Sequence record: NC_047880.1
DNA: 64,000 bases
Reading direction: 5' to 3' (one strand)
Part shown: in pieces, positions 1 to 64,000 of the stretch
How the letters are laid out: the number at the start of each line of letters is the position of its first letter
Position numbering within the stretch: position 1 is the first letter of the stretch
Program-made: the position numbers and the translations under genes
The notes under the pieces: generated by a model
Database searches by the model: none
The model's input: only the letters and a program-made list of their open reading frames with translations
What the model was told of the DNA's origin: nothing

Positions 1-32
1 TCAACAAGTATGACTCGTCGCGTGGTGCGATT

Positions 33-422
33 GTGAGTTATACGAAGTGGTGGATTCTGAACGCTCAAACCTGTAGCAGTAGCGAACACGAATATGGGAT
101 CGCGTATACAATACCGCAGACCCAGCGTAAGAAACTCGCAACAGGTGAAGATACCACTTCACTCAATTTCTCGGTTAGTCTCGATGCTCCGACTTCTGAA
201 TCTGATGAAGGACCGGACGCGAGCCTCCATCAAAAAGTGAGTGACCATCATCACTTAGAAGATCACGTCGATAGCGAAAGACGAACCGGAAAGCTGAGAC
301 TCTTGATTAAGCGTGTAGACCCGTTGGGTGTCGCTCGCCTCACGATGGATGTGGGTGAGGAGTTCGACAAAGACGAACTGGAATTTATGCGCCGTTACAT
401 GAAGTCTCAACGGCTAGCCTAA
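33..422 (+). CDS. hypothetical protein
   Basis: 129-aa ORF on the coding strand; the true start may lie upstream. Confidence 0.55.
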   Translation: MSYTKWWILNAQTCSSSEHEYGIAYTIPQTQRKKLATGEDTTSLNFSVSLDAPTSESDEGPDASLHQKVSDHHHLEDHVDSERRTGKLRLLIKRVDPLGVARLTMDVGEEFDKDELEFMRRYMKSQRLA

Positions 423-466
423 AACTGTAAACATTGCGAAAGCAAACTCAATATTGAGGATATATA

Positions 467-1729
467 ATGGCACGTGGATTTGATAACATCAGCGACAACA
501 GTAAGCGCGACAGCTTACGTGAGTCGGATATCTTTGAGATTTATCCGTTAGCGAAAAAAGCTGCTGGCGGCTGGGTGTCTATTCGTTTACTTGAAACTGA
601 CCTGCTGCCTATCAAAAAGCACTGGATCAAAATCATGGGCGGCAAAGACAAAGACAAAGAAATCAAAATCCCACGTCTTTGTGTTAGCTTCGACCCTGAC
701 AATGCCGGTAAACCGTTACGCGGTATGAAGTGTCCGTACTGCGGCATTGCTCACGGTAACGATGAATCAGGTGCACCAGCGCAGTACGACTTTAAGTGGT
801 ATGCGCAAGCGATTGTTCGTGATGAACAAGAAACTCAGCCACGCAAATTGCCGAAGCACACGAAGCAAGAGCTGAAAACGAAAAAGAAAGAAAAAGGCTC
901 AGAAAGCTGGACTCCGGTATTTTGTATCCCGCTCACTAACAGTCTGGCTGGCCGTATCAAAGAGCTGGGCGAGCGCAACATTCACAACGTTAAAGACAAA
1001 AAGTCTGGCAAGAAGTCTAAGCAAGCGTTTCAGGTCAATCATCCGAAGTACGGCTGTGACATTGAAATCAAATACAACGCTAAGAAATCTCCTGCAGAGC
1101 GTTACTCAATCGAACGCGGTGAGCATAAGCCGCTGACCGAAGAAGAAAAAGAATATCTGACCTGGGACTTCGAAAACTGGGAAGAGATTTATGATCTTCT
1201 CGGCCGTCTGTCAGAAGCAGATGCTCTTGCTGACTTCAAGAAGATGGACGTTCTCGGCGTCGAACCTGATGATAGCGATGACGACGAAGACGACGATGAC
1301 GATGGCATGTCATTGGGCAAGAAAGGTAAAAAGTCCAAGAAGTCTCGCAAAGACGATGACGACGAAGACGACGAGGATGACGAAGACGAACGACCGTCTA
1401 AGAAATCCAAGAAGTCCAAGCCTTCTAAGTCTAAGCGTCTGCTGGACGATGATGAAGACGACGAAGACGAAGATGATGACGAAGACGATCGTCCATCTAA
1501 AAAGTCCAAGAAGTCTTCTAAGGACAAAAAGTCAGTGAAGTCCAAGAAGTCTAAAAAATCCAGTCGTGACGATGACGACGAAGATGATGAAGACGACGAA
1601 GACGAAAAGCCTAAGAAGAAGAAAAAGAAAACTTCTTCTGCTGACAAGTCTTCCGTGAAGAAGAAGAAAAAGAAATCTTCTGACGACGATGAAGACGAAA
1701 AGCCAAAGAAAAAGAAAAAGAAAAAGTAA
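467..1729 (+). CDS. T4 gp32-like ssDNA-binding protein with a long D/E- and K-rich tail
   Basis: Globular N-terminal ~265 aa with Zn-type Cys/His residues (RLCVSF..KCPYCGIAH) in a gp32-like arrangement; directly upstream of RecA/UvsX; GAGG SD at 456-459. Confidence 0.65.
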   Translation: MARGFDNISDNSKRDSLRESDIFEIYPLAKKAAGGWVSIRLLETDLLPIKKHWIKIMGGKDKDKEIKIPRLCVSFDPDNAGKPLRGMKCPYCGIAHGNDESGAPAQYDFKWYAQAIVRDEQETQPRKLPKHTKQELKTKKKEKGSESWTPVFCIPLTNSLAGRIKELGERNIHNVKDKKSGKKSKQAFQVNHPKYGCDIEIKYNAKKSPAERYSIERGEHKPLTEEEKEYLTWDFENWEEIYDLLGRLSEADALADFKKMDVLGVEPDDSDDDEDDDDDGMSLGKKGKKSKKSRKDDDDEDDEDDEDERPSKKSKKSKPSKSKRLLDDDEDDEDEDDDEDDRPSKKSKKSSKDKKSVKSKKSKKSSRDDDDEDDEDDEDEKPKKKKKKTSSADKSSVKKKKKKSSDDDEDEKPKKKKKKK

Positions 1730-1743
1730 CTGATCGATCACAT

Positions 1744-1771
1744 GGGGTGGCATAAGCTGCCCCATTCTTTT
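1744..1771 (+). terminator. intrinsic terminator
   Basis: GGGGTGGC-ATAA-GCTGCCCC followed by a T-rich tract. Confidence 0.7.
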
Positions 1772-1794
1772 CTCTAATCAGGAATTACCTCTCG

Positions 1795-4287
1795 ATGGCC
1801 AAAGAGAAGAAAGTAAAAGAACCCAAAGCTAAGAAAGCAAAAGCTGTTGCTTCTGATGATGTGGGTGGAAAAGAGATTAAGGTGTTTAGTCTCTCAAGCA
1901 TGATGGACGACACGCTCGATCTCATTGAGAAGAAAACGAAAGTAAGTTCTCAGGATGCAGCGCGTCACGCACCACGTATCTCAACTGGTGTGCTCGCTCT
2001 CGATATGTATCTCGATGGCGGTATTGTACCTGGTGGCTGGTATACATTTGCAGGCGGTGAGCAGTCCTGTAAGTCTACGATGACCATGAGTATCATGGCG
2101 TCTCTGATTCGTCTGAAATATAAAGGGACCAGCGTAGTATTCGACTACGAAGGTTCAACCGATGCTGACTACGTTGCTGGTCAGTTGAAAACGTTTGGCG
2201 TTACTGTCGATCCGAAAACAATCTTCGGTGTGCGCGATACTGATGGTGGTGGCTGGATCATCAAACCTCAGATTCGCTACTACGCACCTGATAACGGTGA
2301 GCGCTTCTTCGATTACATGTCGATGCTGCGTCGTCGTCTGCCGAACAAAATCGTTGAGAAAGACGGCTCTGCGTATTACGTCTTTGAGAACACCAAAGAG
2401 AACGCGAAGAAAGTCGCTGGCTTCTACGATAAGAAGTGGTTCAGTCGTAACAACGAATTCAAAGTACCTGCCGAAGATGCACACATGCAGGCTATGGTTA
2501 TCGTTGACTCCTATCCGGCAATGATGCCTGATGCTGTCGATGATGACGATGGTTCAAAAGCAATGGCAATGCAGGCGCGTATGTTCTCTGACGGTATCAA
2601 ACGTTTCCGTGGCGGTATGCGTCGTAAGATGATGACTATCGTTGGCGTTAACCAGATTCGTCTGAAACCTGCTGTAATGTTCGGCCCGCCTGAGTACGAG
2701 CCGTGTGGTGAAGCGTTGAAGTTCTATTGCTTCGCGTCTGACACTAACATCCGTACTGATCACGGTGTGCTGACTGCACCTCAGATCAAAGAGCTGCTGG
2801 ATGCAGGTAAAGACGTTAGCGTTGAATCGTTCGACGGCTTCCAACAGATCGTTCAGGCGTGGAAAGTCGATGACGCTCCATTCCCTATCGAGCTGTACGC
2901 TGGTGGTCACGCATATGTTGGCAGTGCAGAGCACCGTCAGTTCACGCTGATGCACGACACAACCGATGATGGTATGCGTGTGTTACGTCCTGAATGGAAC
3001 ACACTCAATCAGCTTGCGCAATTCCCAAGCGCCGAAGGCCAGTACGCCGCGTTGCGTGTCGCTAAAGTTGAAGAACTGAAACAGCATACGCCTGACGTGT
3101 ATGATGAATCTTCCGCTGCTGTTAAACGCCTACTCGCTAACTGCGATCCACAAAGCAAGCAACTGCCTCTCGTATCTAAAGGTGATACGACGTATGCAGC
3201 GAACTGCCTCGTGATTGATATGGTTGGTGATAGCACTGACCAGTCAGACTTCGAGCTGTGGGTTAAGCACTTCATGAACATCGGTATCTTGGCGTTTGCT
3301 GATGCTAACGGTATCTGGTTGCCGGGTCTGCATAAGCATGAGCTGGAAGAAGCCTTAGTTCAAGATGCTCTCGGTGCACACGCAGGTATCAGTGATGCTT
3401 CGTCCGCTCGTCAACGTCAGACTCAGATGCTGACTGTGATCGCTGACGTATTCCCTGAACTGACTCGTTACGTCCTCGACTACAACCTGACTAACGAGCC
3501 TATCTATCTGGCTCCTGGTTATGATTTCGCGGAAGCGCTTGACGCAATTCTGCATAAAGAAATCAGCGGTTACGACGACCAGTACGATCTGCTGATGACT
3601 CAGCTTGCGTATATCGAAGACTGGTACACGGTCTGTGACTCAATCGTTCCTGTTCCGTTCTCTCTTCGCGCTCTCGACCGTGATGTTGAGTTCTGGGATG
3701 TTAACGTTGCATCAACCTCAGTCGTTATCACGAACAACTTCGCATCGCATAACAGTGACGTGCGCGTTCGTCTGACTTCTCGCGCTGTGCCTCAGGGCTG
3801 GCCTGTGATGAAAGACGCTCACGGTATCGTCGGCGAGAAGTCTGTTACTGTTGAAGGTGGTACTGACCGCTATCGTTTCATTGCGGCTAAGACTACCAAG
3901 AACAAGATGGGTGGCATCCCGAATCAGCAAACGTGGATGCGTTTGTGGGAAGCAGATGGTAATGGTGAAGCTCGTGGCTTCGACCCAGTGTTTGACTGCT
4001 GGCATTATCTGAAAACCCTGGGCTTGATCAACGGTACGCGCAAGAACTTCAAAATGAAAGCGCCGTGTCCTCTCGCATCTGATGTTAAGATCGATTGGGA
4101 CGAGTTCCGTACTTTGATCAACGGTAACAAGCAACAAATCATTGACGTGTGTCGTAAGCTGAAAGTGAAGAAGCCTCTGTCTTTACGTGCGTGGTGCTTC
4201 AAGTTCGTGCAGTCCACACAGGGCAAAGAGATGTTGAAAGCGTCTATCAGTAAGTCGGCTAAAGTCGAAGACGACGAAGACGATTAA
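1795..4287 (+). CDS. recA: RecA/UvsX recombinase, intein-containing
   Basis: RecA motifs: ISTGVLALD, P-loop GGEQSCKST, VIVDS, QARMFS, NQIR, GEALKFY/SDVR, KNK. Confidence 0.9.
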   Translation: MAKEKKVKEPKAKKAKAVASDDVGGKEIKVFSLSSMMDDTLDLIEKKTKVSSQDAARHAPRISTGVLALDMYLDGGIVPGGWYTFAGGEQSCKSTMTMSIMASLIRLKYKGTSVVFDYEGSTDADYVAGQLKTFGVTVDPKTIFGVRDTDGGGWIIKPQIRYYAPDNGERFFDYMSMLRRRLPNKIVEKDGSAYYVFENTKENAKKVAGFYDKKWFSRNNEFKVPAEDAHMQAMVIVDSYPAMMPDAVDDDDGSKAMAMQARMFSDGIKRFRGGMRRKMMTIVGVNQIRLKPAVMFGPPEYEPCGEALKFYCFASDTNIRTDHGVLTAPQIKELLDAGKDVSVESFDGFQQIVQAWKVDDAPFPIELYAGGHAYVGSAEHRQFTLMHDTTDDGMRVLRPEWNTLNQLAQFPSAEGQYAALRVAKVEELKQHTPDVYDESSAAVKRLLANCDPQSKQLPLVSKGDTTYAANCLVIDMVGDSTDQSDFELWVKHFMNIGILAFADANGIWLPGLHKHELEEALVQDALGAHAGISDASSARQRQTQMLTVIADVFPELTRYVLDYNLTNEPIYLAPGYDFAEALDAILHKEISGYDDQYDLLMTQLAYIEDWYTVCDSIVPVPFSLRALDRDVEFWDVNVASTSVVITNNFASHNSDVRVRLTSRAVPQGWPVMKDAHGIVGEKSVTVEGGTDRYRFIAAKTTKNKMGGIPNQQTWMRLWEADGNGEARGFDPVFDCWHYLKTLGLINGTRKNFKMKAPCPLASDVKIDWDEFRTLINGNKQQIIDVCRKLKVKKPLSLRAWCFKFVQSTQGKEMLKASISKSAKVEDDEDD
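2728..3753 (+). mobile_element. intein (342 aa) in RecA/UvsX
   Basis: Starts CFASDT (block A), has block B-like YVGSAEHRQF, ends VITNNFASHN followed by Ser+1; removing it restores ALKFY-SDVR. Confidence 0.92.
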
Positions 4288-4301
4288 TATAAACCAATAG
4301 A

Positions 4302-4327
4302 GGCGGGCTTCGGCTCGCCCTTTCTTT
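4302..4327 (+). terminator. intrinsic terminator
   Basis: GGCGGGC-TTCG-GCTCGCC followed by CTTTCTTT. Confidence 0.85.
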
Positions 4328-4342
4328 AACAGGAAAAATGAA

Positions 4343-4720
4343 ATGTCAAAAACGTATCTCGCTGATATCGGAAACTTAGGTCTTATCAAACTGGCTATCA
4401 ATGCTGACGTTCGCCCTCTGAATATCGAAACGCTCAAAGAGCTGGACTCTGCTGATCTGCCTACTGACCTGAACCGTGTGTATGTCGTTGGGGCTAACGT
4501 CGCGCCTGCTATGTTCACTGAACTCGAAAGCTACATCGACCCGTCTGAACTCGTTGCTGACGTTGAGAAAGGTAATATCGGCAAGCTGTTCAACCGTGAT
4601 GTTATTCGCAGCGAACAGGTAGACCCGGATATGCTGGCGCTGGTCCTGCTGTTTAGTCCGAACAATGACAGCGCAGCACTCGAAGTTCTCGGCTTTGCTG
4701 CTGTGAAGATTAATCTGTAA
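4343..4720 (+). CDS. hypothetical protein
   Basis: 125-aa ORF with AGGA SD. Confidence 0.8.
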   Translation: MSKTYLADIGNLGLIKLAINADVRPLNIETLKELDSADLPTDLNRVYVVGANVAPAMFTELESYIDPSELVADVEKGNIGKLFNRDVIRSEQVDPDMLALVLLFSPNNDSAALEVLGFAAVKINL

Positions 4721-4794
4721 ATACAACACAGAGCGGGAGATTCACTCTCGCTCACATTCAACTCGATAGACCATACGGTCAGGAGTATTAGACG

Positions 4795-5514
4795 ATGAAA
4801 AGAATTCACGTACAGACATTACCGCTAGACGCACTCAACGGACTTGTTCACGGTTTCCACCACCATGAACGTCACCACAATTTCGGTCGGGTCGATGTAT
4901 CTTTATATTACATGGACGTGACAGCTCAAGCAGCGCAGAACTCCTTGTTTTCTATTTTGAAAAAAGAAAAGCATAACATCAAACCTGTGGGTTACGATAG
5001 TATCAGTTCTGTTCAAGGTAAAACGCTGCCTGAAATAGCTGGCACTGTGTTATCTACTAGCCTGCTTCACGTTGACCGTGCATCTATCGCATCTAACCTA
5101 AACGACATGTTTGGCAGTATGCGCCGCTCTGGACTCACTAAACAAAGCACAATAACAATTTACGGTGAGCCTGGAATTGAGAAGCTTATGCACATGGCGA
5201 ACGACGTTGCATACGCAGCATATAGCGAAGCCGATAACTCCTCAATCCGACTGGGCCATGAAGGTACGACGACAAATCTTCCGTTAGATACTCTCATGAA
5301 ACTTATTCTCGACACTGAGAAGAACATTTGTGCTACGATTCATAATTCGCCTGCGAACGTATACACGTTTGGTCCTGAGCTTACGATCTTGGACCCTGAG
5401 TGGTTGTCTAAGTTTCTTTCGTGTGTGAAGCGTACAGGCAAGAGCGCACATCTTCATCCAGAACTTCATCGTAAGTTTTTTGACGCTGAAATTTCCATTT
5501 ACGAATTCGTATAA
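4795..5514 (+). CDS. hypothetical protein
   Basis: 239-aa ORF with AGGAG SD. Confidence 0.8.
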   Translation: MKRIHVQTLPLDALNGLVHGFHHHERHHNFGRVDVSLYYMDVTAQAAQNSLFSILKKEKHNIKPVGYDSISSVQGKTLPEIAGTVLSTSLLHVDRASIASNLNDMFGSMRRSGLTKQSTITIYGEPGIEKLMHMANDVAYAAYSEADNSSIRLGHEGTTTNLPLDTLMKLILDTEKNICATIHNSPANVYTFGPELTILDPEWLSKFLSCVKRTGKSAHLHPELHRKFFDAEISIYEFV

Positions 5515-5553
5515 CTGAACACAATGCTGTGTGTAGTCTTTGCCAATTGGCAC

Positions 5554-5583
5554 GGGAGATCATGATGGTCTCCCATTTTTTTT
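5554..5583 (+). terminator. intrinsic terminator
   Basis: GGGAGATC-ATGAT-GGTCTCCC followed by a long T run. Confidence 0.8.
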
Positions 5584-5620
5584 ATTTAAATTCCCCGCAT
5601 ATGTCTTGAGAGTCTGCGCT

Positions 5621-6640
5621 ATGTCTAAAGAAACTTACTTAGAAGTACATGATGCCTATATTGCAAACAATTTCTTGCAGGATATTCCACGTTCTAAACT
5701 GACAGCTCGCTTCACTGAATATTTGAATCGTGTCAAAGGCGTTGTTCCTTCCAACGGTATTCCTATGGCTGAATTCTTGCAGTGGGCAAACATGATGCCA
5801 GCTAAGGACGAGGAGATCGATTCCCGTAGAATGCTGTTTACGGTTGGCATTGTCTACACGCATTTCATCTGGTCGTTCACTAAAGCCTCCTATGTTGTTG
5901 AGCGTGATATATGGAAGCATCTTGTCGAGAGCGACTCTCCAAAAATACTACCGTCTGCTACACTCAAGCAACTCCCTCACTGGTCTCAGTGGATTGCAGC
6001 ACCAGTTACTGTCACACACAAAGACAGCAAGTCCGATACATCTTACATAATTGATTCGGATGGTTTCTGGGCGACCTATGCAAATTTCAACGAAACAACC
6101 CACATGAACCTGGCCTTTGTTGGGTCTATCAGCATTAATAACGCCCGTCATATAATGCACATGCAACTTATCTTTGACATTACCAAAGATATGGAATTGA
6201 TTGATGGTTTCGATTGGTTCATGTTTATATTGGGTGAAAACGGAAGTTCACATATAGACCCGAGTACACCAGAAGGTCCTGTCGTAGCTCGTATTCTTCA
6301 AGAATTTATGAAGCCTGTCGTCAACGTGCTTTTGTTCATTGCCTCAGAAGTAGACAACATCTACAAGGGAGGTATGAAAAGATTTAAACCCCGCAAACAG
6401 GGTAACTCATACAAAGTTATACCAGTGCGCGATGTAAGAGAGTGGAAAGTAGGTACAGAGTTACTTAATGAAATTCGTACATACGAAAACGAAGTAGAGA
6501 CTGCGAAATCTCAAGGCCGTCGTGCTCATATACGACGCGGCCATTATCATAACTACTGGTACGGTCCGCGTACTGGTGATCGTCAGCTCAAATCAAGATG
6601 GGTTCCACCTTGTGTTGTTAGAGGCACCATCGAAGATTGA
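5621..6640 (+). CDS. hypothetical protein with C-terminal RxHxRRGHxH motif
   Basis: ATG at 5621 preferred, since the ORF-track start overlaps the terminator; C-terminus RRAHIRRGHYHNYWYGPR..RWVPP. Confidence 0.8.
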   Translation: MSKETYLEVHDAYIANNFLQDIPRSKLTARFTEYLNRVKGVVPSNGIPMAEFLQWANMMPAKDEEIDSRRMLFTVGIVYTHFIWSFTKASYVVERDIWKHLVESDSPKILPSATLKQLPHWSQWIAAPVTVTHKDSKSDTSYIIDSDGFWATYANFNETTHMNLAFVGSISINNARHIMHMQLIFDITKDMELIDGFDWFMFILGENGSSHIDPSTPEGPVVARILQEFMKPVVNVLLFIASEVDNIYKGGMKRFKPRKQGNSYKVIPVRDVREWKVGTELLNEIRTYENEVETAKSQGRRAHIRRGHYHNYWYGPRTGDRQLKSRWVPPCVVRGTIED

Positions 6641-6685
6641 GTTCTATCAACCTCCACGTATGAGCGTTTAGCTCGGAGAAAAACT

Positions 6686-7447
6686 ATGTCTCGTGTACAA
6701 AATGTCTATATCCCTGATGTTGAATCGTTTGAACCTTACGTCCGCTCACTGTGTCACATGGCGCGTATACTCGATCAAAATGGTACTAACTACAACAAGA
6801 TGAAACACGTAGTTGTTATCGGTACTTCTAAACGTATGGCAGAAGCTTATGTGCGACAGCTTCTTGGATCAAAAGACCTGCCTAGCAATCTTATCTGCTT
6901 CGGTTGTGATGAATCACCTGTCAATCACCGCGAGTTCTCTTACATCGGTTCGCATGTCGTGCTGCTGCCTGAATTGAACTATGCGTCTGAAAGCGCTTTG
7001 GATAAAATCTCACGCCGCGTTATTGAAATGATTTTGAGCCTGAAACAGAAGGACGAAGACACAGAGCTAAAGAATGGCGCTCTCACTGTCACGTATCAGA
7101 ATCCAAGAATCTGGTCATGCCTCATTTCATGTGGGGCCGTCATGAACGCGCCGAACTATGCTAACATTCAGTTCCAGAAAGATTTGGTGTCTTCCATAGG
7201 CGTAGGCCAACTCATGGACTGTATGACGAATGAAGACTACCACGAACTTCATGCGCAAACGATCACGATCGGCCTTGAGTTCCTGTACGTCAAAACCGAA
7301 TACATTATTGAGAAACTGCACAACCTGCTGTGGTCACTCAGCTCAACAAACAGTGAGTTCAAGGATAAGCACACGATAGTCCTGCACGACGATTTCCGTC
7401 TGGCCTTATTCGAACAATATCTGCTCTACGACTTCCGTGGGTTTTAA
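6686..7447 (+). CDS. hypothetical protein
   Basis: 253-aa ORF with GGAG SD. Confidence 0.8.
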   Translation: MSRVQNVYIPDVESFEPYVRSLCHMARILDQNGTNYNKMKHVVVIGTSKRMAEAYVRQLLGSKDLPSNLICFGCDESPVNHREFSYIGSHVVLLPELNYASESALDKISRRVIEMILSLKQKDEDTELKNGALTVTYQNPRIWSCLISCGAVMNAPNYANIQFQKDLVSSIGVGQLMDCMTNEDYHELHAQTITIGLEFLYVKTEYIIEKLHNLLWSLSSTNSEFKDKHTIVLHDDFRLALFEQYLLYDFRGF

Positions 7448-7521
7448 GACTATTCTTAGTCCTGTTCTCTAATTTCTAAACGTCGGCAAGTAGTGCTGAC
7501 GAGACGTTATTGGAGAATAAC

Positions 7522-7782
7522 ATGTGCGGACGTAGCCTAGTACGGTTGAAGTATCTCGCACGGTCCTCGAACTGGTGCAACAATAAAGTAAACGCTTGTA
7601 ATAAGCGGAAGGCGAAGCATGTACAGTGTGAAGAATTTCTGGCAGCCACGAAAGGTTGTAGCACTGTCCAACTCTCGCCCAGTGTTATCTCGTTCTATTG
7701 TAATTCTGAACTGGTCGGTCAGACAGTATGGCATGAAATAGAAGGCGATAATTCACTTCAATTCCGTCTGTTACTCGCATAG
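7522..7782 (+). CDS. hypothetical protein
   Basis: GGAG at 7512-7515, ATG at 7522, followed by a terminator. Confidence 0.55.
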   Translation: MCGRSLVRLKYLARSSNWCNNKVNACNKRKAKHVQCEEFLAATKGCSTVQLSPSVISFYCNSELVGQTVWHEIEGDNSLQFRLLLA

Positions 7783-7785
7783 TCT

Positions 7786-7827
7786 AAAGGGCTGTCAGAA
7801 ATCAATCTGATGGCCCTTTCTCTTTTA
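7786..7827 (+). terminator. intrinsic terminator
   Basis: AAAGGGCTGTCAGA...TCTGATGGCCCTTT followed by a T-rich tract. Confidence 0.75.
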
Positions 7828-7890
7828 TACGCTAATTTTTAAACGTATAAACGCGCGGTGTTCCGCTACCTCACTCTAAGGATATTCATT

Positions 7891-8823
7891 ATGTCTTTGA
7901 TTAAACTCGAAGGCGTTGCATCTACTTCTGCTGTATCAAAAGCACAGAAAGATGCGGCTGTCTACATGTTCGGTTCTAAAGGTCACAGCATTGTTGCAGT
8001 GCTTGACAAGTTCGCTCGCGCAAAAGAAATTCAGGCGCCGCACCTTGCTGGTATTCTCGCGCTGATGAAAGATGGTGAAGATGACGAAATCATCAAATTC
8101 ACATCGTCCGCTGCTGGGAAGAAGTCTATCGTTGCTGCGAAGCAATTCGCTATTGCAAAAACGTTTACGAACGCAATCAAATACCTGAAACTGATTCGCG
8201 TTCCGATGAAGTGGATTCCAGGCCACTCTGATACTGCGGCTGCACGTATTCAACAAACCGAAACTATTCGTGCAAGCAAACGCGCTTCTACAAAACCTGA
8301 GAAGCCTATCAAGCTTGATAACCCTCATGCACCTGAAGCCGTAGAGCAAGAACAAACCAAAGCGTCTGCCGCTATCAACAAGATTTGGGACCTGTCTAAG
8401 TTCAAATCAAATCTTCTTGATTCGTCTTGGTCTGCGTTGATCACTGCATTCAACACAGAGTTCAAAGGTCGCTATGTGTTGAAACTGAACAAGCGTGAAG
8501 GTGCATTCCGCATCAACACTCTCAATGGCGGTTACTCTGGTCGTGGTGAAGCATTCCTGTCTGCTGCTTTCGAAAACAATTCGTGGGTAATGTTTGCCAA
8601 CGACCCTGCGACTAAGAGTGCTGCATTCGATAGTTGGTACGTCGGTCCTAAACTGACATTCGCAACAATCGTTTCGTATCTGAGCAACGAACTTGCTGGT
8701 CCTCATTCCGGTGAGAAGCAAGAGATCGATAAGCTGATCGCTGGCGCTGTTATCTTCCCGCACAATGATCGCTATTACGATGCGACAGAAGACCAGCCGA
8801 AAAAGACTACTGCAAAAAAGTAG
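7891..8823 (+). CDS. hypothetical protein (0-frame product; may be extended by a -1 frameshift)
   Basis: AAGGA SD, ATG at 7891; ends GCA AAA AAG TAG. Confidence 0.8.
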   Translation: MSLIKLEGVASTSAVSKAQKDAAVYMFGSKGHSIVAVLDKFARAKEIQAPHLAGILALMKDGEDDEIIKFTSSAAGKKSIVAAKQFAIAKTFTNAIKYLKLIRVPMKWIPGHSDTAAARIQQTETIRASKRASTKPEKPIKLDNPHAPEAVEQEQTKASAAINKIWDLSKFKSNLLDSSWSALITAFNTEFKGRYVLKLNKREGAFRINTLNGGYSGRGEAFLSAAFENNSWVMFANDPATKSAAFDSWYVGPKLTFATIVSYLSNELAGPHSGEKQEIDKLIAGAVIFPHNDRYYDATEDQPKKTTAKK

Positions 8824-9524
8824 TTACCAGTGCACCTGCTGCATACACTCCTTCTGGGAAAAGCGCAGATACACTGGTAGACGAAATCGCAGAAACTCCT
8901 GCCAAGAAAATTGCAGCGAAAGGTCTTCGCGAGAAAGAAGAATACTTTGCTGCACTAGCTACGGTGCTAGGTCGTAACTTGCCTGCATATCGCGTAGAAG
9001 CAACGCACGAAGGTGTGACTGTTACACGTGGCTCGAAGGTCAACACTGTGCGTCTTGGCGAAAAAGCTTGGACCATTCAGATGGGCATCACTGCTAAATT
9101 GAAATCACTCGGCTCCAAGTTTGATATCGTTGATCTGCTTGGTATGATTGACAAAGGTATCGCCAGCCCAAAGCTTAAAGCCGGAGTTCCCGGCCAAGCA
9201 ATGCCGATGCCTTACTTTGATGCCGTGAAGAAGAACGCGCAAGACGGAACGTATGATACCGTTATCTACATGGAAGCTGATCGAATTTATCCTCTGGCGC
9301 TCAAGCGTGAAGGGAATATGTTCACAATGAAAGTTTCTATGTTCGGCCCTATTCAGCATTTCATCACTCAAGGTATTCAGGAGTGTGGTGCAACGCTGAC
9401 TGGTGTGACGGGTAGATCATTCACGTTCAATGAAGACGATGCCAACGCATTTGAGAAGTGGCTTAAAGCTCAACGTAGACCGAAGACGCTTTCGACCAAA
9501 TATCTGATGCCACAGGCTTTGTAG
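8820..9524 (+). CDS. -1 frame extension of the 7891 ORF (the ORF track reports only 8964-9524)
   Basis: Frame is open from 8820 (VVTSAPAAYTPSGKSADTLVDEIAETPAKK...); no SD before GTG 8964. Confidence 0.65.
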   Translation, partial: VVTSAPAAYTPSGKSADTLVDEIAETPAKKIAAKGLREKEEYFAALATVLGRNLPAYRVEATHEGVTVTRGSKVNTVRLGEKAWTIQMGITAKLKSLGSKFDIVDLLGMIDKGIASPKLKAGVPGQAMPMPYFDAVKKNAQDGTYDTVIYMEADRIYPLALKREGNMFTMKVSMFGPIQHFITQGIQECGATLTGVTGRSFTFNEDDANAFEKWLKAQRRPKTLSTKYLMPQAL

Positions 9525-9541
9525 TAGCAACTGCTTGAACC

Positions 9542-9570
9542 AAAAAGGGGTGCCTTCGGGTGCCCCTTTT
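9542..9570 (+). terminator. intrinsic terminator (possibly bidirectional)
   Basis: AAAAAGGGGTGCC-TTCG-GGTGCCCCTTTT. Confidence 0.9.
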
Positions 9571-9644
9571 GCGTCTCTGTATGCCGTTAAAAGCACTAAA
9601 AATCGACCTCATATAGCTACATATAATAGACCGCACATCTGCTG

Positions 9645-9703
9645 AACTCTGCATATAATAGGCTAAAATAGCGCTAGATTTGAGGTGCTGAATATGATAT
9701 ACT
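9645..9703 (+). promoter_or_regulatory. boxed sigma70-type promoter, copy 1
   Basis: AACTCTGCATATAATAGGCTAAAATAG, 23 nt, then TG-A-TATACT. Confidence 0.8.
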
Positions 9704-9750
9704 GAATGCGAGCAATAACGCTCAATACACTGATTGCCAAGGGGCATACA

Positions 9751-10389
9751 ATGACTACTTATACATCTATCTATGAAATCGCAGAAGCAATCGACGGCGG
9801 CCTGAATTCAGAAGAAGTTGCGCAAGCTCTTAACATCACAGCGTCTGCACAAGAAATTCTGGTTTGTGGTCTGCAAGAAGACTTCGGTATCTACGTGCCG
9901 CTAATCAATGATCAAAACTATCTGATCGCTGACACAGACGATTTGTTCTCTGAACATCTGAAAGGTCAAGGCGCTTTCACCGTATGCCGCATCTTCACAC
10001 CAGAAAATGAAATGTTCGATCAAGAAGAAGTCGAAGTTGAACAGCTCGGCGAGTTTAATGATTTTGAAACTGCACTCGCAGCATTCGTATCTGCTATCAA
10101 CACAGCCGCAAATCTGAAAGCAGAATTAGAAGCATTTGCCGCACGTATCAATCAACTGCTGCCTGATGATCGCAGTGTTGTGGTTTTCGATGATATCGAA
10201 GATGAAGCCGCATACATGATGATCGTCAAAGTAGAGAACGGCAACGTGGTTGAAGATATCGGCTACAGTATTTCTCACTCGCTTTCAGGCACTGATTGTT
10301 CTTACGCTGACGCGGGCGACTACCCGACAATCGAGCTTGGCAAAACTGATGAAGAAGTTGCGGCCAACATCGCTGCTCTGACATTCTAA
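9751..10389 (+). CDS. hypothetical acidic protein
   Basis: AAGGGG SD, ATG at 9751. Confidence 0.8.
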   Translation: MTTYTSIYEIAEAIDGGLNSEEVAQALNITASAQEILVCGLQEDFGIYVPLINDQNYLIADTDDLFSEHLKGQGAFTVCRIFTPENEMFDQEEVEVEQLGEFNDFETALAAFVSAINTAANLKAELEAFAARINQLLPDDRSVVVFDDIEDEAAYMMIVKVENGNVVEDIGYSISHSLSGTDCSYADAGDYPTIELGKTDEEVAANIAALTF

Positions 10390-10402
10390 ACTGACACATA
10401 GC

Positions 10403-10445
10403 AGGCAGAAATTCTGATTGTATTTGAACTGCTGCCTGCTATTAT
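10403..10445 (+). promoter_or_regulatory. boxed promoter, copy 2 (variant)
   Basis: AGGCAGAAATTC, 22 nt, then TG-C-TATTAT; TTGTAT -35. Confidence 0.65.
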
Positions 10446-10494
10446 ATGATCTCTAGCGCAATGACGCGCTCAACACTGAACGAGAGAAAACAAA

Positions 10495-10746
10495 ATGACA
10501 GACAAGAAAGTAGTTATTGATTTAGTCGCTGACGTTGCATCGCCAACAGAAGTTGTTTTTGAAGATGGCCAGAAATCATCTGAGTGGCTTGCGCCTTACG
10601 ATCTGCGTTTGAACGTGTCGCAAACTGTAGGACCGAACGGCTACCCCGAAGTTGAAATCATCGGCGACGATGCTAATCTCATTAAGTTCTTCGACGAGCA
10701 AATGCCTAACTCTGAACTTTCAGAAAACGACTTGCTCGATCTGTAA
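10495..10746 (+). CDS. hypothetical protein
   Basis: 83-aa ORF downstream of a promoter. Confidence 0.75.
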   Translation: MTDKKVVIDLVADVASPTEVVFEDGQKSSEWLAPYDLRLNVSQTVGPNGYPEVEIIGDDANLIKFFDEQMPNSELSENDLLDL

Positions 10747-10760
10747 CAGCGCCGTACACA

Positions 10761-10789
10761 AGAGACGTTACGGCGTCTCTTTTCTTTTA
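10761..10789 (+). terminator. intrinsic terminator
   Basis: AGAGACGT-TACG-GCGTCTCT followed by TTTCTTTT. Confidence 0.85.
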
Positions 10790-10813
10790 TACTAATTGCC
10801 AAGGGGCATACTG

Positions 10814-11470
10814 ATGAACGTTTTAAAAACTGCTGCTGACTTTGATCGCGCACTACATAACGCCGTTACTCTGAACGACACGACTGAGATTGATCAATTC
10901 ATCACGTCTATCACAACTGAACTTAATCGTTCAGATATCGTTTTGCGTTTTGTTGCAGGCGACGACCCCGCGAATAGCGAGTCTAACATGGACCTTTCGC
11001 CTACATACATTTCAGCGGCGCGTGTTGCGAACCCCGAAGAAGAGTTGCTCACTATCATTCTGCCTACTGCTCATGAAGATTATAAGTGTGATACGATTGA
11101 TATCGTAGGCACTGACCTGTGCGTGTCTCGCTGTAAGGCTTACATCAAAATCAACGATACGACAATACAAGAAGTCGCTCGCGTGATAGCGCAGACCATT
11201 AAGCGCCGTTCGCCTCTGCTTAAACTGGCTGACGCTGATCGCTCTATCATTGAGATGTACAGTGCAGGTCTTATCTCGATGACTGAGCTTGTGCTTGACC
11301 TTGTATCGCGTGGTATTGGCATTCGTCAAATAACTACAGGCACAACTGATGACCCAGCAATCGAAGTCATTGTTCGTCACGGCAAACTCTACTTAGACCT
11401 CACACATGATGCAGGCCAAGTCGATGAACACAACTGGCCTGTGCTGCAATCAGTTGTTGTGCTAATCTAA
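10814..11470 (+). CDS. hypothetical protein
   Basis: AAGGGG SD, ATG at 10814. Confidence 0.8.
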   Translation: MNVLKTAADFDRALHNAVTLNDTTEIDQFITSITTELNRSDIVLRFVAGDDPANSESNMDLSPTYISAARVANPEEELLTIILPTAHEDYKCDTIDIVGTDLCVSRCKAYIKINDTTIQEVARVIAQTIKRRSPLLKLADADRSIIEMYSAGLISMTELVLDLVSRGIGIRQITTGTTDDPAIEVIVRHGKLYLDLTHDAGQVDEHNWPVLQSVVVLI

Positions 11471-11478
11471 TTCAATTC

Positions 11479-11497
11479 GCCCTGCTGCGGGGCTTTT
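11479..11497 (+). terminator. intrinsic terminator
   Basis: GCCCTG-CTG-CGGGGC followed by TTTT. Confidence 0.65.
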
Positions 11498-11521
11498 ATA
11501 TTTCTGTTTGAGAGAATCGTT

Positions 11522-12049
11522 ATGAAAAATCAATACCTCATTATTCGCATGAAAGCCGCTGACCTGTACAACAACAAATTTTTAATGCGCGGCTTTGATC
11601 GAAAACGTATCGATCAAGTCATCGGGATCGTTGTCGTTGTAGCTGATGAACACAGCACTTCCCTGAAAGACAACATGTATCACCTGTCCAGCGTTGGTGT
11701 TGAAATGCTAGTTTCTGATACGCAGCAAAAACATGCGCGACTGTTCTGGAATGACGAAGACCGTCGTGTGATACAAGATGGTAAAACACTTCTGCCTGCG
11801 GATTTACGCAAGACGATTGATTCTATGCTGAACAATCGTATGTACCATACAGTAGATACTCAAATACCAGAAGCGTTTCGTGAGTGCCACACTGTGTTTG
11901 ATATTCCAGCAGGCACAGAAATGCGTGAGCGCATAAATAAACGCTTGCACGATATGCAGAAGAAAGACGTTCTGGATAAATTCACTGTAGAAGAATTATT
12001 GCAGCACCTGAAGAAACGTACAGGTGCTAAGATCACACTCGAACTGTAA
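11522..12049 (+). CDS. hypothetical protein
   Basis: 175-aa ORF. Confidence 0.8.
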   Translation: MKNQYLIIRMKAADLYNNKFLMRGFDRKRIDQVIGIVVVVADEHSTSLKDNMYHLSSVGVEMLVSDTQQKHARLFWNDEDRRVIQDGKTLLPADLRKTIDSMLNNRMYHTVDTQIPEAFRECHTVFDIPAGTEMRERINKRLHDMQKKDVLDKFTVEELLQHLKKRTGAKITLEL

Positions 12050-12105
12050 ATCAAAACTAACCAACAGCCTTGCGCAAGCGGGGCTTTTCTGATCTGGAGA
12101 ATGCT

Positions 12106-12375
12106 ATGTACCAATACGATCACGATGAACTGTCTGTTATGCCTCTCGATGCGCTGTATGGTCTTGCTGAGTCTCGTAACTTGTTGGACGACGATGCTGG
12201 CGATGATGATTCAGATGCACCTGATGCGGACCAGTTGATTGCACTGATTATTCAAGATCAGATCGATCAACAACAGGACGAAGATGACGCGGCAGACAAG
12301 CAGCGAGCCGAAGATGATCGCGATCCGCTGATCAATCGTCGTGATGGCCAAGACGGCTCTGACGACTACTGCTAA
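12106..12375 (+). CDS. hypothetical Asp-rich protein
   Basis: GGAG SD, ATG at 12106. Confidence 0.75.
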   Translation: MYQYDHDELSVMPLDALYGLAESRNLLDDDAGDDDSDAPDADQLIALIIQDQIDQQQDEDDAADKQRAEDDRDPLINRRDGQDGSDDYC

Positions 12376-12419
12376 AACGAAGAGACACCAAACGAGTGTT
12401 TCAATAACTGGAGAACATC

Positions 12420-12761
12420 ATGGACCGCATGATAATCAAAGTAAGCCCTGACGAATTCAACGCTCGTCAGATTCTATTGCCTCACGCTTTACCTTTCACT
12501 AAAGAAGAGGCTGTTGTGTTTGTCGTAACGAGCACGAACGAGTTTGGTGGTTTGACGTATGAAGACGCATACCTTATCACTAAACTCAAAGTGACTGACA
12601 ACACAACTCCTGGAGGGCCTGCTCAAACGCTTGAAACGCAAGAGTATGGCAAAGTCACATTAGACGAAGCGTGGAAAATTCCACTCTTGCCTAAAGTGTA
12701 TATCGTTGAGCCTGTACCTGAACGCGATCAGCGTATCTACTCGCAGACTGAATTCGTCTAA
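12420..12761 (+). CDS. hypothetical protein
   Basis: GGAG SD, 113 aa. Confidence 0.8.
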   Translation: MDRMIIKVSPDEFNARQILLPHALPFTKEEAVVFVVTSTNEFGGLTYEDAYLITKLKVTDNTTPGGPAQTLETQEYGKVTLDEAWKIPLLPKVYIVEPVPERDQRIYSQTEFV

Positions 12762-12766
12762 CTATC

Positions 12767-12793
12767 AAGGGCTGCCTAACGGTGGCCCTTTTT
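12767..12793 (+). terminator. intrinsic terminator
   Basis: AAGGGCTGCC-TAAC-GGTGGCCCTT followed by TTT. Confidence 0.85.
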
Positions 12794-12837
12794 CGTTTCT
12801 GTAAATACTGCTCACGAACAAACAAAAGGTAATCACT

Positions 12838-13197
12838 ATGCGCCGCTCTTTCATTGTATTTCTTATCTCTCAAGGCGAACTGAACAACGGTCGCTTCTTT
12901 CAACCCAAGATGAAACTTGGCGCAGACCTGCTGGCTCACATTGATTGTGTGTTGCTCGTCGTGCGTGATACCAAACACGTCTACTGCCCTAAGCAGTTTG
13001 AGCACCGTGAAAGCGCAGAGCCTGGAATCTATCAGGTTGACTTTGAAGACATGCAAGAAGTCACCACGATGATCAATGCTATTCAGGCACTCAAGATGCC
13101 TATTGACAGGACTGCACCGATCGAAGAGATTCGCTATTTCTTGCGCACACCAGCACAAGACACAGACCCGTCACTTGTAACTTATATCGAGGTATAA
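12838..13197 (+). CDS. hypothetical protein
   Basis: 119-aa ORF with AAGG SD. Confidence 0.75.
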   Translation: MRRSFIVFLISQGELNNGRFFQPKMKLGADLLAHIDCVLLVVRDTKHVYCPKQFEHRESAEPGIYQVDFEDMQEVTTMINAIQALKMPIDRTAPIEEIRYFLRTPAQDTDPSLVTYIEV

Positions 13198-13467
13198 ATG
13201 GCATACGATCCACCTAAGCCGAGAACGAATCTCGGTGCATCACTGGCAGCACGTTTTGGTGTTACTTCTGCTGAGAAGATTGCGAAGAGAAAAAAGATCT
13301 ATCCGAAAAACAAAACAGCTTCGTCTGCTGTCACTACTCCGATGTATGTTGCACTGACGAAGCTGGCTAATCGTCGTGGTATCTCTGCTGCCCGTCTTAT
13401 CGAAAGTCTGTTGGAGCGTGAGCTTACCGCAGAGAACATTCCTTACATAGGAGTTCAAGACGAATGA
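13198..13467 (+). CDS. putative ribbon-helix-helix (CopG/Arc-like) DNA-binding protein
   Basis: SAVTTPMYVALTKLANRRGISAARLIESLLERE fits the beta-alpha-alpha RHH pattern. Confidence 0.5.
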   Translation: MAYDPPKPRTNLGASLAARFGVTSAEKIAKRKKIYPKNKTASSAVTTPMYVALTKLANRRGISAARLIESLLERELTAENIPYIGVQDE

Positions 13468-13829
13468 GTCTGCATATTTATTGTCGTCTGTATGGCGTAC
13501 AGCATCGCTTGCGTATCACGGAGCATGATTTCACACGCACACCTAAAATGGTCACTGTGTGTAACGCAGACTTCCTCACAATGATGCCTCTTGTTATTGT
13601 CGGTGCTGCTTACGACACGTACACGCCGTACAAAATTTTGAAAGCAGGTAAAGCTGATTTTAAGATCAGAAGAATTGAACGTGTATCGTCAGACAAGTGG
13701 CTTTATGTATTCGAAGATTCACAGGGCAATGCGTTCCAAACGTATTTGCATAGGAGGATGTATGAAACGTATCGGGACAATCGTAGCACTCGGACTGAAA
13801 GACAAACAGCCGAAGTCGTGCGACATTGA
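13464..13829 (+). CDS. hypothetical protein
   Basis: 121-aa ORF, ATGA overlap with the upstream gene. Confidence 0.7.
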   Translation: MSLHIYCRLYGVQHRLRITEHDFTRTPKMVTVCNADFLTMMPLVIVGAAYDTYTPYKILKAGKADFKIRRIERVSSDKWLYVFEDSQGNAFQTYLHRRMYETYRDNRSTRTERQTAEVVRH

Positions 13830-14397
13830 TATAACGCCTGTGTCGAAAGACGACGAATGGGGCTCGCTGAGTCCCTTTCATTTAGGACCATGCAGAACAC
13901 CTGACGGTACGATGTTCTATAACATGGAAAACCTCTGGCAGTACAGCAAAGTGTATGAAGACCATCTGAACAACTCTAACGATATCTTTAGTGGTGAAGT
14001 TAGTCCAGACTGGTATGCGTGGCATCTCAAAGGTGCTATGTCAAAACAGGCGCATCGTTATCCCATGGGTAAAGGCCAAAAGCCGTTATTCAGTCGCTGG
14101 GGTAATCTGCGTCTTTCTTACGTTCCAGCGCGAAAACAAATCTACGTGCCTGAGTATGCGAAGCTGGTAATTGAACAGAAGAAGTTCAAACAGCTCCTCA
14201 AAGAATATAAGAAAGGTGCTAACATCGTTGTGCGTGACTATGACACATACGATATTCATAAAGCATATCCTGATTCACGCTCCCCGTGGATAAGTGCGAT
14301 AGAGAATCCTCACAACAAGTTCGGACACTCATTCGTGATCGCTCTTGCTCTCTTATTTCATGAACGACCTCTCTGGTACAATCAATGGGTTTTATAA
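13762..14397 (+). CDS. DUF6939-like protein (NADAR-related, inferred)
   Basis: LSPF..GP, ENLWQYSKVY, ARKQIYVPEY, RDYD and FGHSFV motifs recalled from this family; GGAGG SD before ATG 13762. Confidence 0.55.
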   Translation: MKRIGTIVALGLKDKQPKSCDIDITPVSKDDEWGSLSPFHLGPCRTPDGTMFYNMENLWQYSKVYEDHLNNSNDIFSGEVSPDWYAWHLKGAMSKQAHRYPMGKGQKPLFSRWGNLRLSYVPARKQIYVPEYAKLVIEQKKFKQLLKEYKKGANIVVRDYDTYDIHKAYPDSRSPWISAIENPHNKFGHSFVIALALLFHERPLWYNQWVL

Positions 14398-14759
14398 AAA
14401 TCAATCGACAAGGTTGTACGCGCATTGTTTTCCTGACAAAGAAGTATGCGATCAAGATTCCTACTATAACAACGTGGGAAGGATTCGTTCTCGGCCTGCT
14501 GGGAAATATGAATGAGCGCAGGTGGAAAGACTCACCTCCTGAATGGTTTATCTGCCCGCTTCTTTATAGCAATCGTTTTGGTCTGTTGAACATAATGCCT
14601 CGTTGTAGTCCAGTCAAACATCGAGGTTTGTATCTCACGGAACTGAAACGTATCTGTGTGCTTTCACCTCTGTCCGATGAATTCTATATGTCAGACGCAA
14701 AGCCTCAGAACTATGGAACGTATAAAGGCCGCATGGTCAAACTTGATTATGGGAGTTAA
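14385..14759 (+). CDS. miniature protein-kinase-like protein
   Basis: GCTRIVF..YAIKIP (subdomains I/II), DAKPQNYG (catalytic loop), VKLDYG (DFG-like). Confidence 0.6.
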   Translation: MGFIKINRQGCTRIVFLTKKYAIKIPTITTWEGFVLGLLGNMNERRWKDSPPEWFICPLLYSNRFGLLNIMPRCSPVKHRGLYLTELKRICVLSPLSDEFYMSDAKPQNYGTYKGRMVKLDYGS

Positions 14760-14762
14760 AGC

Positions 14763-15077
14763 ATGATTCAACCTAAATACGAATGGCGTATGCGCTTCGA
14801 AAACCGTGAAGGTAATCTCAACTTACCTGAGTTACCTCCTGATATCGAAATCTATATCAAAGACAACCTCACGCTTCAACGCATCCCTGTCTTAGTTAAC
14901 CGCACAACAATCGTAAGCGTTAACGGTAAGACGTGTGGTTGTTTACAGTGGCTCGATACTGCTAATCTACTCGTTTGGTCTTCATTTGAGATCTATCGTT
15001 TTACGCTGTTTGTCGAACGAGTCACACGCGAAACTGCATCTGAGACAGCCCTGCAATCTGAACAACTCTGCATATAA
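14763..15077 (+). CDS. hypothetical protein
   Basis: 104-aa ORF with GGAG SD. Confidence 0.7.
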   Translation: MIQPKYEWRMRFENREGNLNLPELPPDIEIYIKDNLTLQRIPVLVNRTTIVSVNGKTCGCLQWLDTANLLVWSSFEIYRFTLFVERVTRETASETALQSEQLCI

Positions 15078-15122
15078 TAGGCTAAAATAGCCGTTCACTT
15101 CTAGACGCTCCTATGCTATAAT
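15064..15122 (+). promoter_or_regulatory. boxed promoter, copy 3
   Basis: AACTCTGCATATAATAGGCTAAAATAG, 23 nt, then TG-C-TATAAT. Confidence 0.85.
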
Positions 15123-15168
15123 AGATTCAAGCAATAGTGCTTATAAATCTAACGCTGAGGAGCGTATC

Positions 15169-15612
15169 ATGACTGTATATCACATCTCAACTCTGACTTC
15201 CCCAGAAGACTTCCTTGAAGCGCGTTTTGGCCACATGGAAAACCTCGTTACTAAAATCAAAGAAGCGTTGAATCGTCCTGATATCGAAGTGTACTTAGAT
15301 GCGGACGACGGGCAGATGCTCGAAGAAGCAAACACAGAAGGTCCAGACCAGAAGATTGACGATAGCCTGATCAACGTTCACATTCGTTATGCAGGTATGT
15401 CGTCTGATGAATCGACTGAGAAAGGTGTGTGGGATATTCTGCTGGGCGTTCCTCATGTTGATAACGACATGGGCGACTGGACGAATTCATACACGCTGTT
15501 CATTCTCGATGAAGACATGGACGCTCTTGAGGAAGTTGCGATTGAAAACGGAAATCCTCATATGTTTGAGACTATCGTTGATCGCATTAACTTCTGGTTA
15601 CCTAAACTGTAA
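15169..15612 (+). CDS. hypothetical acidic protein
   Basis: SD in hairpin ACGCT-GAGG-AGCGT. Confidence 0.85.
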   Translation: MTVYHISTLTSPEDFLEARFGHMENLVTKIKEALNRPDIEVYLDADDGQMLEEANTEGPDQKIDDSLINVHIRYAGMSSDESTEKGVWDILLGVPHVDNDMGDWTNSYTLFILDEDMDALEEVAIENGNPHMFETIVDRINFWLPKL

Positions 15613-15677
15613 TTGATTTGTGAAGGGCCTTCTCTGAGGGCTCTTTGAAAATCTAACCTAAGCTGAGGAGCTTAACA

Positions 15678-16004
15678 ATGTCATCATCAACTGAAATCAC
15701 TTTCTCTTTCTCTTCTCTGACTAGCCTTGAAGTTGTGACAGGCAGTAGTGCTGTTGCCGACTATATGGGCGTGGCTGCGAATCAGAAGAAAACGTTTAGC
15801 AACAAAGAAGCGTTGGACCTGATGCAGAACAGCAACATCATTAGCGCGTTGTCTCGCTTTGACCAAGCGATTGTCAATCTGCTGATCGATCAGCAAGAGA
15901 GCCACGAAGAACAGCGCAAGCATTATGTTGAACTTGCTCGTGGTATCGATCGTCCTGAAGATGTCCATGCAGGCGTGTATCTGACAATCAGACACTGCCG
16001 CTAA
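15678..16004 (+). CDS. hypothetical protein
   Basis: SD in hairpin TAAGCT-GAGG-AGCTTA. Confidence 0.85.
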   Translation: MSSSTEITFSFSSLTSLEVVTGSSAVADYMGVAANQKKTFSNKEALDLMQNSNIISALSRFDQAIVNLLIDQQESHEEQRKHYVELARGIDRPEDVHAGVYLTIRHCR

Positions 16005-16070
16005 GATTTGTGAAGGGCATTCTAGCGAGTGTCCTTTGAAAATCACATAACCCGTTCTGAGGAGAACAAC

Positions 16071-16427
16071 ATGTCTGCTACTCAACTGCCTATCGACGCT
16101 CGCGCTTTTGATGACCTCGATAACATCGGCTTTTTGCATATCACTAACTGCCTGTCGATTATGCTTTCTCGTGGCGATTTAGAACTCGTCACTGATATTG
16201 CAGATCGCACAGTCACTGTTAAGTACAGCACTGGCGCTGTGAACAAACTCGGACACGGACTCATTGTCCTGCGTTTCCCCTCAGAAGTGCTTCAATCAGA
16301 TATTCTCGAAGACTTCGAAGTGACCGTTGATAAGAATATTGTGATTCTTATCGAACGCCAGTACAGTTCAGCCGCAACGTTTCAGCGCATTGCTGGCGTG
16401 ATTGAAGGTCTGATGTACAAACTGTGA
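16071..16427 (+). CDS. hypothetical protein
   Basis: SD in hairpin GTTCT-GAGG-AGAAC, ATG at 16071. Confidence 0.85.
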   Translation: MSATQLPIDARAFDDLDNIGFLHITNCLSIMLSRGDLELVTDIADRTVTVKYSTGAVNKLGHGLIVLRFPSEVLQSDILEDFEVTVDKNIVILIERQYSSAATFQRIAGVIEGLMYKL

Positions 16428-16491
16428 TTGTTGCTTGCAGGTTCTTACGAGAGCTTGCTGTCAACATAACCCACATGCTGAGGAGCATACA

Positions 16492-16911
16492 ATGATGAAA
16501 TTCCCAACACGCGGCCAGACTTACACACTGCGTCAAATTCTGCTTGAACTGCCTTTACGTGATTCCGCGTTCTTGCGTTTCTACCCGACTAAAGTTCGTT
16601 ATGTCGGATCAAGTGAAGCAGATATTCAAGTCATTCAGACTTCTGCATTGAGCGACGAGCATTTGCTGCTTGACCCTCAGTGGGAAAACAGTGAGTGGGT
16701 ATTCGTCGAAGAGACTTACGAGTGGATTCCTATCTTCCGCGCAAAAGATAATGCAGCAATCGAAGCGCTGTGTGTTATCGAAGCTTCAACCGAGTCATTC
16801 CATCGTAACAACGGGCACATGCACGTATACCCAAAAGGTATGCAGTTCCCGCAGTACGAACCGTATGATGAAACAGTTCACGCCAGCTATCTTGAGCGTG
16901 TAGGCGAATAA
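16492..16911 (+). CDS. hypothetical protein
   Basis: SD in hairpin ATGCT-GAGG-AGCAT, ATG at 16492. Confidence 0.85.
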   Translation: MMKFPTRGQTYTLRQILLELPLRDSAFLRFYPTKVRYVGSSEADIQVIQTSALSDEHLLLDPQWENSEWVFVEETYEWIPIFRAKDNAAIEALCVIEASTESFHRNNGHMHVYPKGMQFPQYEPYDETVHASYLERVGE

Positions 16912-16917
16912 CAAAAC

Positions 16918-16949
16918 AGGGATGCTCACAAAGGTGGGTGTCCCCTTTT
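16918..16949 (+). terminator. intrinsic terminator
   Basis: AGGGATGCTCAC...GTGGGTGTCCCCTTTT. Confidence 0.75.
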
Positions 16950-16971
16950 ACTTTCTGTTGAGGAAAAAGCT

Positions 16972-17481
16972 ATGACAAATAACACCAGTGCTATCGTTCT
17001 TCGTCTCATGACTCACGTTCATCTGATGCACAGTGTAGAGCAGGTCTGCATCATGCAGGACGTTGTACGCATCCGTCTGTCTGGGATCATGTATGACGTG
17101 CGCACAAACGGCCATACGTTCTTAGTGCATGAGATTGAATCCTCCTGCATGTCATCAACTAAGGCAGCGCGTGACCTTGAAGAGAAATTGAACGGCGAGC
17201 GTGAAGCGGTACCTGTGCACGGTTTAAAAATTCAACCACACTGGCCACCGATTATCGACAAATACACCCAGTCAATGTCTCCTCATTACATTCAAGAATA
17301 CACGGAACATTGTGGTGGGCCTGACTTAGATGGTCTCAAAACAAAAACTATCTGGGTAAGATCTCACTTGCTTGAATTCTGGCGAGCGAATGGTCTGAAC
17401 AATTTCCTCGACCACGTACTCTTTATCGAAGGTCGCATTCGCCGCGACGAGCTGTTCAAAGAAATCCAAAAGCACTGCTAG
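16972..17481 (+). CDS. hypothetical protein
   Basis: GAGG SD, 169 aa. Confidence 0.8.
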   Translation: MTNNTSAIVLRLMTHVHLMHSVEQVCIMQDVVRIRLSGIMYDVRTNGHTFLVHEIESSCMSSTKAARDLEEKLNGEREAVPVHGLKIQPHWPPIIDKYTQSMSPHYIQEYTEHCGGPDLDGLKTKTIWVRSHLLEFWRANGLNNFLDHVLFIEGRIRRDELFKEIQKHC

Positions 17482-17507
17482 TTCACTCATAACAAAAGAA
17501 GGACCAA

Positions 17508-17816
17508 ATGAAAACATTACCGCTTAACTTAGCGGGCTTTGTTGTAGCGATTTATAGTCGCATTAAGTACCGTAGGGAAAGATTTAAAAACGAAATATTG
17601 GACGCGATTATAAAATTGAATCAACGAGACCGTAACCTGTTGTTCATCGTGTTTGATTTAGAAAACAATGACAGTGGCATAACTGCATTGTCTAACATGA
17701 GTCGCAGACAGCTTGCTGACCTGTGTGCTCAAAACTACGTGCGTGTCACAGGCAGAGATTGGTCTGTGTACCACACATTCAACCAAGTAGTATCTGCAAC
17801 TAGAAGATGGGGTTAA
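17508..17816 (+). CDS. hypothetical protein
   Basis: AAGGA SD, 102 aa. Confidence 0.7.
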   Translation: MKTLPLNLAGFVVAIYSRIKYRRERFKNEILDAIIKLNQRDRNLLFIVFDLENNDSGITALSNMSRRQLADLCAQNYVRVTGRDWSVYHTFNQVVSATRRWG

Positions 17817-17818
17817 TC

Positions 17819-18259
17819 ATGAGCGATATAGATATTCTGATCCGTGAATACCAACGGGCGTATCTGAAAGCGGAGTCATCACACTGGGGAAACGTTGCGT
17901 ACCACGTTGAAGATCTTACTGAGTGTTCGATCTACATGCGATTCCGTTCAGGCAGACAAGCTCTGTGGCAGCGACCCGTTCTTGTACTCGCAACAATCGA
18001 CGTGAAAAATCCGGGCAACGGTTTCTTCTCCAAGCTTCTCGCTGAAACGAAAGCCCTGTGTAAAGAACGCGACTGGGTGCTACAGCTTGAGAACGTGTTG
18101 ACTCCGCAGTTTCGTCGCTTCCTATCTCGTGGTGGATTCACACCACAAGGCGTAGACTCTGATTCTGATCATGGCAGTATGTACTGGTTCCATGACGAAA
18201 GTATCCTCAGCACAACGCCTATGCGACCTGAGTATTTTGAATTGATCAAACAGCTCTGA
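17819..18259 (+). CDS. putative GNAT-family acetyltransferase
   Basis: LATIDVKNPGNGFFSKLL (motif A-like) and ENVLTPQFRRFLSRGGF (motif B-like). Confidence 0.55.
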   Translation: MSDIDILIREYQRAYLKAESSHWGNVAYHVEDLTECSIYMRFRSGRQALWQRPVLVLATIDVKNPGNGFFSKLLAETKALCKERDWVLQLENVLTPQFRRFLSRGGFTPQGVDSDSDHGSMYWFHDESILSTTPMRPEYFELIKQL

Positions 18260-18275
18260 ACATTGATAACCACCC

Positions 18276-18305
18276 AAGCACTGGTCTGAAAAGGTCAGTG
18301 CTTTT
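18276..18305 (+). terminator. intrinsic terminator
   Basis: AAGCACTGGTCT-GAAA-AGGTCAGTGCTT followed by TT. Confidence 0.8.
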
Positions 18306-18326
18306 CCTACATTACTGGAGCACTAC

Positions 18327-19367
18327 ATGACTAACGAAACTGGCATGATGATTGATGAAGATGTTCTTGATTACCTCGAAGACAGACTCACGCATGAGAT
18401 GCAAGACATTACCAATGCGTTGAACAACCTGCTGTACGCACACCGCGCTGTGTTGCAGATCTCTCACCTTGAATCAGATGAAGACATTGCTGCATTGTCT
18501 CACGCTGACCTTACGCTGCTGCTCAAGCTGGCTGACCCGAACAGTTCTTACGACAACGTTACTCTGTCTAACAGAAAGATTCTCGGTCTTGTGCTGAATG
18601 CTCTGAACGTTGTAGAGTACCGCCTGCCGACATATCAATCCACGCTCTTGGAGAAACGTGCCTTTGAGCTAAATGAAGTTCTCATTCTCGACAAGACTGT
18701 AGGCCAAGGTGTTATCTTCTCTGCTGCATGGAACTGGCTGCACGGCATTCAAGATGTGAACCTCGATCAGATTGGATTCAGTGAAGTGCCTGAGACAGAT
18801 GGTATCTATCTCGTACTTGATGAACATAAGCAAGTGCGTATGGGCCGACTGTTCCACAACGCAGATGATGGACTTTCGTTTATTGAGCATCATGCAAATG
18901 AAAGTTCTGCGTGGCACAAGGCAGAAGAACTCAACGAAGATGAATTGCCTATTTGCTTACTCACTAACTGGGTTCTGGTTATACCTGAGATAGTGCCTAC
19001 AGTCCGTGCAACAGGTGCACCGCTTAAAGCTGCTACTGACTGCACTCGCATCTATGCGTTCGTGACAAACCTCAGCCCTCACGTTAAGACTGAACTTGTC
19101 ACACACTTCGCAGGCATTCTTGATCGTGAACTCAATTCCGTTCAAGCGATAGGTCGTCTGTCTGAACTTGACTGGCAGAACGCAGCCCGCGCCGTTGCTG
19201 ACGATGTGCTGTTACGCCTGAGTGACCGTACATCGTGGTCTACAGAGAAAGCGTGGCCGTGCTTTGTTGCTGTGTTAAAGGAGTTGGGCTTCAACTTCGA
19301 AACCCATCAGTTCGATGCTCAATATGAGTATGGTGCTAACGATGAAGAACATGATACAGATTCGTAA
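18327..19367 (+). CDS. hypothetical protein
   Basis: 346-aa ORF with GGAG SD. Confidence 0.85.
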   Translation: MTNETGMMIDEDVLDYLEDRLTHEMQDITNALNNLLYAHRAVLQISHLESDEDIAALSHADLTLLLKLADPNSSYDNVTLSNRKILGLVLNALNVVEYRLPTYQSTLLEKRAFELNEVLILDKTVGQGVIFSAAWNWLHGIQDVNLDQIGFSEVPETDGIYLVLDEHKQVRMGRLFHNADDGLSFIEHHANESSAWHKAEELNEDELPICLLTNWVLVIPEIVPTVRATGAPLKAATDCTRIYAFVTNLSPHVKTELVTHFAGILDRELNSVQAIGRLSELDWQNAARAVADDVLLRLSDRTSWSTEKAWPCFVAVLKELGFNFETHQFDAQYEYGANDEEHDTDS

Positions 19368-19563
19368 AAAGTTATATTTGAATGTGACAGCCTTAGTGCT
19401 GTCCTTCATTCTTATCACACTGCTTTGTTGGTCCGACCTAAACATATTTGCGTTTGCATACGCTATGCTGCTGGGTCTATCTCTATTCTGCGCAGGCGTT
19501 GCTATTGGCCGCGTAGAAAAAACAATTGAAGAACTATTTGAAAAGGAAGATCAGAATGGCTAA
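19351..19563 (+). CDS. small membrane protein (2 TM)
   Basis: Two hydrophobic stretches; start approximate. Confidence 0.65.
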   Translation: MIQIRKKLYLNVTALVLSFILITLLCWSDLNIFAFAYAMLLGLSLFCAGVAIGRVEKTIEELFEKEDQNG

Positions 19564-20101
19564 GTCACTCGGCGTATACATGACATACGTGTTACGTCAC
19601 AGTCCGCAATCAATCGGTATTGCTATGGACACTCAGGGTTGGGTATCAGTTTCTGATTTCTTGCAGAAGCAACAATGGCACAAGACAAAGACTGTCTCTC
19701 TGGAAATGCTGATCGAAGAAGTGGCGAATGACGAGAAAGGCAGATTCGAGTTGAACACAAGTCAGACCAAGATTCGTTGTGTTCAAGGACACTCCGTCGA
19801 GCATGTGATTCTTAACTTGCAGGACTACATGCCTGAAGATTACCTGTATCACGGTACTGCTGAAAAGAACTTGGCAATCATCTTACAGGAAGGTCTGAGC
19901 AAGATGCGCCGCAAGCACGTTCACATCTCTGACAACCAAACTACTGCAATGCAAGTAGGTCAGCGACACGGCAAACCTGTTGTGCTTTCAGTTGACGCCG
20001 CTACTATGGCTTCTCATGGATATAAGTTCTACCGTGCAGAGAACGGAGTCATTTTGATTAACGAAGTACCTCCACGATATCTTAGGATTGCTCATGAATA
20101 A
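19556..20101 (+). CDS. kptA: RNA 2'-phosphotransferase (Tpt1/KptA family, NAD+-dependent)
   Basis: YVLRH, DEKGRFE, IRCVQGHS, LYHGT, KMRRKHVH and RHGKPVVL motifs. Confidence 0.92.
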   Translation: MAKSLGVYMTYVLRHSPQSIGIAMDTQGWVSVSDFLQKQQWHKTKTVSLEMLIEEVANDEKGRFELNTSQTKIRCVQGHSVEHVILNLQDYMPEDYLYHGTAEKNLAIILQEGLSKMRRKHVHISDNQTTAMQVGQRHGKPVVLSVDAATMASHGYKFYRAENGVILINEVPPRYLRIAHE

Positions 20102-20492
20102 AAGATACTATCAATATCTAGGTGGTCGTCGATTCGTCAGATCGCCTAGCGGTACTTGGTACTTCGTGTTTCAGCGCGATGGTGCTATGGTAACGAACAG
20201 CAACGGAACAACGTTCTACCGTACAGGTTCAGAAGTGTGGAAAGATATCACGATGACTGAACGTAACCAACTTGAACGCATGTTCGTGGAATCGAGACAA
20301 GCCGAACGCAAAGTAATGAAAGAGGAAGATATGCACTGGCTGACCCTGATCCGTGTTCTTATCAATGACTCAATGATTGAAAGCAACGAAAACAAGGCCG
20401 AATTGGCGGGGCTTTTAGATGGGCTGCGCATAGCGTCATATCAAGAGAAGCTGTCTGATCTAGACACATTATTGGACAAAACGTCTGTATAA
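20088..20492 (+). CDS. hypothetical protein
   Basis: 134-aa ORF. Confidence 0.7.
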   Translation: MLMNKRYYQYLGGRRFVRSPSGTWYFVFQRDGAMVTNSNGTTFYRTGSEVWKDITMTERNQLERMFVESRQAERKVMKEEDMHWLTLIRVLINDSMIESNENKAELAGLLDGLRIASYQEKLSDLDTLLDKTSV

Positions 20493-20516
20493 AGTGTAAG
20501 CACAACCTGATATACT
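20473..20516 (+). promoter_or_regulatory. boxed promoter, variant copy
   Basis: TGGACAAAACGT, 23 nt, then TG-A-TATACT. Confidence 0.6.
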
Positions 20517-20567
20517 ATCTATGAACGCTAGACATTCTGTTTAGCTATTTACATGAGGAACATGTAC

Positions 20568-21911
20568 ATGAAAAAGATCAAACACACTTTCCGCCTTGCT
20601 GACTTGGTTCACATCAAACCAAACACAAAGAAAACCCGCAGTCACTTCGAATCCGATGTTGATGCAATCGTCGTTGGTCGTGATGATGAAGAAGACAAGT
20701 ATGACCTTCACATTAAAGGTGTTGGTGTAAGTGCTTGGTACCCAGCAGAAGATCTGATTCTGATCAAACATGATCAGAGCGAACTGCTTGACCAGTGGGA
20801 ATCAGGCAACTACGGGAAAAAGAAGCGCAAGATTCCTAAGACGCTGCGCAACTTCACAGCGATTCTGCCTGTGACCTGCAACGCCGATTGTTCGTTCTGT
20901 CCAGAGAAAGAGATGGAAACGAAAGCAGGCCAGAAAGAATGGCAAGACAATTTGATCGCTTCTATTCTTGCGCATGAACATCGCTTCGACCACGTATCAA
21001 TCAGTGGAGGCGAACCTACTCTGCGTCAGAAATTCCTGTTCGAAACGATCGACCGTATTCTGTCTGAGACTTCAATCAAGAAAGTCGGTCTGACCTCCAA
21101 CGGCCAATTCCTTGAGAAGCATAATAACACTCTGGACTTTCTTGATCGTAACACAACGCTTGAGATGACGAGCAAGCTGTCGCATCTGAATATCAGTATG
21201 CACTCATTCAACCGTGACCGTGCAAACGAAATTATGGGCGTGAAGTATCAGCACAGTCTGGAAGAGCTTGCCCGCTTTCGTCGTCAGTTAGGTCGCAACG
21301 TTAGCTTCCACATTAACTTTGTTCTGAATGAAAAGTCCGATGACTATCAGAAAGAGTTTCTGGCAGCACAAGCTTTCATGAAAGAACATCCGTACATTGA
21401 TGTTGTATTCCGTGTTGACTACAACAACAAAGAGCTGTCGCAAGAGCTGCGCGACTACGCTATGGCCGTTGAAGAGTATCACGCACAATCTGCTGATGCT
21501 GTTAAACGCCGCTTGAAGTTCAAGGCGCCTAAAGTATTACGTCCTAAGCTTGTTCAGAAGTTTGATGGAGTCTTCGGGCATAACGAAGATCACGAAGAAG
21601 GTGCTTGGACAACGGGCTGTCCGTCTTGCTTCACTCACTGTTCTGATTCCGTCAACAATAGTCATGCGTACTTGAAAGCGAGTTCATACGAACCGAATGA
21701 AGATGAAGATGAATACACTGAGATGGTGTTTCACATGGACGGTAAGTTGTACTTCGATTGGTCGCGTGTGGATGTAGTGCCTGCTAAGAAACCGAAAGCA
21801 AAGAAAGTTGTGGCGAAAGCTAAGAAAGAAAAGACTAAACGCGATTGTGTGTACTACCCGCGTTCTGGTTGTTCTTATGCTCGTACTGGCGTAGGCTCTT
21901 GTCAATTCTAA
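20568..21911 (+). CDS. radical SAM protein with extra N-terminal domain and Cys-containing tail
   Basis: CNADCSFC (CxxxCxxC) at 20877-20900, SISGGEPT, LTSNG, LNISMHS. Confidence 0.9.
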   Translation: MKKIKHTFRLADLVHIKPNTKKTRSHFESDVDAIVVGRDDEEDKYDLHIKGVGVSAWYPAEDLILIKHDQSELLDQWESGNYGKKKRKIPKTLRNFTAILPVTCNADCSFCPEKEMETKAGQKEWQDNLIASILAHEHRFDHVSISGGEPTLRQKFLFETIDRILSETSIKKVGLTSNGQFLEKHNNTLDFLDRNTTLEMTSKLSHLNISMHSFNRDRANEIMGVKYQHSLEELARFRRQLGRNVSFHINFVLNEKSDDYQKEFLAAQAFMKEHPYIDVVFRVDYNNKELSQELRDYAMAVEEYHAQSADAVKRRLKFKAPKVLRPKLVQKFDGVFGHNEDHEEGAWTTGCPSCFTHCSDSVNNSHAYLKASSYEPNEDEDEYTEMVFHMDGKLYFDWSRVDVVPAKKPKAKKVVAKAKKEKTKRDCVYYPRSGCSYARTGVGSCQF

Positions 21912-21922
21912 GGGGATAAAAA

Positions 21923-22477
21923 ATGAAACCTGTTGAACATTCCGAAGGTTACTGGGCATCTGCACTCTGCCCTCTTCTGCCTACAGCGATTCATAAAGAT
22001 CGCGCATGGCACGGCAAGAAACTGTTTCTTGCAAAACTTGATCGCGTAGAGTTGCAAGCGAACCGTGTGCAATTCCGTGGCATCTCTAAATGTCGTCTGT
22101 GTAACTGTCAGAACGGTGGAGGTACCTTTGAGTATCTCGGCTGGCGTTGGCCTCAAGGCTATTCTCATTACATCGACGAGCACAACATCAAGCCGTCTGC
22201 TGAGTTCTTTGAATTCGTTAATCGCTGTACGACCGACCCGAAGATCAAAGTAGACGTTAGCACAGGCGTAACGAAAAAAGAGATGTTGCTTCTGGAGCAT
22301 GTTGCATGTGCCTATGCAGGCAGCGAGCAAGTGCGCCTCCATGCAATGTATATTGTGGCTAAGATGCTACGTGCTGAACGCGGCCAGAACATGCCGCACA
22401 CTAACGTGGTTATTGTTGATGAAAATAGTAGCGAAGACGAACTCCGCGCTGCTCTGAAAAGAATGGGAGTCTTATAA
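21923..22477 (+). CDS. hypothetical protein (CxxC + WPxGYxHYIxxHNxKP motif)
   Basis: CRLCNC..WRWPQGYSHYIDEHNIKPS, a probable metal-binding motif. Confidence 0.75.
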   Translation: MKPVEHSEGYWASALCPLLPTAIHKDRAWHGKKLFLAKLDRVELQANRVQFRGISKCRLCNCQNGGGTFEYLGWRWPQGYSHYIDEHNIKPSAEFFEFVNRCTTDPKIKVDVSTGVTKKEMLLLEHVACAYAGSEQVRLHAMYIVAKMLRAERGQNMPHTNVVIVDENSSEDELRAALKRMGVL

Positions 22478-22809
22478 TGTATTCTGTTTATTACACTGCG
22501 TACCATACGTGGCGCAAACGCTTTTCTGCTGTCGTCGTGTTGTTAGTTCTGACTCTGATTGCTCAGGGTTACATGAGCCAAACAATGGCGAACAGTTACT
22601 GGATGTGGATTGGCATTCTGTACATCATACCGCTTGCTGTTAGTTGGTACTACATGGCTTTCTATAGTGACTGTCTGATTTCTGATTTGCAGGCAGGAAC
22701 TCACGTTGTCTGTCCTGGCTATGACAAGTGGAAAAAGCGACACATCGCTTGGTACACAAAACGTTTTGGCAGCGCACCTCGTATTAAACAGATGGGGGAT
22801 AATAACTAA
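22477..22809 (+). CDS. membrane protein (2 TM)
   Basis: Two hydrophobic helices. Confidence 0.75.
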   Translation: MYSVYYTAYHTWRKRFSAVVVLLVLTLIAQGYMSQTMANSYWMWIGILYIIPLAVSWYYMAFYSDCLISDLQAGTHVVCPGYDKWKKRHIAWYTKRFGSAPRIKQMGDNN

Positions 22810-23135
22810 TGATTACTTTCCTTCTCCGTGCTCTAGGCCTGCGCTACCCCTCAGTCTATTGTGCCCTGAACAATATGCGCAAAGATTGTGTGCGTATCTC
22901 CTATGACTCTTACGTTGTAAAAAATTCTTCTGGACTAGCCGAAGCAATCAATGACTATATCAAAAATACTTACGATATGGTTAGCCCTAATGATCGTGAT
23001 ACAGCTTCGGCGTTGCGCGTTAATCTTTTAGAAGGTGCAACAAACGTGCATTATCCTAGCGTTGTGTGGGTGACGCAGAGTTCATTAGAAATTCTGCATG
23101 TTGATTATGATCAATCTGATGCGTACGGAGCGTAG
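22809..23135 (+). CDS. hypothetical protein
   Basis: Stop/start overlap, 108 aa. Confidence 0.7.
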   Translation: MITFLLRALGLRYPSVYCALNNMRKDCVRISYDSYVVKNSSGLAEAINDYIKNTYDMVSPNDRDTASALRVNLLEGATNVHYPSVVWVTQSSLEILHVDYDQSDAYGA

Positions 23136-23138
23136 CTA

Positions 23139-23615
23139 ATGAGTCGTCTGTTTACTGAGAACCACCGCAAGAAACATCACGTTGCTTCAACTGACCCTAA
23201 GTATCATGGTGCTGAGTGTGAAGCAATCTATCTCAACGGTATGGAGTTGTTGAAAGAGCATCACTACCTACGCTCTGTGCTGACCAACATAAATATTGTT
23301 TCTAGTTCTTCTGGCATCACTAATAAGACAACGCGCAAGACTCGTAACGCTTGGGTGAAAGCTGTTGCTGCCCTAGCAGACGAACCGCGTAGTCGTGCAA
23401 CTCTTATTGCTCGGTACAACGATGTTGCCGAGCTGCTGAAAGATGCAAGGCACTCTTATTCCGAGTACCACAGCGAACGACACGGCGTGCCTATCCTGTA
23501 TCACGTAGTCGACCCGCGTATGCAGGTTCTCGTCAAGTGTCACACTCACGGGTATGCCCGTCACTATATCGACTCAACGGGCATCATCGCAAAACTTAAA
23601 TATATTAAGGTGTAA
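23139..23615 (+). CDS. hypothetical protein
   Basis: 158 aa, GGAG SD. Confidence 0.75.
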   Translation: MSRLFTENHRKKHHVASTDPKYHGAECEAIYLNGMELLKEHHYLRSVLTNINIVSSSSGITNKTTRKTRNAWVKAVAALADEPRSRATLIARYNDVAELLKDARHSYSEYHSERHGVPILYHVVDPRMQVLVKCHTHGYARHYIDSTGIIAKLKYIKV

Positions 23616-23619
23616 AGAA

Positions 23620-23877
23620 ATGGCTGTAGGCTTTGGACCTGCTGATGGTGTTCAAGATACCATCCACGCAAACTTGATGAATGAACTTGATCGCGTTCGT
23701 TCAGAACTTCAAGGTAGTGGTAGCGATTATTGCCATGACTGTGACGCAGAGATTCCAGTCATGCGCAAGCTTGCAATGCCGAACGCTATCTACTGTGTAA
23801 GCTGTCAATCAGATCACGACGGCAGCGCTCACGTTTCCTACAACCGACGTGGCTCGAAAGACTCACAGTTGAGGTAA
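23620..23877 (+). CDS. ybiI: DksA/TraR C4-type zinc-finger protein (YbiI-like)
   Basis: CHDCDAEIP..R..A.P...CVSCQ, and C-terminal YNRRGSKDSQLR matching E. coli YbiI as recalled. Confidence 0.9.
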   Translation: MAVGFGPADGVQDTIHANLMNELDRVRSELQGSGSDYCHDCDAEIPVMRKLAMPNAIYCVSCQSDHDGSAHVSYNRRGSKDSQLR

Positions 23878-23879
23878 GT

Positions 23880-24245
23880 ATGGGTATCAGATATATTCCT
23901 CGTTGGATTTACCTGAGTATCAAACGTGTCGTTCTCTCCATCGAATTGAAACTGCTCGAACGTAAAGTCCAGCGAACGGAAGAACAAAGAGTTGTGTTCG
24001 ATGCGATTGCGAACATGGGCGTTCGTGGTCATCAAGTCTTGGTTTACTTTGATCGTTACTACAAGAAACCTCGTGGCATTAGTCACAATCTTGTTTACTT
24101 GTGGCCGAAGAAAACATTGCATCAAGTATTCCACAATAACGGTATTGAAGTGTCAGACACACCTGACTACGAAGTTGCGTTCAACCAACTACTCGACAAA
24201 GTATACAGAGAAGATAAGCATGAAACCGACTATATGGAAAGTTAA
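23880..24245 (+). CDS. hypothetical protein
   Basis: GAGG SD, 121 aa. Confidence 0.75.
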   Translation: MGIRYIPRWIYLSIKRVVLSIELKLLERKVQRTEEQRVVFDAIANMGVRGHQVLVYFDRYYKKPRGISHNLVYLWPKKTLHQVFHNNGIEVSDTPDYEVAFNQLLDKVYREDKHETDYMES

Positions 24246-24579
24246 GTACACGCAGAAAGATAAGCCAAGCAATACGCATGGCGCTATCTTTTTCTCTCAA
24301 GAGGACTTTGAGAAATCTGCGTGGTTGCACTCTCTCAATTTCACTGTCGATGTTCAGACATTCATTGAGCTGCCGCTTGATTCGTTTCAATACCCAAACG
24401 TACCAAGCACCACGGAACCTCCGCGTATCTTTAGCGTTAAGCATTACACAGGCGACGAGCATCCGTCACTGATAGGCATGAAGCAATACTTCCACGTCAT
24501 TGGTGATCGTGAGGAAGTACAAGAGTTTGCTGACATGCTCAACACCGCACTGCTGTGTGCGTCAAAAGTTAAACAGTAG
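24220..24579 (+). CDS. hypothetical protein
   Basis: ATG at 24220 in the 23992 frame. Confidence 0.7.
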   Translation: MKPTIWKVKYTQKDKPSNTHGAIFFSQEDFEKSAWLHSLNFTVDVQTFIELPLDSFQYPNVPSTTEPPRIFSVKHYTGDEHPSLIGMKQYFHVIGDREEVQEFADMLNTALLCASKVKQ

Positions 24580-24586
24580 GTGAATC

Positions 24587-24922
24587 ATGAACGAGAAATT
24601 CGGTGGAATCTCTGACGAAGAAGTGGAAGTCTTCTTGAAGCAGAATGGTTTTATGCAAGTGCGTAAGCTTGAGACAGGTGAATGGATTGGACTGATGCGC
24701 CTAGCATTCACAATGAGCGTGTGTTGTGATATTGATGACATGACACCGTTTCGTTATCGTTGGTGTTTCAGCGAACTTGCCGAAGCCATGCACTTCTTCG
24801 CTGTATGCAAGTCTGTGACAGAAGTACCAGAAGAAGATCGTAGACATTCACTTGCTGGTCATCGGTACATTGATAAGCCGTTACTCGTTCTGTACAACGA
24901 AGTGGGGCTGCCTCGCTGGTAG
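24587..24922 (+). CDS. hypothetical protein
   Basis: AGGTG SD, 111 aa. Confidence 0.8.
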   Translation: MNEKFGGISDEEVEVFLKQNGFMQVRKLETGEWIGLMRLAFTMSVCCDIDDMTPFRYRWCFSELAEAMHFFAVCKSVTEVPEEDRRHSLAGHRYIDKPLLVLYNEVGLPRW

Positions 24923-24973
24923 TCGATACGATTCTGTAAATCCCCTCTATAACTGTTGAGTAAGGAAAAGAAA

Positions 24974-25339
24974 ATGATTAAACAACTTCCGAACATCGTC
25001 AAAGGTATGAACTGTGACGATGCTGCCGATTACGTCGGACTTCACGAGTACAGCGCTACTGTCAAAGGTACGTGGCGTCTCATTCACGGTTTGAGTGCAA
25101 GCGGTGAACGGGTCGTTGTCCTGTCCGTACCTCAAGAACATCATGTGCTGCCTGACTATAAAGGCGTTCAGACTCTTATCCACTACGGCTTCAAAGAAGT
25201 GGACGCTCTGCTTGCGTTGTGTATTCATCGTAACGAGTATGCACAAATGAAGAAGAAAGACAGAGCTGCCAAACGTAAAGCAGCCGAAGTAAAACAACAA
25301 CCGCGTCGCAGCGGTCCTGTATCTCTCGACGATCTTTAA
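24974..25339 (+). CDS. hypothetical protein
   Basis: AAGGA SD, ATG at 24974. Confidence 0.75.
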   Translation: MIKQLPNIVKGMNCDDAADYVGLHEYSATVKGTWRLIHGLSASGERVVVLSVPQEHHVLPDYKGVQTLIHYGFKEVDALLALCIHRNEYAQMKKKDRAAKRKAAEVKQQPRRSGPVSLDDL

Positions 25340-25348
25340 GGAACAATC

Positions 25349-26065
25349 ATGACAACTAAACCTGAACTGAGTGAGTTCGCTAAAAGCGGCCGTATCGTTC
25401 GTCAATGTGAAATCCGTCTGGCTCTTGCTGATTGCTATCGGACTCTGCGTGATAACACATTCTTGCAGTCGATTGAATTGCCTGCTGATGAACGTAAAGC
25501 ATTCAACATGTTCACGTCTACCATGGACGAAGGCGATTGTGTACGCTTCCAGTCAATGGTATCAACGTGTGCATTCGCTCTCGATAAGTTTTGTAGCGGC
25601 GCACTGACTGATCTCTCTAAACTGATTGCGCTTCATTATGATCGCAGCCGTGAAGAAGATAGCGTCCGCACTTCTATTCACCCGCATCAACAAGCTATCA
25701 TGGATGATCTTGCACGTACTGAAGGTGCAACTATTCATGTGGCTTCTGTTGAGCCTGAAGAAGACATTCGCACATTCGTTGCTGCGTTGATCGAATACAT
25801 CAAAGAGCATCTGGACGAAGAAGACCGCGAGCCGTGTGTAATCGAAATCTGCGAAGCGCTTGAAGGTGAAGAGTACGATATCTTCGCAGACAAGACCGAA
25901 GACGAGATGTTCGCGTTCTTGCGTGAAGCGATGTTTGCCACAGACATTCCTGTTGAAGATCTCAAAGAAGATGTTCTGAATGTTATTCAAGGAAACGGCT
26001 GGCCTCAAGTTGGTATCTTCGGGGCTGACGAGGCTGACGATGAAAACTACGCACTCGCTCCTTAA
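25349..26065 (+). CDS. hypothetical protein with acidic C-terminal half
   Basis: AAGGA SD, 238 aa. Confidence 0.85.
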   Translation: MTTKPELSEFAKSGRIVRQCEIRLALADCYRTLRDNTFLQSIELPADERKAFNMFTSTMDEGDCVRFQSMVSTCAFALDKFCSGALTDLSKLIALHYDRSREEDSVRTSIHPHQQAIMDDLARTEGATIHVASVEPEEDIRTFVAALIEYIKEHLDEEDREPCVIEICEALEGEEYDIFADKTEDEMFAFLREAMFATDIPVEDLKEDVLNVIQGNGWPQVGIFGADEADDENYALAP

Positions 26066-26237
26066 TCGTTACTGGCGCGAACTGATCATTGTGATTGTGT
26101 TCGCTGCCGTTGCTACTGCTGTTATTTTCCTTGGAGTAGAAAGCCCGAAGGTTGTCGTGATAGTGGCAATCATCTGTGCTCTCTACTTCATTGCTGTTCA
26201 GGTCTGTAGACCATCTTATGGGGATAAGAAAGAATGA
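26040..26237 (+). CDS. small membrane protein (2 TM)
   Basis: GAGG SD, two hydrophobic helices. Confidence 0.7.
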   Translation: MKTTHSLLNRYWRELIIVIVFAAVATAVIFLGVESPKVVVIVAIICALYFIAVQVCRPSYGDKKE

Positions 26238-26794
26238 AAAAGAATGAAGTTAAACTGAGTGCGAAAGATATTGAAGCAGGCAAGAAGCAAATCTTAGACA
26301 TGTGCCTGCATTACGGTATCACTGTTGAAGCTGGTGGCGTGGGTTATGAAACGCTGTACACCGATGACATGGATGAAACGCAAGGCGGCTGGTATTGTTC
26401 TTTCGATAAGAAGATGAAAGAGCGACTGCGTGAAGCGCGTGTTACTTCGTGGCAGAACATCGGCATGGTGTCTGATGATACCATCAACGGCTTACTCGTC
26501 AATCTGCGTGACTTAGGCACCAAGCTGCGCAATCGCCGCAAAGCAGATCCTCAGACTGGTCTGACTAAAGCTGAGACTCTGACTAAAATGAAAGTGGCCA
26601 ACACAAAAGCTGCGATCAACAAGTTCCACAGCACGGGTGCTCTGACTGATGAAGAACTCAATCTTTGCATCAAGCACTATCAAACCTTAGAGCAAGCAAT
26701 TCATGCAGACCAAACACTGCAACTTGCTTGGGCTTATGTGTCGCAGAGTCTAAACACTCTCGTCCAGTTTAAAGAAGCACGTAAGCGCAAGTAA
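26234..26794 (+). CDS. hypothetical protein
   Basis: 186 aa, ATGA overlap. Confidence 0.8.
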   Translation: MKKNEVKLSAKDIEAGKKQILDMCLHYGITVEAGGVGYETLYTDDMDETQGGWYCSFDKKMKERLREARVTSWQNIGMVSDDTINGLLVNLRDLGTKLRNRRKADPQTGLTKAETLTKMKVANTKAAINKFHSTGALTDEELNLCIKHYQTLEQAIHADQTLQLAWAYVSQSLNTLVQFKEARKRK

Positions 26795-26797
26795 CAT

Positions 26798-26828
26798 AAT
26801 GGGAGATCTCGACAAGAGGTTTCCCATT
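26798..26828 (+). terminator. intrinsic terminator-like hairpin
   Basis: AATGGGAGATCTC-GACAA-GAGGTTTCCCATT. Confidence 0.65.
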
Positions 26829-26850
26829 AGTCATTTCTGGAGCAAATTTT

Positions 26851-27825
26851 ATGAAGTACGGATTCGCCTGCAAGCTGATTGATAACAAGGGCAAACAGCC
26901 TTTCCCTAATCGCAGTATCAGCTACAAACACTTCGCACCGTTAACTGACGAAGACCAGAGACTCAAACTGATTGAGATCGCTACGCACAACCTGACAATG
27001 TTGCTCGCTATGATTCACTATGTCGGACGTCTGCGTATGGACTTGCGTATGTTCCGCATAACAAGCGAACTGCTTCCTCTGTACACGCATCCGAAAGTCA
27101 GTGCATTGTATCAAGAGCCTCACATACGATCATTGATTGAACCAATGCTTGCTGAGTGTGGTCGTGCTGCGCGTACACGTCAAGTTCGTTTGTCGTTTCA
27201 CCCAGGCCAGTTCACCGTACTTGCATCTGACCGACCAGAAGTTGTCGTGTCTGCAATTGAAGAACTTGAGTACCACGCGTACTGTGCATATCAGATGGGA
27301 TACGGCAGAAAGTTCCAAGACTTCAAAATCAACATTCATCTGAGTGGCCGACTCCGTGCAGAAGGTTTCCGTACTGCGTTCAAACTCCTGTCACCTCACT
27401 GTCGTCGCATGTTGACCGTTGAGAATGACGAGATCACCAGCAGCATCGAAGACGTGTTAACTCTAGGTGACTTGTGTCCGATCGTCTTGGACGTGCATCA
27501 TCATTGGGTAATGACTAACGAATACATTCTGCCTACAGATGATCGCGTTAAGCGCGTGATAGACTCGTGGCGTGGCGTTCGACCTGTTGCACACTATTCA
27601 GTGTCTCGACCTGAGCATGTACCGTCACGTGGTATGCCCGATCAGAACAAGCTGCAAGCTAACAGAATGCAGTTACGCGCACACGCTGAATACTATCACA
27701 ATGAAGACGTAAACGACTGGGTCCGTACTTTCTCTGATTTCGACATAATGTGCGAGTCAAAAGCTAAAAATCTAGCTCGCTTAAAATTGGTGTATTTTGA
27801 GTCAACTCTGCATATAATAGGCTGA
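26851..27825 (+). CDS. uvsE: UV DNA-damage endonuclease (UvsE/UvdE)
   Basis: MFRITSELLP, RLSFHPGQF, LTVENDE, VLDVHHH, HYS and DIMCESKAKNLA motifs. Confidence 0.93.
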   Translation: MKYGFACKLIDNKGKQPFPNRSISYKHFAPLTDEDQRLKLIEIATHNLTMLLAMIHYVGRLRMDLRMFRITSELLPLYTHPKVSALYQEPHIRSLIEPMLAECGRAARTRQVRLSFHPGQFTVLASDRPEVVVSAIEELEYHAYCAYQMGYGRKFQDFKINIHLSGRLRAEGFRTAFKLLSPHCRRMLTVENDEITSSIEDVLTLGDLCPIVLDVHHHWVMTNEYILPTDDRVKRVIDSWRGVRPVAHYSVSRPEHVPSRGMPDQNKLQANRMQLRAHAEYYHNEDVNDWVRTFSDFDIMCESKAKNLARLKLVYFESTLHIIG

Positions 27826-27862
27826 AATACGGCTTGTGCTGTAGGTCGCACCGTGATAAACT
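27804..27862 (+). promoter_or_regulatory. boxed promoter copy
   Basis: AACTCTGCATATAATAGGCTGAAATAC, 23 nt, then TG-A-TAAACT; TTGTGC -35. Confidence 0.8.
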
Positions 27863-27916
27863 GTACATGAGCACTTTTGCTCGTTTAGCTTGTCTAAAAA
27901 GACATAAGGAAACGCT

Positions 27917-28210
27917 ATGTACACTAATCACATTATCGCAAAGAAACCTGCTGCACCTCTGACGTATTCAGCAAGCAACACGTATGAACAACGCGACCGC
28001 ATCTCCTGCATCTGGCCTGGCTGTCTCGATGTTCCTGCTGCAATTAAACGTTGGTGCCGTGCTCATGAGATTATGATCGATCTCGATTCCTATATGCGCG
28101 TTCGATTTCGAGGACGTCGTGCGGATATCCTGACATTGATTGCAACTCACATTGCGCCTAACAATTCTGAACTGACCGCACGTATCGTCAGCACAATCAC
28201 AGAGGCTTAA
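27917..28210 (+). CDS. hypothetical protein
   Basis: AAGGA SD, 97 aa. Confidence 0.75.
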   Translation: MYTNHIIAKKPAAPLTYSASNTYEQRDRISCIWPGCLDVPAAIKRWCRAHEIMIDLDSYMRVRFRGRRADILTLIATHIAPNNSELTARIVSTITEA

Positions 28211-28211
28211 A

Positions 28212-28475
28212 ATGAAAATCGAAAGAATGGAAGCTACCTATGAGTTGCGTGATACGAAAGCGGCTTTAGTTGAGAAGAGGGGCTTTCGTACCGTTGAGTC
28301 GAAGTATGTTGACGGTACGGAGGTTAGATTACAACGGAGAGACCACGAGGTTCTCGAACGTATCGTTGTAGGCTACGACAGATTTGGTCGTGCCGTGTAC
28401 GGGTCACTCGTACCACAACGTTCGTTCGAAGTGCGTGACAGCAAGGACGGCGTACCTCAAGTGCCAGCTCCCTAG
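28212..28475 (+). CDS. hypothetical protein
   Basis: GAGG SD, 87 aa. Confidence 0.7.
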   Translation: MKIERMEATYELRDTKAALVEKRGFRTVESKYVDGTEVRLQRRDHEVLERIVVGYDRFGRAVYGSLVPQRSFEVRDSKDGVPQVPAP

Positions 28476-28552
28476 CAAGCTCACAACAAGAAGCCATAGA
28501 ATATACAAACTCAAAAATAATTCTGTGCTTAAACCTAGTGGGGTGTCACAAA

Positions 28553-28930
28553 ATGATCGTCATCTGTAATTCTTCAAAAGACTTTTCTTTTGAACGGTTG
28601 TCACACGGGGACGCATTTGTTTTTGGAAAGACACGCATGTTACTACGTGCGGACTTTATCGTCCTGACCGACAAGAACAATGCTTTCTATGTTATACGCA
28701 AATCTGATGTTGTTTGGTCGCCGGAACTTACTGGTGCAACGCAAATGGTGAAAGTCCGGGCGTTTGCCCAGATTAAACCGTTCGAACTAAACACTGCATG
28801 TCCGCAATTCAACAGCCGCGTATACGGAACAGTAGCTTTTCGCAACACGCACTTTGAGTATCGGTTAAATCACCTACAATATAAACCAACACAGTTCGGA
28901 GGTTTACATGGCACGGTATCATGTGTTTAG
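28553..28930 (+). CDS. hypothetical protein
   Basis: GGGGTG SD, ATG at 28553. Confidence 0.65.
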   Translation: MIVICNSSKDFSFERLSHGDAFVFGKTRMLLRADFIVLTDKNNAFYVIRKSDVVWSPELTGATQMVKVRAFAQIKPFELNTACPQFNSRVYGTVAFRNTHFEYRLNHLQYKPTQFGGLHGTVSCV

Positions 28931-29156
28931 CGCTACCCATCAGTATTACGGCGAAGCTTACGCTGGGACATATCTTAAAGATATCGACATGGGCGTAACG
29001 CTGAACCAAGCGGAGTTCAAGGACTTCGCCTCAGCCAAAACTTGTGCAGACAAACTGCATGAGGTTTGCGATATAGGCTGGATTGTCTACAACGCATTTT
29101 CTGAAATGCCGATGTACGACACTCGGACGTCTACTGACGAGTCTGTAAATACATAA
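28908..29156 (+). CDS. hypothetical protein
   Basis: GGAGG SD, 82 aa. Confidence 0.75.
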   Translation: MARYHVFSATHQYYGEAYAGTYLKDIDMGVTLNQAEFKDFASAKTCADKLHEVCDIGWIVYNAFSEMPMYDTRTSTDESVNT

Positions 29157-29226
29157 CAGGCCCGCCTACATCTTCCAGTGTGATGCTTACGGGCTTCACG
29201 CAAATTCACTTAAATGAGGTTTTACT

Positions 29227-29736
29227 ATGAAACGTTTTATCACTGCTATCGCTTTTGTTGTTGCTTCTTCTAACGCATTCGCTTCTACCCAGTACGTTGC
29301 GCCAACAATTAGCGGACTGAACCCAAGCACTGACCTGACTATCACTCATGCACTTGATAGTTCTTGCAGTACAAAGATGGCGACTGCTATCGATCTGCGT
29401 GGTGGCCTTGTTGATTTTGCTGTCAACAAGAACACAATAGACACTAAACCTCTGTGGCCTCTGCTGTGTAGTCCGACAGTTGAAGCCACGAAAGTGGATG
29501 TGGAACGTGCGGGGCAAGACATTACTCTGACCTATACCAACCGCGATAAATCAATGCCTAAGCTGATTATCGTTATGCAGCGCGTCGAATCTGAGAACGA
29601 CGATGATGCGCCAACGTATCAGATCGTCCGCGTAGGCGATATGAATGCTATGGGCTATGAAGAACAGGCGGCACTGCAAGACTGGCTGCTTGATTGCTAC
29701 GCTGCAACTAATCAAGATTCGTTGGCGCTGAACTAA
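29227..29736 (+). CDS. exported protein with Sec signal peptide
   Basis: MKRFITAIAFVVASSNAFA|S, an AxA cleavage site. Confidence 0.8.
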   Translation: MKRFITAIAFVVASSNAFASTQYVAPTISGLNPSTDLTITHALDSSCSTKMATAIDLRGGLVDFAVNKNTIDTKPLWPLLCSPTVEATKVDVERAGQDITLTYTNRDKSMPKLIIVMQRVESENDDDAPTYQIVRVGDMNAMGYEEQAALQDWLLDCYAATNQDSLALN

Positions 29737-30038
29737 TGGCTAAAACGAAAACCATGCTGACGTATTCTAATCAGTTGCAGAAAGATATCTCAAAGCCCGA
29801 AGACTGGCAGTTGTTCAAGGACATGCTACTTAATCTTCGGCTTGCTGTACTGACTGAGCCTAAGCCTCATGCTAAAGTGCGTGAACTATGTCGCACTTGG
29901 TATAGTGGCGGGAAATATCGAAGCCCGATTTGTGATTCAACCCTTATTCGTTTGTCTTCAACAAAGAAAGCGCATACGCTGTTAGACGAACTGATTGAAC
30001 TTTATGTTGATATTGAGGAAAAGAATGATGACCAGTAA
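29736..30038 (+). CDS. hypothetical protein
   Basis: Stop/start overlap, 100 aa. Confidence 0.7.
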   Translation: MAKTKTMLTYSNQLQKDISKPEDWQLFKDMLLNLRLAVLTEPKPHAKVRELCRTWYSGGKYRSPICDSTLIRLSSTKKAHTLLDELIELYVDIEEKNDDQ

Positions 30039-31095
30039 ACCTGTTATGAGTGCAACCCAAATTGAAAACCGTCGCGTGACTGGTGTGCGCAACAAAGTTA
30101 CTGCTGCCTTGCAAGGTGGTTTCGATGCAATGCGTGTGCCGCGTCCTGATCAAAGCCATGTGCGTGATGCTTTCCGCTTCATTGCTAATCAGGTTCTTCA
30201 CGCAGGCGCACAGTTCAAGTATGAAGACACTAAGCCAAGTCATGCAGCCGCGTACGATATTATTCGTCAGTACGAAATCAAACTCACTGGACCTCAAGCG
30301 CGAATCGCTCGCCCTGATGTTATTGTTGATTTTGAAGATCTGCTGCGTCCGAACTTACAGGCAGTCTGGCCGAGCGTTCTGCGCAATCTAACGATCACAA
30401 ACTCGTTGCTTCGCAATCCAGATTCGAACGTATTCTCTCCTGACCCTGATGCGAATACACAAAACCTGATGAACTCGCTTGCGTTCTGGTTCACTGAACT
30501 TGGCTTGAAAAATATGCTTATCGATCCATCAATCGTTGAGCACACCAACTTAGTATCGATCAACGTTGTCACTGCGGCATCGCACTATGATCTGTCTGCG
30601 TGTGATTGGGAGTATCGCAACCGTCTCTACGGCCGCTCGTATGAACCTGATACACAAGAAGTCCCAGACTGGAAAAAGCCAGCACCTTCGAACTGCACCT
30701 GCAACACAAGTTCTTATGACGACGATTGCCCTGCTCACGATACAGGCGATGATATTGACGATGAAGTTCCTGCTTTCTATACAGACCGCTACATCGTCGA
30801 ATTCGAACACAGCCTGCGTGACGTTGATTTCAACGCTGAAAGGCCTGCACCAGTTGCCTTAGATTCCGTACAACAAAAACAGCGCTTCAAGAAAGCAAAG
30901 TCTAAAACACCTCGTGGCGGCACGTTCGATTTCATGCCTCAATGGTATGTGCTCGATGAACGTGAAGCGAAAGGCGTATACTTCGCTGTCGTGCTTATGT
31001 CTCGTTCTACAGTCGGTATCCCAGTTGTTACTGCGACAACCCGCGAAGCTCTCGCAATCGCAGAAGTCCTGCACTCGTTCGAATTCGACAAATAG
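30025..31095 (+). CDS. hypothetical protein with internal CxC...CPxH motif
   Basis: GAGG SD; NCTCNTSSYDDDCPAHD. Confidence 0.8.
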   Translation: MMTSKPVMSATQIENRRVTGVRNKVTAALQGGFDAMRVPRPDQSHVRDAFRFIANQVLHAGAQFKYEDTKPSHAAAYDIIRQYEIKLTGPQARIARPDVIVDFEDLLRPNLQAVWPSVLRNLTITNSLLRNPDSNVFSPDPDANTQNLMNSLAFWFTELGLKNMLIDPSIVEHTNLVSINVVTAASHYDLSACDWEYRNRLYGRSYEPDTQEVPDWKKPAPSNCTCNTSSYDDDCPAHDTGDDIDDEVPAFYTDRYIVEFEHSLRDVDFNAERPAPVALDSVQQKQRFKKAKSKTPRGGTFDFMPQWYVLDEREAKGVYFAVVLMSRSTVGIPVVTATTREALAIAEVLHSFEFDK

Positions 31096-31096
31096 A

Positions 31097-31140
31097 AGGT
31101 AGAAACAGCGCTCGAAATGAACGCACTTCTATGATATAAT
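31097..31140 (+). promoter_or_regulatory. boxed promoter, variant copy
   Basis: AGGTAGAAACAG, 23 nt, then TG-A-TATAAT. Confidence 0.75.
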
Positions 31141-31206
31141 CATAGCTAGAGCATATCGCTCTCACGTAACCTTTAAACATACGTTAATCAGTAACGGGAA
31201 TATATA

Positions 31207-31509
31207 ATGGCTCGCACACTCTCACGCAAGAAAGCACTCGCCCTCATGTCTGACGCTTACAACTCAAAACACGAACAATACCTTCCACGACTTATGGCGG
31301 AAGATATGGAATCGAAACACCTCTTCGAATTCCGTGAGCAAGTTGTCGCTAAGATTCAGGCGGGCGAGAATCCCTCTAAAGTTGTCGATGATATGATCGA
31401 TACCGCGATTCGCGTTACTCTGGTCCGTCGTCGCACGAGCAATGACTATAATCCAAAACTTTCTGATGTGCTCACTGACGAACTGCGTGATGCACTGCGT
31501 AACTTATAA
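31207..31509 (+). CDS. hypothetical protein
   Basis: 100 aa, downstream of a promoter. Confidence 0.8.
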   Translation: MARTLSRKKALALMSDAYNSKHEQYLPRLMAEDMESKHLFEFREQVVAKIQAGENPSKVVDDMIDTAIRVTLVRRRTSNDYNPKLSDVLTDELRDALRNL

Positions 31510-31517
31510 GGTATAAA

Positions 31518-32078
31518 ATGAAAAGCTACGGTTACTTTTTGGTTCTTAACCACATCGCACTCGCGGTTGACAATCCCAGCAAGGAGGCTGGGTTCAAGTC
31601 TCTTATCGAACTTGATATGTTCAATCGTGCTTCCTCAATCGTTCTGCCTGATGCTGAGCCGAAAGGTTTCAAGCTCGCAAAAGATTTGACGGAAGCTATC
31701 TATCCTGCGTCTGCTGACGTTCAACCAACAATCGGCCAACGCATGATGATGGTGCAAGCCCTTCATGACCAAGAAGTAGCCGCACTGTTAGGCGATACAA
31801 CGATCTTTGTCGCTCATTCATTCACTAATGATGAATTGATGACACGCTTTGGTTTCTTCTACGACGGTACAGACACTGCGCTGTTCATGCCGTACTACTT
31901 GCGCAAACACATCATGGCAGATCAAGCGGTCTTCTGTGAAGGTAAGCTGACGAGTTTTGATTATGCCTGCTCAAACGGTGCAATCACACCTCATGTCCAT
32001 TCTTACGGTTTGCTGACTGCGCAAGCTTATGGTCACGATACAATGCCAGCTAAGTACCGTCACAATTTTCTTCTCTGA
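31518..32078 (+). CDS. hypothetical protein, possibly a degenerate DnaQ/DEDD exonuclease fold
   Basis: IFVAHSFTND resembles the ExoII motif; ExoI acidic residues are absent. Confidence 0.35.
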   Translation: MKSYGYFLVLNHIALAVDNPSKEAGFKSLIELDMFNRASSIVLPDAEPKGFKLAKDLTEAIYPASADVQPTIGQRMMMVQALHDQEVAALLGDTTIFVAHSFTNDELMTRFGFFYDGTDTALFMPYYLRKHIMADQAVFCEGKLTSFDYACSNGAITPHVHSYGLLTAQAYGHDTMPAKYRHNFLL

Positions 32079-32092
32079 CGGAGGCCGCACTC

Positions 32093-32539
32093 ATGGGTGT
32101 AGTCAAAGGTATCACATCGACTGAGTTTCCAGCTCGCGACCGCGACGAGTATTCGCAAGTCATTATTCAAATGTCTGACGGTACATTCAGCGCAACGCTA
32201 ATGCGACGAGATCGTACGGAGCCGCTGAATACAATCTGGCGTATCGACGGCGACTGTCTGCCTGAAGAATTCTTTCAAGGCACTCGCCCTATGTATGTGT
32301 CTGCATCGTATCTGCAAGACAACGGCAAGAGCTTGTTAGTTGCAGCAGGTCCGAATGAAGGTCTGTTCTGCGAAGTCTGTTTTGATTTTGATTTGAAGTC
32401 AAAAGTTGACGGCGTTGTTCTTACACACCGTGCTAACCAAACAATCATTCAGATTCTGAGCGGACCTCATGAGGGTCGTATCGTCAGTTCTGCTGAGTGT
32501 CAGTATTCAATCCTCCCGTATAAAGGAGTTAAGCTGTGA
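32093..32539 (+). CDS. hypothetical protein
   Basis: GGAGG SD, 148 aa. Confidence 0.8.
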   Translation: MGVVKGITSTEFPARDRDEYSQVIIQMSDGTFSATLMRRDRTEPLNTIWRIDGDCLPEEFFQGTRPMYVSASYLQDNGKSLLVAAGPNEGLFCEVCFDFDLKSKVDGVVLTHRANQTIIQILSGPHEGRIVSSAECQYSILPYKGVKL

Positions 32540-32718
32540 TCAAGTTTAAAGTTCTCGTAATCTCTACCGTTGTCCGTGGCTGTGAGTCTGGCGCAGGTGT
32601 CAGTCAGACCGTGCTAGACTTCGACACAAAAGAAGAGGCTGATACTGCCGCAGATCGAATCAACGGCACAAAGCCAGTAGAGTATTACTTAAAGAATCAG
32701 GCTATCCCACTCTACTGA
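32536..32718 (+). CDS. hypothetical protein
   Basis: AAGGAG SD, GTGA overlap. Confidence 0.75.
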   Translation: MIKFKVLVISTVVRGCESGAGVSQTVLDFDTKEEADTAADRINGTKPVEYYLKNQAIPLY

Positions 32719-32731
32719 TTTAGGTGACGCT

Positions 32732-32995
32732 ATGAGCAAAGGTAATTTCATGAAGCGCCTTGAAGCGGGCGAGACGTTCTACATGTACGTGTCTGGAAAA
32801 GACTGCACTCCAATCGCTCTTGGTCACGATGCTAATATTACGGACTTGCGTGTTGCTATAGGCGGACTTGCGTTTGCTCACAACCTCAAGAAAGTAAAAG
32901 TATCTTTTAGTCGCAACATCATGGCAGACCCTGATGGTGTTGTGTATTTCGATATCGTTCAAACAATCACTGTTAAAAAAGAAAAGGTGTACTAA
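32732..32995 (+). CDS. hypothetical protein
   Basis: AGGTG SD, 87 aa. Confidence 0.75.
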   Translation: MSKGNFMKRLEAGETFYMYVSGKDCTPIALGHDANITDLRVAIGGLAFAHNLKKVKVSFSRNIMADPDGVVYFDIVQTITVKKEKVY

Positions 32996-33531
32996 TGCAA
33001 TTTCTCGTTAAGCCAGACCTGAATCGTTACCCAGATTTCATCGTACCAAAGCGTGGCTCTGCGCAAGCTGCTGGTATTGATCTGTTCGCTCAACAGGATA
33101 TGATCATTACTGCTGATACTGAGCTGTTCGACCTGGGTTTTCAAGCTGCTGTGCCTGATGGTTACGTTGCTATTATTTTCCCTCGTAGCGGTCTTGGCGC
33201 TAAGTTCAATGTGCAACTGTCGAACACTACTGGCGTTATTGATAGTGACTATCGTGGCGAGTGGAAAGCTGCTATTCATCTCGGCGGTAAAGGTACGCAA
33301 GTCGATCAACTTGATTGGCTGAGCGCTGCGTATCTGCAATCGGACATGGACGAATTCCCTGACCTCGACGATGACGAAGATCAGAAAGCATTGCTGATCA
33401 AACGCGGCGAAGCTTACGCACAGGTACTCTTCTTTGAAGTGCCTCTGATGGAAGTTGCGCTGGCCGAAGAACTGCCTGATACAGAACGCGGTGATGGTGG
33501 CTTCGGTTCTACAACTGCACCACGTGTCTAA
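32995..33531 (+). CDS. dut: trimeric dUTPase with acidic insertion
   Basis: All five motifs: AGIDL, PRSGLG, GVIDSDYRGE, AYAQ, RGDGGFGST. Confidence 0.95.
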   Translation: MQFLVKPDLNRYPDFIVPKRGSAQAAGIDLFAQQDMIITADTELFDLGFQAAVPDGYVAIIFPRSGLGAKFNVQLSNTTGVIDSDYRGEWKAAIHLGGKGTQVDQLDWLSAAYLQSDMDEFPDLDDDEDQKALLIKRGEAYAQVLFFEVPLMEVALAEELPDTERGDGGFGSTTAPRV

Positions 33532-33748
33532 TTGGCCAGCGATAGCCATCGCGTATTATCTCGTTGGTTGTGTTATGGCTTATCGTGATTTCAAAGTGGC
33601 TAGTGCGGAAGTCAAGAAAGATTCTTACAAGACAACCATTCTTGGCAAAATGCCTCGATATAAAATTGTTTTGTTAGCTCTGATGATTTCCGCCATCGTG
33701 GTGTTCATTGATATCCCCACGTGGCCATTTAGGAAGAAACGTTCTTAA
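33524..33748 (+). CDS. small membrane protein
   Basis: Two hydrophobic segments; start uncertain. Confidence 0.55.
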   Translation: MSNWPAIAIAYYLVGCVMAYRDFKVASAEVKKDSYKTTILGKMPRYKIVLLALMISAIVVFIDIPTWPFRKKRS

Positions 33749-33796
33749 ACACGAAGGGTCCTTCACTGGGCCCTCATTTATCGTAATATAAACACT

Positions 33797-34111
33797 ATGA
33801 GAAAGAAAACTTGCTTGCTGCCACGAGAGCGTAAAAGCCCGCTAAAGAACATGCGCGCCTATCTCGCATTTCTCGCCCGGAAACCCAATGATAATCGCAG
33901 AGTATTAGAAGCGTATTGCAATGCAGCGTTAGCTCAAATGCGCCGTGACAGATTCTTTGTTGGCAGGCTCTTTGCTCATAAAGTGTATACGAAGTCGAAC
34001 AAGGTCGCATACACAGTTGTCTGGATTGACCCATACAACTACGACTGTCTTGTTCTCAATCACAGAGAGAGGAAAGTAGAATTTAAAAATCTATATGGCC
34101 TGATTCTTTGA
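33797..34111 (+). CDS. hypothetical basic protein
   Basis: 104-aa ORF. Confidence 0.6.
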   Translation: MRKKTCLLPRERKSPLKNMRAYLAFLARKPNDNRRVLEAYCNAALAQMRRDRFFVGRLFAHKVYTKSNKVAYTVVWIDPYNYDCLVLNHRERKVEFKNLYGLIL

Positions 34112-34150
34112 TTAGGTCCTAGCGCCTACACACTAGGAGATATTCCAAAA

Positions 34151-34828
34151 ATGTTAGTTATCATCAACAATCGTACCGACGAGGTAATGAACCGCCTGAA
34201 CGTAGCAGTATGGGTTTGTGTGGCATTCGCGTTTGCGCTTTTAATAGCGTTACGCATTTCGCCGTCATTCGCCAGTATGTCTACAGGCATCGAGAAACCA
34301 ATTGATGTTTCGTCCGCAGTGTCGCTTGATGCCTCCCATCGAGTGGCTAAACAATACAAGGAGATAGCTGCATCTGAGCAACAACAAGAACGAAGGCGAG
34401 AGAAATCCCTGACGAAAGAACGCCTTCAACAATTGTATGCACACCTGCCGCACCCGTCAGACCTAGGCAAGCAAATTGATTTGGCCGCAGCAAAGTATGG
34501 CGTAGACGCAAAACTCGTCCTCTCTATCTGCGTGTCCGAGTCGCATCTTCGTGCTAAAGTCAGAAACAAATCTGGTGCTACTGGCTTATGTCAGATAATG
34601 CCAAAGATGCACGGGCGTAGTTCCCGCGAGTTACTTGATTACCGTGTTAACGTTGATCTTGCAGCACGTATCGTTTCAGATCTTACCAAGCAATGCAAAG
34701 GCCGTCGTGCCTGTGTGATTCAATCTTACAATACTGGCTGGGGAGCATACCTGAAGGGTGCGCGAGCGCCACAATACTTAGCTAAAGTACAGACCGAGTA
34801 TCGCCGCAAGCATACTCCTTCTTCCTGA
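34151..34828 (+). CDS. lytic transglycosylase (SLT) with N-terminal TM anchor
   Basis: AAKYGVD..LVLSICVSES (catalytic Glu), GATGLCQIMP, YRVNVDLAA, SYNTG. Confidence 0.9.
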   Translation: MLVIINNRTDEVMNRLNVAVWVCVAFAFALLIALRISPSFASMSTGIEKPIDVSSAVSLDASHRVAKQYKEIAASEQQQERRREKSLTKERLQQLYAHLPHPSDLGKQIDLAAAKYGVDAKLVLSICVSESHLRAKVRNKSGATGLCQIMPKMHGRSSRELLDYRVNVDLAARIVSDLTKQCKGRRACVIQSYNTGWGAYLKGARAPQYLAKVQTEYRRKHTPSS

Positions 34829-34842
34829 GAGGATATAATACA

Positions 34843-35517
34843 ATGAATATTCAATTCGCAGACCTGTGTAAGTTGCAGCGGGAAATATTAAAGCCGTTAT
34901 CTCCGAACCAAGAGTTCGCTCTGGTTCAGTTGCTCGTTGACGAAGACTGTGCTGATGAAGTTGCTGGCATCATTGAAGTGATGTTGAAAGAGCATGACCA
35001 CACAGAACGTCTGTATAGTGCTTGGTTGGAATCGTCTAAGCACACAAACGTTGTCCCGCTGATCGTTCCTGTTATTGACAGTGAAAACATCATGCGTGAC
35101 ATTCTCAACCGCGATAATAGCACTCTCGGTCTGGCGGACAGCTTGCGCCACGTTCTTGATGAAGCACACATCCGCATGTTGCGTACTGCTGAATCTCAAA
35201 CAGAACTGCTGTCTGTATCAACTACTGGTCCTGCACTGACTGTTGATTATGTTGTTGGCTGTATGCTCGACGCTCTTAATGAAAGTCTGATGCCTATCGC
35301 AGTACGCCCTACTCAGGAACAACGTGCTTCGCGTAAAGAGAACCTGCTGTCATTCAGCAAACTCAAAGCACTCGACCTGTTCTCTGGCACACTCGATTAT
35401 AGCCGCGCACTCCGCCCTACTCCTGAACATCGTCAGGAACGTATGCAGATTGCCGCTTCAATCGCACACAGTGCTGGTAAATCAAACGAAGATTATTCCT
35501 TCGTGTTTGAACGCTAA
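34843..35517 (+). CDS. hypothetical protein
   Basis: GAGGA SD, 224 aa. Confidence 0.8.
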   Translation: MNIQFADLCKLQREILKPLSPNQEFALVQLLVDEDCADEVAGIIEVMLKEHDHTERLYSAWLESSKHTNVVPLIVPVIDSENIMRDILNRDNSTLGLADSLRHVLDEAHIRMLRTAESQTELLSVSTTGPALTVDYVVGCMLDALNESLMPIAVRPTQEQRASRKENLLSFSKLKALDLFSGTLDYSRALRPTPEHRQERMQIAASIAHSAGKSNEDYSFVFER

Positions 35518-35526
35518 GTAAAACTC

Positions 35527-35557
35527 AACGGGAGACCTTAACTGGTTTCCCGTTTTT
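35527..35557 (+). terminator. intrinsic terminator
   Basis: AACGGGAGACC-TTAACT-GGTTTCCCGTT followed by TTT. Confidence 0.85.
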
Positions 35558-35588
35558 CATTCTTGTACGAATTTTTGAGATCAACCAA

Positions 35589-36530
35589 ATGACTAAAATG
35601 GTTACTATGCCGTGGGAAACTTCTGAGCAACGCAATGACTTTTTCTCTACGCAAGTGCGTCAGTTAGACTTACATCCTGTGTGGAGCTATGTCGAAGTGC
35701 AAAACAATCCTCAGTGGAAAGGTGACCCGCTGCTTCACCACATGCACTATCATTCGACAGAACACATGAAGCAGGTAACTGCACTTGCATTGTGGTTGCT
35801 GACAGAAGAAATGCAGTACGCATGGCAGTATGAAAACGGTGCGCTGCCGCTGGCCGTCGCGTGTATGTTCCACGATATGCACCACTCACTTGGTCGTCTT
35901 AATGATTCAGGCAATATTCTCATCGCCAAAGATGCTTTCAAAAAGTATCTGACCTTCTGTACAGACCAACGTATTATTGATCAGCAAGAGATCATTCTTG
36001 AACTGATTGGCATTACCGAATTCCCTTACATGAAGAACAGACAGCCGAAGAATCTGATTGAGCGCTGTATTCGTGATGCAGATATTCTCTACGGTATGCA
36101 GGATGACGCAATGGACGTAGTGCTATTTGCTCTGCGTCGTGAAGTGAATCGCAACGTCAATACTAATACGCGCTACAACCAAGAACAGTGGGCTACAGGC
36201 CGTGTTGACTTCCTCATGTCCGTTGAGATGTACACACCTACTGCGAATGCAATCATGGCCTGGGCATTAGCTGAGGATAACGATCACAACCATCAATCTA
36301 AGATTGATAGCTGGGCGAAAGAGAATGTATACTTCCGTGATACGACTGCACACCAGCTAAAAGCTAATGACGTGTTGTTCATTGATACGCAGGAAGACAG
36401 TACTCCGAAACGCCGTCTGATCGAAAGTGTTGAGACAGTTCATCCATACCTGAACATATACTTCCACGACGGCTCTGCTATCTCGCTGCGTGATGGAGAG
36501 AGCTGCGTGGTATGCGAAAGACGCAAATAA
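35589..36530 (+). CDS. HD-domain phosphohydrolase
   Basis: YHSTEH ... FHDMHH ... IRDADIL. Confidence 0.85.
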   Translation: MTKMVTMPWETSEQRNDFFSTQVRQLDLHPVWSYVEVQNNPQWKGDPLLHHMHYHSTEHMKQVTALALWLLTEEMQYAWQYENGALPLAVACMFHDMHHSLGRLNDSGNILIAKDAFKKYLTFCTDQRIIDQQEIILELIGITEFPYMKNRQPKNLIERCIRDADILYGMQDDAMDVVLFALRREVNRNVNTNTRYNQEQWATGRVDFLMSVEMYTPTANAIMAWALAEDNDHNHQSKIDSWAKENVYFRDTTAHQLKANDVLFIDTQEDSTPKRRLIESVETVHPYLNIYFHDGSAISLRDGESCVVCERRK

Positions 36531-36531
36531 T

Positions 36532-36575
36532 AGGCTGAAATAGAGGTTCAGCAAACACCTCATATGTGATATAAT
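36532..36575 (+). promoter_or_regulatory. boxed promoter copy
   Basis: AGGCTGAAATAG, 23 nt, then TG-A-TATAAT. Confidence 0.85.
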
Positions 36576-36604
36576 AATCAGACACACATAAAGAGAGAAA
36601 TAGA

Positions 36605-37297
36605 ATGAGAACTTTAAAACGAATCAACATCGGCTCAGATACTAACTTTTTTGCGCTTAACGCAATCGTCGTACCTGTTGCTGCAATCTACATGGACGTC
36701 ACTATGACGGAGTCAGGCAAAGAACTGAAACTACCTGTACGTGTTGATCCGAACGTATCTCCTGAAGCCATGTCGATATTTGTTGAATACAAACTGGATA
36801 TTCCTGTGCTTGCCTGTCATCCGATATCTGATACCGAGTTCTATACAGAGATCGGATTTACGTCAGTTAATGCTCGTCGTTTTAATCTTGAACACAGAGG
36901 TGTTTCGCCTATCGCTTACATGGGAATGCTGCCTGACGTTACCGAATCTGATGTTGGGGATAAACGATACGTTGCGCCTTTATCAGTTTATCAACTTCCT
37001 GAACGTACAGACATTCCTAAACCATTTTCAAAGGTCCGCAGATACGGCGCTGTATTGCGTACTGATTATTTGCACACACCACTTCTTGATGCTATTGATG
37101 ACGAAACGTGGGCCGCTCGTTTGCTGGAGCCAACAGGTATGATGTGGTCTGAATTTCTCGAGGGTGCGACAAACGGTAGATTCACACCAGCCGATGATTT
37201 GTCTGAATGCTTCGGCGATCTGGATGCGGAGTTTGTACCTGAGTCTGACCTAAAGTATCTTGTAGGTCTTAAAGTTAAAAATCGAATGAAGGACTAA
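36605..37297 (+). CDS. hypothetical protein
   Basis: 230 aa, downstream of a promoter. Confidence 0.8.
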   Translation: MRTLKRINIGSDTNFFALNAIVVPVAAIYMDVTMTESGKELKLPVRVDPNVSPEAMSIFVEYKLDIPVLACHPISDTEFYTEIGFTSVNARRFNLEHRGVSPIAYMGMLPDVTESDVGDKRYVAPLSVYQLPERTDIPKPFSKVRRYGAVLRTDYLHTPLLDAIDDETWAARLLEPTGMMWSEFLEGATNGRFTPADDLSECFGDLDAEFVPESDLKYLVGLKVKNRMKD

Positions 37298-37299
37298 TC

Positions 37300-37518
37300 A
37301 TGATGCACGATTTGTATAAGGTAAGTGCTATCCTGTTCTACGCTCTAGGCGCTATGGCATTCCTTGCACATATCGTAGGCTTCATGAAGAACTGGATGAA
37401 GATAAAAGAGATGCGCCAGAAGAGTCGTGACAAGCTGAAAAAATCAGTAACGCCTATGGCAGCAATTCGTCGTCGTCTTAAACAAGCAAAGCGCGATACA
37501 CTGCGCAATAAGAGGTAA
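37300..37518 (+). CDS. small membrane protein (1 TM, basic tail)
   Basis: Hydrophobic N-terminus, K/R-rich C-terminus. Confidence 0.7.
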   Translation: MMHDLYKVSAILFYALGAMAFLAHIVGFMKNWMKIKEMRQKSRDKLKKSVTPMAAIRRRLKQAKRDTLRNKR

Positions 37519-37522
37519 TGCT

Positions 37523-37855
37523 ATGACAACCAAACAACGTAACAGCCAGTATATCCGAAGTCGTGTGATGTTAGCCCTTGATGCAATGTTCGCACGTAAG
37601 CAAGAGCAGAACCTCGCTGATGATACAGCGTTCTCCGTGTTACAGACAGACCTACTTCCTGTTGGGGAAATGATGTTCAGAGATGCCTCAATGATTGAGC
37701 GGTGTCTGCAAAGTCCCCACTTCGTTAATCTCTACGGCGCGTATACAATCACTCCTGCTCGTAATCAAAAAGACGAGCGCGTTGTTGTTTTCGTTCGTGT
37801 GCCTGATATTGATGACGTAGTGCAAGTGGAGGTACTGAACGATGGAACAAATTGA
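37523..37855 (+). CDS. hypothetical protein
   Basis: GAGGT SD, 110 aa. Confidence 0.8.
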   Translation: MTTKQRNSQYIRSRVMLALDAMFARKQEQNLADDTAFSVLQTDLLPVGEMMFRDASMIERCLQSPHFVNLYGAYTITPARNQKDERVVVFVRVPDIDDVVQVEVLNDGTN

Positions 37856-38384
37856 TATGTTCGCTTTCAGAGAAGCGCAATCAGTGACACGATTCTCTGA
37901 GTACCACAACCCTGCTATTTCTGATGATGATCGTGCTAGGACTTGGCGTAAAGCACAAGCAGCCTTTGGTGCCGGACCTGCTGGCAGTCCTATTCGTGTT
38001 GAAACTCTGCACAAACAAGTTGGCCGTGTGCATGAACTTGTTATCGTTCCAAGCGAGTTCTTCCGTGCAAAGCTTGTACAGAACATGGGTGAGCCGCGTG
38101 ATGCAGATGACCAGACCTACTTAACTAACCTGTATACGCATACAGAAACAGTTGGTGCGTTTGTCCGCGACTTTCTTGAGTACGAACAAGACATGGGACT
38201 CGTAGGCTGTATGCCGTTATTCACGGCTGCTACGATATATGAAATCCGTCTCGTCATGTTCTGGCATTTGAATAAACTTGAAACAGTAGACGATTGGACT
38301 GCATGGTTAAAAGCAGTTAGCGACTACATCGATCAAGAGAAGTGTTTCGAAATCCACAGTTCGACTGAACTCTATTCCAAATAA
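37842..38384 (+). CDS. hypothetical protein
   Basis: GGAGG SD, 180 aa. Confidence 0.8.
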   Translation: MEQIDMFAFREAQSVTRFSEYHNPAISDDDRARTWRKAQAAFGAGPAGSPIRVETLHKQVGRVHELVIVPSEFFRAKLVQNMGEPRDADDQTYLTNLYTHTETVGAFVRDFLEYEQDMGLVGCMPLFTAATIYEIRLVMFWHLNKLETVDDWTAWLKAVSDYIDQEKCFEIHSSTELYSK

Positions 38385-38421
38385 GCCGTAATGCTCACGG
38401 GCATTATACAGGAGATACAAA

Positions 38422-39720
38422 ATGTTATTCGATATCCGTAAGAACTTACTCATGGTTCGTGTTGTTATGGGCGGCCAGCCTGTGTACAACTTCTACAATG
38501 CGTGTGGTCGTGAGTATCAACTCACTGGCCTAGTGTGGAAAGAAATTGTAGAGCGCCAGTTCTCTGGTAGTCTGAACGTACAAACTGCGTGGGGTCAAAG
38601 CGTCCGCATTGATCGTCAGACTTTCATCTTCGACGAATCGGGTGACATGTTGATTCGCCTGTATGTAGGTCCGTACGGTTCAATTGATGTACCTGTCGCT
38701 GATGTGACTAACGGCGATTCTATCTTCAACGTGATTGACGGTGTGTGCATTGAAGACTCAATGCGTGGTGATATCCGCGCCCACCTGCGGGCAACAAACA
38801 GACCTGTTGAAAACATTGTCTGGTATCATGATATGTCTGATACTGAGCTGCGTATTGTTCTCAAGAGCTTCGGGCAAGGTCCGATGCGTATCGACAAAGC
38901 TGACACAGAAGGTCTGCATAAGATCTGGGAAACGTTTATCGAACGTCACGATGACGTGTACAAATACACGCACAGAGCAATCGGTATTGAAGACGATGAA
39001 AAGATTCCTGCTGATCTGCGCCCTGAAAGTCTGCGCCCGATTTCAAAACGTTCTATGGCTCCGAATAAAACCGTTGAGCTGATGAACGTTGCTCTATTTG
39101 ACATACTCAAAGTCATGGCCATTATTCCTGTAGATGCGGAGAATGGACTTGATCGCCAGCAGTTGCATGACATTGTTTTCGAGTGGTACAAGTCGCTTGA
39201 AGATGATCGCCTGCCTACGTACTTGAGAAACCCTCAGTTCACTGTCAATTTCATCTACGGTATGTTGCCCGACTATGATTGGAAAACAATCAATGACGAG
39301 ACAGAAGACTATCAACAATCTCTCGTCCGCGCTGCGCTTATCGAGCTGGAAAAAGAATTCGAATTAAATCCACGCCCAGAATTGAAGCAGACTGGTGCGT
39401 GTAAGCTTCCTGAGCTGAGGCTTCTCTCTGATGTGAAGTGGGCTATAGTGCGCCGCGTCTTACGCACTATTGAGACACGTTGTGCTTTGGGTCATGACGT
39501 ACTTCGTATCGGCATCCCAGACGTTCTCAAACTTCTTGAGCAAGATGATGTATTGTCCTCGCTGCACAAAAGCCAGCTTGTGACTCTTGCTAGTGCTTTA
39601 AGCCACTTTGAAGCAGCAAAACAAAATACAGAATACCTGAAAGAACTAATTACATATGCGGCGCTGAACATAGAACGTCTTTCAGATGAAGCCGACGAAG
39701 AGGAAGAAGAAGACGAGTAA
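38422..39720 (+). CDS. hypothetical protein
   Basis: AGGAG SD, 432 aa, acidic C-terminus. Confidence 0.85.
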   Translation: MLFDIRKNLLMVRVVMGGQPVYNFYNACGREYQLTGLVWKEIVERQFSGSLNVQTAWGQSVRIDRQTFIFDESGDMLIRLYVGPYGSIDVPVADVTNGDSIFNVIDGVCIEDSMRGDIRAHLRATNRPVENIVWYHDMSDTELRIVLKSFGQGPMRIDKADTEGLHKIWETFIERHDDVYKYTHRAIGIEDDEKIPADLRPESLRPISKRSMAPNKTVELMNVALFDILKVMAIIPVDAENGLDRQQLHDIVFEWYKSLEDDRLPTYLRNPQFTVNFIYGMLPDYDWKTINDETEDYQQSLVRAALIELEKEFELNPRPELKQTGACKLPELRLLSDVKWAIVRRVLRTIETRCALGHDVLRIGIPDVLKLLEQDDVLSSLHKSQLVTLASALSHFEAAKQNTEYLKELITYAALNIERLSDEADEEEEEDE

Positions 39721-39769
39721 GCTTCTTCCGATTCACACTCAATCATACCTAACATTGTAGGGAACAAAA

Positions 39770-40201
39770 ATGGTACAGTTTAATAAAAAGATTCTTGTAG
39801 TTGACCGCGTGTCTCTCGTAATGAATGACGAAACTATTGCTGCGTGGGGAATAGCTGCTGGTGCTGATCGTGAAGGCGCAGCGACTAACACTGCCCTGAT
39901 ACTCGGCAAGCTGCAACGTGATATCGCTTGTTCGCTTTATACGAACCATCCAGAAGCTGCGCTGCGTGGAGAAATTCTCTGGACCTCTTACGGTAGCGTG
40001 TCACTGCAAGGTCTGTTCGTCATTGCGTCTAATGCTGACAATGAACTCCTCAACTCTATCGAAGATCAGGATTACCTGTGCCATCTTCGTAGCATTCAGG
40101 AAGTTGCCACTGCCTCTGGTTTTAACGTCAACATCCAGCGCGTTCAAACGTCATTCCCGATCAATACAATCGAAGTACCTGCGTCTCTCTTAAACTCCTG
40201 A
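39770..40201 (+). CDS. hypothetical protein
   Basis: AGGGA SD, 143 aa. Confidence 0.8.
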   Translation: MVQFNKKILVVDRVSLVMNDETIAAWGIAAGADREGAATNTALILGKLQRDIACSLYTNHPEAALRGEILWTSYGSVSLQGLFVIASNADNELLNSIEDQDYLCHLRSIQEVATASGFNVNIQRVQTSFPINTIEVPASLLNS

Positions 40202-40210
40202 GGTGATATC

Positions 40211-40510
40211 ATGACAACAAAGACAATGACAGTACCGAATGCTGTAATCGTTTGCGCCATGCGTGAGTCTAGTTCTTTCATGGGGCAGAAAGCAGACGGC
40301 TGGGTTTATCTGCCAAGCAAAGAAGCGCTCGAACAATTCAAGAAACACATTGAACAACACAAGCGCATTGAGGAGTACAGCTACATTGTGAGCATAGACC
40401 TCAAAGTAATCAATGAAGCGGGTATGCTGCAACTCGCGGACTGCATCAACGACGAAGATGATCGCCCGTGGCTGTGGTCGAATGATGACTTCTCTGTCAA
40501 GCTGTGGTAG
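40211..40510 (+). CDS. hypothetical protein
   Basis: GAGGTG SD, 99 aa. Confidence 0.8.
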   Translation: MTTKTMTVPNAVIVCAMRESSSFMGQKADGWVYLPSKEALEQFKKHIEQHKRIEEYSYIVSIDLKVINEAGMLQLADCINDEDDRPWLWSNDDFSVKLW

Positions 40511-40515
40511 CTATC

Positions 40516-40574
40516 AAGTCTGCACAAAATAGGCTGAAATAGCGGTATCAATAAAAGCCTCAATATGATACAAT
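40516..40574 (+). promoter_or_regulatory. boxed promoter copy
   Basis: AAGTCTGCACAAAATAGGCTGAAATAG, 23 nt, then TG-A-TACAAT. Confidence 0.85.
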
Positions 40575-40627
40575 AGAAGCGTAGCAGATGCTGCGCTTTT
40601 TTACTTTATAGTCTGAGGAGACTCGTT

Positions 40628-41092
40628 ATGTTAGAACCAATCAAATTCAATCAGTCTGAAATCGATCTGCAAGACGCAATCATGGAAGTAGCTGTGAGCA
40701 ACGTTATCAAGCTGACACCTAACTGGACTGATATTTGTCTTGCTGCTGCCCGCCTGTATCTGACAACCTGCGATATGCTTAACGGAACAATTCCTGAAAT
40801 CCGTTTCATTCATAACGGAAAGTCTACTCGCCTTGAGTACCGTCTCAAAGAAGTTGAAGGTACCGAAGATTTTGAAGCTGACGCTGCGGACATTGAAAAG
40901 CAGAAAGCAATTCTCGACGCGATGTTTGACACTGCTGAGAAATCAGAAGACGGATTCAGTTACGGCGACTTGCTGATCTGTTCGGGTCGTTTGTTCATGA
41001 TTGGTTACGATGGTCTTGCTGGAACCAAAGACGTTCTGAAATTCCGTCACAACAAAAAGAACTTCACTATGCACCTTGTTGAGGCCAAATAA
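40628..41092 (+). CDS. hypothetical protein
   Basis: SD in hairpin AGTCT-GAGG-AGACT. Confidence 0.85.
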   Translation: MLEPIKFNQSEIDLQDAIMEVAVSNVIKLTPNWTDICLAAARLYLTTCDMLNGTIPEIRFIHNGKSTRLEYRLKEVEGTEDFEADAADIEKQKAILDAMFDTAEKSEDGFSYGDLLICSGRLFMIGYDGLAGTKDVLKFRHNKKNFTMHLVEAK

Positions 41093-41725
41093 ATGGAAAC
41101 CTATTTCGTACTCAAACGTCACATGCGCGATAGCCGCAATCTTGCATTCTTCCACGACGATAAGTGTCTGGCGATGTTCTCAACACGCTTGATGCAACGT
41201 GTGCTGGAAATTCTTGAGCTGCCTACAGTTATGTCCACAATCGTTTGGGCAGACGACAAAGAAACGCACAACCGTCTGTTGATCGTTGACCGCTCATTCA
41301 TAACACGCGACAACGAAATGCGCACTAACTTTGAACTGTCGATGATCACTTCGCCTGCTGGCCGTCCTGATTATTCGATACCTGTTGATGTGTGTCGTAT
41401 GCACGACGGCATCACACCGTACATCAAAGAGATTCGCATTGAACAGGCGATTGCTCAACTCATGCTGAAAGAGATTCAAACTCTGCTGCTGTCTGAACCT
41501 AAAGAAGACGACGAAGACATGTATGAGTCTCTTTTAGACGGCGACGAAGTATCGGACATAGAATTCTCTCCTGAGTTCCTGCGTCAGGAAATTGCCGACG
41601 GCTATCGCACAGAAGACTACATGCTTCGCCTGAGCATTGAAGACGTATTGGAGATACACGATAAAGAAGTCGGAGTATTCATGCCAGACCACGAAGACCA
41701 AGACCAAACACCTTTCTATTATTAA
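41093..41725 (+). CDS. hypothetical protein
   Basis: GAGG SD, 210 aa. Confidence 0.8.
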   Translation: METYFVLKRHMRDSRNLAFFHDDKCLAMFSTRLMQRVLEILELPTVMSTIVWADDKETHNRLLIVDRSFITRDNEMRTNFELSMITSPAGRPDYSIPVDVCRMHDGITPYIKEIRIEQAIAQLMLKEIQTLLLSEPKEDDEDMYESLLDGDEVSDIEFSPEFLRQEIADGYRTEDYMLRLSIEDVLEIHDKEVGVFMPDHEDQDQTPFYY

Positions 41726-41736
41726 GGCAGTACAGA

Positions 41737-41928
41737 ATGAAAACAACAAGTGACCTTGTCAAAGAACTCAAACAACATGGCGTCTTGATTATTGAAGACC
41801 ACATGAAACACACTCTGCCTGATTTAACTTTCACGCTTGATTGTATGTGTATCACTTATTCTAAGCGTGAGATTGAAAGTACCAAGCTGGGCCGTGTTGT
41901 TCGTATTCGAATGATGGCCGCACACTAA
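41737..41928 (+). CDS. hypothetical protein
   Basis: 63 aa, AAGG SD. Confidence 0.65.
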   Translation: MKTTSDLVKELKQHGVLIIEDHMKHTLPDLTFTLDCMCITYSKREIESTKLGRVVRIRMMAAH

Positions 41929-42052
41929 TACATGCGGTTTGCCTGACGTGCCTCACACTCAACCACGCATTTGCGGGTGGCATAGTCGGGCTCTTTTTGA
42001 AATGTGTTTGTTTGACGCGCATTACATAAAGATAAACCAACAGGAGGCTGTT

Positions 42053-42391
42053 ATGAACAGATTTACCGCAGTATCGAAAGACGCACAAATCGTTTTGCTG
42101 AGTTGCGCTCTCGCAGGCACGCTGAACATTCTAGGCAGAGAACATCAAGACGGCGGAAAGCAGGTATTCGAATTCACCCTTGCTAAAATTGGCCTCGCAC
42201 CAGACGAGTTCAAATTCATTCTTGATCAAATGTCGTCTGATGTGGAAGAAGAAGTCAGATCTGTTACTGGTCTGCCTGACGAAGACGAAGACACCGCGTC
42301 TGATTTAGACACTATGGAAGACAGCCCAAACAAAGGCGAATATGATACAAGCCGCATGAACAAAGATGGCTGGGAAGATTTAGACCGCTAA
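42053..42391 (+). CDS. hypothetical acidic protein
   Basis: SD in hairpin AACAG-GAGG-CTGTT, ATG at 42053. Confidence 0.8.
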   Translation: MNRFTAVSKDAQIVLLSCALAGTLNILGREHQDGGKQVFEFTLAKIGLAPDEFKFILDQMSSDVEEEVRSVTGLPDEDEDTASDLDTMEDSPNKGEYDTSRMNKDGWEDLDR

Positions 42392-42395
42392 TGTG

Positions 42396-42454
42396 AAGTC
42401 TGCATAAAACAGGCTAAAATAGAGGTTGAGACATATATCAACACCTGTTATACT
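42396..42454 (+). promoter_or_regulatory. boxed promoter copy driving a non-coding segment
   Basis: AAGTCTGCATAAAACAGGCTAAAATAG, 23 nt, then TG-T-TATACT; TTGAGA -35. Confidence 0.85.
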
Positions 42455-42460
42455 TATTAG

Positions 42461-42600
42461 ACAGCGAGACATATGTGTTGCTGAGTTCGATTGATAGCTT
42501 TTAGCTGTATGTGAACTTTTCCCCCGCATACAGCTCTTTTTAAAGTGACTTGATTGAGGTTGCTTTAAAAAAGACCAGCTATTTGATGTATGCAAAAAGT
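42461..42600 (+). ncRNA. candidate structured small RNA
   Basis: ORF-free ~140 nt between two promoters; 5' hairpin plus a three-way junction (helices 42494-99/42577-82, 42503-11/42527-35, 42536-49/42559-73). Confidence 0.5.
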
Positions 42601-42643
42601 TGGACGAAATAGCGGTTGTGCAAAATGCTCTGCCTGCTATACT
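42601..42643 (+). promoter_or_regulatory. boxed promoter, variant copy
   Basis: TGGACGAAATAG, 22 nt, then TG-C-TATACT; TTGTGC -35. Confidence 0.75.
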
Positions 42644-42708
42644 TATATCTCTAGCGCAATAACGCGCACAACGTAGTATCTCATATACAATACTGAGGAG
42701 TATTAATC

Positions 42709-44247
42709 ATGGCTATCGAAACTAACACAAATCTGGTTGGCAAAACTATCGTTCTGTTGGACGGCACTAAAACTAAAATCACTGATGCAATCGCGTCTGG
42801 TTATAAAGTGAAAAGCCGCACAGCCCGCGTATCAACTCGTTGTGTAGTTAAAGACGGCGCTCACTTCCGTGAAATCGAGCGCATGAACATGAGCCAGTTA
42901 GAAGATACAGGCGAAGGTTACGTGAAAGTGAAAGACGCGAAAGCGACCAAGTCTGCTAAAACCGCGAAAGCTGAAAAGCCAGCTAAGACCGCGAAGACAA
43001 CCAAAGCAGATAAGAAACCTGCTAAGCCGTCTAAGAAAGACGAACCTGCTCCGAAAGTTCGCAGCAAGAAAGAAAAAGAAGCGAAGCAACAAGAAGATTA
43101 CTTGAGCCTCGCAACTGCGATCATTAAAGGCGGCAAGAAAGTTGCGCCTGTCGAAATCGAAGCAACCGACGCTGAACTGACAGACGCGATTGCAAAACGT
43201 CTGGTCGATGTTCTCGAAAATACCGAAATCGCCCGTGTAGCTGCTGACAACAAAACGCCGATCGCAAACGCAATCGCAATCACGTACGGCGCTGAGTTCG
43301 CCGAAGAAGCTAACGTGCTTCAAATCACGCTGAACCTGCAATACGCTAAGCCTGTAGTATCAGCGCCTGAGCCTGAGCTGGATGAAGCTGTTGCTCGTCG
43401 TGCTGCTAAACTCGCCGCTAAGAAAGTGGGCAAAGTGCTGGCGAAAGCGATCAAAACTGCATTCGACCTCGAAGATGCAAACGACCTGCTGCCTGGTACC
43501 GTGTTGCTCAAAGCAGAAGAAGAGTTTATCTTCTGCGGCGAAAGCGCGAAACATGCAGGCAAAGCGCTGCTGTACAAAACAGCCGACGATAAGTTTGCGT
43601 CTGTCGCTGCTGATGCTCTGACTGAATACGAAATTGTTCAGGAAGAAGCTGAGGCCGAAGAAGAGGAAGAGGAAGAGGAAGCTGATGAAGACCTCGATGA
43701 CTCTGACGCTTATTCATACATCGCCGTTGATAAAGACCAGCTCGCACTCGTTAACAAGAAAGTGACTGCTAAGTATCACGCTGCAACCGCTGAACGTTTC
43801 GGCGTTAGCGAAGAAGCTCTGGTCCCTGGCCTTGTCGTTACAGACGGCGACACAACGTTTGCTTATCTGGGCTTCGATAGCAAAGGCGGTATGCTCGTCA
43901 TTGACAATGAAGCCGAAGATCAAGATGTTCTGTGCTACTCAAAAGCAGACATTAAATCTCTGGTAGACTTCTCGCCAGTAGTTGGCGAAGCGGACGAAGC
44001 TGATTCTGACGACGAAGAAGACCTCGACGACGAAGAAGAAGCTGCTGATGACGAAGAGGAAGAGGAAGCAGACGACGAAGAAGAAGCTGATGATGACTTC
44101 GACTTCGGCTCTGATATCCCGTCAGAAGATCTTGAAGACCTGACCGCTGATGAACTGCGTGACCGTGTTGTTCACTTAGGTCTGTCTACCCAGAAGAAAG
44201 CAGATCGCATGGACGAAGACGAACTCCGCGCACTGCTGACTGAATAA
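42709..44247 (+). CDS. multi-domain protein with a K/A/P-rich linker and poly-D/E tracts
   Basis: SD hairpin AATACT-GAGG-AGTATT; 512 aa. Confidence 0.9.
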   Translation: MAIETNTNLVGKTIVLLDGTKTKITDAIASGYKVKSRTARVSTRCVVKDGAHFREIERMNMSQLEDTGEGYVKVKDAKATKSAKTAKAEKPAKTAKTTKADKKPAKPSKKDEPAPKVRSKKEKEAKQQEDYLSLATAIIKGGKKVAPVEIEATDAELTDAIAKRLVDVLENTEIARVAADNKTPIANAIAITYGAEFAEEANVLQITLNLQYAKPVVSAPEPELDEAVARRAAKLAAKKVGKVLAKAIKTAFDLEDANDLLPGTVLLKAEEEFIFCGESAKHAGKALLYKTADDKFASVAADALTEYEIVQEEAEAEEEEEEEEADEDLDDSDAYSYIAVDKDQLALVNKKVTAKYHAATAERFGVSEEALVPGLVVTDGDTTFAYLGFDSKGGMLVIDNEAEDQDVLCYSKADIKSLVDFSPVVGEADEADSDDEEDLDDEEEAADDEEEEEADDEEEADDDFDFGSDIPSEDLEDLTADELRDRVVHLGLSTQKKADRMDEDELRALLTE

Positions 44248-44332
44248 GCTGTACTCACTGTAAACTGATATGATAGCGGTCTATGAAGGCCGCTATACTT
44301 TGACTAATCGCGCTGATTGAGGAATCACAACT

Positions 44333-45568
44333 ATGTCAACTTCAAACAAAATGTTATTGAACGCCCGTGTACGTCGTCTTGATGGTACTGTTACTCACAT
44401 CAACAAGATCAACACTAACGGTTATAGCACTGATGCCAAGGGGCCTCAGATACCTGTTAAGCGTCTCGTTCTTGCAGGCAAATCTTTGAAAGAGATTGAA
44501 GCGCCGTTCGCAAAAGACGAGTGCATCATCTCACAAGGCGTTACAGTCAAACTGAACAAACGCCAGCAACGTGAACTCGCAGATAAAACGCTTGATGAAA
44601 AAGCGTTGCGTCCTGACTTCGGTAGCTTGGTGTTTATCGACCCTGACACAGGCAAAGCGACTGACGGCAAGAAAGTGAAAGTGAAAGCTGGTGCGAAAGA
44701 AAGTCTGAAAGAAACGCGCAAGCATAACAAAGAGCCGAAAGTTAAGAAAGCAGAGAAAGTTTCTGCCAAGAACGATCTGAAAGATTCACTCGACCTGATT
44801 GACGAACGTAAGGCGCCTAAGTCTGCGCTCGTTGAAATGCTCACTGCTACACTCGAAGGCGATACGACGAAAGAACAGCGTAAGCAATTCGCTGATGCGT
44901 TTGGTATCGACTGGAAAGCTGCTAAGAAGCTCGGCGGCAAGGGTATCGTTAAGCAACTCGGACGTAAAGCTGCGCAAGCTGCTGCTGACAAGCTGAATGC
45001 TACTGTGACCTCTGATGCGTTCATTAAGCAGATGCCTCCTGAGTTGAAGCGTCTGATGCGTGAAGGTTCGCTGACCCTGAACAAAACACAGATTGAGCGT
45101 GTACTGTCTGCGCTTGGTCTTGATACGAAGTTCTATGCTATCGCAATGCAGAACTTCCTGGGTAATCTGACACTGGCTATCAAGCCTGAAGAAGTGAAGA
45201 CTACGCAGAAGAAAAAGAAAGCTGCACGTCCGCAGTATGCGACTGATAAAGACGCGAAGCGCCGTGTAAAGAAGATGACAATAAAGCTGTTGGCGCCTGA
45301 TGCGAAAGGTATGAAGACTGCTAAGGCTCACCTGAAACAGGCGAAAGCAATCTTAGCCTCTAAGCTGGGTATCGCTACAAAAGATATTAAACGCGGTCTG
45401 ATTGTGTATCACAAGAACGGCGTTGATTACATGTTCGTGGCCTGTGATGTACGCGGTCCGATCTTCATCGACAAAGATGGTGACCCGGCAGTGTATACTT
45501 ACGCGAACCTGCAAGACACGTTCGACTTCACACTGACGCCAACCTCTGAGCTGGACGCCGCTGTATGA
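44333..45568 (+). CDS. Lys-rich protein, probable paralog of the 42709 protein
   Basis: SD hairpin TGATT-GAGG-AATCA; N- and C-terminal segments resemble those of the 42709 protein. Confidence 0.88.
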   Translation: MSTSNKMLLNARVRRLDGTVTHINKINTNGYSTDAKGPQIPVKRLVLAGKSLKEIEAPFAKDECIISQGVTVKLNKRQQRELADKTLDEKALRPDFGSLVFIDPDTGKATDGKKVKVKAGAKESLKETRKHNKEPKVKKAEKVSAKNDLKDSLDLIDERKAPKSALVEMLTATLEGDTTKEQRKQFADAFGIDWKAAKKLGGKGIVKQLGRKAAQAAADKLNATVTSDAFIKQMPPELKRLMREGSLTLNKTQIERVLSALGLDTKFYAIAMQNFLGNLTLAIKPEEVKTTQKKKKAARPQYATDKDAKRRVKKMTIKLLAPDAKGMKTAKAHLKQAKAILASKLGIATKDIKRGLIVYHKNGVDYMFVACDVRGPIFIDKDGDPAVYTYANLQDTFDFTLTPTSELDAAV

Positions 45569-45954
45569 AAACATCTGAAATAGTTATGACAGGTGTATTT
45601 GCTCAACTGTATGCGCGGCTAGTAATGGCCGCCATCAATAAAGTTCACATCTACTACATGGACTTAGCGCCTGTAGTGTTCGGTGTGCAATTCAGTAAGA
45701 TGGATAACTCGCAAGTAGAAGCTGTCTGGCAGATGCTGCGTATGTCCATGCAAATGGATATGCAACACAATAGACCGCCGCTCGCTGCGCTGTTTGTCAG
45801 TCGCGCTTCTGAGTTAAAGAAACCTGGCCGCTCATTCTTCAATGAGTATGAGAAGATTACAGGAATTAAGCTCTCCTACGAAGACTGGCAGAAGCTCGTT
45901 GAAGAAGTATGGGCGCATTATTCAATGCAAGATTTCGTTGGAGAGCAATCATGA
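45565..45954 (+). CDS. small putative DNA-binding protein (PPLxALxV...PGxxF family)
   Basis: RPPLAALFVSRASELKKPGRSFF motif; ATGA overlap. Confidence 0.55.
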   Translation: MKTSEIVMTGVFAQLYARLVMAAINKVHIYYMDLAPVVFGVQFSKMDNSQVEAVWQMLRMSMQMDMQHNRPPLAALFVSRASELKKPGRSFFNEYEKITGIKLSYEDWQKLVEEVWAHYSMQDFVGEQS

Positions 45955-46430
45955 AAAAGTTAAAAATCAAATCGTCAATCAGTCGCGGTGGTTACAAGCC
46001 GAAGTCTGATGACGAAGCCCGCAAGCTGGTAGTTGAGTTTATTCTCGGTACTATCGGTACTGCACCAACTGTTCTGAGCCAGACGTTAGTTCTGAACGTT
46101 GCGAACTACAACTGGCTGACGTCAATACCTGATACTGCTAAGCCTACGCAATCGAATCAATCAGTGTTGCATAAAACTGTAAAAGAACTTAATGAGTTCT
46201 GTCGATTGAACAAATTTCCACTGGGCTTACTAATTATGCCCCACACATCATCGAGTGACTATAGCGGTGATGAAGTGATAGCAATCCCGTGGAAACATGT
46301 TGCGGCGAATTCACAAAGTCAGTCCGCTGTTAATTCGATTTTCGAAACAGTGATCGCTGATGGATATCCGCAGTTCGTAGCCGATGCAAAAACTTTGCAC
46401 GTAGACGTAGAGGGTAGCGATGTTTTATGA
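45951..46430 (+). CDS. hypothetical protein
   Basis: GGAG SD, ATG at 45951. Confidence 0.75.
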   Translation: MKKLKIKSSISRGGYKPKSDDEARKLVVEFILGTIGTAPTVLSQTLVLNVANYNWLTSIPDTAKPTQSNQSVLHKTVKELNEFCRLNKFPLGLLIMPHTSSSDYSGDEVIAIPWKHVAANSQSQSAVNSIFETVIADGYPQFVADAKTLHVDVEGSDVL

Positions 46431-47700
46431 TCACGTATTCACGCATGACGAGCGGCAGGCGTTGCTGCTCCTTGCTGAATCATTCTTTCTGGTAAAAACT
46501 GAATGTCCCGACTATCTCAAAAAGTCTAAGCACTCGATTGAGATTCGACACACGATTAATCATCGTGGGAAAGAACGCCGGTCGGGTCACATTGTAACGT
46601 CATTCGTTCCGCGTATTCACATGAGCGTTATTCAGCGTCTTGTTCGTGTGATTCGTGACGACTACGATATCCGCGCAGCACATCACCTGAGCAAGTTGTT
46701 TGAACTCGGACTCGGCGTGCCGAAGCAACGTGACATTGCACTTTACCTGAGTGACTACTCAAAAGAAGCTGATCCGAAAGGTGTGGGTATGAAGTATATC
46801 CGCAAGCTGATTAATGAGTATCACCGCAAGTATCGTCGCAGCATGGCAGGTAGTCGCTGGATTATGCCAGCCGCGTATACTGCGAACATGATGCACATGC
46901 AGTCTTTCATTCACTTGAAAGAGAACGGTTATGCGAAGCAACTCAAAGTGCCTGATGGAATACCTGTGGTTCTCGTGTACAACAACACGAACCATGAGCG
47001 TTCTGAGTTTACTTTGTGTGACGCATTCATGATAAGCCCGCTGGGCTTCCCTGTACCGTTCGCGCAGATTGCATTACGTCCTGAATTCAAAGCTGTGCCG
47101 AAAACGTTTTGCTCGAAAGCACTTCGCGGTCGTGGTATGTACAGCATGGTGATGGGTGTTGTTCATTGGTCTGATACTGATTCTGTGAAGCACTTCCGCG
47201 AACTGATGGAAATTGATGCTGATAGCTATCTGTCATTGCTTGATAGTGAACAGTACATGGACCGACGTTCGCCTGAGTATCAAGCGCTGTGCGACAAGCG
47301 CGCCGAGTATAACGAACAACGTGTAGAGATGAATGAAGTCCTCGCTAAGTTCGGAACTACGAAGCGTATTCTTAAACCCGAGCAGCAGGCTAAGTTAGAC
47401 CGTGCTCTCAAGTTCTTCGCAGACCGTAAAGACTTCCTCAAGGAGTTTGATCAGTTTGAGAAGAAAGAACAGCACAAGGCAGCGAAGCAATTCGCAGTAG
47501 CCAGTGCGCAGTTCGCAGCAATTGACTGTGGTACTATCATGGACCGCACAACGTATATGGCGGTCAGTACGACACTCGATAAAGTTCACCACATTCTTGG
47601 GAAGTGGGGATTTACTACTGTCGATACTGTTAATGCTAGTTTGAAACACTCACTCATGACTTACGGCGAATCAAAAGCAACTCGTCGCTGGTCACTATAA
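46420..47700 (+). CDS. hypothetical protein with one Sel1-like repeat and a coiled coil
   Basis: AAHHLSKLFELGLGVPKQRDIALY resembles the Sel1 consensus. Confidence 0.7.
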   Translation: MFYDHVFTHDERQALLLLAESFFLVKTECPDYLKKSKHSIEIRHTINHRGKERRSGHIVTSFVPRIHMSVIQRLVRVIRDDYDIRAAHHLSKLFELGLGVPKQRDIALYLSDYSKEADPKGVGMKYIRKLINEYHRKYRRSMAGSRWIMPAAYTANMMHMQSFIHLKENGYAKQLKVPDGIPVVLVYNNTNHERSEFTLCDAFMISPLGFPVPFAQIALRPEFKAVPKTFCSKALRGRGMYSMVMGVVHWSDTDSVKHFRELMEIDADSYLSLLDSEQYMDRRSPEYQALCDKRAEYNEQRVEMNEVLAKFGTTKRILKPEQQAKLDRALKFFADRKDFLKEFDQFEKKEQHKAAKQFAVASAQFAAIDCGTIMDRTTYMAVSTTLDKVHHILGKWGFTTVDTVNASLKHSLMTYGESKATRRWSL

Positions 47701-47722
47701 CCTTTATCTGAGGAGATATGTA

Positions 47723-50700
47723 ATGTCTGATAACAACGAAAACTTGGGCGCATCAAGCCGCTTCGGCACAGAGTTACAACAACAAGTGACGAACGAACAA
47801 CGTCGCGCTAACTCTGCTGAAAGTGGTACCGTACATCGCAGCACTATCGTGGTGCTGACTACCCTGAACTCGAACGAAAAATATTCGTACATGTCTGCCG
47901 ACGAGCAACTGCACGAAAAGCCTATCATCGGTAAAATCATCGACCGTCTGCCTGCGCTGATCGAACGTGCATCAGGTCCGTCTGCTGATAAGAACAGCGC
48001 GTACTATCTGCTGCATCCGAACAACGGTGTACCGACCAGCATTGATGAACGTGTTAAGTTCGGCGACTCATTTGCTGCTATCGTTTCATATACTGTAAAT
48101 AAAGCAGTATCAGAGATGCACGGTACGCTGTCGCTTGCGCTGTTTGCTGCTGTGGATTCTTCTGACTTGTCAGACTTAGCTGCTGAGTTCGGTATCCACG
48201 CAATCGCAATCGTGCCTGCTGATAATAGCGGTGTGTTCATCAAAGCACTGACTGAACAACTCGAAGCGCTGCAATCTGTAAACGTACTGAGCATTGACGA
48301 CACTGATGGTACTCTGGACCGCGAAGTGATCGACTACGCTGCTCTGCCCGGCAATCCAGTAACTGTGGTATCTGGTGCTGTGCGTACTTTCATTACGCAA
48401 TCTATCGGTGGCGAAGTCATCGCTGCAATCCCAAATAACGGAGAGTTCAACGTGAAACAAAACACAATCAATCCTGCGCCAGTCGATCTTGAAGAAGACT
48501 TCGATAATGAAGACGAAGTTGAAGATCAGCAGGAAGACGGTGAAGAAAGTCCTGCGTCTGGTGCCGAGCTGTTCGGCTTCAAGTCAGAAACCCTGACCAC
48601 TGAACAGATGACCGAAGCTCTGGAAGCTGTCGGTTATGATTGTACCGAATTCGCAGAAGATGAACTGCGTGTATCGTTCGAAACCGAACAGGCGTTGTAT
48701 CTGTCTAAAGAAGACGCTGCGGAAGAAGAGTCTGATGAAGAAGAATCAGACGACGAAGAAGAAGCGGAAGAAGAATTCGATCCGTGCGCTTCTCTCGCTC
48801 AACTGCTGGCTGAAGAATCTTTCGACCGTCGCGCTCTGAAAGTCCTGGTACTGTCACAAGAACTGAAAGTGTTCAAGTCTGACACCGAAGAAACTCTGGT
48901 AGCGAAGCTGCTGGAAAACGTCGAAGATGCAACGCAGCAAGAGCTGTTTGAGCTGGTATCAACGTTCGTTGAACTGCTGGGTGAACGTGAAATCGAATGC
49001 CCTGCGCTGACTGCCGCGATCTCGTCTGACGACGAAGACACATCAGGTGATGATTCTGACGACGAAGAAGAGTCAGAAGAAGAGGAAGACGAAGATGAAG
49101 ATGAAGAATCAGAAGATGATTCCGAAGAAGCGCCTGTCTCTGACCTGACCTCTGTAACTGATCCGCTCGACTACTTCCAGTTTGCTGGTGGTGAACTCGA
49201 ACATCATCATCGTCTGGCCGCTGTTGAAGCGATGGGCGAAAACGTTGAAGGCCTGAACATCATTCAGGTAATGAAAGCGTTCAACCGCATTCAGCAACAA
49301 ACCAACGCAATCGAAATCACCGGCCTGTCCGTCAACGCCGATGTAGACGATGCAGAAGACGCGGGTCTGGAAGATCAGATTCGTGCGATTCTCGAAGCGA
49401 ACGAAAGCGGTGATGACGACGACACTGCAATCGAAGATCTGTGGACGCTGCTTGATTGTGCATCTGATGATCAAGACGCTACCATGATTGACGATATCGT
49501 TGCGTCTGGTACCGAAGAGCGTCACGCTACCGCTCTGCAATCTGCTGCTGAAACCTACGGCGTGGACATTTCTGAAATGTCTTACGAAGAAGGTCTGCTA
49601 GCATTCCTGGCCGAGTTCTTCTCTGAGGGTGATGCAGAAGAAGAATCCGAAGAAGAGTCGGACGATGAAGAAGCGGAAGAAGTTGATGACCGTGAAGGTT
49701 ACGAAGCTGACACTGCTGAAAACGCATCGAGCCTGCTGTTCCTGAAAGATATCGACAAGTCAAACCCAATCGGTCCGATGCTGTCTGTTGATATGGCGCA
49801 AGCGCTGATCATCAACTTCACGCTGACTGATGGCCGCACTTACACTGATATCGAAGCTGAACTGAACGATGTTAACGATGTTAACTATCGCATTCCGTTC
49901 AACGTAGGCGCTGCTGATAAAGCTGCCGGTTCTATGCACGTACCTGCCGGTATCATCGTTGATGTTATTCAACGCGCAGGGACCAGCCGCTTCTTAGCTG
50001 ATCCGAAAACGTTCGACGTTGGTTCATGGGCTGAAAGTCTGGAACAAACTCTCGACGCTGAGATTCAGAACTCTATCTACGAAGGCCGCATTCCTGATGG
50101 CGCTGACCCGCAGGAAGCTGGTGTTGTAGTCGGTGACTTCATCGACGAAGACGAGCTGGAAGAAGCTGCCGAGCTGGGTATTGACCCAAGTCAGTTTGAC
50201 GAAATGGGTACTGGTGATCATCTGCCGATTGCAAGCCTGTACAACGCACACACTCGCGTCCGTCCGGTTAACGATGGTGATAACTACATCGTCGCTCACA
50301 CCACTGTGTTGAACGTTGCACTGCCGGGCTTCTGGGGAGCTGAGTCTGCTGAGATTGTTGGCCGCATGATTCAAGCTGCTGTCAATCGCGTTATCAGTAG
50401 CATCGCAGATCGCACCGACGTTAAAGTCTACGCTGCGTTCACTCTGGAAGCTGCTGCTCTGCTGAACAATAGCAACCTGTTCGCTGCTATGTCTGTGTTG
50501 CGTGACATGGAGCGTGTACAAGCGTACTCTGCGGCTGACGCCGCTGCGTTCACCGAAACTGATGACGTGATCGAAACTGCATCTGCTCTGGATGATCGTG
50601 ACCTGCCGTTCACTGTCCTGACTTCTGGCATTGCACAAGCAACGTTCGAAAACGGCGGTGACCTGACTGTTCTGGTGCCATGCTTCGAAGAAGAAGCTGA

Positions 50701-50740
50701 GTACGAAGACGAAGCCGAAGACGACGGCGACGACGAATAA
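47723..50740 (+). CDS. very large, highly acidic protein (1005 aa)
   Basis: SD hairpin TATCT-GAGG-AGATA; repeated poly-D/E linkers between short helical modules. Confidence 0.92.
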   Translation: MSDNNENLGASSRFGTELQQQVTNEQRRANSAESGTVHRSTIVVLTTLNSNEKYSYMSADEQLHEKPIIGKIIDRLPALIERASGPSADKNSAYYLLHPNNGVPTSIDERVKFGDSFAAIVSYTVNKAVSEMHGTLSLALFAAVDSSDLSDLAAEFGIHAIAIVPADNSGVFIKALTEQLEALQSVNVLSIDDTDGTLDREVIDYAALPGNPVTVVSGAVRTFITQSIGGEVIAAIPNNGEFNVKQNTINPAPVDLEEDFDNEDEVEDQQEDGEESPASGAELFGFKSETLTTEQMTEALEAVGYDCTEFAEDELRVSFETEQALYLSKEDAAEEESDEEESDDEEEAEEEFDPCASLAQLLAEESFDRRALKVLVLSQELKVFKSDTEETLVAKLLENVEDATQQELFELVSTFVELLGEREIECPALTAAISSDDEDTSGDDSDDEEESEEEEDEDEDEESEDDSEEAPVSDLTSVTDPLDYFQFAGGELEHHHRLAAVEAMGENVEGLNIIQVMKAFNRIQQQTNAIEITGLSVNADVDDAEDAGLEDQIRAILEANESGDDDDTAIEDLWTLLDCASDDQDATMIDDIVASGTEERHATALQSAAETYGVDISEMSYEEGLLAFLAEFFSEGDAEEESEEESDDEEAEEVDDREGYEADTAENASSLLFLKDIDKSNPIGPMLSVDMAQALIINFTLTDGRTYTDIEAELNDVNDVNYRIPFNVGAADKAAGSMHVPAGIIVDVIQRAGTSRFLADPKTFDVGSWAESLEQTLDAEIQNSIYEGRIPDGADPQEAGVVVGDFIDEDELEEAAELGIDPSQFDEMGTGDHLPIASLYNAHTRVRPVNDGDNYIVAHTTVLNVALPGFWGAESAEIVGRMIQAAVNRVISSIADRTDVKVYAAFTLEAAALLNNSNLFAAMSVLRDMERVQAYSAADAAAFTETDDVIETASALDDRDLPFTVLTSGIAQATFENGGDLTVLVPCFEEEAEYEDEAEDDGDDE

Positions 50741-50752
50741 GCACAAGCCTGC

Positions 50753-50780
50753 AAGCGGCTCTTCGGGGCCGCTTCTCTTT
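50753..50780 (+). terminator. intrinsic terminator
   Basis: AAGCGGCTC-TTCG-GGGCCGCTT followed by CTCTTT. Confidence 0.85.
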
Positions 50781-50795
50781 GAAGGAAATGTGTAA

Positions 50796-51644
50796 ATGTC
50801 AGAAGCAAAGCAAGACAGTATTGACCACGGTGCAAAGCTCGCTGAATTGATTGGCAAGCAAAGCGCAGACTACGACAAGCTGCATTACAGCTATGTTGAA
50901 GTACGTGGCAAGAACATGGACTTGGAAGAAGAACTCGCCGAGTCCACCCGCCGTGAAACGAAGCTGCGCCTCGAAGCACGTAACACGCAGCGTCTTAACC
51001 GCGACCATGCGATTCGCCTCGAACGTATCATCGAGCAAGAACGTGGTGATAAGGTTGATGCGCAAAACGAAAATGCTCGTCTGCTTGTTCAGATCGATAA
51101 GCTGAATGAAACTGTAAAACAGAAGCATGTAGAGCAAGCGTCTGTTGTTCTGCAAATGATAATGTCAGAATCTGTCAGGCAGTTCGGTAATGTTGTTCAA
51201 GCTGTCTCGCACATGTTCGTCAATCGTCGTAAGTCAAAAGCCGACGCAGCCATGCAATCAACATTGCTGATGGACTATGTGACTAAACAGCCTTCACTGT
51301 ATCGCACTGTTGCGCAGTATTACAACTCAATCAATCTGCCTGTACCAACCGCAGCCGCGTTGAAGTTGCAAATGATTGAGCACGTTAAACAGAACGCGCA
51401 TCTGTATCTCAAAGACCCTGATATTCAAGCCTATCGTGAAGCATTGATTATCATGGTTACGCAACCGACTTCGCAAGTTAATCGCAGCCGCGTTATGACC
51501 AGTGTGCGTGATGGTTTCGACTACATCAATGTTTTCGATGCTGGGTTCGACGTAGCTATTCTGTCGGACAATACTTCGTGGGCAGCAACACTGTCTGACT
51601 CGCTGTTAGATATTTCGGGTCATCTTATCAGCGCGAATTTTTAA
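50796..51644 (+). CDS. coiled-coil protein
   Basis: Heptad-rich N-terminal half; AAGGA SD. Confidence 0.8.
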   Translation: MSEAKQDSIDHGAKLAELIGKQSADYDKLHYSYVEVRGKNMDLEEELAESTRRETKLRLEARNTQRLNRDHAIRLERIIEQERGDKVDAQNENARLLVQIDKLNETVKQKHVEQASVVLQMIMSESVRQFGNVVQAVSHMFVNRRKSKADAAMQSTLLMDYVTKQPSLYRTVAQYYNSINLPVPTAAALKLQMIEHVKQNAHLYLKDPDIQAYREALIIMVTQPTSQVNRSRVMTSVRDGFDYINVFDAGFDVAILSDNTSWAATLSDSLLDISGHLISANF

Positions 51645-51739
51645 TCTGTAAAAAATATTCGTAAAGTAATCTGTAAACACTAATTGAAGTTCACACTGAG
51701 CAACTCGCTCAACCGCATAAATCTGGAGCATTAAAGAAA

Positions 51740-52300
51740 ATGGCAAAAGCTACTAAAGGTACTAATCTGGTTCCGACCATTGTTTCCCGTATCGCAAAGA
51801 AAGCTGGTTCTATCGGAACTACCAAAGTTAAGCCAACTGATCTGCCGCACGACATTCTGATTGAAAGCGTTCACGCTTCTGAAATCGTCGGTTTCATCAC
51901 AGACCGTTCTGCTACCAGCGTAACGATTCGTCACAAACGTGGCCACGGTTCTTCTGCTCAAATCGTTTCTACTTTCGGTCCTGGTCAACTGCTGACTGTT
52001 CTGGGTGAAGCCGGTTCTCACGGTCAAGTCCGTGCAATCGTGACTGCGCCAGTGTGTGAGCTGAAAGGTTACACTGTTAAATTCGACGGCGCAATCATCA
52101 TCGCCACCTCAATCGAAACTGGCGAAGTGATTAACGTTAACACCAACCTGCCGGGCTACACTGTTCGCGCTACTGTTAACGAAAACGCTGCTGCTAAAAA
52201 GTACGGCACTGCTGCGCCAGTTAAAAACAAAAAAGTTGAAAAGTCTGACAAAGCCGGTAAATCTGCGAAAGCGATTAAAGGCGGCAAAGTAAAAAAGTAA
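51740..52300 (+). CDS. beta-rich protein with Lys-rich tail
   Basis: GGAG SD, downstream of tandem CTGTAAA motifs; ends KNKKVEKSDKAGKSAKAIKGGKVKK. Confidence 0.85.
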   Translation: MAKATKGTNLVPTIVSRIAKKAGSIGTTKVKPTDLPHDILIESVHASEIVGFITDRSATSVTIRHKRGHGSSAQIVSTFGPGQLLTVLGEAGSHGQVRAIVTAPVCELKGYTVKFDGAIIIATSIETGEVINVNTNLPGYTVRATVNENAAAKKYGTAAPVKNKKVEKSDKAGKSAKAIKGGKVKK

Positions 52301-52452
52301 CGGCGTCTGACGAAGACTTTTAATAGTCTCTGACGAATCTGTAAAGAATGATTATGCAGCAACATAAAAAATGTGTTGCTGCCGAATACAAACGAATCTG
52401 TAAATCTTAATTGAAGCAATAACGCTTCTCGAACTCAAAGGAAATTCGTATC

Positions 52453-53232
52453 ATGGCTAAAGCTAAATCCGCAAACGCAGCAACTCTGGTTCTGGCATCT
52501 ATCTTCGGTGTTGTTGTTGAGAACGCTTCGAACGAAGAGATTCAAAAGCTGCTGGCAGACGCGGGTCTGACTGTATCCGGTGGTAAAGTTGTTAAAGGCA
52601 AAGCTGCTAAAGCTGAAAAGCCTGCTGCTAAAGGTAAAGGCAAGAAAGCTAAAGCGCCGACCGTTGCTGAAATCGTTGCAGCGGTGAAGGAAGAAGAAGA
52701 ACTGGACATCTCTGCTGTGAGCGAAGATGATCTGCGCGCCGCAGTTGTGAAAGCTAAACTGGCCGCTGCCAAGAAAGCAAAAGCGCTGGACGAAGACGAT
52801 CTGCGCGAACTGCTGAACGAAGCAATGGGCGTCGAGTCAGAGGATGACGAAGACGACGAAGAAGAGGACGACGAAGAAGAAGAGGACGAAGACGACTCTG
52901 ACGACGAAGACGAAGACGACTCTGATGAAGAGGACGACGAAGACGACGAAGAAGAGGATGAAGACGACGAGGAAGAAGAAGAGGACGAAGACGACGAAGA
53001 CGAAGACGAGGACGAAGATGAACTCGACCTTGATTCGCTCGACGAAGACGAACTCCTGGCCCTCGTGATCGAACACAAGCTGGCGCCTAAGGCGAAAGCT
53101 AAGAAAATGGACGAAGACGAACTGCGCGAATTGTGCGAAGGTCACTTCGGCGGTGATGACGAAGAAGAAGAGGACGAAGACGACGAAGACGAAGACTTCG
53201 ACGATGAAGACGAAGACGAAGACGACGAATAA
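52453..53232 (+). CDS. acidic protein with poly-D/E tracts and two copies of a ~40-aa helical module
   Basis: About 60 consecutive residues almost all D/E between the modules; AAGGA SD. Confidence 0.9.
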   Translation: MAKAKSANAATLVLASIFGVVVENASNEEIQKLLADAGLTVSGGKVVKGKAAKAEKPAAKGKGKKAKAPTVAEIVAAVKEEEELDISAVSEDDLRAAVVKAKLAAAKKAKALDEDDLRELLNEAMGVESEDDEDDEEEDDEEEEDEDDSDDEDEDDSDEEDDEDDEEEDEDDEEEEEDEDDEDEDEDEDELDLDSLDEDELLALVIEHKLAPKAKAKKMDEDELRELCEGHFGGDDEEEEDEDDEDEDFDDEDEDEDDE

Positions 53233-53446
53233 GTCCTGACTCCCGGTCGCTGCCCTTCAAAGTAGAGATGCTTGCGAAGGGCTAATATTCGAAACTTCTT
53301 CTCGAATATTTTAGTAAAATGTTTTAAGTTTCCTGTACATCGTATGCTGATTATAGTAATGTACGAGTACAGGGAATTACCTGAATTGAATTTTGTATTT
53401 CATCCCGCGACAATACTCGCACAAAACAAATTGAACGGAGTTTATC
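53233..53446 (+). other. highly structured intergenic/leader region (four hairpins)
   Basis: Inverted repeats at 53252-58/53276-82, 53284-92/53302-10, 53329-38/53367-76 and 53391-96/53421-26. Confidence 0.55.
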
Positions 53447-54010
53447 ATGAGCAACAAAAAAATCATCAGCGGTCTGAACAAAAACCTGAAAGCCATCGCC
53501 AAATCTGAGCAGGCGCTGTCTAAGACCGTCGCGTCTACTTCTAAAGAAATCGAAAACCTGGGCGCACAACGTGCTGGTATCGAAGCGCAGATCGCAGAAC
53601 TGAGCGGCGCCGCTGCTGCACCGGTTAAAGCGGGCAAAGCTGCTAAAGTTGCCAAAGCTGAAAAGCCAGCTAAAGCAACCAAAGCTGACAAGAAAGCCGC
53701 GAAAGCTGAAAAGGCCGCTAAGCCTGCTAAAGCAGATAAGAAAGCTGCTAAAGCTGAGAAAGCCGCCAAGCCTGCTAAAGCAGACAAGAAAGCCGCCAAA
53801 GCTGAAAAGCCTGCTAAAGCAACCAAAGCAGATAAGAAAGCTGCTAAAGCTGAAAAACCTGCCAAGGCCGGTAAAGCTGCTAAAGCAGAAAAGCCGGGCA
53901 AAGCTGATAAAAAAGCTGGCAAGAAAGTGAAAGCTGAAAAGCCTGCTAAAGCCGGTAAGAAAAGCAAGAAAGCTTCCGAGTCCGAAGACTTCGACTTCGA
54001 CATGGAATAA
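53447..54010 (+). CDS. histone H1-like (AlgP/Hc2-type) K/A/P-repeat protein
   Basis: N-terminal coiled coil, then tandem KAEKPAKATKADKKAA / KAEKAAKPAKADKKAA units, then a short acidic C-terminus. Confidence 0.8.
   Translation: MSNKKIISGLNKNLKAIAKSEQALSKTVASTSKEIENLGAQRAGIEAQIAELSGAAAAPVKAGKAAKVAKAEKPAKATKADKKAAKAEKAAKPAKADKKAAKAEKAAKPAKADKKAAKAEKPAKATKADKKAAKAEKPAKAGKAAKAEKPGKADKKAGKKVKAEKPAKAGKKSKKASESEDFDFDME
53636..53960 (+). repeat. ~48-nt (16-aa) imperfect tandem coding repeat
   Basis: AAAGCTGAAAAGCC...AAAGCAGATAAGAAAGCTGCT units repeated about 5-6 times. Confidence 0.85.
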
Positions 54011-54041
54011 AAAGTAATCGCTGAGGCGGTTGCTTAAATTT

Positions 54042-54074
54042 AAGAGGGCAGCGCTGACGGGCGTTTGCCCTCTT
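54042..54074 (+). terminator. terminator-like hairpin
   Basis: AAGAGGGCAG-CGC-TGACGG-GCG-TTTGCCCTCTT; weak U tract. Confidence 0.6.
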
Positions 54075-54110
54075 GTCGTATCTAGCACAATTTTTTTGAA
54101 GGAAGTTCAA

Positions 54111-54608
54111 ATGACATCCGATGAACTTAACAAACATGAAGCAGGCGTTATGTCTCGGCTCGATGCGATTCCAAAGGCATCGGCACCACAAAAGAAACCT
54201 TCTTACTTCGAACTCGTATCACTCCGCATCGAAGCGTCTGGCCGTCTGGCTCGCGCTCTCTTCACTCTGCATTCTGCAAACGTTATCAGCATGAACTTAG
54301 CGCATGACTCGGCCGAGCAGGAAGCTCTGACAGTTGCTGAAAAGCACTGGGCTGATATCTGCAACGGCCTTGTGCCTGTACAAGACGGCACAGGTACAGT
54401 CAAGCTACGCGCTGATCTTCCTGCATGTATCGAAGCGTTTCGCATCGTCGTTATGGAATGCGCTCAACGTGCTGCACTCGATAAAGAATGCAGAGAGAAG
54501 ATGGCTCATGGCGAAGGCTTTAAGCTGCTGACTCAATCCACTCAACTCTCCCTTCCTGTTAAACATACCTGCAATGAGGACTGCGATCATGGCACAGAAG
54601 CTATCTGA
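54111..54608 (+). CDS. hypothetical protein
   Basis: SD in the loop of TTGAA-GGAAG-TTCAA, ATG at 54111. Confidence 0.75.
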   Translation: MTSDELNKHEAGVMSRLDAIPKASAPQKKPSYFELVSLRIEASGRLARALFTLHSANVISMNLAHDSAEQEALTVAEKHWADICNGLVPVQDGTGTVKLRADLPACIEAFRIVVMECAQRAALDKECREKMAHGEGFKLLTQSTQLSLPVKHTCNEDCDHGTEAI

Positions 54609-55353
54609 GCAAATCAACCGTTACTTCAATCTCATGGAATCAATCCGTAAGCAACTGTTTCGTGTTATGCCTATCTCTAACCGTTACTTGTGCATCGTGA
54701 GTTTCAGTACGCAGTATCAAGCGGTCATGAGCGATCTGGTGAGCAAAGAAAGTCTGCTGCCTGTTAAGCTGCTTGATGGTCTGACGGGTTCTGAGCTTGT
54801 TGCTTACGGCACAATCATGCAGGCAATCGAACAGTGGGTTGCTTCTGGTATGCAAGAGGATTTCCCTCTCGACCAGCGTCAGGATGTTTATTCCGAGTAT
54901 CGTCGTCTTACTACAGACGCAGAGCAGGAATCAACTGAACCTCAAGTCGCAGTGGTTCGTGCTGATACTCATACACGCGCGGCTATCTTACGCATGTCAT
55001 TCGCCTCGCTCGTTGAAGCTGCATCCGACCTTGGTATCTGCCACGATGTTCAGACGAAAGATCTCAAACACAAAGATCTGCAAGCTGCCGTTCTTAAACA
55101 CTTAGGCATGGCTCAGCCTGATGCGGAAGAACGTGATGCACAGGATATCGACAATATCAAAACAACGATTCTGTCTGCTACCGATGATGAACTCCGTGTT
55201 ATGTGTGCTGAGGCTCATGTAGTCGCTCGTAAAGAACTGCGCCTTGTCGGTCGTGACGAGATGATCAGCCTGATGTTCATCCACCATGACATTGAAGAAG
55301 AAGACGATGACTGCGGATGTGGCGAACTAAGCTGCATCTGTCACGCTCGCTAA
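54589..55353 (+). CDS. hypothetical protein with two short helical modules and a Cys-rich tail
   Basis: GAGG SD, ATG at 54589; ends DCGCGELSCICHAR. Confidence 0.8.
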   Translation: MAQKLSEQINRYFNLMESIRKQLFRVMPISNRYLCIVSFSTQYQAVMSDLVSKESLLPVKLLDGLTGSELVAYGTIMQAIEQWVASGMQEDFPLDQRQDVYSEYRRLTTDAEQESTEPQVAVVRADTHTRAAILRMSFASLVEAASDLGICHDVQTKDLKHKDLQAAVLKHLGMAQPDAEERDAQDIDNIKTTILSATDDELRVMCAEAHVVARKELRLVGRDEMISLMFIHHDIEEEDDDCGCGELSCICHAR

Positions 55354-55410
55354 GTCTGCATAAACGAGGACGAAACGTGAGTAGCGTTTAGTACCAGTCT
55401 GTGCTATAAT
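55352..55410 (+). promoter_or_regulatory. boxed promoter copy upstream of the topoisomerase genes
   Basis: AAGTCTGCATAAACGAGGACGAAACGT, 23 nt, then TG-C-TATAAT. Confidence 0.8.
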
Positions 55411-55480
55411 GTCATGAGACAAGTAGTGTCTGAATATGCTAATATCGAGTGGTAACGCTACTCACTTGGAGAATACGAAA

Positions 55481-57520
55481 ATGGCCAAAGCGCCTAAAGC
55501 GGTTAAAGTTAAAAAATCATCGGGTGGCGATGGAAGCCAAGAAGGCTTCGTCATTGCAGAAGGCCTTGATGGTATTCGTTTGAATCCCGGAATGTATATG
55601 GGCGAACGTGGTTCTGACATGGCTTATCGCGCAGTCAAGGAACCTACTGATAACGTCTACGATGAATTGATGGCGGGCCGCAACAAAGTTCTTGAGGTTG
55701 TTATCGACTATGACAACGACCTGAACGTTGTAGCGGATATGGCAAAAGGTATTCCGACTGACTTCAAGAAATTGAAAGACGGTTCGAAAGAAACGATCAT
55801 GACCGCAGCATTCAGTCGCGCACATGCTGGTGGCAAGTTCAACGACCAAGCATATAAGACCTCTGCTGGTACTCACGGCGTAGGCGTTGCAGCACTGAAC
55901 GCAATCTCAAGCAAACTCCGCGTATGGTCTATGTACAAAAGTGGTTGTGCATATCAGATGTGGGAATGCGGTGTTGCTAAGTCAGGCAAAGATCCGAAGC
56001 AAGTCAAATCCGTCGATAAAGATGTTATGTCGCTGCTGCGTGAAAAGAAACACAGCAAGTACGGAACGATTGTTGCGTGGACTCTCGACCAGACCGTCGT
56101 ATCTGCTGACGTGCAACGTGGCAAGAAGCTCGCAAAGAACTATCGTCATGCTGAGCCAGACCCTGCACGTATCGGCGAGTGGCTGCGTAACATGTCGCTG
56201 CTCAACCCAGGTTTCGAAGTACGCCTGACGCTTATCAAGAAAGGCAAGCGCAAAGAATTCACGTTCCACAACAAGAAAGACCTCGCACATATCGTTAAGA
56301 CGATGGTCGAAGAACGCGAACTGGAAACAGTCGGCAAGCCGTTCGTATTCAAATCAGATAATATCACTGCTGCACTTGTGTGGACGAATCATCCAGACAC
56401 TGATAACTTCCTGTCTTTCGTTAACACAAGCCCGACAGTCGATGGTGGCTGGCACGTTGTAGGTTTCCGTGATGCGCTGTTTGATGCTATCAAGCCGTAC
56501 ATGAAAGAGCCTAAAGCTGCGAAAGGCAAGAGCAAGAAGAAACTTGCATTCAAGCAAGAAGACTTGCTTATCGGTCTGACTGGTATGTTCGACTGGCGTA
56601 TGCACGGCGCACAGTACACCTCACAGGTTAAAGACAAGTTGGCCTCGCGTATCGAGAAAGATGTTTACGAGTTGATGAAAGACCAGCTTGTGAAATATTT
56701 CAAAGACAACAAGAAAGTTGCAACGACGATTATCAAGCGCGCCGAAGCAATGTCTAAAGGCCGTGATGAACTGTCTGCTGTCGTCAAGTCTATGGCTGAC
56801 ACGAAGAAGAAGCTGAAAGGTAACGCACTGCCTGCTGATCTTATCACTGCTCTCAAGTGTAAGCCGCATGAACGTGAACTGATTATCGTGGAAGGTGATT
56901 CAGCAGGTGGTACAGCGAAACACGCACGTAACCCTGACTATCAGGAAGTAATGCTTGCTGGTGGTAAACCGCTGAACGGTCTGAAAGCAACTCTCGCGGC
57001 CGTGTTGGTTCACAAAGAAGTCCAGTCAATGCTGGTCTCTCTCGGCGCTGACTTGAAATCGTTAGACCCGAAAGCTGAGTTCCCGATACTGAGCACGAAG
57101 AACTTGCGTGTGGGTAACTTGCTTCTCTTAATGGATGCCGACCCAGATGGTTTCCATATCGCAACGTTGTTCATGGGCGTTATCTATCGCTTGCTGCCTG
57201 ACTTGATGAAAGAAGGTCGCGTCTGGATTGTTGATGCACCTCTGTATAACGTGATGCACAAAGGCATTCACTACGGTGGCATGACATTCGATGAATGCCG
57301 TGCAATTGCACCAGCAGCAATCAAAGACAAAGAGATTGTACGTGCAAAAGGCTGGGGTGAAGTTGAGCCTGATGTGCTTGAAGCGATTGCATTCAATCCG
57401 AAGACTCGTCGCTTGATTCGCGTTAACCCATTCGCTAGTGTTGAACAAGAACGCTGGTTCCGTGGTGTTGTCGCAGAAGATGCTGTGCACCGTCGTCGCT
57501 TACTTGGTCTGGAGTCTTAA
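55481..57520 (+). CDS. gyrB: type IIA topoisomerase B subunit (GyrB/ParE-like)
   Basis: GHKL motifs EPTDNVYDE, DMAKGIP, HAGGKF, GTHGVG; TOPRIM motifs EGDSA, DADPDG, KGWGE. Confidence 0.93.
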   Translation: MAKAPKAVKVKKSSGGDGSQEGFVIAEGLDGIRLNPGMYMGERGSDMAYRAVKEPTDNVYDELMAGRNKVLEVVIDYDNDLNVVADMAKGIPTDFKKLKDGSKETIMTAAFSRAHAGGKFNDQAYKTSAGTHGVGVAALNAISSKLRVWSMYKSGCAYQMWECGVAKSGKDPKQVKSVDKDVMSLLREKKHSKYGTIVAWTLDQTVVSADVQRGKKLAKNYRHAEPDPARIGEWLRNMSLLNPGFEVRLTLIKKGKRKEFTFHNKKDLAHIVKTMVEERELETVGKPFVFKSDNITAALVWTNHPDTDNFLSFVNTSPTVDGGWHVVGFRDALFDAIKPYMKEPKAAKGKSKKKLAFKQEDLLIGLTGMFDWRMHGAQYTSQVKDKLASRIEKDVYELMKDQLVKYFKDNKKVATTIIKRAEAMSKGRDELSAVVKSMADTKKKLKGNALPADLITALKCKPHERELIIVEGDSAGGTAKHARNPDYQEVMLAGGKPLNGLKATLAAVLVHKEVQSMLVSLGADLKSLDPKAEFPILSTKNLRVGNLLLLMDADPDGFHIATLFMGVIYRLLPDLMKEGRVWIVDAPLYNVMHKGIHYGGMTFDECRAIAPAAIKDKEIVRAKGWGEVEPDVLEAIAFNPKTRRLIRVNPFASVEQERWFRGVVAEDAVHRRRLLGLES

Positions 57521-57521
57521 T

Positions 57522-57824
57522 ATGCGCGGAACTAACTTTCCTGTAGTACATGGCACCGAGCACTGGGCAATTCCTTTGCTCGACTATCCAGACATTGTAT
57601 CACCTGAGTTGAGTGCGAAGCTCGATGCGTCACTTGCAGAGATTCGTCAGATTGCTGCACGGAGTGGAAAAGAAATGAAACAGAACGAAGCATTCATCGG
57701 TATTCAAAGCACAGCACAGAAGAAAGATGTTGTTGCCGTGCGTGTGCTCAAAGCTCGCAAGCCTGCCACTGACTCAATGTGTGTGATGGCGAAACTTGCA
57801 GCACTACCTAAAGGAGCGCAGTGA
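57522..57824 (+). CDS. hypothetical protein between the topoisomerase subunits
   Basis: GGAG SD, ATG at 57522, GTGA overlap with the A subunit. Confidence 0.7.
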   Translation: MRGTNFPVVHGTEHWAIPLLDYPDIVSPELSAKLDASLAEIRQIAARSGKEMKQNEAFIGIQSTAQKKDVVAVRVLKARKPATDSMCVMAKLAALPKGAQ

Positions 57825-59476
57825 TGGCGATTAAGCCGAAGAAAGTCAAAGTAGTGAAGTCCACTGCTGTCGCTAAAGTAAAGCCTGCGAAGTTGAAAAC
57901 GAAAGTAGTTGCTGTCGATGACCTGCCGAAGAAAAAGAAAAAGAAAAGCAGTGACGTTGCAACTTCGACTGGTGTTATGACCTCGTTGTATCCGATGATT
58001 GGCCAAGACCCGAAGTTGATTCGTGACGAGAACCTCGCGGACTTCACTAAACGCGCTCTGTTCCAGTATGGTTCATACGTTGTTGAAGACCGAGCTATCG
58101 CTGACTATCGTGACGGCCTCAAGCCTGTGCATCGTGCGTTACTCTGGTCGCTGTGTGACTTAGGCTTACGTCCTGGTGGTGCGTTCAAGAAAGCTGCTCG
58201 TACTGTTGGTGATGCCTTAGGTAAGTATCACCCACACGGTGACGCTGCGTGTTACGGTGCGATGGTAACGATTGCAAACACAGTGCCGCCTGCTGTTGCT
58301 GGTCAAGGTAACTGGGGTGACCCTGTAGCACCTGCCGCTGCGATGCGTTACACCGAAGCGAAAATGAGTAAGTTCGCTGGTAGCTTCCTGCTCGACACTG
58401 ACTACCTCGAAGTAACGCCGATGGTGGACAACTTCTCGAACGATATGAAGCTGCCTCTGTATCTGCCTGCTCTGTTGCCGTACATGCTGTTCAACGGTAG
58501 TGTGCCTGCGCCAGCATACGGCGTGAAGTGTGGTAACCCATCGTTCAGCTTTACGTCTGTTGCAAAAGTCGTGTGCGATATGCTGGAAGGCAAAGAGTAC
58601 GATGCGAAGAAGCTCGCTAAGACTCTCAAGATCAACCACGAGTACGGATGTAAAGACGTAAGCTCTGATGCTGATTACTTGAATCTGATGACAACTGGTC
58701 GCGGCAAAGTTACATACGAACCGCTGATGAAGATTGACGAGAAGAACAAGACAGTCACCGTTCAGACCTACGTGCCACTGGGCATGGCTAACACAGCAGG
58801 CATCACGAAGAAGCTGATGAAGATTGCTGAGTGGCAGGGTGTTGTGTCTGCATCGAATGCGAGTTCGAAGAAGAACAAAGACTCTGGTCCATGGGGCGCA
58901 GCGTTCGCAATCAAGTGTCGCGGTAGTGAAGACCAGTTGTATGAGATCGCGACCAAGGTTCAGAAAGAAGTAACAGCCGCTGTGAACTACTCGCTCGGTG
59001 TAACGATTCGTCGTGCTGATGCAGCGAACAAGTTTAAATACCTGTCGTATGTCGAATACTTCAAAGCGTGGATTGCGTATCGCATTAAGCTGGAAGTTGC
59101 GATGCTCAAGAACAAGATGGCCAAAGCAGAGAAAGCCTTGCACTTGCAGCAAGTATATCTCTGGGCAGTAGACAACATGGACAAGCTGCTCAAAGCTCTG
59201 CCTAAAGTGTTAGTCGCTGCTGACCCTGACGTTGCGCTGTCGAAAGCCTGTAAGCTGCCCGTTGAAGACGCGAAGATTATCCTCGATCGTCAAGTTCGTA
59301 AGCTTGCGAAACTTGAACGAGCTGGTCTGTTAGCCAAGATCAAGGAAATCAAATCTGAGATCGCTGAGTATAAAGCAGGCCTGAAAGAGCCTGGAAAATA
59401 TGCCGCTGCTGGTACTGCCGCAAAAGTTAAGGCGTATCTGAAATCGCCTGATGATAAGATGCCAGTCGGTCTGTGA
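57821..59476 (+). CDS. gyrA: type IIA topoisomerase A subunit (GyrA/ParC-like), without a C-terminal pinwheel domain
   Basis: RAIADYRDGLKPVHR, KYHPHGD, AAAMRYTEAK (catalytic Tyr), P..LFNG. Confidence 0.93.
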   Translation: MMAIKPKKVKVVKSTAVAKVKPAKLKTKVVAVDDLPKKKKKKSSDVATSTGVMTSLYPMIGQDPKLIRDENLADFTKRALFQYGSYVVEDRAIADYRDGLKPVHRALLWSLCDLGLRPGGAFKKAARTVGDALGKYHPHGDAACYGAMVTIANTVPPAVAGQGNWGDPVAPAAAMRYTEAKMSKFAGSFLLDTDYLEVTPMVDNFSNDMKLPLYLPALLPYMLFNGSVPAPAYGVKCGNPSFSFTSVAKVVCDMLEGKEYDAKKLAKTLKINHEYGCKDVSSDADYLNLMTTGRGKVTYEPLMKIDEKNKTVTVQTYVPLGMANTAGITKKLMKIAEWQGVVSASNASSKKNKDSGPWGAAFAIKCRGSEDQLYEIATKVQKEVTAAVNYSLGVTIRRADAANKFKYLSYVEYFKAWIAYRIKLEVAMLKNKMAKAEKALHLQQVYLWAVDNMDKLLKALPKVLVAADPDVALSKACKLPVEDAKIILDRQVRKLAKLERAGLLAKIKEIKSEIAEYKAGLKEPGKYAAAGTAAKVKAYLKSPDDKMPVGL

Positions 59477-59491
59477 TTAATCTGTAAATAC

Positions 59492-59551
59492 AAGTCAGCA
59501 TATTCTAGGACAGAATACGGTCTTGTTATTGTGTCACAAAAGTGTTATAAT
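59492..59551 (+). promoter_or_regulatory. boxed promoter, variant copy
   Basis: AAGTCAGCATATTCTAGGACAGAATAC, 24 nt, then TG-T-TATAAT; TTGTTA -35. Confidence 0.75.
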
Positions 59552-59821
59552 AGCAGAGTTAAATAGAACCCTAATGTTGGGAGATAGAGGGGTTCTACTT
59601 CTTCCCATTAATCAGGAGGTGCAATACGGCAAATATCGACCTTGCGTATTACAATGAGTCACACAGTGACCAACCGCCAGTTTCGCTGGAACGCGAACAA
59701 GAGCAATACTATAATCGACCCACGAAATACTAATATGTAGTTGCAGCATTTAGTATTCGAAGTGTCGCTAGGACCTAGGGTATGGTCCTCAACTCTTAAA
59801 GAAGTTTGGAAAAAATCCACA

Positions 59822-61090
59822 ATGAAAAATATGGTAAACAACCTTAAGGCTGGCGTTCAGACTGTTAAGACTGAGCTTGAGAAATTGTATAACGGTACGA
59901 ATCTCAAACGTCACCATGTTGTTAAAGTATTGGGTATTCCATCTGCTAGTTTGGCAGAGCTTACAAAAGCATTAAGAAGTAACACGTTTAAGTCATACCC
60001 CGATGTAATCGAATTACGTGATTCAGTACGCACTACAACCACAACCTGCCTCAACCTGTCAGAACTCGTAGCGACTGGTAAGATCAAGCCGCGTGAGCTG
60101 ATGGTAAAGCTTGGTGAAATTGTGAAATCGTTCTCTGCCGATATTGCATTGGCCGATGCGTGTATCGCTTATTTGCCTCAATCCAAAAAGTCATTGTCTC
60201 TCGATGACCTGTCAGAAGATGATCGCAAGGACTTGAAGAAAGTCTCGCAGCATCTGACTGATATGGAGAATCAAGTAAACGATCAGAAAGCTATACGCCG
60301 TGAAGAACGTGAAGACGCAGCAACAGCAAAGACTGGCCGTGTGCTTCAACGTTTGAAAGCGAAATACTTTCACAAGGTCCCAAGAAAGTTCAATAGCTCC
60401 ATTCAAATTCTACAATTGCCTGTAATGGCTCGATTCGGAACACTCGCCATGAGTCCTGAATCACTGTCTCGTATGGGATTCAAAATTGAAACTGCTGGTC
60501 TGCACTCAACCCCGAGTTCTGATCTTGGTATCATCTTTGAAAACCAACTTCTAATGTTCTTTCGTATGTCAGATGCGAAAGCAGTTGCAGAAGAAGAGGC
60601 CAGTCGTTACAAGAGTCGTGATGGTACCCTCGTAGAACGTAAACGCCTCCAGAAAGAACGCAATGCCGAACGTCGAGAACTCAAGAAACTGAATGCACTT
60701 TTGGAAAAGCAAACAGCCTTGAAAGTTCGTCGTAAGATACAAGCGCAGATCGATTCGAGCCAAGCAGATATCGACGATATCACAGCACAGCTTGACGATA
60801 TGGATGCGAAGGTTCGCGTGAGTAACTCTAACGCCCGTGTTCATCGTGTGATGACAACGAGCAACGACCATGCGATGTTGAATTACCTTAACCCGATAAT
60901 CGACACACTCAACGAGAAAAGCTCAAGCACTCTTGGTCTTTTCACCACAATGCCGTTACGTGGTATCATGCCTGATGCAGACGTGCATGTTGCTTGGATT
61001 ATGGAGAAATCAGCGATCAACCTTCTGCTGCGCCACACAGGCGGAGATGTGAAGTTGCAGAACTGGTTTATGCCTTGGTCTAATGGCTAA
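59822..61090 (+). CDS. hypothetical protein with coiled-coil segments
   Basis: Long ORF; start between 59822 and 59831 is uncertain. Confidence 0.8.
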   Translation: MKNMVNNLKAGVQTVKTELEKLYNGTNLKRHHVVKVLGIPSASLAELTKALRSNTFKSYPDVIELRDSVRTTTTTCLNLSELVATGKIKPRELMVKLGEIVKSFSADIALADACIAYLPQSKKSLSLDDLSEDDRKDLKKVSQHLTDMENQVNDQKAIRREEREDAATAKTGRVLQRLKAKYFHKVPRKFNSSIQILQLPVMARFGTLAMSPESLSRMGFKIETAGLHSTPSSDLGIIFENQLLMFFRMSDAKAVAEEEASRYKSRDGTLVERKRLQKERNAERRELKKLNALLEKQTALKVRRKIQAQIDSSQADIDDITAQLDDMDAKVRVSNSNARVHRVMTTSNDHAMLNYLNPIIDTLNEKSSSTLGLFTTMPLRGIMPDADVHVAWIMEKSAINLLLRHTGGDVKLQNWFMPWSNG

Positions 61091-61622
61091 CGAAAACCGT
61101 TTACCTGCGGAAACTTCTGGTGAGTTAACACGGTGTATCATCTGCGGCAAATTCAGTCGCTCGATACATTATCACCATACAGTTCCCCGCTCACTGGGTG
61201 GAGAAGATTCTCTTCAAATCCCAATAGACGGTGACTGCCACACAACGCTACATGCGAAAGCAGAAGCTGTGGTCAGTAAGTTGGCTGGTAACCGTAAAAA
61301 AGCAATTGGTCAATTCTGGCATGATCCAGAAGTAGAGCAACGTGCTGAAATGTGGCTAAGTATTCTGGTCGATGCTATGATTAACCCACCGGTGCAGCCG
61401 GGACAGAAAGAAGTGCTGCTGCCGATGATTAAGGTTGATCTAGAAACCAGAATGGCTTTAGAATTGTTGAAGCGTGACACTCCTGGCATTACTAATATGA
61501 GCCAAGTGTTGCGGTACTGTATCGAAACAACATTGAAGGTTAAGGGGTTAAAAAATGGCGATTCAAAAAATGCGCACACTGGACATCAAAGCACTCGTAA
61601 AAAGCGAACTGAGCTGTGGTGA
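61083..61622 (+). CDS. HNH-type endonuclease domain protein with a possible C-terminal RHH
   Basis: CIICG..IHYHHTVPRSLGGED...DGDCHTTLH. Confidence 0.75.
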   Translation: MANENRLPAETSGELTRCIICGKFSRSIHYHHTVPRSLGGEDSLQIPIDGDCHTTLHAKAEAVVSKLAGNRKKAIGQFWHDPEVEQRAEMWLSILVDAMINPPVQPGQKEVLLPMIKVDLETRMALELLKRDTPGITNMSQVLRYCIETTLKVKGLKNGDSKNAHTGHQSTRKKRTELW

Positions 61623-62415
61623 TTGCCGTGGTCTGACGAAAGATGCACTTCTCCCAAGTGCTGAGAAACCTTGTGCAACTCAAGGCCAACTCGCAGACTC
61701 GAAGATCTGCCGCCACTATCGTTCTGATAGTCAATCGCTGACAGAGCTTATGCAGAGTTCAGGCAACGAGCTTGTTGCGCTATTTAACCTGTTCAAGAAC
61801 TTTGCCGATAAAGATTTGCGCGTAGTTGCTGGTCTGCTGTTAGCTGAATCTAAGACACGCCGTCACGGTGTTCGTCTGGGTCAAGCTGTATTCGTTCGCT
61901 ATCGTGGACGTGAGACTCGTAACTACTTGAACAACTTCATGGCAGCCCGTGTGCTCGACGTGGACGACAACTCGATACGCCTTATTTCCGAGAAAGGTGA
62001 TGTTGTGTTGACGTACACAAACGCAGGCTTTGCAGGTCCTTCCGTATATACGAAAGCCCAGTTTGCTAAACTCCGTAAAGAGATGATCAAAGAAGGTAAG
62101 TTGATCGACCCTGAACGTGAGATTAAGACTTCTAAGCGTATGCTCCCAGAAGAAAGCAATGTCAACTTCTCTGCACCGAGTTCACTCGATGGCTTCTCAC
62201 TCCCTATGATGGGTGAAGTCGTGAAGGGTAAAGGTGCGAAGCGTAAGGCTCGTAAGACCAACACGCTGGTTGATATCGTAAGCATGATTGAAAGTGGTCA
62301 TGACATGGGCGCAGAGCAAGACGAGTCTGGTGTAATGTCGTTAGGCAGTAACAGCTATCGCCGTAAGAATAAAAGCCGTGGCGGTATTGTTGAGCTTGGC
62401 GATCTCGACGATTAA
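61555..62415 (+). CDS. hypothetical protein with N-terminal Cys cluster
   Basis: CGDCRGL...C...IC; 286 aa. Confidence 0.8.
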   Translation: MAIQKMRTLDIKALVKSELSCGDCRGLTKDALLPSAEKPCATQGQLADSKICRHYRSDSQSLTELMQSSGNELVALFNLFKNFADKDLRVVAGLLLAESKTRRHGVRLGQAVFVRYRGRETRNYLNNFMAARVLDVDDNSIRLISEKGDVVLTYTNAGFAGPSVYTKAQFAKLRKEMIKEGKLIDPEREIKTSKRMLPEESNVNFSAPSSLDGFSLPMMGEVVKGKGAKRKARKTNTLVDIVSMIESGHDMGAEQDESGVMSLGSNSYRRKNKSRGGIVELGDLDD

Positions 62416-62472
62416 TTTGATACACAGCAAACAAAACAATCTGACAAAAATATACGATTAGGATCTCGGAAA

Positions 62473-63603
62473 ATGATCGCAGAAGAACAAGACTTAAATT
62501 CCTTCCTTTCCCAGCGTTTGAACCTCGTTGAGGGTTCTGCTGAATTTCGTAAAGTATACGCTGCAACCGTACGATATGTCGGCAGCGGTTATAAATCTAT
62601 CGCGGGGTATCATCGTGATTTGCAGGCAGTAGTTGATTTCAAACAATTTGAATTCACAGCCGCTGACCTGCGTATTGATCTTTCTTCTATCTGTCGGTTC
62701 ACGCTCAAGATGCGTTTCTTTGTGCTTGCTGTTTGCTTTCACAAAGAGCCTCAAGAAATCATTCAGAAGTATGCGTCTTACGGTCTGTCTAAGCGCGAAG
62801 CAGTGCTTGCATGGAACACGCTACTCAAGTCTGATGATGAACGTAAAACGATTCGTCGCACAGCAAAAGCAAAACACAAAGGTCTGGTGCTCGCAATGGT
62901 TAGCAGCCGCGAACTCCGTGTGCGCCTAGACCAAACATCAAGTCTGTTCGCAGAGCTTCATCGTAATGCGAAACGTCTGGTGCGTAAAAACTTGCAGTGG
63001 GTTAGCCTGTCGCACAACATCCCAATCGCTGATCTCACCTGTGATATCATGTGTAAGGTGTTGCTGTCTTATTATCAATCGCTCCCTAACAAATTCAGTG
63101 AGGCACATCAACTCAACTATCTCCGTGCATCGTTGACTAACCGCATCAACAACATGAACAACTACTACAGCGCAGAGAAGCGCCGTCGTATGCACAAAGT
63201 GGGTGAAGACAAATACGAGATCATTGTTATGTCTGACAATCAGATGTGGCACGATCCGAATGACGATTCATCTGCCTCGTACGAGGACATGTTGGGTTCT
63301 GATGCTCGCGTACACACGGAGCAAATGGAAAACTCCCTTACTATTAATCGTCTGCTGGTTGATGCAGAAGGAACGAAGCGCCACCGCCTGTACACGACTG
63401 TGCTTGGTCGTGATTGTGCTGATTTTACGGAATACTTGCGCGAGAACGGAATGCTGAAAAACACCATGACCTGTGCGACTGAATGGTTTATGGCTAAGCC
63501 GTCCAAGTTCATACGCAAGACGCTGGCAAAATGGTTGGACGTGAGTATCACTTCAATCAATGCTGGTCTTGATACGTTACGCGGCTCTCTACAAGCTGCA
63601 TGA
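62473..63603 (+). CDS. divergent sigma-factor-like protein
   Basis: DLTCDIMCKVLLSYYQSLPNKF..QLNYLRASLTNRINNMNNYYSAEKRR aligns by eye with sigma70/ECF region 2. Confidence 0.5.
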   Translation: MIAEEQDLNSFLSQRLNLVEGSAEFRKVYAATVRYVGSGYKSIAGYHRDLQAVVDFKQFEFTAADLRIDLSSICRFTLKMRFFVLAVCFHKEPQEIIQKYASYGLSKREAVLAWNTLLKSDDERKTIRRTAKAKHKGLVLAMVSSRELRVRLDQTSSLFAELHRNAKRLVRKNLQWVSLSHNIPIADLTCDIMCKVLLSYYQSLPNKFSEAHQLNYLRASLTNRINNMNNYYSAEKRRRMHKVGEDKYEIIVMSDNQMWHDPNDDSSASYEDMLGSDARVHTEQMENSLTINRLLVDAEGTKRHRLYTTVLGRDCADFTEYLRENGMLKNTMTCATEWFMAKPSKFIRKTLAKWLDVSITSINAGLDTLRGSLQAA

Positions 63604-63992
63604 GAGGGTACTCGACAGTGATGCACAAAGCAATCATCAACACTGACGTGGAGCGTTCTGCTTTAGCTCTGTTCAGTCGTCCTCAGTTAGACGAGGACTA
63701 TAAGCGTACCGTATTGTATCTCGTATATAAGACTGTAAATCGTAATGGCATGATGCAAGTCAGGCGTCTTGTTTTTGAGATCAACAAAGCATATGCGATC
63801 AACAAAGAAGATGTGAAGTCTGCGATCAGTGCGCTCAAAGCACCGTTCGCATTCAACGCTCTGAATATCTTTGTACCTCGCGCGGACGCTAATACCAACC
63901 AAGTGTGTAGGGTTAACTCTGGTCCTGAGATCGAAAGCTGGATCTCAGAGGTAGAAGTGATGTACCCTCACCTAAGTCGCATGTTGCAGTAG
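63600..63992 (+). CDS. hypothetical protein, possibly winged helix
   Basis: ATGA overlap with the sigma-like gene; alternative ATG at 63621. Confidence 0.7.
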   Translation: MRGYSTVMHKAIINTDVERSALALFSRPQLDEDYKRTVLYLVYKTVNRNGMMQVRRLVFEINKAYAINKEDVKSAISALKAPFAFNALNIFVPRADANTNQVCRVNSGPEIESWISEVEVMYPHLSRMLQ

Positions 63993-64000
63993 GGGCGTAA

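Follow-up and report, generated by a model that had tools for sequence, protein, structure and literature searches.

Identification of the box

The CTGTAAA-containing box that recurs at gene boundaries in Erwinia phage vB_EamM_Y3 is probably the −10-like core of a phage-specific class of single-box promoters that serves the replication genes and is read via a phage sigma-like protein. The window analyzed in this study is the final 64 kb of the Y3 genome (261 kb; NC_047880.1). It contains 18 copies of CTGTAAA, 17 on the + strand and 1 on the − strand, compared with a shuffle mean of 9.2. When the sites in the window are assigned according to the RefSeq CDS map, 11 of the + strand copies touch the 6,056 noncoding nucleotides (9.5%), whereas 6 are located in the 57,944 coding nucleotides (odds ratio 17.5, p = 4e-8). 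The whole Y3 genome contains 62 copies, 33 in noncoding DNA, which makes up 5.8% of the genome, and 29 in coding DNA (p = 1e-24), and 58 of the 62 are co-oriented with the genes. The intergenic enrichment that an earlier note on this DNA had claimed is therefore confirmed both in the window and genome-wide. An unbiased k-mer comparison of intergenic with coding DNA gave (A)ATCTGTAAATA as the top motif other than terminators. The 7-mer alone is insufficient to identify a site, because for approximately 18 of the 29 coding copies, the next co-oriented start is over 120 nt away.

The full box (A-box) has the consensus aaTCTGTAAATA, and the extended consensus is aaTCTGTAAATA-N5-tAt. Its information profile consists of one box and a conserved A, i.e., an AT-rich 12-mer with a purine 7 nt further on. 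This A, seven bases past the box (+15), is present at 21 of the 30 Y3 sites, and it is likewise conserved in a pool of 77 sites taken from five phages. No −35 partner was found in the 30 Y3 sites or the 77 pooled sites when it was sought by position and by k-mer. The upstream flank is aaT in Y3 and aaaa in Lu11. The distance from the box to the start codon has its mode at 27 to 43 nt. Transcription would start at the conserved A, which would give leaders of 20 to 36 nt; a search of sequencing runs found none of RNA that contains the phage.

Two other functions of a short oriented word have to be weighed against this arrangement. The box could act in RNA, as a processing or stability site at which a host or phage endoribonuclease defines 5' ends in polycistronic transcripts; it is strictly on the sense strand at a fixed distance before start codons, it is often right at the stop codon of the preceding gene, and some copies are upstream of a terminator-like hairpin. 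On the other hand, six boxes are directly 3' of strong terminators, where there would be little read-through RNA to cut, copies in divergent regions, such as that before the primase gene gp227, have no upstream gene on the same strand, and the 12-mer with its purine 7 nt on has the shape of a −10 element and a start site, which makes an RNA site very unlikely. Short conserved words before co-regulated genes can also be operators, and a further conserved word, TAATTGAAG, follows two of the boxes; nevertheless, the box is asymmetric and strictly oriented without a partner half-site, and the remaining 27 to 43 nt before the start codon contain no other promoter-like element. We thus regard an operator for a phage DNA-binding repressor or activator, as opposed to a promoter core, as extremely improbable. 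Three boxes have a terminator-like hairpin between the box and the following gene, an unexpected arrangement for a promoter.

Sites in the window

The sites in the window are listed below; flank scores are leave-one-out values in bits, with a mean of +4.2.

422–440, + strand: A-box aaaaCTGTAAAca, directly after the gp241 stop and 35 nt before the SSB start; flank score +6.0
4712–4730, + strand: A-box aatCTGTAAAta, overlapping the gp244 stop codon, 73 nt before gp245; flank score +8.3
12044–12050, + strand: CTGTAAA arising from the terminal Leu and stop codons of gp254, then a terminator-like hairpin; flank score −2.8
12796–12814, + strand: A-box tttCTGTAAAta, right after a terminator and 32 nt before gp257; flank score +5.0
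24931–24949, + strand: A-box attCTGTAAAtc, 33 nt before gp283; flank score +0.5
29140–29158, + strand: A-box agtCTGTAAAta, within the final codons of gp291 and 77 nt before gp292; flank score +3.6
44258–44264, + strand: CTGTAAA with nonconsensus flanks tcaCTGTAAAct, then a hairpin, a doubtful site; flank score −9.2
51643–51686, + strand: two A-boxes (51646, 51671) before gp322, the second followed by the conserved TAATTGAAG
52336–52413, + strand: two A-boxes (52339, 52398) with common ACGAATCTGTAAA, upstream of the highly acidic gp323; TAATTGAAG follows the second
59479–59497, + strand: A-box aatCTGTAAAta, the best-scoring copy, 5 nt after the topoisomerase gene gp329; flank score +10.6
59523–59551, + strand: conserved sigma70 extended −10 promoter, TTGTTA-17-TATAAT with TG upstream, 3' of the 59479 A-box

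The earlier note had placed twelve copies at gene boundaries. All twelve positions carry the word on the + strand. By the RefSeq CDS map, ten of them are noncoding or overlap the stop codon of the preceding gene, and the copy at 29143 is within the final 14 nt of gp291. The copies at 12044 and 44258 do not fit and are probably chance copies, because their flanks are poor (−2.8 and −9.2 bits) and terminator-like hairpins follow them. A sigma70-like −35/−10 overlaps the 44258 copy on its downstream side. About four copies had been noticed inside coding sequences; the further + strand copies well inside them number five (46177, 48093, 48276, 51112, and 63733). The hairpins said to follow several copies are real at 4731–4753 (z = −6), 44273, and 434, but that at 29158 is weak, and none is present at 12806 and 24941; hairpins are therefore not a general feature of the box. 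The hairpin at 4731–4753 is a strong stem-loop without a T run, located in the would-be 5' leader after the 4712 A-box.

The start site of the 422–440 A-box is predicted at the A at approximately position 440. The boxes at 51646 and 51671 are invariant in pEa_SNUABM_45 amid diverged surrounding DNA, and those at 52339 and 52398 are both conserved in the same phage; the identical 13-mer (ACGAATCTGTAAA) reported for the latter two is real. The sigma70-type promoter at 59523–59551 heads the gp330–gp333 operon, which includes gp332. The conserved noncoding block before gp330 gave no Rfam match, and its fold z-score is only −1.7.

Genes downstream of the box and a second box class

The box precedes the genes of the ligase gp148, the polymerases gp162 and gp173, the recombination endonuclease gp186, and the clamp loader gp209, as well as the primase gene gp227, the annotated sigma gene gp241, and the SSB gene gp242. 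The box of gp227 is in a divergent region, and a further box is at genome position 144407. The reported position of the motif before the SSB gene was borne out, as was that before gp322 and gp323, which are the acidic and lysine-rich genes. The aaTCTGTAAATA class would drive the replication, recombination, and nucleotide-metabolism genes, many small genes of the window, and the sigma gene gp241.

A second box, CTAATTT, precedes virion and lysis genes, among them the tail sheath gene gp135, and one copy is found in the window.

7832–7838, + strand: second-class box cgCTAATTTt, after a terminator and 52 nt before gp249

Distinct sigma70-type promoters, which have −35 and TATAAT elements, are also present in the Y3 genome. 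The proposal of a middle/late promoter class holds insofar as the A-box behaves as a promoter-like single box distinct from sigma70 promoters; the label "late" is unfit, because the genes marked by the box are those of replication and recombination and not those of the virion. The three elements would correspond to three tiers, in which sigma70-type promoters act early, the A-box serves replication (middle), and CTAATTT serves the virion and lysis genes (late).

Sigma-like proteins gp241 and gp332

Two sigma-like proteins are encoded in or at the edge of the window.

3–422, + strand: 3' end of gp241 (genome 196750–197787, 345 aa), annotated phage sigma factor, PHROG 17569
62473–63603, + strand: gp332, second sigma-like protein by predicted fold, with a 140-aa N-terminal extension

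The gp241 gene, which ends at window base 422 and was overlooked in the earlier note, is itself preceded by a CTGTAAATA box at a distance of 34 nt. The predicted fold of gp241 is sigma70-like across region 1.2, the nonconserved region, and region 2, and it matches residues 110 to 446 of sigma70 with Z-scores of 12 to 15.7 over 222 to 226 residues. In profile searches, the sole match of gp241 is to region 2 of SigA (best E = 0.01; the Y, WW, and T residues are aligned), and its Pfam r2 match is below the cut-off. No sigma3 or sigma4 domain was recognized in gp241; the structural matches end at residue 234, and residues 230 to 295 of the model are of low confidence. PF04545 (region 4) has no match anywhere in the Y3 genome. 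If gp241 were the reader of the A-box, it would be needed at the promoter of its own gene.

The predicted fold of gp332 comprises an ECF-type sigma2 domain (approximately residues 142 to 252) and a sigma4-like helix bundle (approximately residues 285 to 376). With VIA-align (model pLDDT 66), the former matches ECF sigma domain 2 (Z-score = 9.8, RMSD = 2.3, number of aligned residues = 85), and the latter matches sigma domain 4 (Z-score = 6.2). The top 14 rows of this search are all sigma factors, 2mao is among the matches, and 7d7d_F, a chain of the T4 gp45-dependent transcription activation complex, matches only at a Z-score of 6.4; the Foldseek E-value is 0.33. Sequence searches of gp332 against Pfam, NCBIfam, and PDB gave no sigma match, and its nearest language-model clusters carry Sigma70_r2. 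A weak match of gp332 to RadB (E = 0.048) was set aside once the fold search had been made. In PaBG, the ortholog of gp332 is gene 112, a possible sigma according to the PaBG paper. The ortholog, the predicted ECF sigma2/sigma4 fold, and the language-model neighbors agree with the sigma-like nature ascribed to the 62473–63603 protein in the earlier note. A profile-profile comparison of the gp332 and gp241 families was not significant. A sigma4-like domain is predicted in gp332, yet no −35 element was seen at the box.

The host core RNA polymerase would be brought to the box by gp241 or gp332, not by host sigma70 alone. Both genes are present in every relative checked (JA29, Lu11, PaBG, GR7B, Peetri, and PhiXhv-12) as well as in Y3, so that gene co-occurrence does not discriminate between the two as the reader. 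Both assignments have drawbacks; we lean slightly toward gp332 as the reader of the A-box and gp241 as the reader of CTAATTT. A possible, still tentative extension is a relay without −35 elements. In such a relay, gp332, made early from host sigma70 promoters, would read CTGTAAATA and switch on the replication genes and gp241, and gp241, a sigma70-derived protein reduced to regions 1.2 to 2, would then read CTAATTT, a TAnnnT-type −10, before the virion genes.

Conservation in related phages

The same motif occurs in phages of Erwinia, Dickeya, Pseudomonas, and Vibrio, and its positions correspond in relatives with a sigma identity of no more than 24 to 37%. Of 33 metagenomic relatives from IMG/VR, 30 retain the box that follows the sigma gene, down to 37% sigma identity and with diverged flanks; Lu11 retains it as well, and so does, before the next gene, Vibrio phage GR7B. 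In Pseudomonas phage Peetri, the box is 34 nt before the SSB gene. Orthologs of the box genes keep the box in 13 of 22 cases in JA29, compared with 7 of 149 other genes (p = 2e-9), and in 4 of 8 cases in Lu11, compared with 2 of 43 other genes. CTGTAAA is not enriched in PhiXhv-12 (25 copies versus 23 for the control), and the box may therefore have changed in this phage.

This conservation bears on a further explanation, in which the box is an unusual −10 element (TAAATA with an adjoining TG) for the host sigma70 holoenzyme, alone or with a small phage co-factor, and the phage sigma-like proteins serve other promoters. The motif is unchanged across the Erwinia, Dickeya, Pseudomonas, and Vibrio phages, and the DNA-binding parts of host sigma70 are nearly identical; T-12 and A-11 of the −10 hexamer fit the box, TG is just upstream, the conserved A is rightly spaced, and both sigma genes are downstream of a box, so that something else must fire it first. 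Against this, the box has no T at −7 and no −35, ordinary promoters with −35 and TATAAT exist in the same genome, and the box is always accompanied by both phage sigma genes. We consider reading by host sigma70 unlikely and prefer a promoter class read via a phage sigma-like protein.

To our knowledge, gene expression of the jumbo phages of the PaBG/Lu11 group has not been studied before. Y3 and the other phages of this group are candidates for the biocontrol of fire blight and soft rot. The present analysis offers a map of three putative promoter classes, two sigma-like proteins, and approximately 35 to 40 likely replication-class promoters in Y3. A box conserved across phages whose proteins have diverged to 24 to 37% identity is a useful annotation marker for the clade, and its conservation indicates a very stable sigma-promoter pairing. 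Phage sigma factors acting on the host core enzyme are a familiar strategy, which makes the surprise modest; an ECF-like sigma working from a single box, if true, would be unusual, and the relay, if true, would be common to a wide jumbo-phage clade of Erwinia, Dickeya, Yersinia, Pseudomonas, and Vibrio.

Comparison with known promoter systems

T4 late promoters (TATAAATA) consist of a single −10 box that gp55 recognizes together with gp33 and the gp45 clamp. As to the resemblance pointed out earlier, TGTAAATA of Y3 matches TATAAATA at 7 of 8 bases, differs at one, and likewise has no −35; the Y3 box is a distinct word, because its G is invariant. Transcription from T4 late promoters starts a few bases past the box, as predicted for Y3, and gp241 shows in its model only a sigma2-type module, as gp55 does. 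On the other hand, the T4 box precedes late virion and lysis genes and the Y3 box replication genes, and gp241 contains sigma70 region 1.2 and an insert resembling the nonconserved region, unlike gp55. Homology of gp241 or gp332 to gp55 was not detectable by sequence in Pfam-type searches, in which no gp55 model was used.

In temporal cascades, phage proteins of the sigma70 family, such as SPO1 gp28 followed by gp33/34 and phiEco32 gp36, redirect the host core RNA polymerase, in order, to promoter classes specific to the phage. The next sigma gene of an SPO1-type cascade is in the preceding class, and gp241 is likewise behind an A-box. The SPO1 classes are bipartite (−35 and −10), whereas each of the two phage-specific classes of Y3 has a single box; of the Y3 sigma-like proteins, one is ECF-like by fold only, unlike in SPO1-type cascades.

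The −10 element of E. coli sigmaE-type ECF factors is TGTCAAA in the structure of sigmaE region 2 with DNA. By analogy, TGTCAA and the Y3 core TGTAAA may be compared, being one base apart, and the best matches of the gp332 model are ECF sigma2 domains, as in sigmaE. ECF promoters need an AAC-type −35 element, in which they differ from the Y3 box.

The genome of Pseudomonas phage Lu11 (Adriaenssens et al. 2012, J Virol 86:6369) provides a close counterpart. The motif is not new, because the Lu11 GenBank record (NC_017972) annotates the same 16-mers as "putative middle/late promoter"; in a full-text literature search, the motif word matched nothing but unrelated primers. The Lu11 label is itself a prediction, and the Y3 record is without regulatory features. 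The annotated promoters of Lu11 (CTGTAAATACATAGTA, CTGTAAATACAGTGTA, and CTGTAAATGGTGAGTA) have the same core and orientation as those of Y3, and the place before the SSB gene beside the sigma gene is shared; the Lu11 sigma has no more than 37% identity. Lu11 contains 48 copies of CTGTAAAT, compared with 6 of the reversed word, and all five of the annotated features viewed coincide with CTGTAAAT matches. For the GC-rich Lu11, the GenBank features took the place of intergenic statistics. In Y3, as in Lu11, CTGTAAAT opens a motif of approximately 16 nt on the sense strand, in intergenic DNA near starts and at the same syntenic positions.

Intergenic enrichment of CTGTAAA

Erwinia phage vB_EamM_Y3 (Y3; NC_047880 / KY984068, 261,365 bp, genus Sasquatchvirus) carries plus-strand genes from 185 kb through the record end to 44.6 kb and minus-strand genes from 44.6 to 185 kb; the window corresponds to plus-strand bases 197366-261365, and all of its genes are on that strand. 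The record holds CDS features only, and the gene map consists of its 333 RefSeq CDSs, each checked for clean translation. CTGTAAA, the core of the word CTGTAAA(TA) that we call the A-box, occurs 18 times in the window (shuffle mean, 9.2), 17 times on the plus strand. Eleven of these 17 copies touch noncoding DNA, which makes up 9.5% of the window (odds ratio 17.5, p 4e-8). Genome-wide, the corresponding figures are 33 of 62 copies and a noncoding share of 5.8% (p 1e-24), coding and intergenic densities being unequal, and the orientation matches that of the local genes in 58 of 62. The positions in the earlier note were all correct on checking, and the intergenic enrichment that it had described holds at both scales. 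A k-mer comparison of intergenic with coding DNA, made independently of that claim, gave CTGTAAATA (21 intergenic versus 9 coding) and ATCTGTAAA (16 versus 3) as the top words at k = 9; at shorter k, apart from terminator words, CTAATTT was the sole rival of CTGTAAA-type words.

Anatomy of the A-box

Thirty aligned intergenic Y3 sites yielded the consensus aaTCTGTAAATA, with zero information found at positions -45 to -6 and a conserved A at +15, seven bases past the box, in 21 sites. Pooling 77 sites from Y3, JA29, Lu11, GR7B, and PaBG gave aaaT, the core and TA, then tAt and the A at +15; no -35 element was found in these sites from five phages. Distances from box to start codon cluster at 27 to 43 nt. 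A strong terminator lies directly 5' of six boxes, and many others overlap the preceding stop codon or lie 1 to 5 nt from it. The layout is that of a putative -10-type promoter, with a predicted start site approximately 7 nt downstream and a 20- to 36-nt leader.

A terminator-like hairpin is located 3' of three boxes (genome 34954, window 12044, and window 44258). The bases around window sites 12044 and 44258 have leave-one-out flank scores of -2.8 and -9.2 bits, respectively (mean, +4.2), and because such a hairpin follows them and their flanks are nonconsensus, both are probably chance copies; by our own estimate, chance alone would give about three gene ends of the form "CTG TAA A". Hairpins after boxes, as described in the earlier note, are present at some sites but are no general feature; the strongest, at window 4731-4753, has no T run and would be a stem-loop of the 5' leader. 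Except for two weak sites, the CTGTAAA observation is confirmed, and the reading of the A-box as a putative promoter is well supported on comparative grounds.

Genes served and other promoter-like classes

Genes with an upstream A-box
gp148, NAD ligase
gp162 and gp173, DNA polymerase genes
gp186, recombination endonuclease
gp209, clamp loader
gp227, primase
gp241, sigma factor
gp242, SSB
a DNA methyltransferase gene
a ParB-like gene

Window A-boxes also precede several small genes. As had been claimed, the box stands ahead of the SSB gene and of the pair gp322 (lysine-rich) and gp323 (very acidic), which have two A-boxes apiece. A second single box, a-CG-CTAATTT-t, occurs genome-wide in 19 intergenic copies and 3 coding ones, with window copies at 7469 and 7832, and lies upstream of tail sheath gp135, PAAR gp115, endolysin gp197, gp111, gp149, and gp184. 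In 14 of 16 sites it is 13 to 42 nt ahead of virion/lysis gene starts on the minus arm; it frequently follows a terminator, and the base at +13 is a G. JA29 orthologs keep it in 10 of 13 cases versus 3 of 158 other genes. CTAATTT is a candidate late promoter class. Because virion and lysis genes carry this other box, the A-box is assigned to a predicted replication-gene ("middle") class and not to a late one; of the middle/late class proposed earlier, the first part agrees with the genes served and the second does not.

A third element, CTCTGCATATAATAGGCTRAAATAG, approximately 25 to 35 nt with flanking (a), has six plus-strand copies in the window, in a region of small genes of unknown function.

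Copies of the third element
9641-9671, plus strand, (a)CTCTGCATATAATAGGCTRAAATAG
15060-15090, plus strand, (a)CTCTGCATATAATAGGCTRAAATAG
27800-27830, plus strand, (a)CTCTGCATATAATAGGCTRAAATAG
36513-36543, plus strand, (a)CTCTGCATATAATAGGCTRAAATAG
40512-40542, plus strand, (a)CTCTGCATATAATAGGCTRAAATAG
42392-42422, plus strand, (a)CTCTGCATATAATAGGCTRAAATAG

Each copy has a sigma70-type -35 a few bases downstream and a TATAAT-like -10 17 nt on, e.g., TTCACT-17-TATAAT before gp263. Taken with other sigma70-like sites, the copies probably represent early promoters that share a conserved element on their upstream side.

The gp323 protein (window 52453-53232) is about half Asp plus Glu, in long runs, with a Lys/Ala-rich N terminus, and gp322 (window 51740-52300) has a Lys-rich C-terminal tail; the two may be a DNA mimic or nucleoid-associated pair, and the paired A-boxes suggest strong expression. 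TAATTGAAG occurs before both genes (window 51678-51692 and 52405-52419), three bases past the A-box (motif position +10), is kept in pEa_SNUABM_45, and may be an additional regulatory site common to both. The SSB gene has a perfect palindrome, CTCAATATTGAG, at window 446-460, overlapping its Shine-Dalgarno sequence. This palindrome is kept in Erwinia and Dickeya relatives, the majority of the first 20 loci showing ACTCAATATTGAGGA. T4 gene 32 is autoregulated, and by analogy the palindrome may be a translational operator or a Shine-Dalgarno-masking hairpin. The SSB-UvsX spacer (window 1729-1795 and relatives) contains a GC-rich terminator hairpin, the position of which is conserved in Y3, Yoloswag, JA29, Lu11, and PaBG, with differing sequence.

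Conservation in related phages

Yoloswag, JA29, Lu11, and PaBG share the sigma-SSB-recombinase order with Y3, and Vibrio phage GR7B retains most of it. The interval between the sigma gene and its downstream neighbour contains CTGTAAA in every one of these phages but PaBG, which has CTGTCAATA at that place and approximately eight intergenic CTGTAAA copies overall. A search of IMG/VR with the sigma protein retrieved 33 loci; CTGTAAA closely follows the sigma stop codon in 30 of these, at protein identities as low as 37% and with diverged flanks, and two of the other three have GTGTAAA. Pseudomonas phage Peetri, whose sigma is 24% identical, has a copy 34 nt ahead of the SSB gene. With the reversed word as the control, CTGTAAAT counts were 48 versus 6 in Lu11, 40 versus 8 in Yoloswag, 39 versus 7 in JA29, 14 versus 3 in GR7B, and 3 versus 1 in PaBG. 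A box is present at 13 of 22 JA29 orthologs (reciprocal best hits versus Y3) of box-bearing Y3 genes, versus 7 of 149 other genes (p 2e-9); the corresponding counts for Lu11 are 4 of 8 versus 2 of 43 (p 0.004). No base of the boxes at window 51646, 51671, 52339, 52398, and 59482 differs in pEa_SNUABM_45 (approximately 77% DNA identity), the spacers having otherwise diverged. Window 59700-59810, approximately 110 nt of the 340-nt spacer before gp330, is also nearly identical there amid diverged surroundings; this block has two hairpins (fold z-score only -1.7) and zero Rfam matches, and could be a leader structure or small RNA.

The Lu11 record (NC_017972) contains 16-nt "regulatory / promoter" features labelled "putative middle/late promoter", as well as separate features likened to a TTGACA-N15-17-TATAAT early consensus. 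All five of the promoter features examined begin with CTGTAAAT, one of them preceding the SSB gene, and the motif class has therefore been on record, as a prediction, since 2012; Y3 adds another member. No experimental test of the class was found in literature outside the original Lu11 and Y3 phage papers, and the PaBG paper discusses, of these topics, only sigma proteins.

Sigma-like proteins and candidate readers of the A-box

The annotated sigma factor gp241 (genome 196750-197787, PHROG 17569; last 140 codons, window 3-422) matches only SigA region 2 in a family profile search of the PDB; the Y, WW, and T residues of region 2.3-2.4 align. Its predicted structure (pLDDT 74) matches sigma70 residues 110-446, i.e., region 1.2, the nonconserved region, and region 2 (Z 12-15.7, 222-226 residues). 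Region 3 or 4 was not recognised in gp241, and Sigma70_r4 had no match across the whole Y3 genome. The sequence of gp332 (window 62473-63603) gave zero hits in Pfam, NCBIfam, and PDB. The ortholog of gp332 in PaBG is gene 112 (26% identity, E 1e-27), a possible sigmaE-like factor according to the PaBG authors, and both genes lie between the topoisomerase and DnaB genes. Residues 142-252 of the gp332 model (pLDDT 66) match ECF sigma2, with RpoE first (Z 9.8, rmsd 2.3, 85 aligned), followed by SigH, SigR, SigL, SigK, SigE, SigW, and sigma28, residues 285-376 match sigma domain 4 (Z 6.2), and its language-model neighbours are viral clusters with Sigma70_r2. The description of gp332 as sigma-like is supported, and Y3 thus has two predicted sigma-like proteins and two phage-specific box classes. 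In addition, gp279 (window 23620-23877) belongs to the DksA/TraR-type C4 zinc-finger proteins (Pfam E 9e-9); it possibly binds the RNA polymerase secondary channel and may take part in phage control of host transcription.

Both sigma-like genes are present in every relative checked, including GR7B, Peetri, and PhiXhv-12, and co-occurrence therefore gives no box-protein assignment. Three indirect clues favour an arrangement in which gp332 would read CTGTAAATA and gp241 would read CTAATTT. First, a CTGTAAATA box lies ahead of the gp241 gene in Y3, Yoloswag, and JA29, and in Lu11 the gene is in box-rich operons; known phage sigma cascades express each later sigma from the promoter class before it. 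Second, the gp332 operon is headed by sigma70-type promoters.

Promoters heading the gp332 operon
GR7B, perfect TTGACA-17-TATAAT
PaBG, TTGACT-18-TACAAT
Y3 and pEa_SNUABM_45, conserved extended -10 TATAAT

Third, TAATTT fits the TAnnnT pattern of a sigma70-type -10, and gp241 retains the matching region 2 residues; TGTAAA resembles the sigmaE -10 word. Two points speak against this arrangement: the sigma4-like domain of gp332 has no visible -35 target, and gp241, which like T4 gp55 has a sigma2 module only, would be the natural reader of any single-box promoter. The earlier suggestion that gp332 reads the A-box is held only tentatively, and gp241 is about as likely to do so, neither being more likely than not. 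Other readers are improbable, and the remaining probability falls to nonpromoter readings.

Follow-up and report, generated by a model that had tools for sequence, protein, structure and literature searches.

The stretch from position 7891 to position 9524, which is annotated as two genes, is in all probability a single gene whose two frames are connected by a programmed −1 ribosomal frameshift, judging from the comparison of sequences described here. The window, that is, the whole stretch of 64,000 nucleotides from record NC_047880.1 that we analyzed, was matched by megablast to Erwinia phage vB_EamM_Y3 (KY984068, 261 kb, genus Sasquatchvirus; 100% identical to the region), and the Korean Erwinia phage pEp_SNUABM_52 was 99.7% identical to the Y3 region. 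GenBank gives two hypothetical proteins at this locus, Y3_249 and Y3_250, and SNUABM_52 is annotated likewise. Four lines of evidence support the frameshift: relatives that encode the same protein in one ORF, a heptamer and stop codon that are kept among the Y3-like assemblies, a coding pattern in the −1 frame, and a predicted stem-loop that is specific to the shifted lineage.

The upstream ORF ends in GCA AAA AAG TAG, as had been read from the letters alone (below, the sequence-only reading), which places A_AAA_AAG in the X_XXY_YYZ phase with the stop codon following without a spacer. ATG 7891, which is preceded by the SD-like sequence TAAGGAT, was taken as the start of this ORF instead of GTG 7858 from the ORF list, because the homologues begin at the same MSLIK. 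The downstream ORF lies in the −1 frame relative to the upstream ORF. The last stop codon of that frame before the junction is at 8763–8765, after which the frame is open to 9524, confirming that it runs without interruption into the downstream ORF; GTG 8964 is the first ATG, GTG or TTG codon of the frame after this stop and, as also claimed, is preceded by no AGGAG-like sequence. Products of 310 aa and about 544 aa are predicted, in agreement with the earlier estimate.

AAAAAAG was not enriched in the window (13 observed vs. 16.8 expected). In-frame X_XXY_YYZ heptamers were found 28 times in the 93 plus-strand ORFs of the window, and only the Y3_249 site preceded a −1 frame that was open for at least 60 codons; this frame was open for 234 codons, compared to 24 at most at the other XXXAAAG sites of the window. 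An SD-like stimulator (GGAG- or AGGA-like, 6–17 nt upstream of the heptamer) was absent from both versions of the upstream ORF, no Rfam frameshift element was matched by covariance models, which gave only chance-level matches to unrelated families, and no phage lysine tRNA was detected within the window. A terminator scan revealed no plus-strand terminator-like site between the two ORFs. The features of the locus are listed in the table.

Table. Features of the putative recoded gene and its surroundings (positions are those of the window).
Feature	Positions	Strand	Basis
Terminator-like hairpin upstream of the gene	7786..7819	+	Terminator scan
Whole two-frame gene (Y3_249 and Y3_250 as one putative recoded gene)	7891..9524	+	Single-ORF orthologues with matching domain order
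Upstream ORF (Y3_249), 310 codons and stop; predicted short product	7891..8823	+	Heptamer at its end, TAG directly after
N domain, residues 1–160: helical family-defining domain and disordered linker	7891..8370	+	AF2, conservation
Module A (alpha/beta, residues about 165–295) and Lys-rich tail	8371..8820	+	Domain map, AF2
Module B, −1 frame	8823..9176	+	50–61% identical to module B of relatives
140-nt stretch annotated as intergenic; −1 frame codes for the first ~47 residues of module B	8824..8963	+	Homology, synonymous pattern
Predicted stem-loop, candidate frameshift stimulator: 9-bp basal helix (8824–8832 / 8872–8880) and inner helices	8824..8880	+	
Downstream ORF as annotated (Y3_250), 186 aa from GTG	8964..9524	+	No SD; start in the middle of module B
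Module C, −1 frame	9177..9521	+	37–40% identical to the C-terminal module of SNUABM_35, P0009, P0012 and others
Terminator-like G+C-rich hairpin followed by TTTT, past the gene end	9547..9570	+	By eye; not listed by the terminator scan

When tblastn was run with each Y3 piece on its own, the N-side and C-side matches lay in one frame in all of about 20 distinct Alexandravirus-like Erwinia and Dickeya jumbo phages, and a difference of one frame between the two sides was seen within this set only in Y3 and SNUABM_52. Both Y3 pieces could be aligned to single-ORF orthologues, the annotated ones being 270, 512, 546, 562, 690 and 699 aa long. The family forms 46 clusters at 50% identity, with the N domain conserved in all of them, and its domain map shows that the helical N domain of ~150 residues is followed by middle modules that vary and by a conserved module B, which ends or nearly ends almost every member and sometimes has a module C after it. 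In these terms the upstream ORF of Y3 is N-A and the −1 frame piece is B-C, while a single ORF encodes N-A-B in contig L019 and N-A-x-B-C in SNUABM_35. Module A of Y3 was 33–60% identical to module A of SNUABM_16, SNUABM_35, L019 and L021, the last of which is described below. The linkers that precede module B in the relatives are rich in Lys, Ala and Pro, and slippery runs arise easily there. Ahead of GTG 8964, the −1 frame showed about 60% protein identity to the interior of the relatives' ORFs. GTG 8964 itself falls at about residue 48 of module B, a unit of about 115–118 residues that is whole in about 40 family proteins, indicating that the annotated start splits a domain.

We then considered the nucleotides that are variable in the 140 nt between the upstream stop codon and GTG 8964, a stretch in which the −1 frame contains no ATG, GTG or TTG. 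Thirteen sites varied among 10 Y3-like sequences; in the −1 frame, 11 of them were at third codon positions, two at first and none at second positions. Eleven of the 13 were synonymous in that frame, where 25% of the possible changes are synonymous (P about 1e-5); read in either of the other frames, 12 or 13 of these sites would alter the protein. The remaining part of the downstream frame had 26 synonymous and 17 other sites. A synonymous pattern in a region that has no start codon indicates that the −1 frame is already in use about a dozen bases from the stop at the latest, ruling out both a pseudogene and sole initiation at 8964. Pseudogenisation, which the sequence-only reading had named as an alternative, implies relaxed selection downstream, and is contradicted by the 11 synonymous vs. 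two other sites in these first 140 nt. The same pattern, together with the homology to the interior of single-ORF relatives, bears out the impression that the −1 frame encodes a natural protein.

These observations also make it very unlikely that the locus consists of two separate genes, as in GenBank, with the downstream protein starting at GTG 8964 or at a nearby codon. Gene callers agree with GenBank on this layout and a 186-codon ORF does exist; however, its GTG has no SD and lies at about residue 48 of a conserved 118-residue module, purifying selection acts in the −1 frame on the 140 nt ahead of it, where no ATG, GTG or TTG is present, and module B is never a separate gene in the unshifted relatives of the domain map. 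From its sequence context, the annotated GTG start is probably an annotation artefact.

Homopolymers are error-prone, and the loss of a single A during sequencing or assembly, the true gene being a single ORF, had been offered as another way to account for the two frames. Protein searches and exact look-ups yielded nine further assemblies, the Logan contigs among them coming from several run sets, so that the two-ORF layout is present in 11 independent assemblies: Y3, SNUABM_52, one from JGI (L018), one from ENA (L028) and seven from Logan (L020 and L022–L027). Scans of JGI metagenomes gave no further relatives. The heptamer and the stop codon were unchanged in 11 of 11, an invariance without statistical power and of limited depth, since all carriers of A_AAA_AAG are close relatives. 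Because the same letters were obtained in different laboratories and countries (Switzerland, Korea) and in several metagenomic run sets, a sequencing error is excluded to the extent that assemblies allow, and we regard its probability as negligible. Among the A_AAA_AAG carriers, the N domain was 99–100% identical and the downstream DNA about 92–100% identical. Ten of the 11 sequences reach past the stop codon and represent six distinct downstream haplotypes. In five assemblies (L020, L022–L024 and L028), the DNA differs from that of Y3 everywhere upstream of the last few codons, and where the upstream ORF is complete (L020, L023 and L024) it is 451–453 aa long with a different middle module. 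The comparison with homologues in related phages, proposed earlier as a check, has therefore found both single ORFs in the relatives and a heptamer with its stop codon retained in the Y3-like assemblies.

RNA folding was computed on the 65 nt that follow the heptamer. In Y3, a branched stem-loop of 57 nt was predicted directly after the stop codon, with a minimum free energy (MFE) of −20.8 kcal/mol (z −2.68; 4 of 200 shuffles folded as well), in the lowest 2.5% of all 65-nt segments of the window. Every base pair was kept in the six haplotypes, with MFEs of −20.8 to −23.5 kcal/mol and z scores of −2.7 to −4.0. By contrast, the homologous 65 nt of eight unshifted relatives folded at −12 to −17 kcal/mol (z −0.8 to +1.1), and the stem-loop was absent. 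The predicted structure contains 19 third codon positions, of which four vary, all four being unpaired (P = 0.009); no compensatory base changes (covariation) were found in it among the six haplotypes. Its first predicted pair is 3 nt past the heptamer, the first two pairs (U-G and U-A) are weak, and the stable part, which contains G/C pairs, begins at 5–6 nt, the usual spacing between a stimulatory structure and its heptamer being 5–8 nt (PMC4066793). Taken together, the folding predictions make it likely that this stem-loop is the stimulator of the frameshift. The sequence-only reading had proposed a smaller hairpin (5 bp with a 5-nt loop) nearby; it is broken by substitutions in several natural haplotypes, and we rejected it in favor of the larger structure.

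A similar layout was found in a second lineage. In contig L021 (Logan DRR494324), whose N domain is 74% identical to that of Y3, the upstream ORF is 305 aa long and corresponds to N-A. This ORF has C_CCA_AAG in frame, one codon ahead of the stop; its −1 frame has no stop for 243 codons and extends into the next called gene. The −1 piece, from just past the stop, was 54–58% identical over 240 residues to residues 311–542 in four single-ORF relatives, and the frame changes at the same domain boundary as in Y3, after module A. Directly after the heptamer, a hairpin of −18.2 kcal/mol was predicted within 45 nt (z −2.9, the lowest 0.5% of its locus), compared to −4 to −8 kcal/mol with z near 0 at the homologous sites of four unshifted relatives. 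This lineage is represented by one metagenomic contig, a second member having not been found. Its frame change is possibly an assembly error, although an error would leave the hairpin unexplained. Another contig, L029, was considered as a third case and rejected: its gene has two frame changes and no canonical heptamer, so that ordinary frame damage, or misassembly, is also found in the family. Tentatively, and with some doubt, we suggest that frameshifting may have arisen twice at the same boundary from single-ORF ancestors, each time with a heptamer of its own and a newly evolved stem-loop. If so, this would point to selection for a set ratio of the short N-A form to the long N-A-B(-C) form, and the family would offer a natural before-and-after series for the birth of a frameshift signal.

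The second lineage also bears on the level at which the shift occurs. RNA polymerase could alter the length of the A run in some transcripts, from which standard translation would yield the long protein, an explanation that we consider extremely unlikely. Productive transcriptional slippage in bacteria takes place at runs of about eight or more. The run in Y3 has six A, which is short by comparison, the C_CCA_AAG site of L021 contains no long run, and a 3′ RNA stem-loop is the hallmark of the ribosomal mechanism. Slippage at A or T runs does serve some IS elements and phages (PMC5009743), but in Y3 it is presumably ribosomes, and not RNA polymerase, that make the shift.

Under programmed −1 frameshifting, most ribosomes would read the upstream ORF and stop at TAG, releasing the 310-aa protein with its helical N domain and module A. 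A fraction of them would slip one base back on A_AAA_AAG, where both lysine tRNAs can re-pair on AAA, and would go on through modules B and C to give a protein of about 544 aa with the order N-A-B-C, the order that relatives encode in one ORF. In E. coli, frameshifting is most efficient at the three heptamers C_CCA_AAG, G_GGA_AAG and A_AAA_AAG, because lysine tRNA is unusually shifty on AAG, and A_AAG ranks first among the tetramers (PMC4066793). Erwinia, like E. coli, is an enterobacterium. On their own, the top heptamers give about 0.3% frameshifting, whereas up to 54% is reached with a strong 3′ structure (PMC4066793); the stimulator thus matters, and both lineages have a candidate. In Y3, the stem-loop after the stop codon would stimulate the slip. 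In addition, since the stop codon directly follows the heptamer, we infer that a stop in the next A site, if termination there is slow, may give the P-site lysine tRNA a second chance to slip. The parts assigned here to the stem-loop and the stop codon are our interpretation, as is the view that the short form would be useful in itself and that the phage would set the ratio of short to long protein.

The serious alternative involves the same mechanism; what it disputes is that selection acts on the ratio and on the short form. It holds that a frame-changing mutation became fixed in the Lys-rich linker run and that low, unselected slippage rescues the long protein, the 310-aa product being useless. 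All other family members are single ORFs, the site is in a Lys/Ala-rich linker where base runs are common, and an indel in such a run creates a slippery heptamer by itself. Cases of this class, termed compensatory, have been described (review, PMC5009743), and the low frequency that even the best heptamers reach without a stimulator, only about 0.3%, would suit it. On the other hand, unselected slippage accounts poorly for a stem-loop that is specific to the shifted lineage, is placed where a stimulator would be, and has its synonymous sites frozen where they are paired. The layout has also persisted through an exchange of the upstream module and across six haplotypes, and it recurs in a second lineage, where both the heptamer and the hairpin are different. 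We consider this alternative unlikely; the lineage-specific structure and the L021 case lean towards selection, and hence towards a programmed frameshift.

Searches of Pfam, PHROGs and NCBIfam gave no match for either Y3 piece or for four full-length relatives, and a sequence search of the PDB gave nothing usable. AF2 with a 49-sequence alignment produced a model with a pLDDT of 81.7 (35 from the single sequence), in which the N domain is helical (pLDDT above 90 at about residues 15–110), the linker, rich in Lys and Pro, is disordered, and module A has an alpha/beta fold. Foldseek found no significant match in the PDB (best E 0.23); module A resembled frataxin in that search, but not significantly, and the resemblance was discarded. 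In BFVD, all matches were to uncharacterised proteins from this phage group, some of them paralogues encoded by Y3 itself. A scan of 10 neighboring ORFs detected one RecA domain, the upstream gene being RecA-like, and the other nine had no Pfam match. It had been remarked that the gene is recognisable neither as a tail chaperone nor as a capsid gene, and indeed no family, structure or neighbor points there. The AD1 paper makes no mention of a proteome or of a frameshift, and a search of the literature on frameshifting in jumbo phages found no report.

With the two frames joined, Y3, SNUABM_52 and their metagenomic relatives would have one recoded gene in place of the two annotated hypothetical proteins and a 140-nt intergenic gap. 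Frameshifting by −1 is a known mechanism that had not been noted in this class of gene: the well-supported candidate is located in a jumbo phage and outside the tail-chaperone, capsid and transposase genes in which phage and bacterial cases cluster. Since close relatives encode the same domains without a shift, and another signal occupies this boundary in a second lineage, the family can serve as a compact comparative system for the evolution of slippery sites and stimulatory structures.

Several known systems resemble the Y3 gene in part. E. coli dnaX (tau/gamma) has the same heptamer, the same kind of lysine tRNA, an enterobacterial host and a downstream stem-loop. Frameshifting in dnaX, which is assisted by an upstream SD-like sequence, causes ribosomes to terminate early and yields the shorter product. 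In Y3, by contrast, the shift would lead to the longer product, the zero-frame stop is adjacent and there is no SD-like element. In capsid gene 10A/10B of T7, a −1 slip at the end of the ORF yields a minor, C-terminally extended form of the major capsid protein. The T7 extension is short, whereas that of Y3 would comprise 234 codons and two folded modules in a protein that is not recognisably structural. As in G/GT of lambda, a −1 slip close to where the upstream ORF ends would add a C-terminal domain in Y3; the ratio of short to long protein in lambda is 30:1 (PMC5009743). The heptamer of Y3 is different from that of lambda, its gene is not beside tail tube or tape-measure genes, and the protein has no similarity to chaperone families. 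The predicted 57-nt branched stem-loop has no similarity to Rfam frameshift elements. Finally, unlike IS911, the Y3 gene encodes no transposase, belongs to no mobile element and has no upstream SD-like stimulator. It nevertheless shares with the orfA-orfAB arrangement of IS911 and the IS3 family an A_AAA_AAG near the end of the upstream ORF, and the Y3 candidate is like IS911 in that a 3′ RNA structure would stimulate the slip, the slip would fuse overlapping frames and the short protein would also be made (PMC4066793).

Among Y3-like phages the upstream ORF occurs in two versions, of 310 aa and 451-453 aa. Comparison of three relatives (L020, L023 and L024) with the Y3 window revealed that the two versions have 100% identical N domains and nearly identical downstream DNA, and that the middle module is the part in which they differ. 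The two versions stop resembling each other a few codons 5′ of the A_AAA_AAG heptamer, which points to exchange of the middle module by recombination adjoining the proposed recoding site.

One relative was left out of the evidence supporting the proposed frameshift. Its gene, in contig L029, contains two frame changes, neither of which (0/2) lies at a canonical heptamer, and the adjoining genes are apparently intact. Either the assembly is error-prone or this copy of the gene is decaying.

Heptamers and open −1 frames were also observed elsewhere. At the exact point where module B meets module C, a −1 slip on a second heptamer would lead to a stop one codon later, and the resulting protein end would approximate those of the SNUABM_16, AD1 and L019 proteins. 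The heptamer is present in all six haplotypes, among which the −1 stop is retained despite a base change. Because no RNA structure was found 3′ of this heptamer (z about +0.8), it is probably a chance occurrence in a P-K linker. The A_AAA_AAG at the end of another ORF in the window is likewise likely due to chance; the −1 frame there is open for just 8 codons, so that a slip would add only a short tail. In two relatives, L006 and L016 (pEa_SNUABM_23 / _3), the long open −1 frame spans the next annotated gene, and no classical heptamer was found at the site. In the related L017 this frame closes after just 58 codons, so its length in L006 and L016 is probably fortuitous.

Coordinates of the features analyzed
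Sequence	Position	Feature
Window	1795-4287	830-aa protein carrying a RecA domain (PF00154, E 2.6e-21)
Window	5621-6640	339-aa protein, two genes 5′ of the proposed frameshift gene
Window	8371-8810	Segment used in the upstream-ORF comparison
Window	9159-9185	XXXAAAG-type heptamer, in-frame with the downstream frame
Window	51740-52300	In-frame A_AAA_AAG immediately 5′ of the stop of another ORF
L006	2860-3394	178 codons of open −1 frame beyond the stop of the 546-aa orthologue
L016		As for L006
L029 (Logan ERR13298114_3499)	2501-4073	N domain and modules B and C, each in a separate frame

Upstream of the gene, the RecA match in the 830-aa protein is confined to residues 234-313, and the AD1 orthologue is annotated as a putative RecA. 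A Pfam scan of the Y3 339-aa protein returned no match at E ≤ 0.001; its orthologues in L019, L021, L025 and L029 have a precomputed Pfam match to PF26125 (AcrVA2-like).

Distant paralogues of the helical N domain are encoded elsewhere in the Y3 genome and in Yoloswag, AD1 and JA13 (BFVD matches including A0A2H4IB92), with about 19% identity and a Foldseek E of 1e-8. All of these proteins are uncharacterised. The N domain is therefore a multi-copy domain family in the jumbo-phage group to which Y3 belongs.

Follow-up and report, generated by a model that had tools for sequence, protein, structure and literature searches.

The window analysed here is a 64-kb stretch forming the final part of the genome of the Erwinia jumbo phage vB_EamM_Y3 (261,365 bp), and on its + strand, all inside 50 kb, lie 12 sites at which a conserved upstream box precedes an extended −10 element. 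About 12 such boxed promoters had been proposed in the initial annotation, and all 12 box cores are present where it had placed them. As expected of promoters, the sites are intergenic or at gene ends, and the gene that each would serve follows closely on the same strand; leaders to the annotated starts measure about 20–60 nt, except at P12 (about 264 nt) and P9 (no gene after it).

P1 (9644–9723; box 9644–9671, TGn/−10 9695–9703, hairpin 9710–9723) has a predicted start at about 9710 and a matrix score of 36.6–40 bits, and would drive gp251, which starts at 9751. P2 (10387–10470; box 10387–10414, TGn/−10 10437–10445, hairpin 10455–10470) carries the weakest box (11–20 bits), would drive gp252 (start at 10495) and has orthologous sites in phages AD1 (L002:5129) and pEa_SNUABM_18 (L003:5811). 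At P3 (15063–15142; box 15063–15090, TGn/−10 15114–15122, hairpin 15129–15142), predicted to drive gp263 (start at 15169), the box lies over the gp262 stop codon at 15075–15077. P4 (20457–20545; box 20457–20484, TGn/−10 20508–20516, hairpin 20527–20545) would drive the radical-SAM gene gp274, and orthologous sites are found at L002:14634 in AD1 and L003:15729 in pEa_SNUABM_18. The box of P5 (27803–27884; box 27803–27830, TGn/−10 27854–27862, hairpin 27867–27884), a candidate promoter for gp288, covers the end of the UvsE-like gene gp287, whose stop codon is at 27823–27825. P6 (31081–31162; box 31081–31108, TGn/−10 31132–31140, hairpin 31148–31162), placed to drive gp295, holds the gp294 stop codon (31093–31095) inside its box, and the same is true of P7 (36516–36575; box 36516–36543, TGn/−10 36567–36575) with the gp303 stop codon (36528–36530). 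P7 is without a leader hairpin, is followed by the gp304 start at 36605, and has a box identical to those in AD1 and pEa_SNUABM_18. P8 (40515–40598; box 40515–40542, TGn/−10 40566–40574, hairpin 40577–40598) would drive gp311.

P9 (42395–42483; box 42395–42422, TGn/−10 42446–42454, hairpin 42462–42483) is followed by about 124 nt devoid of ORFs and then by P10 (42585–42667; box 42585–42612, TGn/−10 42635–42643, hairpin 42654–42667), which would drive gp315 (start at 42709). The sites orthologous to P9 (L002:38732 in AD1 and L003:38827 in pEa_SNUABM_18) lie upstream of protein genes that are missing from Y3, as are the genes found in these two phages between the P9 and P10 orthologues. P11 (55351–55431; box 55351–55378, TGn/−10 55402–55410), whose box begins at the gp326 stop codon, would drive the gene for the topoisomerase II large subunit, and its orthologous sites in Yoloswag (L004:45967) and JA11 (L005:47213) are likewise upstream of the topoisomerase gene. 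Its hairpin (about 55417–55431) was read by eye, and the minimum-energy fold (z −0.29) gives no such stem. P12 (59491–59551; box 59491–59518, TGn/−10 59543–59551) has a long leader to gp330 (start at 59822) and an orthologous site at position 257075 of the AD1 record.

A 28-nt weight matrix built from the 12 boxes was run over both strands of the whole 261,365-bp genome. It recovered the 12 sites at 20–40 bits, and its sole additional match, at window position 20379, is weak (12.8 bits) and has no −10 element. At a threshold of at least 12 bits, no match was found on the − strand or outside genome positions 207009–256856, and nothing resembling the boxed sites is present in the remaining 197 kb of Y3. 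Spacing is equally regular: the distance from the end of the box to TGn, annotated as 23 nt in 9 of 12 copies within a range of 22–24 nt, measured 23 nt in nine, 22 nt in two (P2 and P10) and 24 nt in one (P12). An 11-base invariant skeleton with the spacing fixed at 23 nt matched all nine 23-nt sites without a mismatch, while the skeleton with up to one mismatch gave 1.5 matches in shuffled sequences. On the + strand of the window, a box precedes every good intergenic TGnTAWWMT, whereas matches to this element elsewhere in the Y3 genome lie inside coding sequence and are boxless. The 12 boxed repeats are the sole host-type promoters of Y3. A plain −35/−10 scan of window positions 9000–28999 detected one of the six boxed promoters there (P3) and showed no enrichment over shuffles, and this poor performance confirms that the −35 is weak. 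No account of these promoters turned up in our literature searches. Searches of sequencing runs returned DNA or metagenome data and weak “RNA?” matches, and no RNA run that covers the phage; four runs compared with window positions 40400–44400 gave scattered short contigs and matches to low-complexity sequence, and no 5′ ends.

Composition was measured over 52 sites from five genomes. The box, a 27-bp element at −66 to −39, holds about 28 bits and the extended −10 about 11.5 bits. C−58, A−57, G−49 and A−43 are invariant in the box; A−55 and A−44 to A−42 are invariant or almost so, and G−59, G/T−48 and C−46 are further conserved positions. Alternation of A/T with G/C peaks at a period of 10.5–11 bp, and the A/T clusters fall at −64.5, −54.5 and −42.5. 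The annotation of the box as strongly conserved and not simply AT-rich is borne out: the element is position-locked, and its C−58 and G−49 are invariant. Its description of the −35 as variable and often poor holds for overall strength, but not for two positions, T−35 (50 of 52 sites) and G−33 (35 of 52). The assignment to the sigma70 type with an extended −10 agrees with the presence of TG at all 12 Y3 sites and with the counts among the 52 sites (T−15, 43; G−14, 44; T−12, 50; A−11 and T−7, 52 each), which amount to conservation at the level of the sigma70 consensus. Box and −10 are closely coupled: of 55 raw sites, 41 have a spacing of 23 nt and almost all one of 22–24 nt, and boxes lacking a −10 amount to three weak matrix matches across the five genomes. 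Identity among the Y3 copies reaches 64% in the box and 81% in the −10, against 26–38% in the flanks; at orthologous sites of Alexandravirus, box identity is 72%, against 38–49% in the flanks. A 27-mer reported as near-identical at three loci, over two coding ends, was found at 9645, 15064 and 27804, the overlapped stop codons being those of gp262 (ending at 15077) and gp287 (ending at 27825).

At most copies the predicted transcript opens with a short hairpin, a feature overlooked in the initial annotation. The mean z of the leader hairpins is −1.57, and a comparison with random 40-mers shows a difference (Mann-Whitney p 1.6e-4); stem changes compensate between orthologous leaders. The hairpin of P8 is strong, with a 9-bp stem followed by a T run (−13.3 kcal/mol, z −4.05). 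These 5′-terminal hairpins would probably protect early mRNA from decay that depends on the 5′ end.

The same architecture, at 7–11 sites per genome, occurs in Alexandravirus, Yoloswagvirus, Salmondvirus, Rivsvirus and Yersinia phage fHe-Yen9-02; seven phage lineages keep it, strand-specifically, and among IMG/VR contigs it is almost exclusive to those of jumbo-phage size. The invariant skeleton has no site in the Pseudomonas relatives PaBG and Lu11. In E. coli K-12 the box gave 5 matches against 4 in the control and the composite of box and −10 gave none, which indicates that no common regulon of this host uses the box as its site. Position −48 divides the clade, with G in 42 of 42 sites of Y3, Alexandravirus and Yoloswag, and T at every site in Salmondvirus-type genomes. 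AD1 and the JA11-type phages were isolated on the same host strain, Dickeya solani MK10. In JA11 the adjacent positions −53 to −51 remain variable, so that blanket gene conversion does not explain the uniform −48. Both −48 variants occur within the single genome of fHe-Yen9-02. Most sites of Salmondvirus-like genomes have lost the TG of the extended −10, and the box is at its most uniform in them, which suggests that recognition in these genomes leans more heavily on the box.

The comparison with the T4 MotA box, proposed in the initial annotation as similar in role, does not stand. The MotA box has its centre at −30, is separated from the −10 by 12 ± 1 bp and takes the place of the −35 (PMC2988021). 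Both systems combine a phage-specific box with a host-type −10, but the Y3 box lies at −66 to −39, 23 nt upstream of TGn, and leaves T−35 and G−33 in place; moreover, a six-frame scan of Y3 with the Pfam models MotCF (MotA C-terminal) and AsiA gave no match at E ≤ 1, although very distant analogues might escape such a scan. The closer analogue is the UP element or the T4 early promoter, with its order of UP, −35, TGn and −10. T4 early promoters use host sigma70, TGn, a good −10 and UP-like upstream parts, and have extra consensus positions that are puzzling (PMC2988021). The Y3 sites appear to be of the same early type, with host sigma70, TGn, a good −10 and UP-like parts of their own. T4 early promoters also possess a good −35 and an A/T-rich upstream consensus and are enhanced by the injected Alt protein, whereas in Y3 the −35 is weak and the upstream box is not merely A/T-rich; a PF03496-family ADP-ribosyltransferase had no match in the six-frame Y3 scan, with a model that may not cover Alt. 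UP elements such as that of rrnB P1 resemble the box in location (−40 to −60), in having two or three A/T clusters separated by one turn of the helix and in compensating for a weak −35, as the box would. The Y3 box differs from them by its invariant or conserved G−59, C−58, G−49, G/T−48 and C−46, its information content, its reach to −66 and the recurrence of the same design at every promoter of a genome. Class I activator sites, such as the CRP site at −61.5 that goes with alpha-CTD at about −43, have in common with the Y3 sites a specific element upstream of a −43 A tract where alpha-CTD would sit; the Y3 box, centred near −55, lacks dyad symmetry, and no known factor that matches it was found.

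Our preferred interpretation, which is tentative and held at slightly less than even confidence, is that the boxed sites are sigma70 early promoters with a clade-specific and unusually strict UP-like element. That they are the sole such promoters in the genome and sit in a one-directional block of small genes fits an early class. Host sigma70 RNA polymerase would use them early in infection, sigma regions 2.4 and 3.0 reading the near-consensus TGnTATAAT. With the −35 cut down to T−35 and G−33, the 27-bp element would supply the missing upstream affinity: its A tracts at about −43, −54 and −64, one helical turn apart, would present the same DNA face, and two alpha C-terminal domains would dock there in the minor groove, beside sigma region 4. 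The invariant G/C steps (GCA at −59 to −57, TGG at −50 to −48, CA at −46/−45) may set the bend and flexibility of the DNA or, alternatively, make contacts that lie outside the known UP consensus. A point against this interpretation is that alpha-CTD recognises minor grooves rich in A/T and that the conservation of natural UP elements is loose. The UP consensus defined by Estrem and colleagues in 1998 reportedly contains A runs, with which we take the A runs of the box (−57 to −55 and −44 to −42) to be in register; the A/T clusters, with their period of 10.5–11 bp, are likewise in register with UP subsites, but C−58, G−49, G−59, G/T−48 and C−46 fall outside that consensus. In position, the box coincides with the UP subsites, of which the proximal one lies at −45 to −37 and the distal one at −58 to −45 (PMC2613000), and adjoins the −35 from upstream.

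With its information content and its invariant C−58 and G−49, the box nevertheless resembles the target of a sequence-specific protein more than a UP element, and we take seriously, while thinking it on balance doubtful, the alternative that the box is read by such a protein supplied by the phage, either entering with the injected DNA or expressed from the earliest transcripts. This protein could activate the boxed sigma70 promoters, possibly through a bridge of the class I kind to alpha-CTD on the −43 A tract, or could instead shut them off together at a later stage. The asymmetric site, with A−57 also invariant and two G/C clusters 9–10 bp apart, is consistent with this, as are the near confinement of the box to this phage clade in IMG/VR, the E. 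coli K-12 result and the combination of TG loss with the most uniform box in Salmondvirus-like genomes. The split between G−48 and T−48, which follows phage lineage in spite of a common host strain and beside variable positions, hints at a phage-supplied reader; this hint is weakened by fHe-Yen9-02, which tolerates both variants. Six-frame scans of Y3 with HTH_3, Sigma70_r4, MotA C-terminal, AsiA and PF03496 yielded no candidate protein, and an activator newly made during infection would need a first promoter independent of the box, none of which was seen in our promoter scans of Y3. The more specific version, in which the reader is packaged in the virion, present from time zero, recruits host sigma70 polymerase to the roughly 12 early promoters and has co-evolved with the box as its G−48 and T−48 lineages, appears unlikely to us; we know of no phage for which an injected sequence-specific activator, or activation of early promoters by one, has been described. 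Such a reader would, if real, represent a counterpart of T4 Alt that is specific for a DNA sequence.

Early promoters have to fire ahead of phage protein synthesis, which would also suit a box borrowed from an Enterobacterales transcription factor of the host, as would the restriction of the clade to Erwinia, Dickeya and Yersinia hosts and the missing box in PaBG and Lu11. Given the lack of enrichment in E. coli K-12 and a box variant that tracks phage lineage rather than host, we consider this improbable. Comparison by hand with the consensus sequences of Fis, CRP, IHF, sigma54, PhoB, CpxR, TyrR and Cra gave no consistent fit. A sigma54-like GG-N10-GC is present on the reverse strand of JA11-type boxes only. 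It is more improbable still that a polymerase carrying the phage sigma factor gp241 reads these promoters with the box as its upstream recognition element. Gp241 is annotated as a sigma factor and has a weak Sigma70_r2 match, and PaBG has an HHpred-supported sigma70-family gene that was placed in one group with sigma genes from related phages (PMC7412058). However, TGnTATAAT is the signature of housekeeping sigma70, and the box, ending 3 nt upstream of the −35 position, is too far upstream for region 4, which is itself undetectable in gp241; two further classes of conserved motif, ACGCTAATTT and TCTGTAAATA, would make likelier phage sigma promoters, and TGTAAATA sits upstream of the sigma gene itself. 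Six-frame Pfam scans of Y3 gave no match to Sigma70_r4, HTH_3, ADPrib_exo_Tox, MotCF or AsiA, and a scan for a T7-type single-subunit RNA polymerase gave zero matches in a search whose control likewise matched no control genome, which makes this negative uninformative. Least credible is the view that the repeats are mainly recombination cassettes, alike through gene conversion and shuffling gene modules, so that their conservation would not reflect promoter function. The model would be the PeSL promoter-stem-loop cassettes of T4-type phages reportedly described by Arbiol and colleagues in 2010, which are likewise repeated early promoter and stem-loop modules between small early ORFs, and the genes missing from Y3 between P9 and P10 would accord with such shuffling. 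Yet likeness among the Y3 copies is restricted to functional positions and ends at the edges of the box and −10, with flanks at background; the sites are orthologous in Y3, AD1 and pEa_SNUABM_18, and across genera, rather than mobile, variable box positions remain variable, and P9 and P10 are both retained despite the gene loss, so that the loss was not a box-to-box deletion.

These sites would constitute the complete early promoter set for a clade of jumbo phages of Erwinia, Dickeya and Yersinia hosts, among them plant pathogens. Phages of this clade are under consideration for biocontrol and, to our knowledge, their transcription has not previously been studied. The promoters and their 5′ hairpins may also serve as compact, strong-looking engineering parts for Enterobacterales. 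Their upstream element is conserved far beyond any natural UP element, and either alpha-CTD or the wrapping of upstream DNA has sequence preferences that are poorly understood, or an extra factor exists.

A 28-nt weight matrix derived from the twelve boxes of the window and scanned against the whole Y3 genome matched exactly these twelve sites (20–40 bits); no match of at least 12 bits was found on the minus strand or in the remaining 197 kb, and one further weak match at 20379 is intragenic and devoid of a −10 element. All twelve box cores proposed in the initial annotation were found in place, and the claimed spacing to the TGn was borne out by measurement, being 23 nt in nine copies, 22 nt in two and 24 nt in one. 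A skeleton of 11 invariant-position bases at fixed spacing matched all nine 23-nt sites without mismatch, compared with 1.5 matches in shuffled sequences when up to one mismatch was allowed. Every good intergenic TGnTAWWMT on the plus strand of the window has a box upstream; elsewhere in the Y3 genome this element lies within coding sequence and lacks a box, and a box is almost never found without an accompanying −10. The −35 hexamers, described at the outset as often poor, truly are so, since of six boxed promoters lying in the region covered by a plain −35/−10 scan, just one was found. Stop codons of upstream genes are frequently taken from the TAA, TAG or TGA of the box itself. No description of these promoters was found in the searchable literature.

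With +1 set 7 nt after the −10 hexamer, position statistics over 52 sites from five genomes attribute ~28 bits of information to the box (−66 to −39), ~11.5 to the extended −10 (−17 to −7) and ~3.4 to the −35 hexamer. C−58, A−57, G−49 and A−43 are invariant, A−55, A−44, A−42 and T−35 nearly so, and G−59, G/T−48, T−62 and A−65/−64 are strong. A/T and G/C alternate along the box with a period of 10.5–11 bp, the A/T clusters being centred at −64.5, −54.5 and −42.5 and separated by G/C clusters, and the A runs are presumably in register with those of the UP-element consensus. UP-element subsites extend from −58 to −45 and from −45 to −37, with recognition taking place via the minor groove (PMC2613000). 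In Salmondvirus-type genomes (JA11 and IMG/VR loci L012–L041), the T of TGn is mostly substituted, as in AGGTAAACT and CTGTAAACT, and the box and the CGCTGG that follows it are nearly invariant.

Several relatives carry the box in the equivalent 50-kb block, with strand and distance to the −10 unchanged: Dickeya phage AD1 and Erwinia phage pEa_SNUABM_18 (Alexandravirus; 10–11 boxed sites each), Yoloswag (10), Dickeya phage JA11 (Salmondvirus; 8–10), pEa_SNUABM_5 (Rivsvirus; 7) and Yersinia phage fHe-Yen9-02 (7). When their full records were scanned with the pattern, the opposite strand gave 0–1 matches and a reversed-pattern control likewise 0–1, and no boxed site was found when the Pseudomonas relatives PaBG and Lu11 were scanned. 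A stricter pattern searched against 2.9 million IMG/VR contigs matched 31 stretches, of which all but one, on a 38-kb contig, lie on contigs of 110–267 kb; those metagenomic contigs that were scanned again carry 2–10 boxes apiece. Ten Y3 sites have one-to-one Alexandravirus orthologues, which share 72% identity in the box, 84% in the extended −10 and 38–49% in flanks and spacer; the corresponding values for non-orthologous Y3 copies are 64%, 81% and 26–38% (flanks). Because identity in the box and −10 is far above that of the flanks, similarity is restricted to the functional pieces; this pattern in the sequences reflects selection, not a larger cassette that was recently duplicated or converted, and leaves the reading of the repeats as a recombination cassette a minor one. 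The boxed promoters are real, functional-looking and clade-wide.

[quoted passage not shown] The box would act at the alpha-CTD position on DNA, given its geometry, its A-tract register and the weak −35, and its readout would exceed the known alpha-CTD preference, given the invariant G/C positions. An additional phage-supplied box-binding protein is somewhat less likely. It is suggested by the split at −48, which is T in all Salmondvirus-type sites and G in 42/42 sites of Y3, Alexandravirus and Yoloswag, even though a single Dickeya solani strain was the isolation host of both AD1 and the JA11-type phages; conversion is not the cause, because positions −53 to −51 are still variable in JA11. 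Moreover, in Salmondvirus-like genomes TG is mostly lost and the box is at its most uniform, so that the box carries a larger share of recognition. The case for a lineage-specific reader is weakened, however, by the presence of both −48 variants in the single genome of fHe-Yen9-02. The box is unlikely to belong to a host regulon: in E. coli K-12, which is not the phage host, there is no composite site, and the box alone has 5 matches versus 4 in the control; reading by a host factor is likewise a minor possibility.

A phage sigma factor is also a minor candidate as reader. The annotated RNA polymerase sigma factor gp241 (record 196750–197787, window 1–422, with the gene end at 422) matches Sigma70_r2 only weakly (E 0.025), and no region 4 is detectable in it. 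No MotA, AsiA or region-4 domain was detected in Y3, and a scan for T7-type polymerases matched neither Y3 nor any control genome. The suggested analogy with the MotA box does not hold, failing on position, on the retained T−35 and G−33, and on the lack of detectable MotA/AsiA (PMC2988021). The closest analogues are T4 early promoters, which are of the UP/−35/TGn/−10 type, bear an extra unexplained consensus and are stimulated by injected Alt; no ADP-ribosyltransferase of the family tested was detected in Y3. The boxed promoters vary a known promoter design, from which the invariant G/C positions distinguish them.

The initial inventory of box and −10 stands but overlooked a short G+C-rich hairpin that opens the predicted transcript at ~40 of the 52 sites, starting between about −3 and +5. 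Leader folds have a mean z-score of −1.57 (Mann-Whitney p 1.6e-4 versus random 40-mers), and loops are frequently AAUAAC, AAUGAC or AAUAGU. Orthologues keep the stem via compensating changes; at P3, the promoter of gp263, its halves are AAGCA/TGCTT in Y3, GAGC/GCTC in AD1 and TGAGC/GCTCA in pEa_SNUABM_18. By analogy with established work on 5′-terminal stem-loops and RNase E, the hairpin likely stabilizes the mRNA; alternatively, it may bind a protein or act in antitermination. At P8 (gp311), the hairpin and a T run (40577–40604), conserved in AD1 and pEa_SNUABM_18, look like an intrinsic terminator with which the transcript would begin. Between P9 (box 42395–42422) and the next boxed promoter lie ~124 nt that contain no ORF (42455–42584), and P9 may drive a small RNA; its AD1 and pEa_SNUABM_18 orthologues lie upstream of protein genes absent from Y3.

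The window shows 100% identity to Erwinia phage vB_EamM_Y3 (Sasquatchvirus; 261,365 bp), of whose record it forms the right end (positions 197366–261365). Nearly all its genes are on the plus strand and the majority are small and unannotated; annotated products include a DksA-like protein, an RNA 2′-phosphotransferase, a UvsE-like endonuclease, a dUTPase, a SAR endolysin and topoisomerase II subunits. A ~620-nt unannotated gap between the dUTPase and SAR endolysin genes (33532–34150) contains two ORFs of ~100 codons (33455–33748 and 33797–34111). Intrinsic-terminator-like hairpins are enriched in 9000–28999 (33 versus 16.5 in shuffles), and the strongest are intergenic and on the plus strand (e.g. 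10760, 11479, 12066, 12767, 13859, 16919 and 26797), so that they divide the early block into several transcription units.

Two more conserved intergenic motif classes are scattered over the rest of the Y3 genome: ACGCTAATTT, with ~12 copies mainly 5′ of minus-strand genes, and TCTGTAAATA, with ~30–40 copies distributed over both strands, of which one lies just 5′ of the sigma gene and another immediately 5′ of the box of P12, the promoter of gp330. In the window, these classes are represented by TGTAAATA at 4716, 12800, 29144, 48094 and 59483, and GCTAATT at 7831. A phage-modified polymerase probably uses both classes as middle or late promoters. Y3 thus appears to run an early/middle/late cascade on the host polymerase, with timing inferred, in which the boxed promoters would be the host-sigma70 class.
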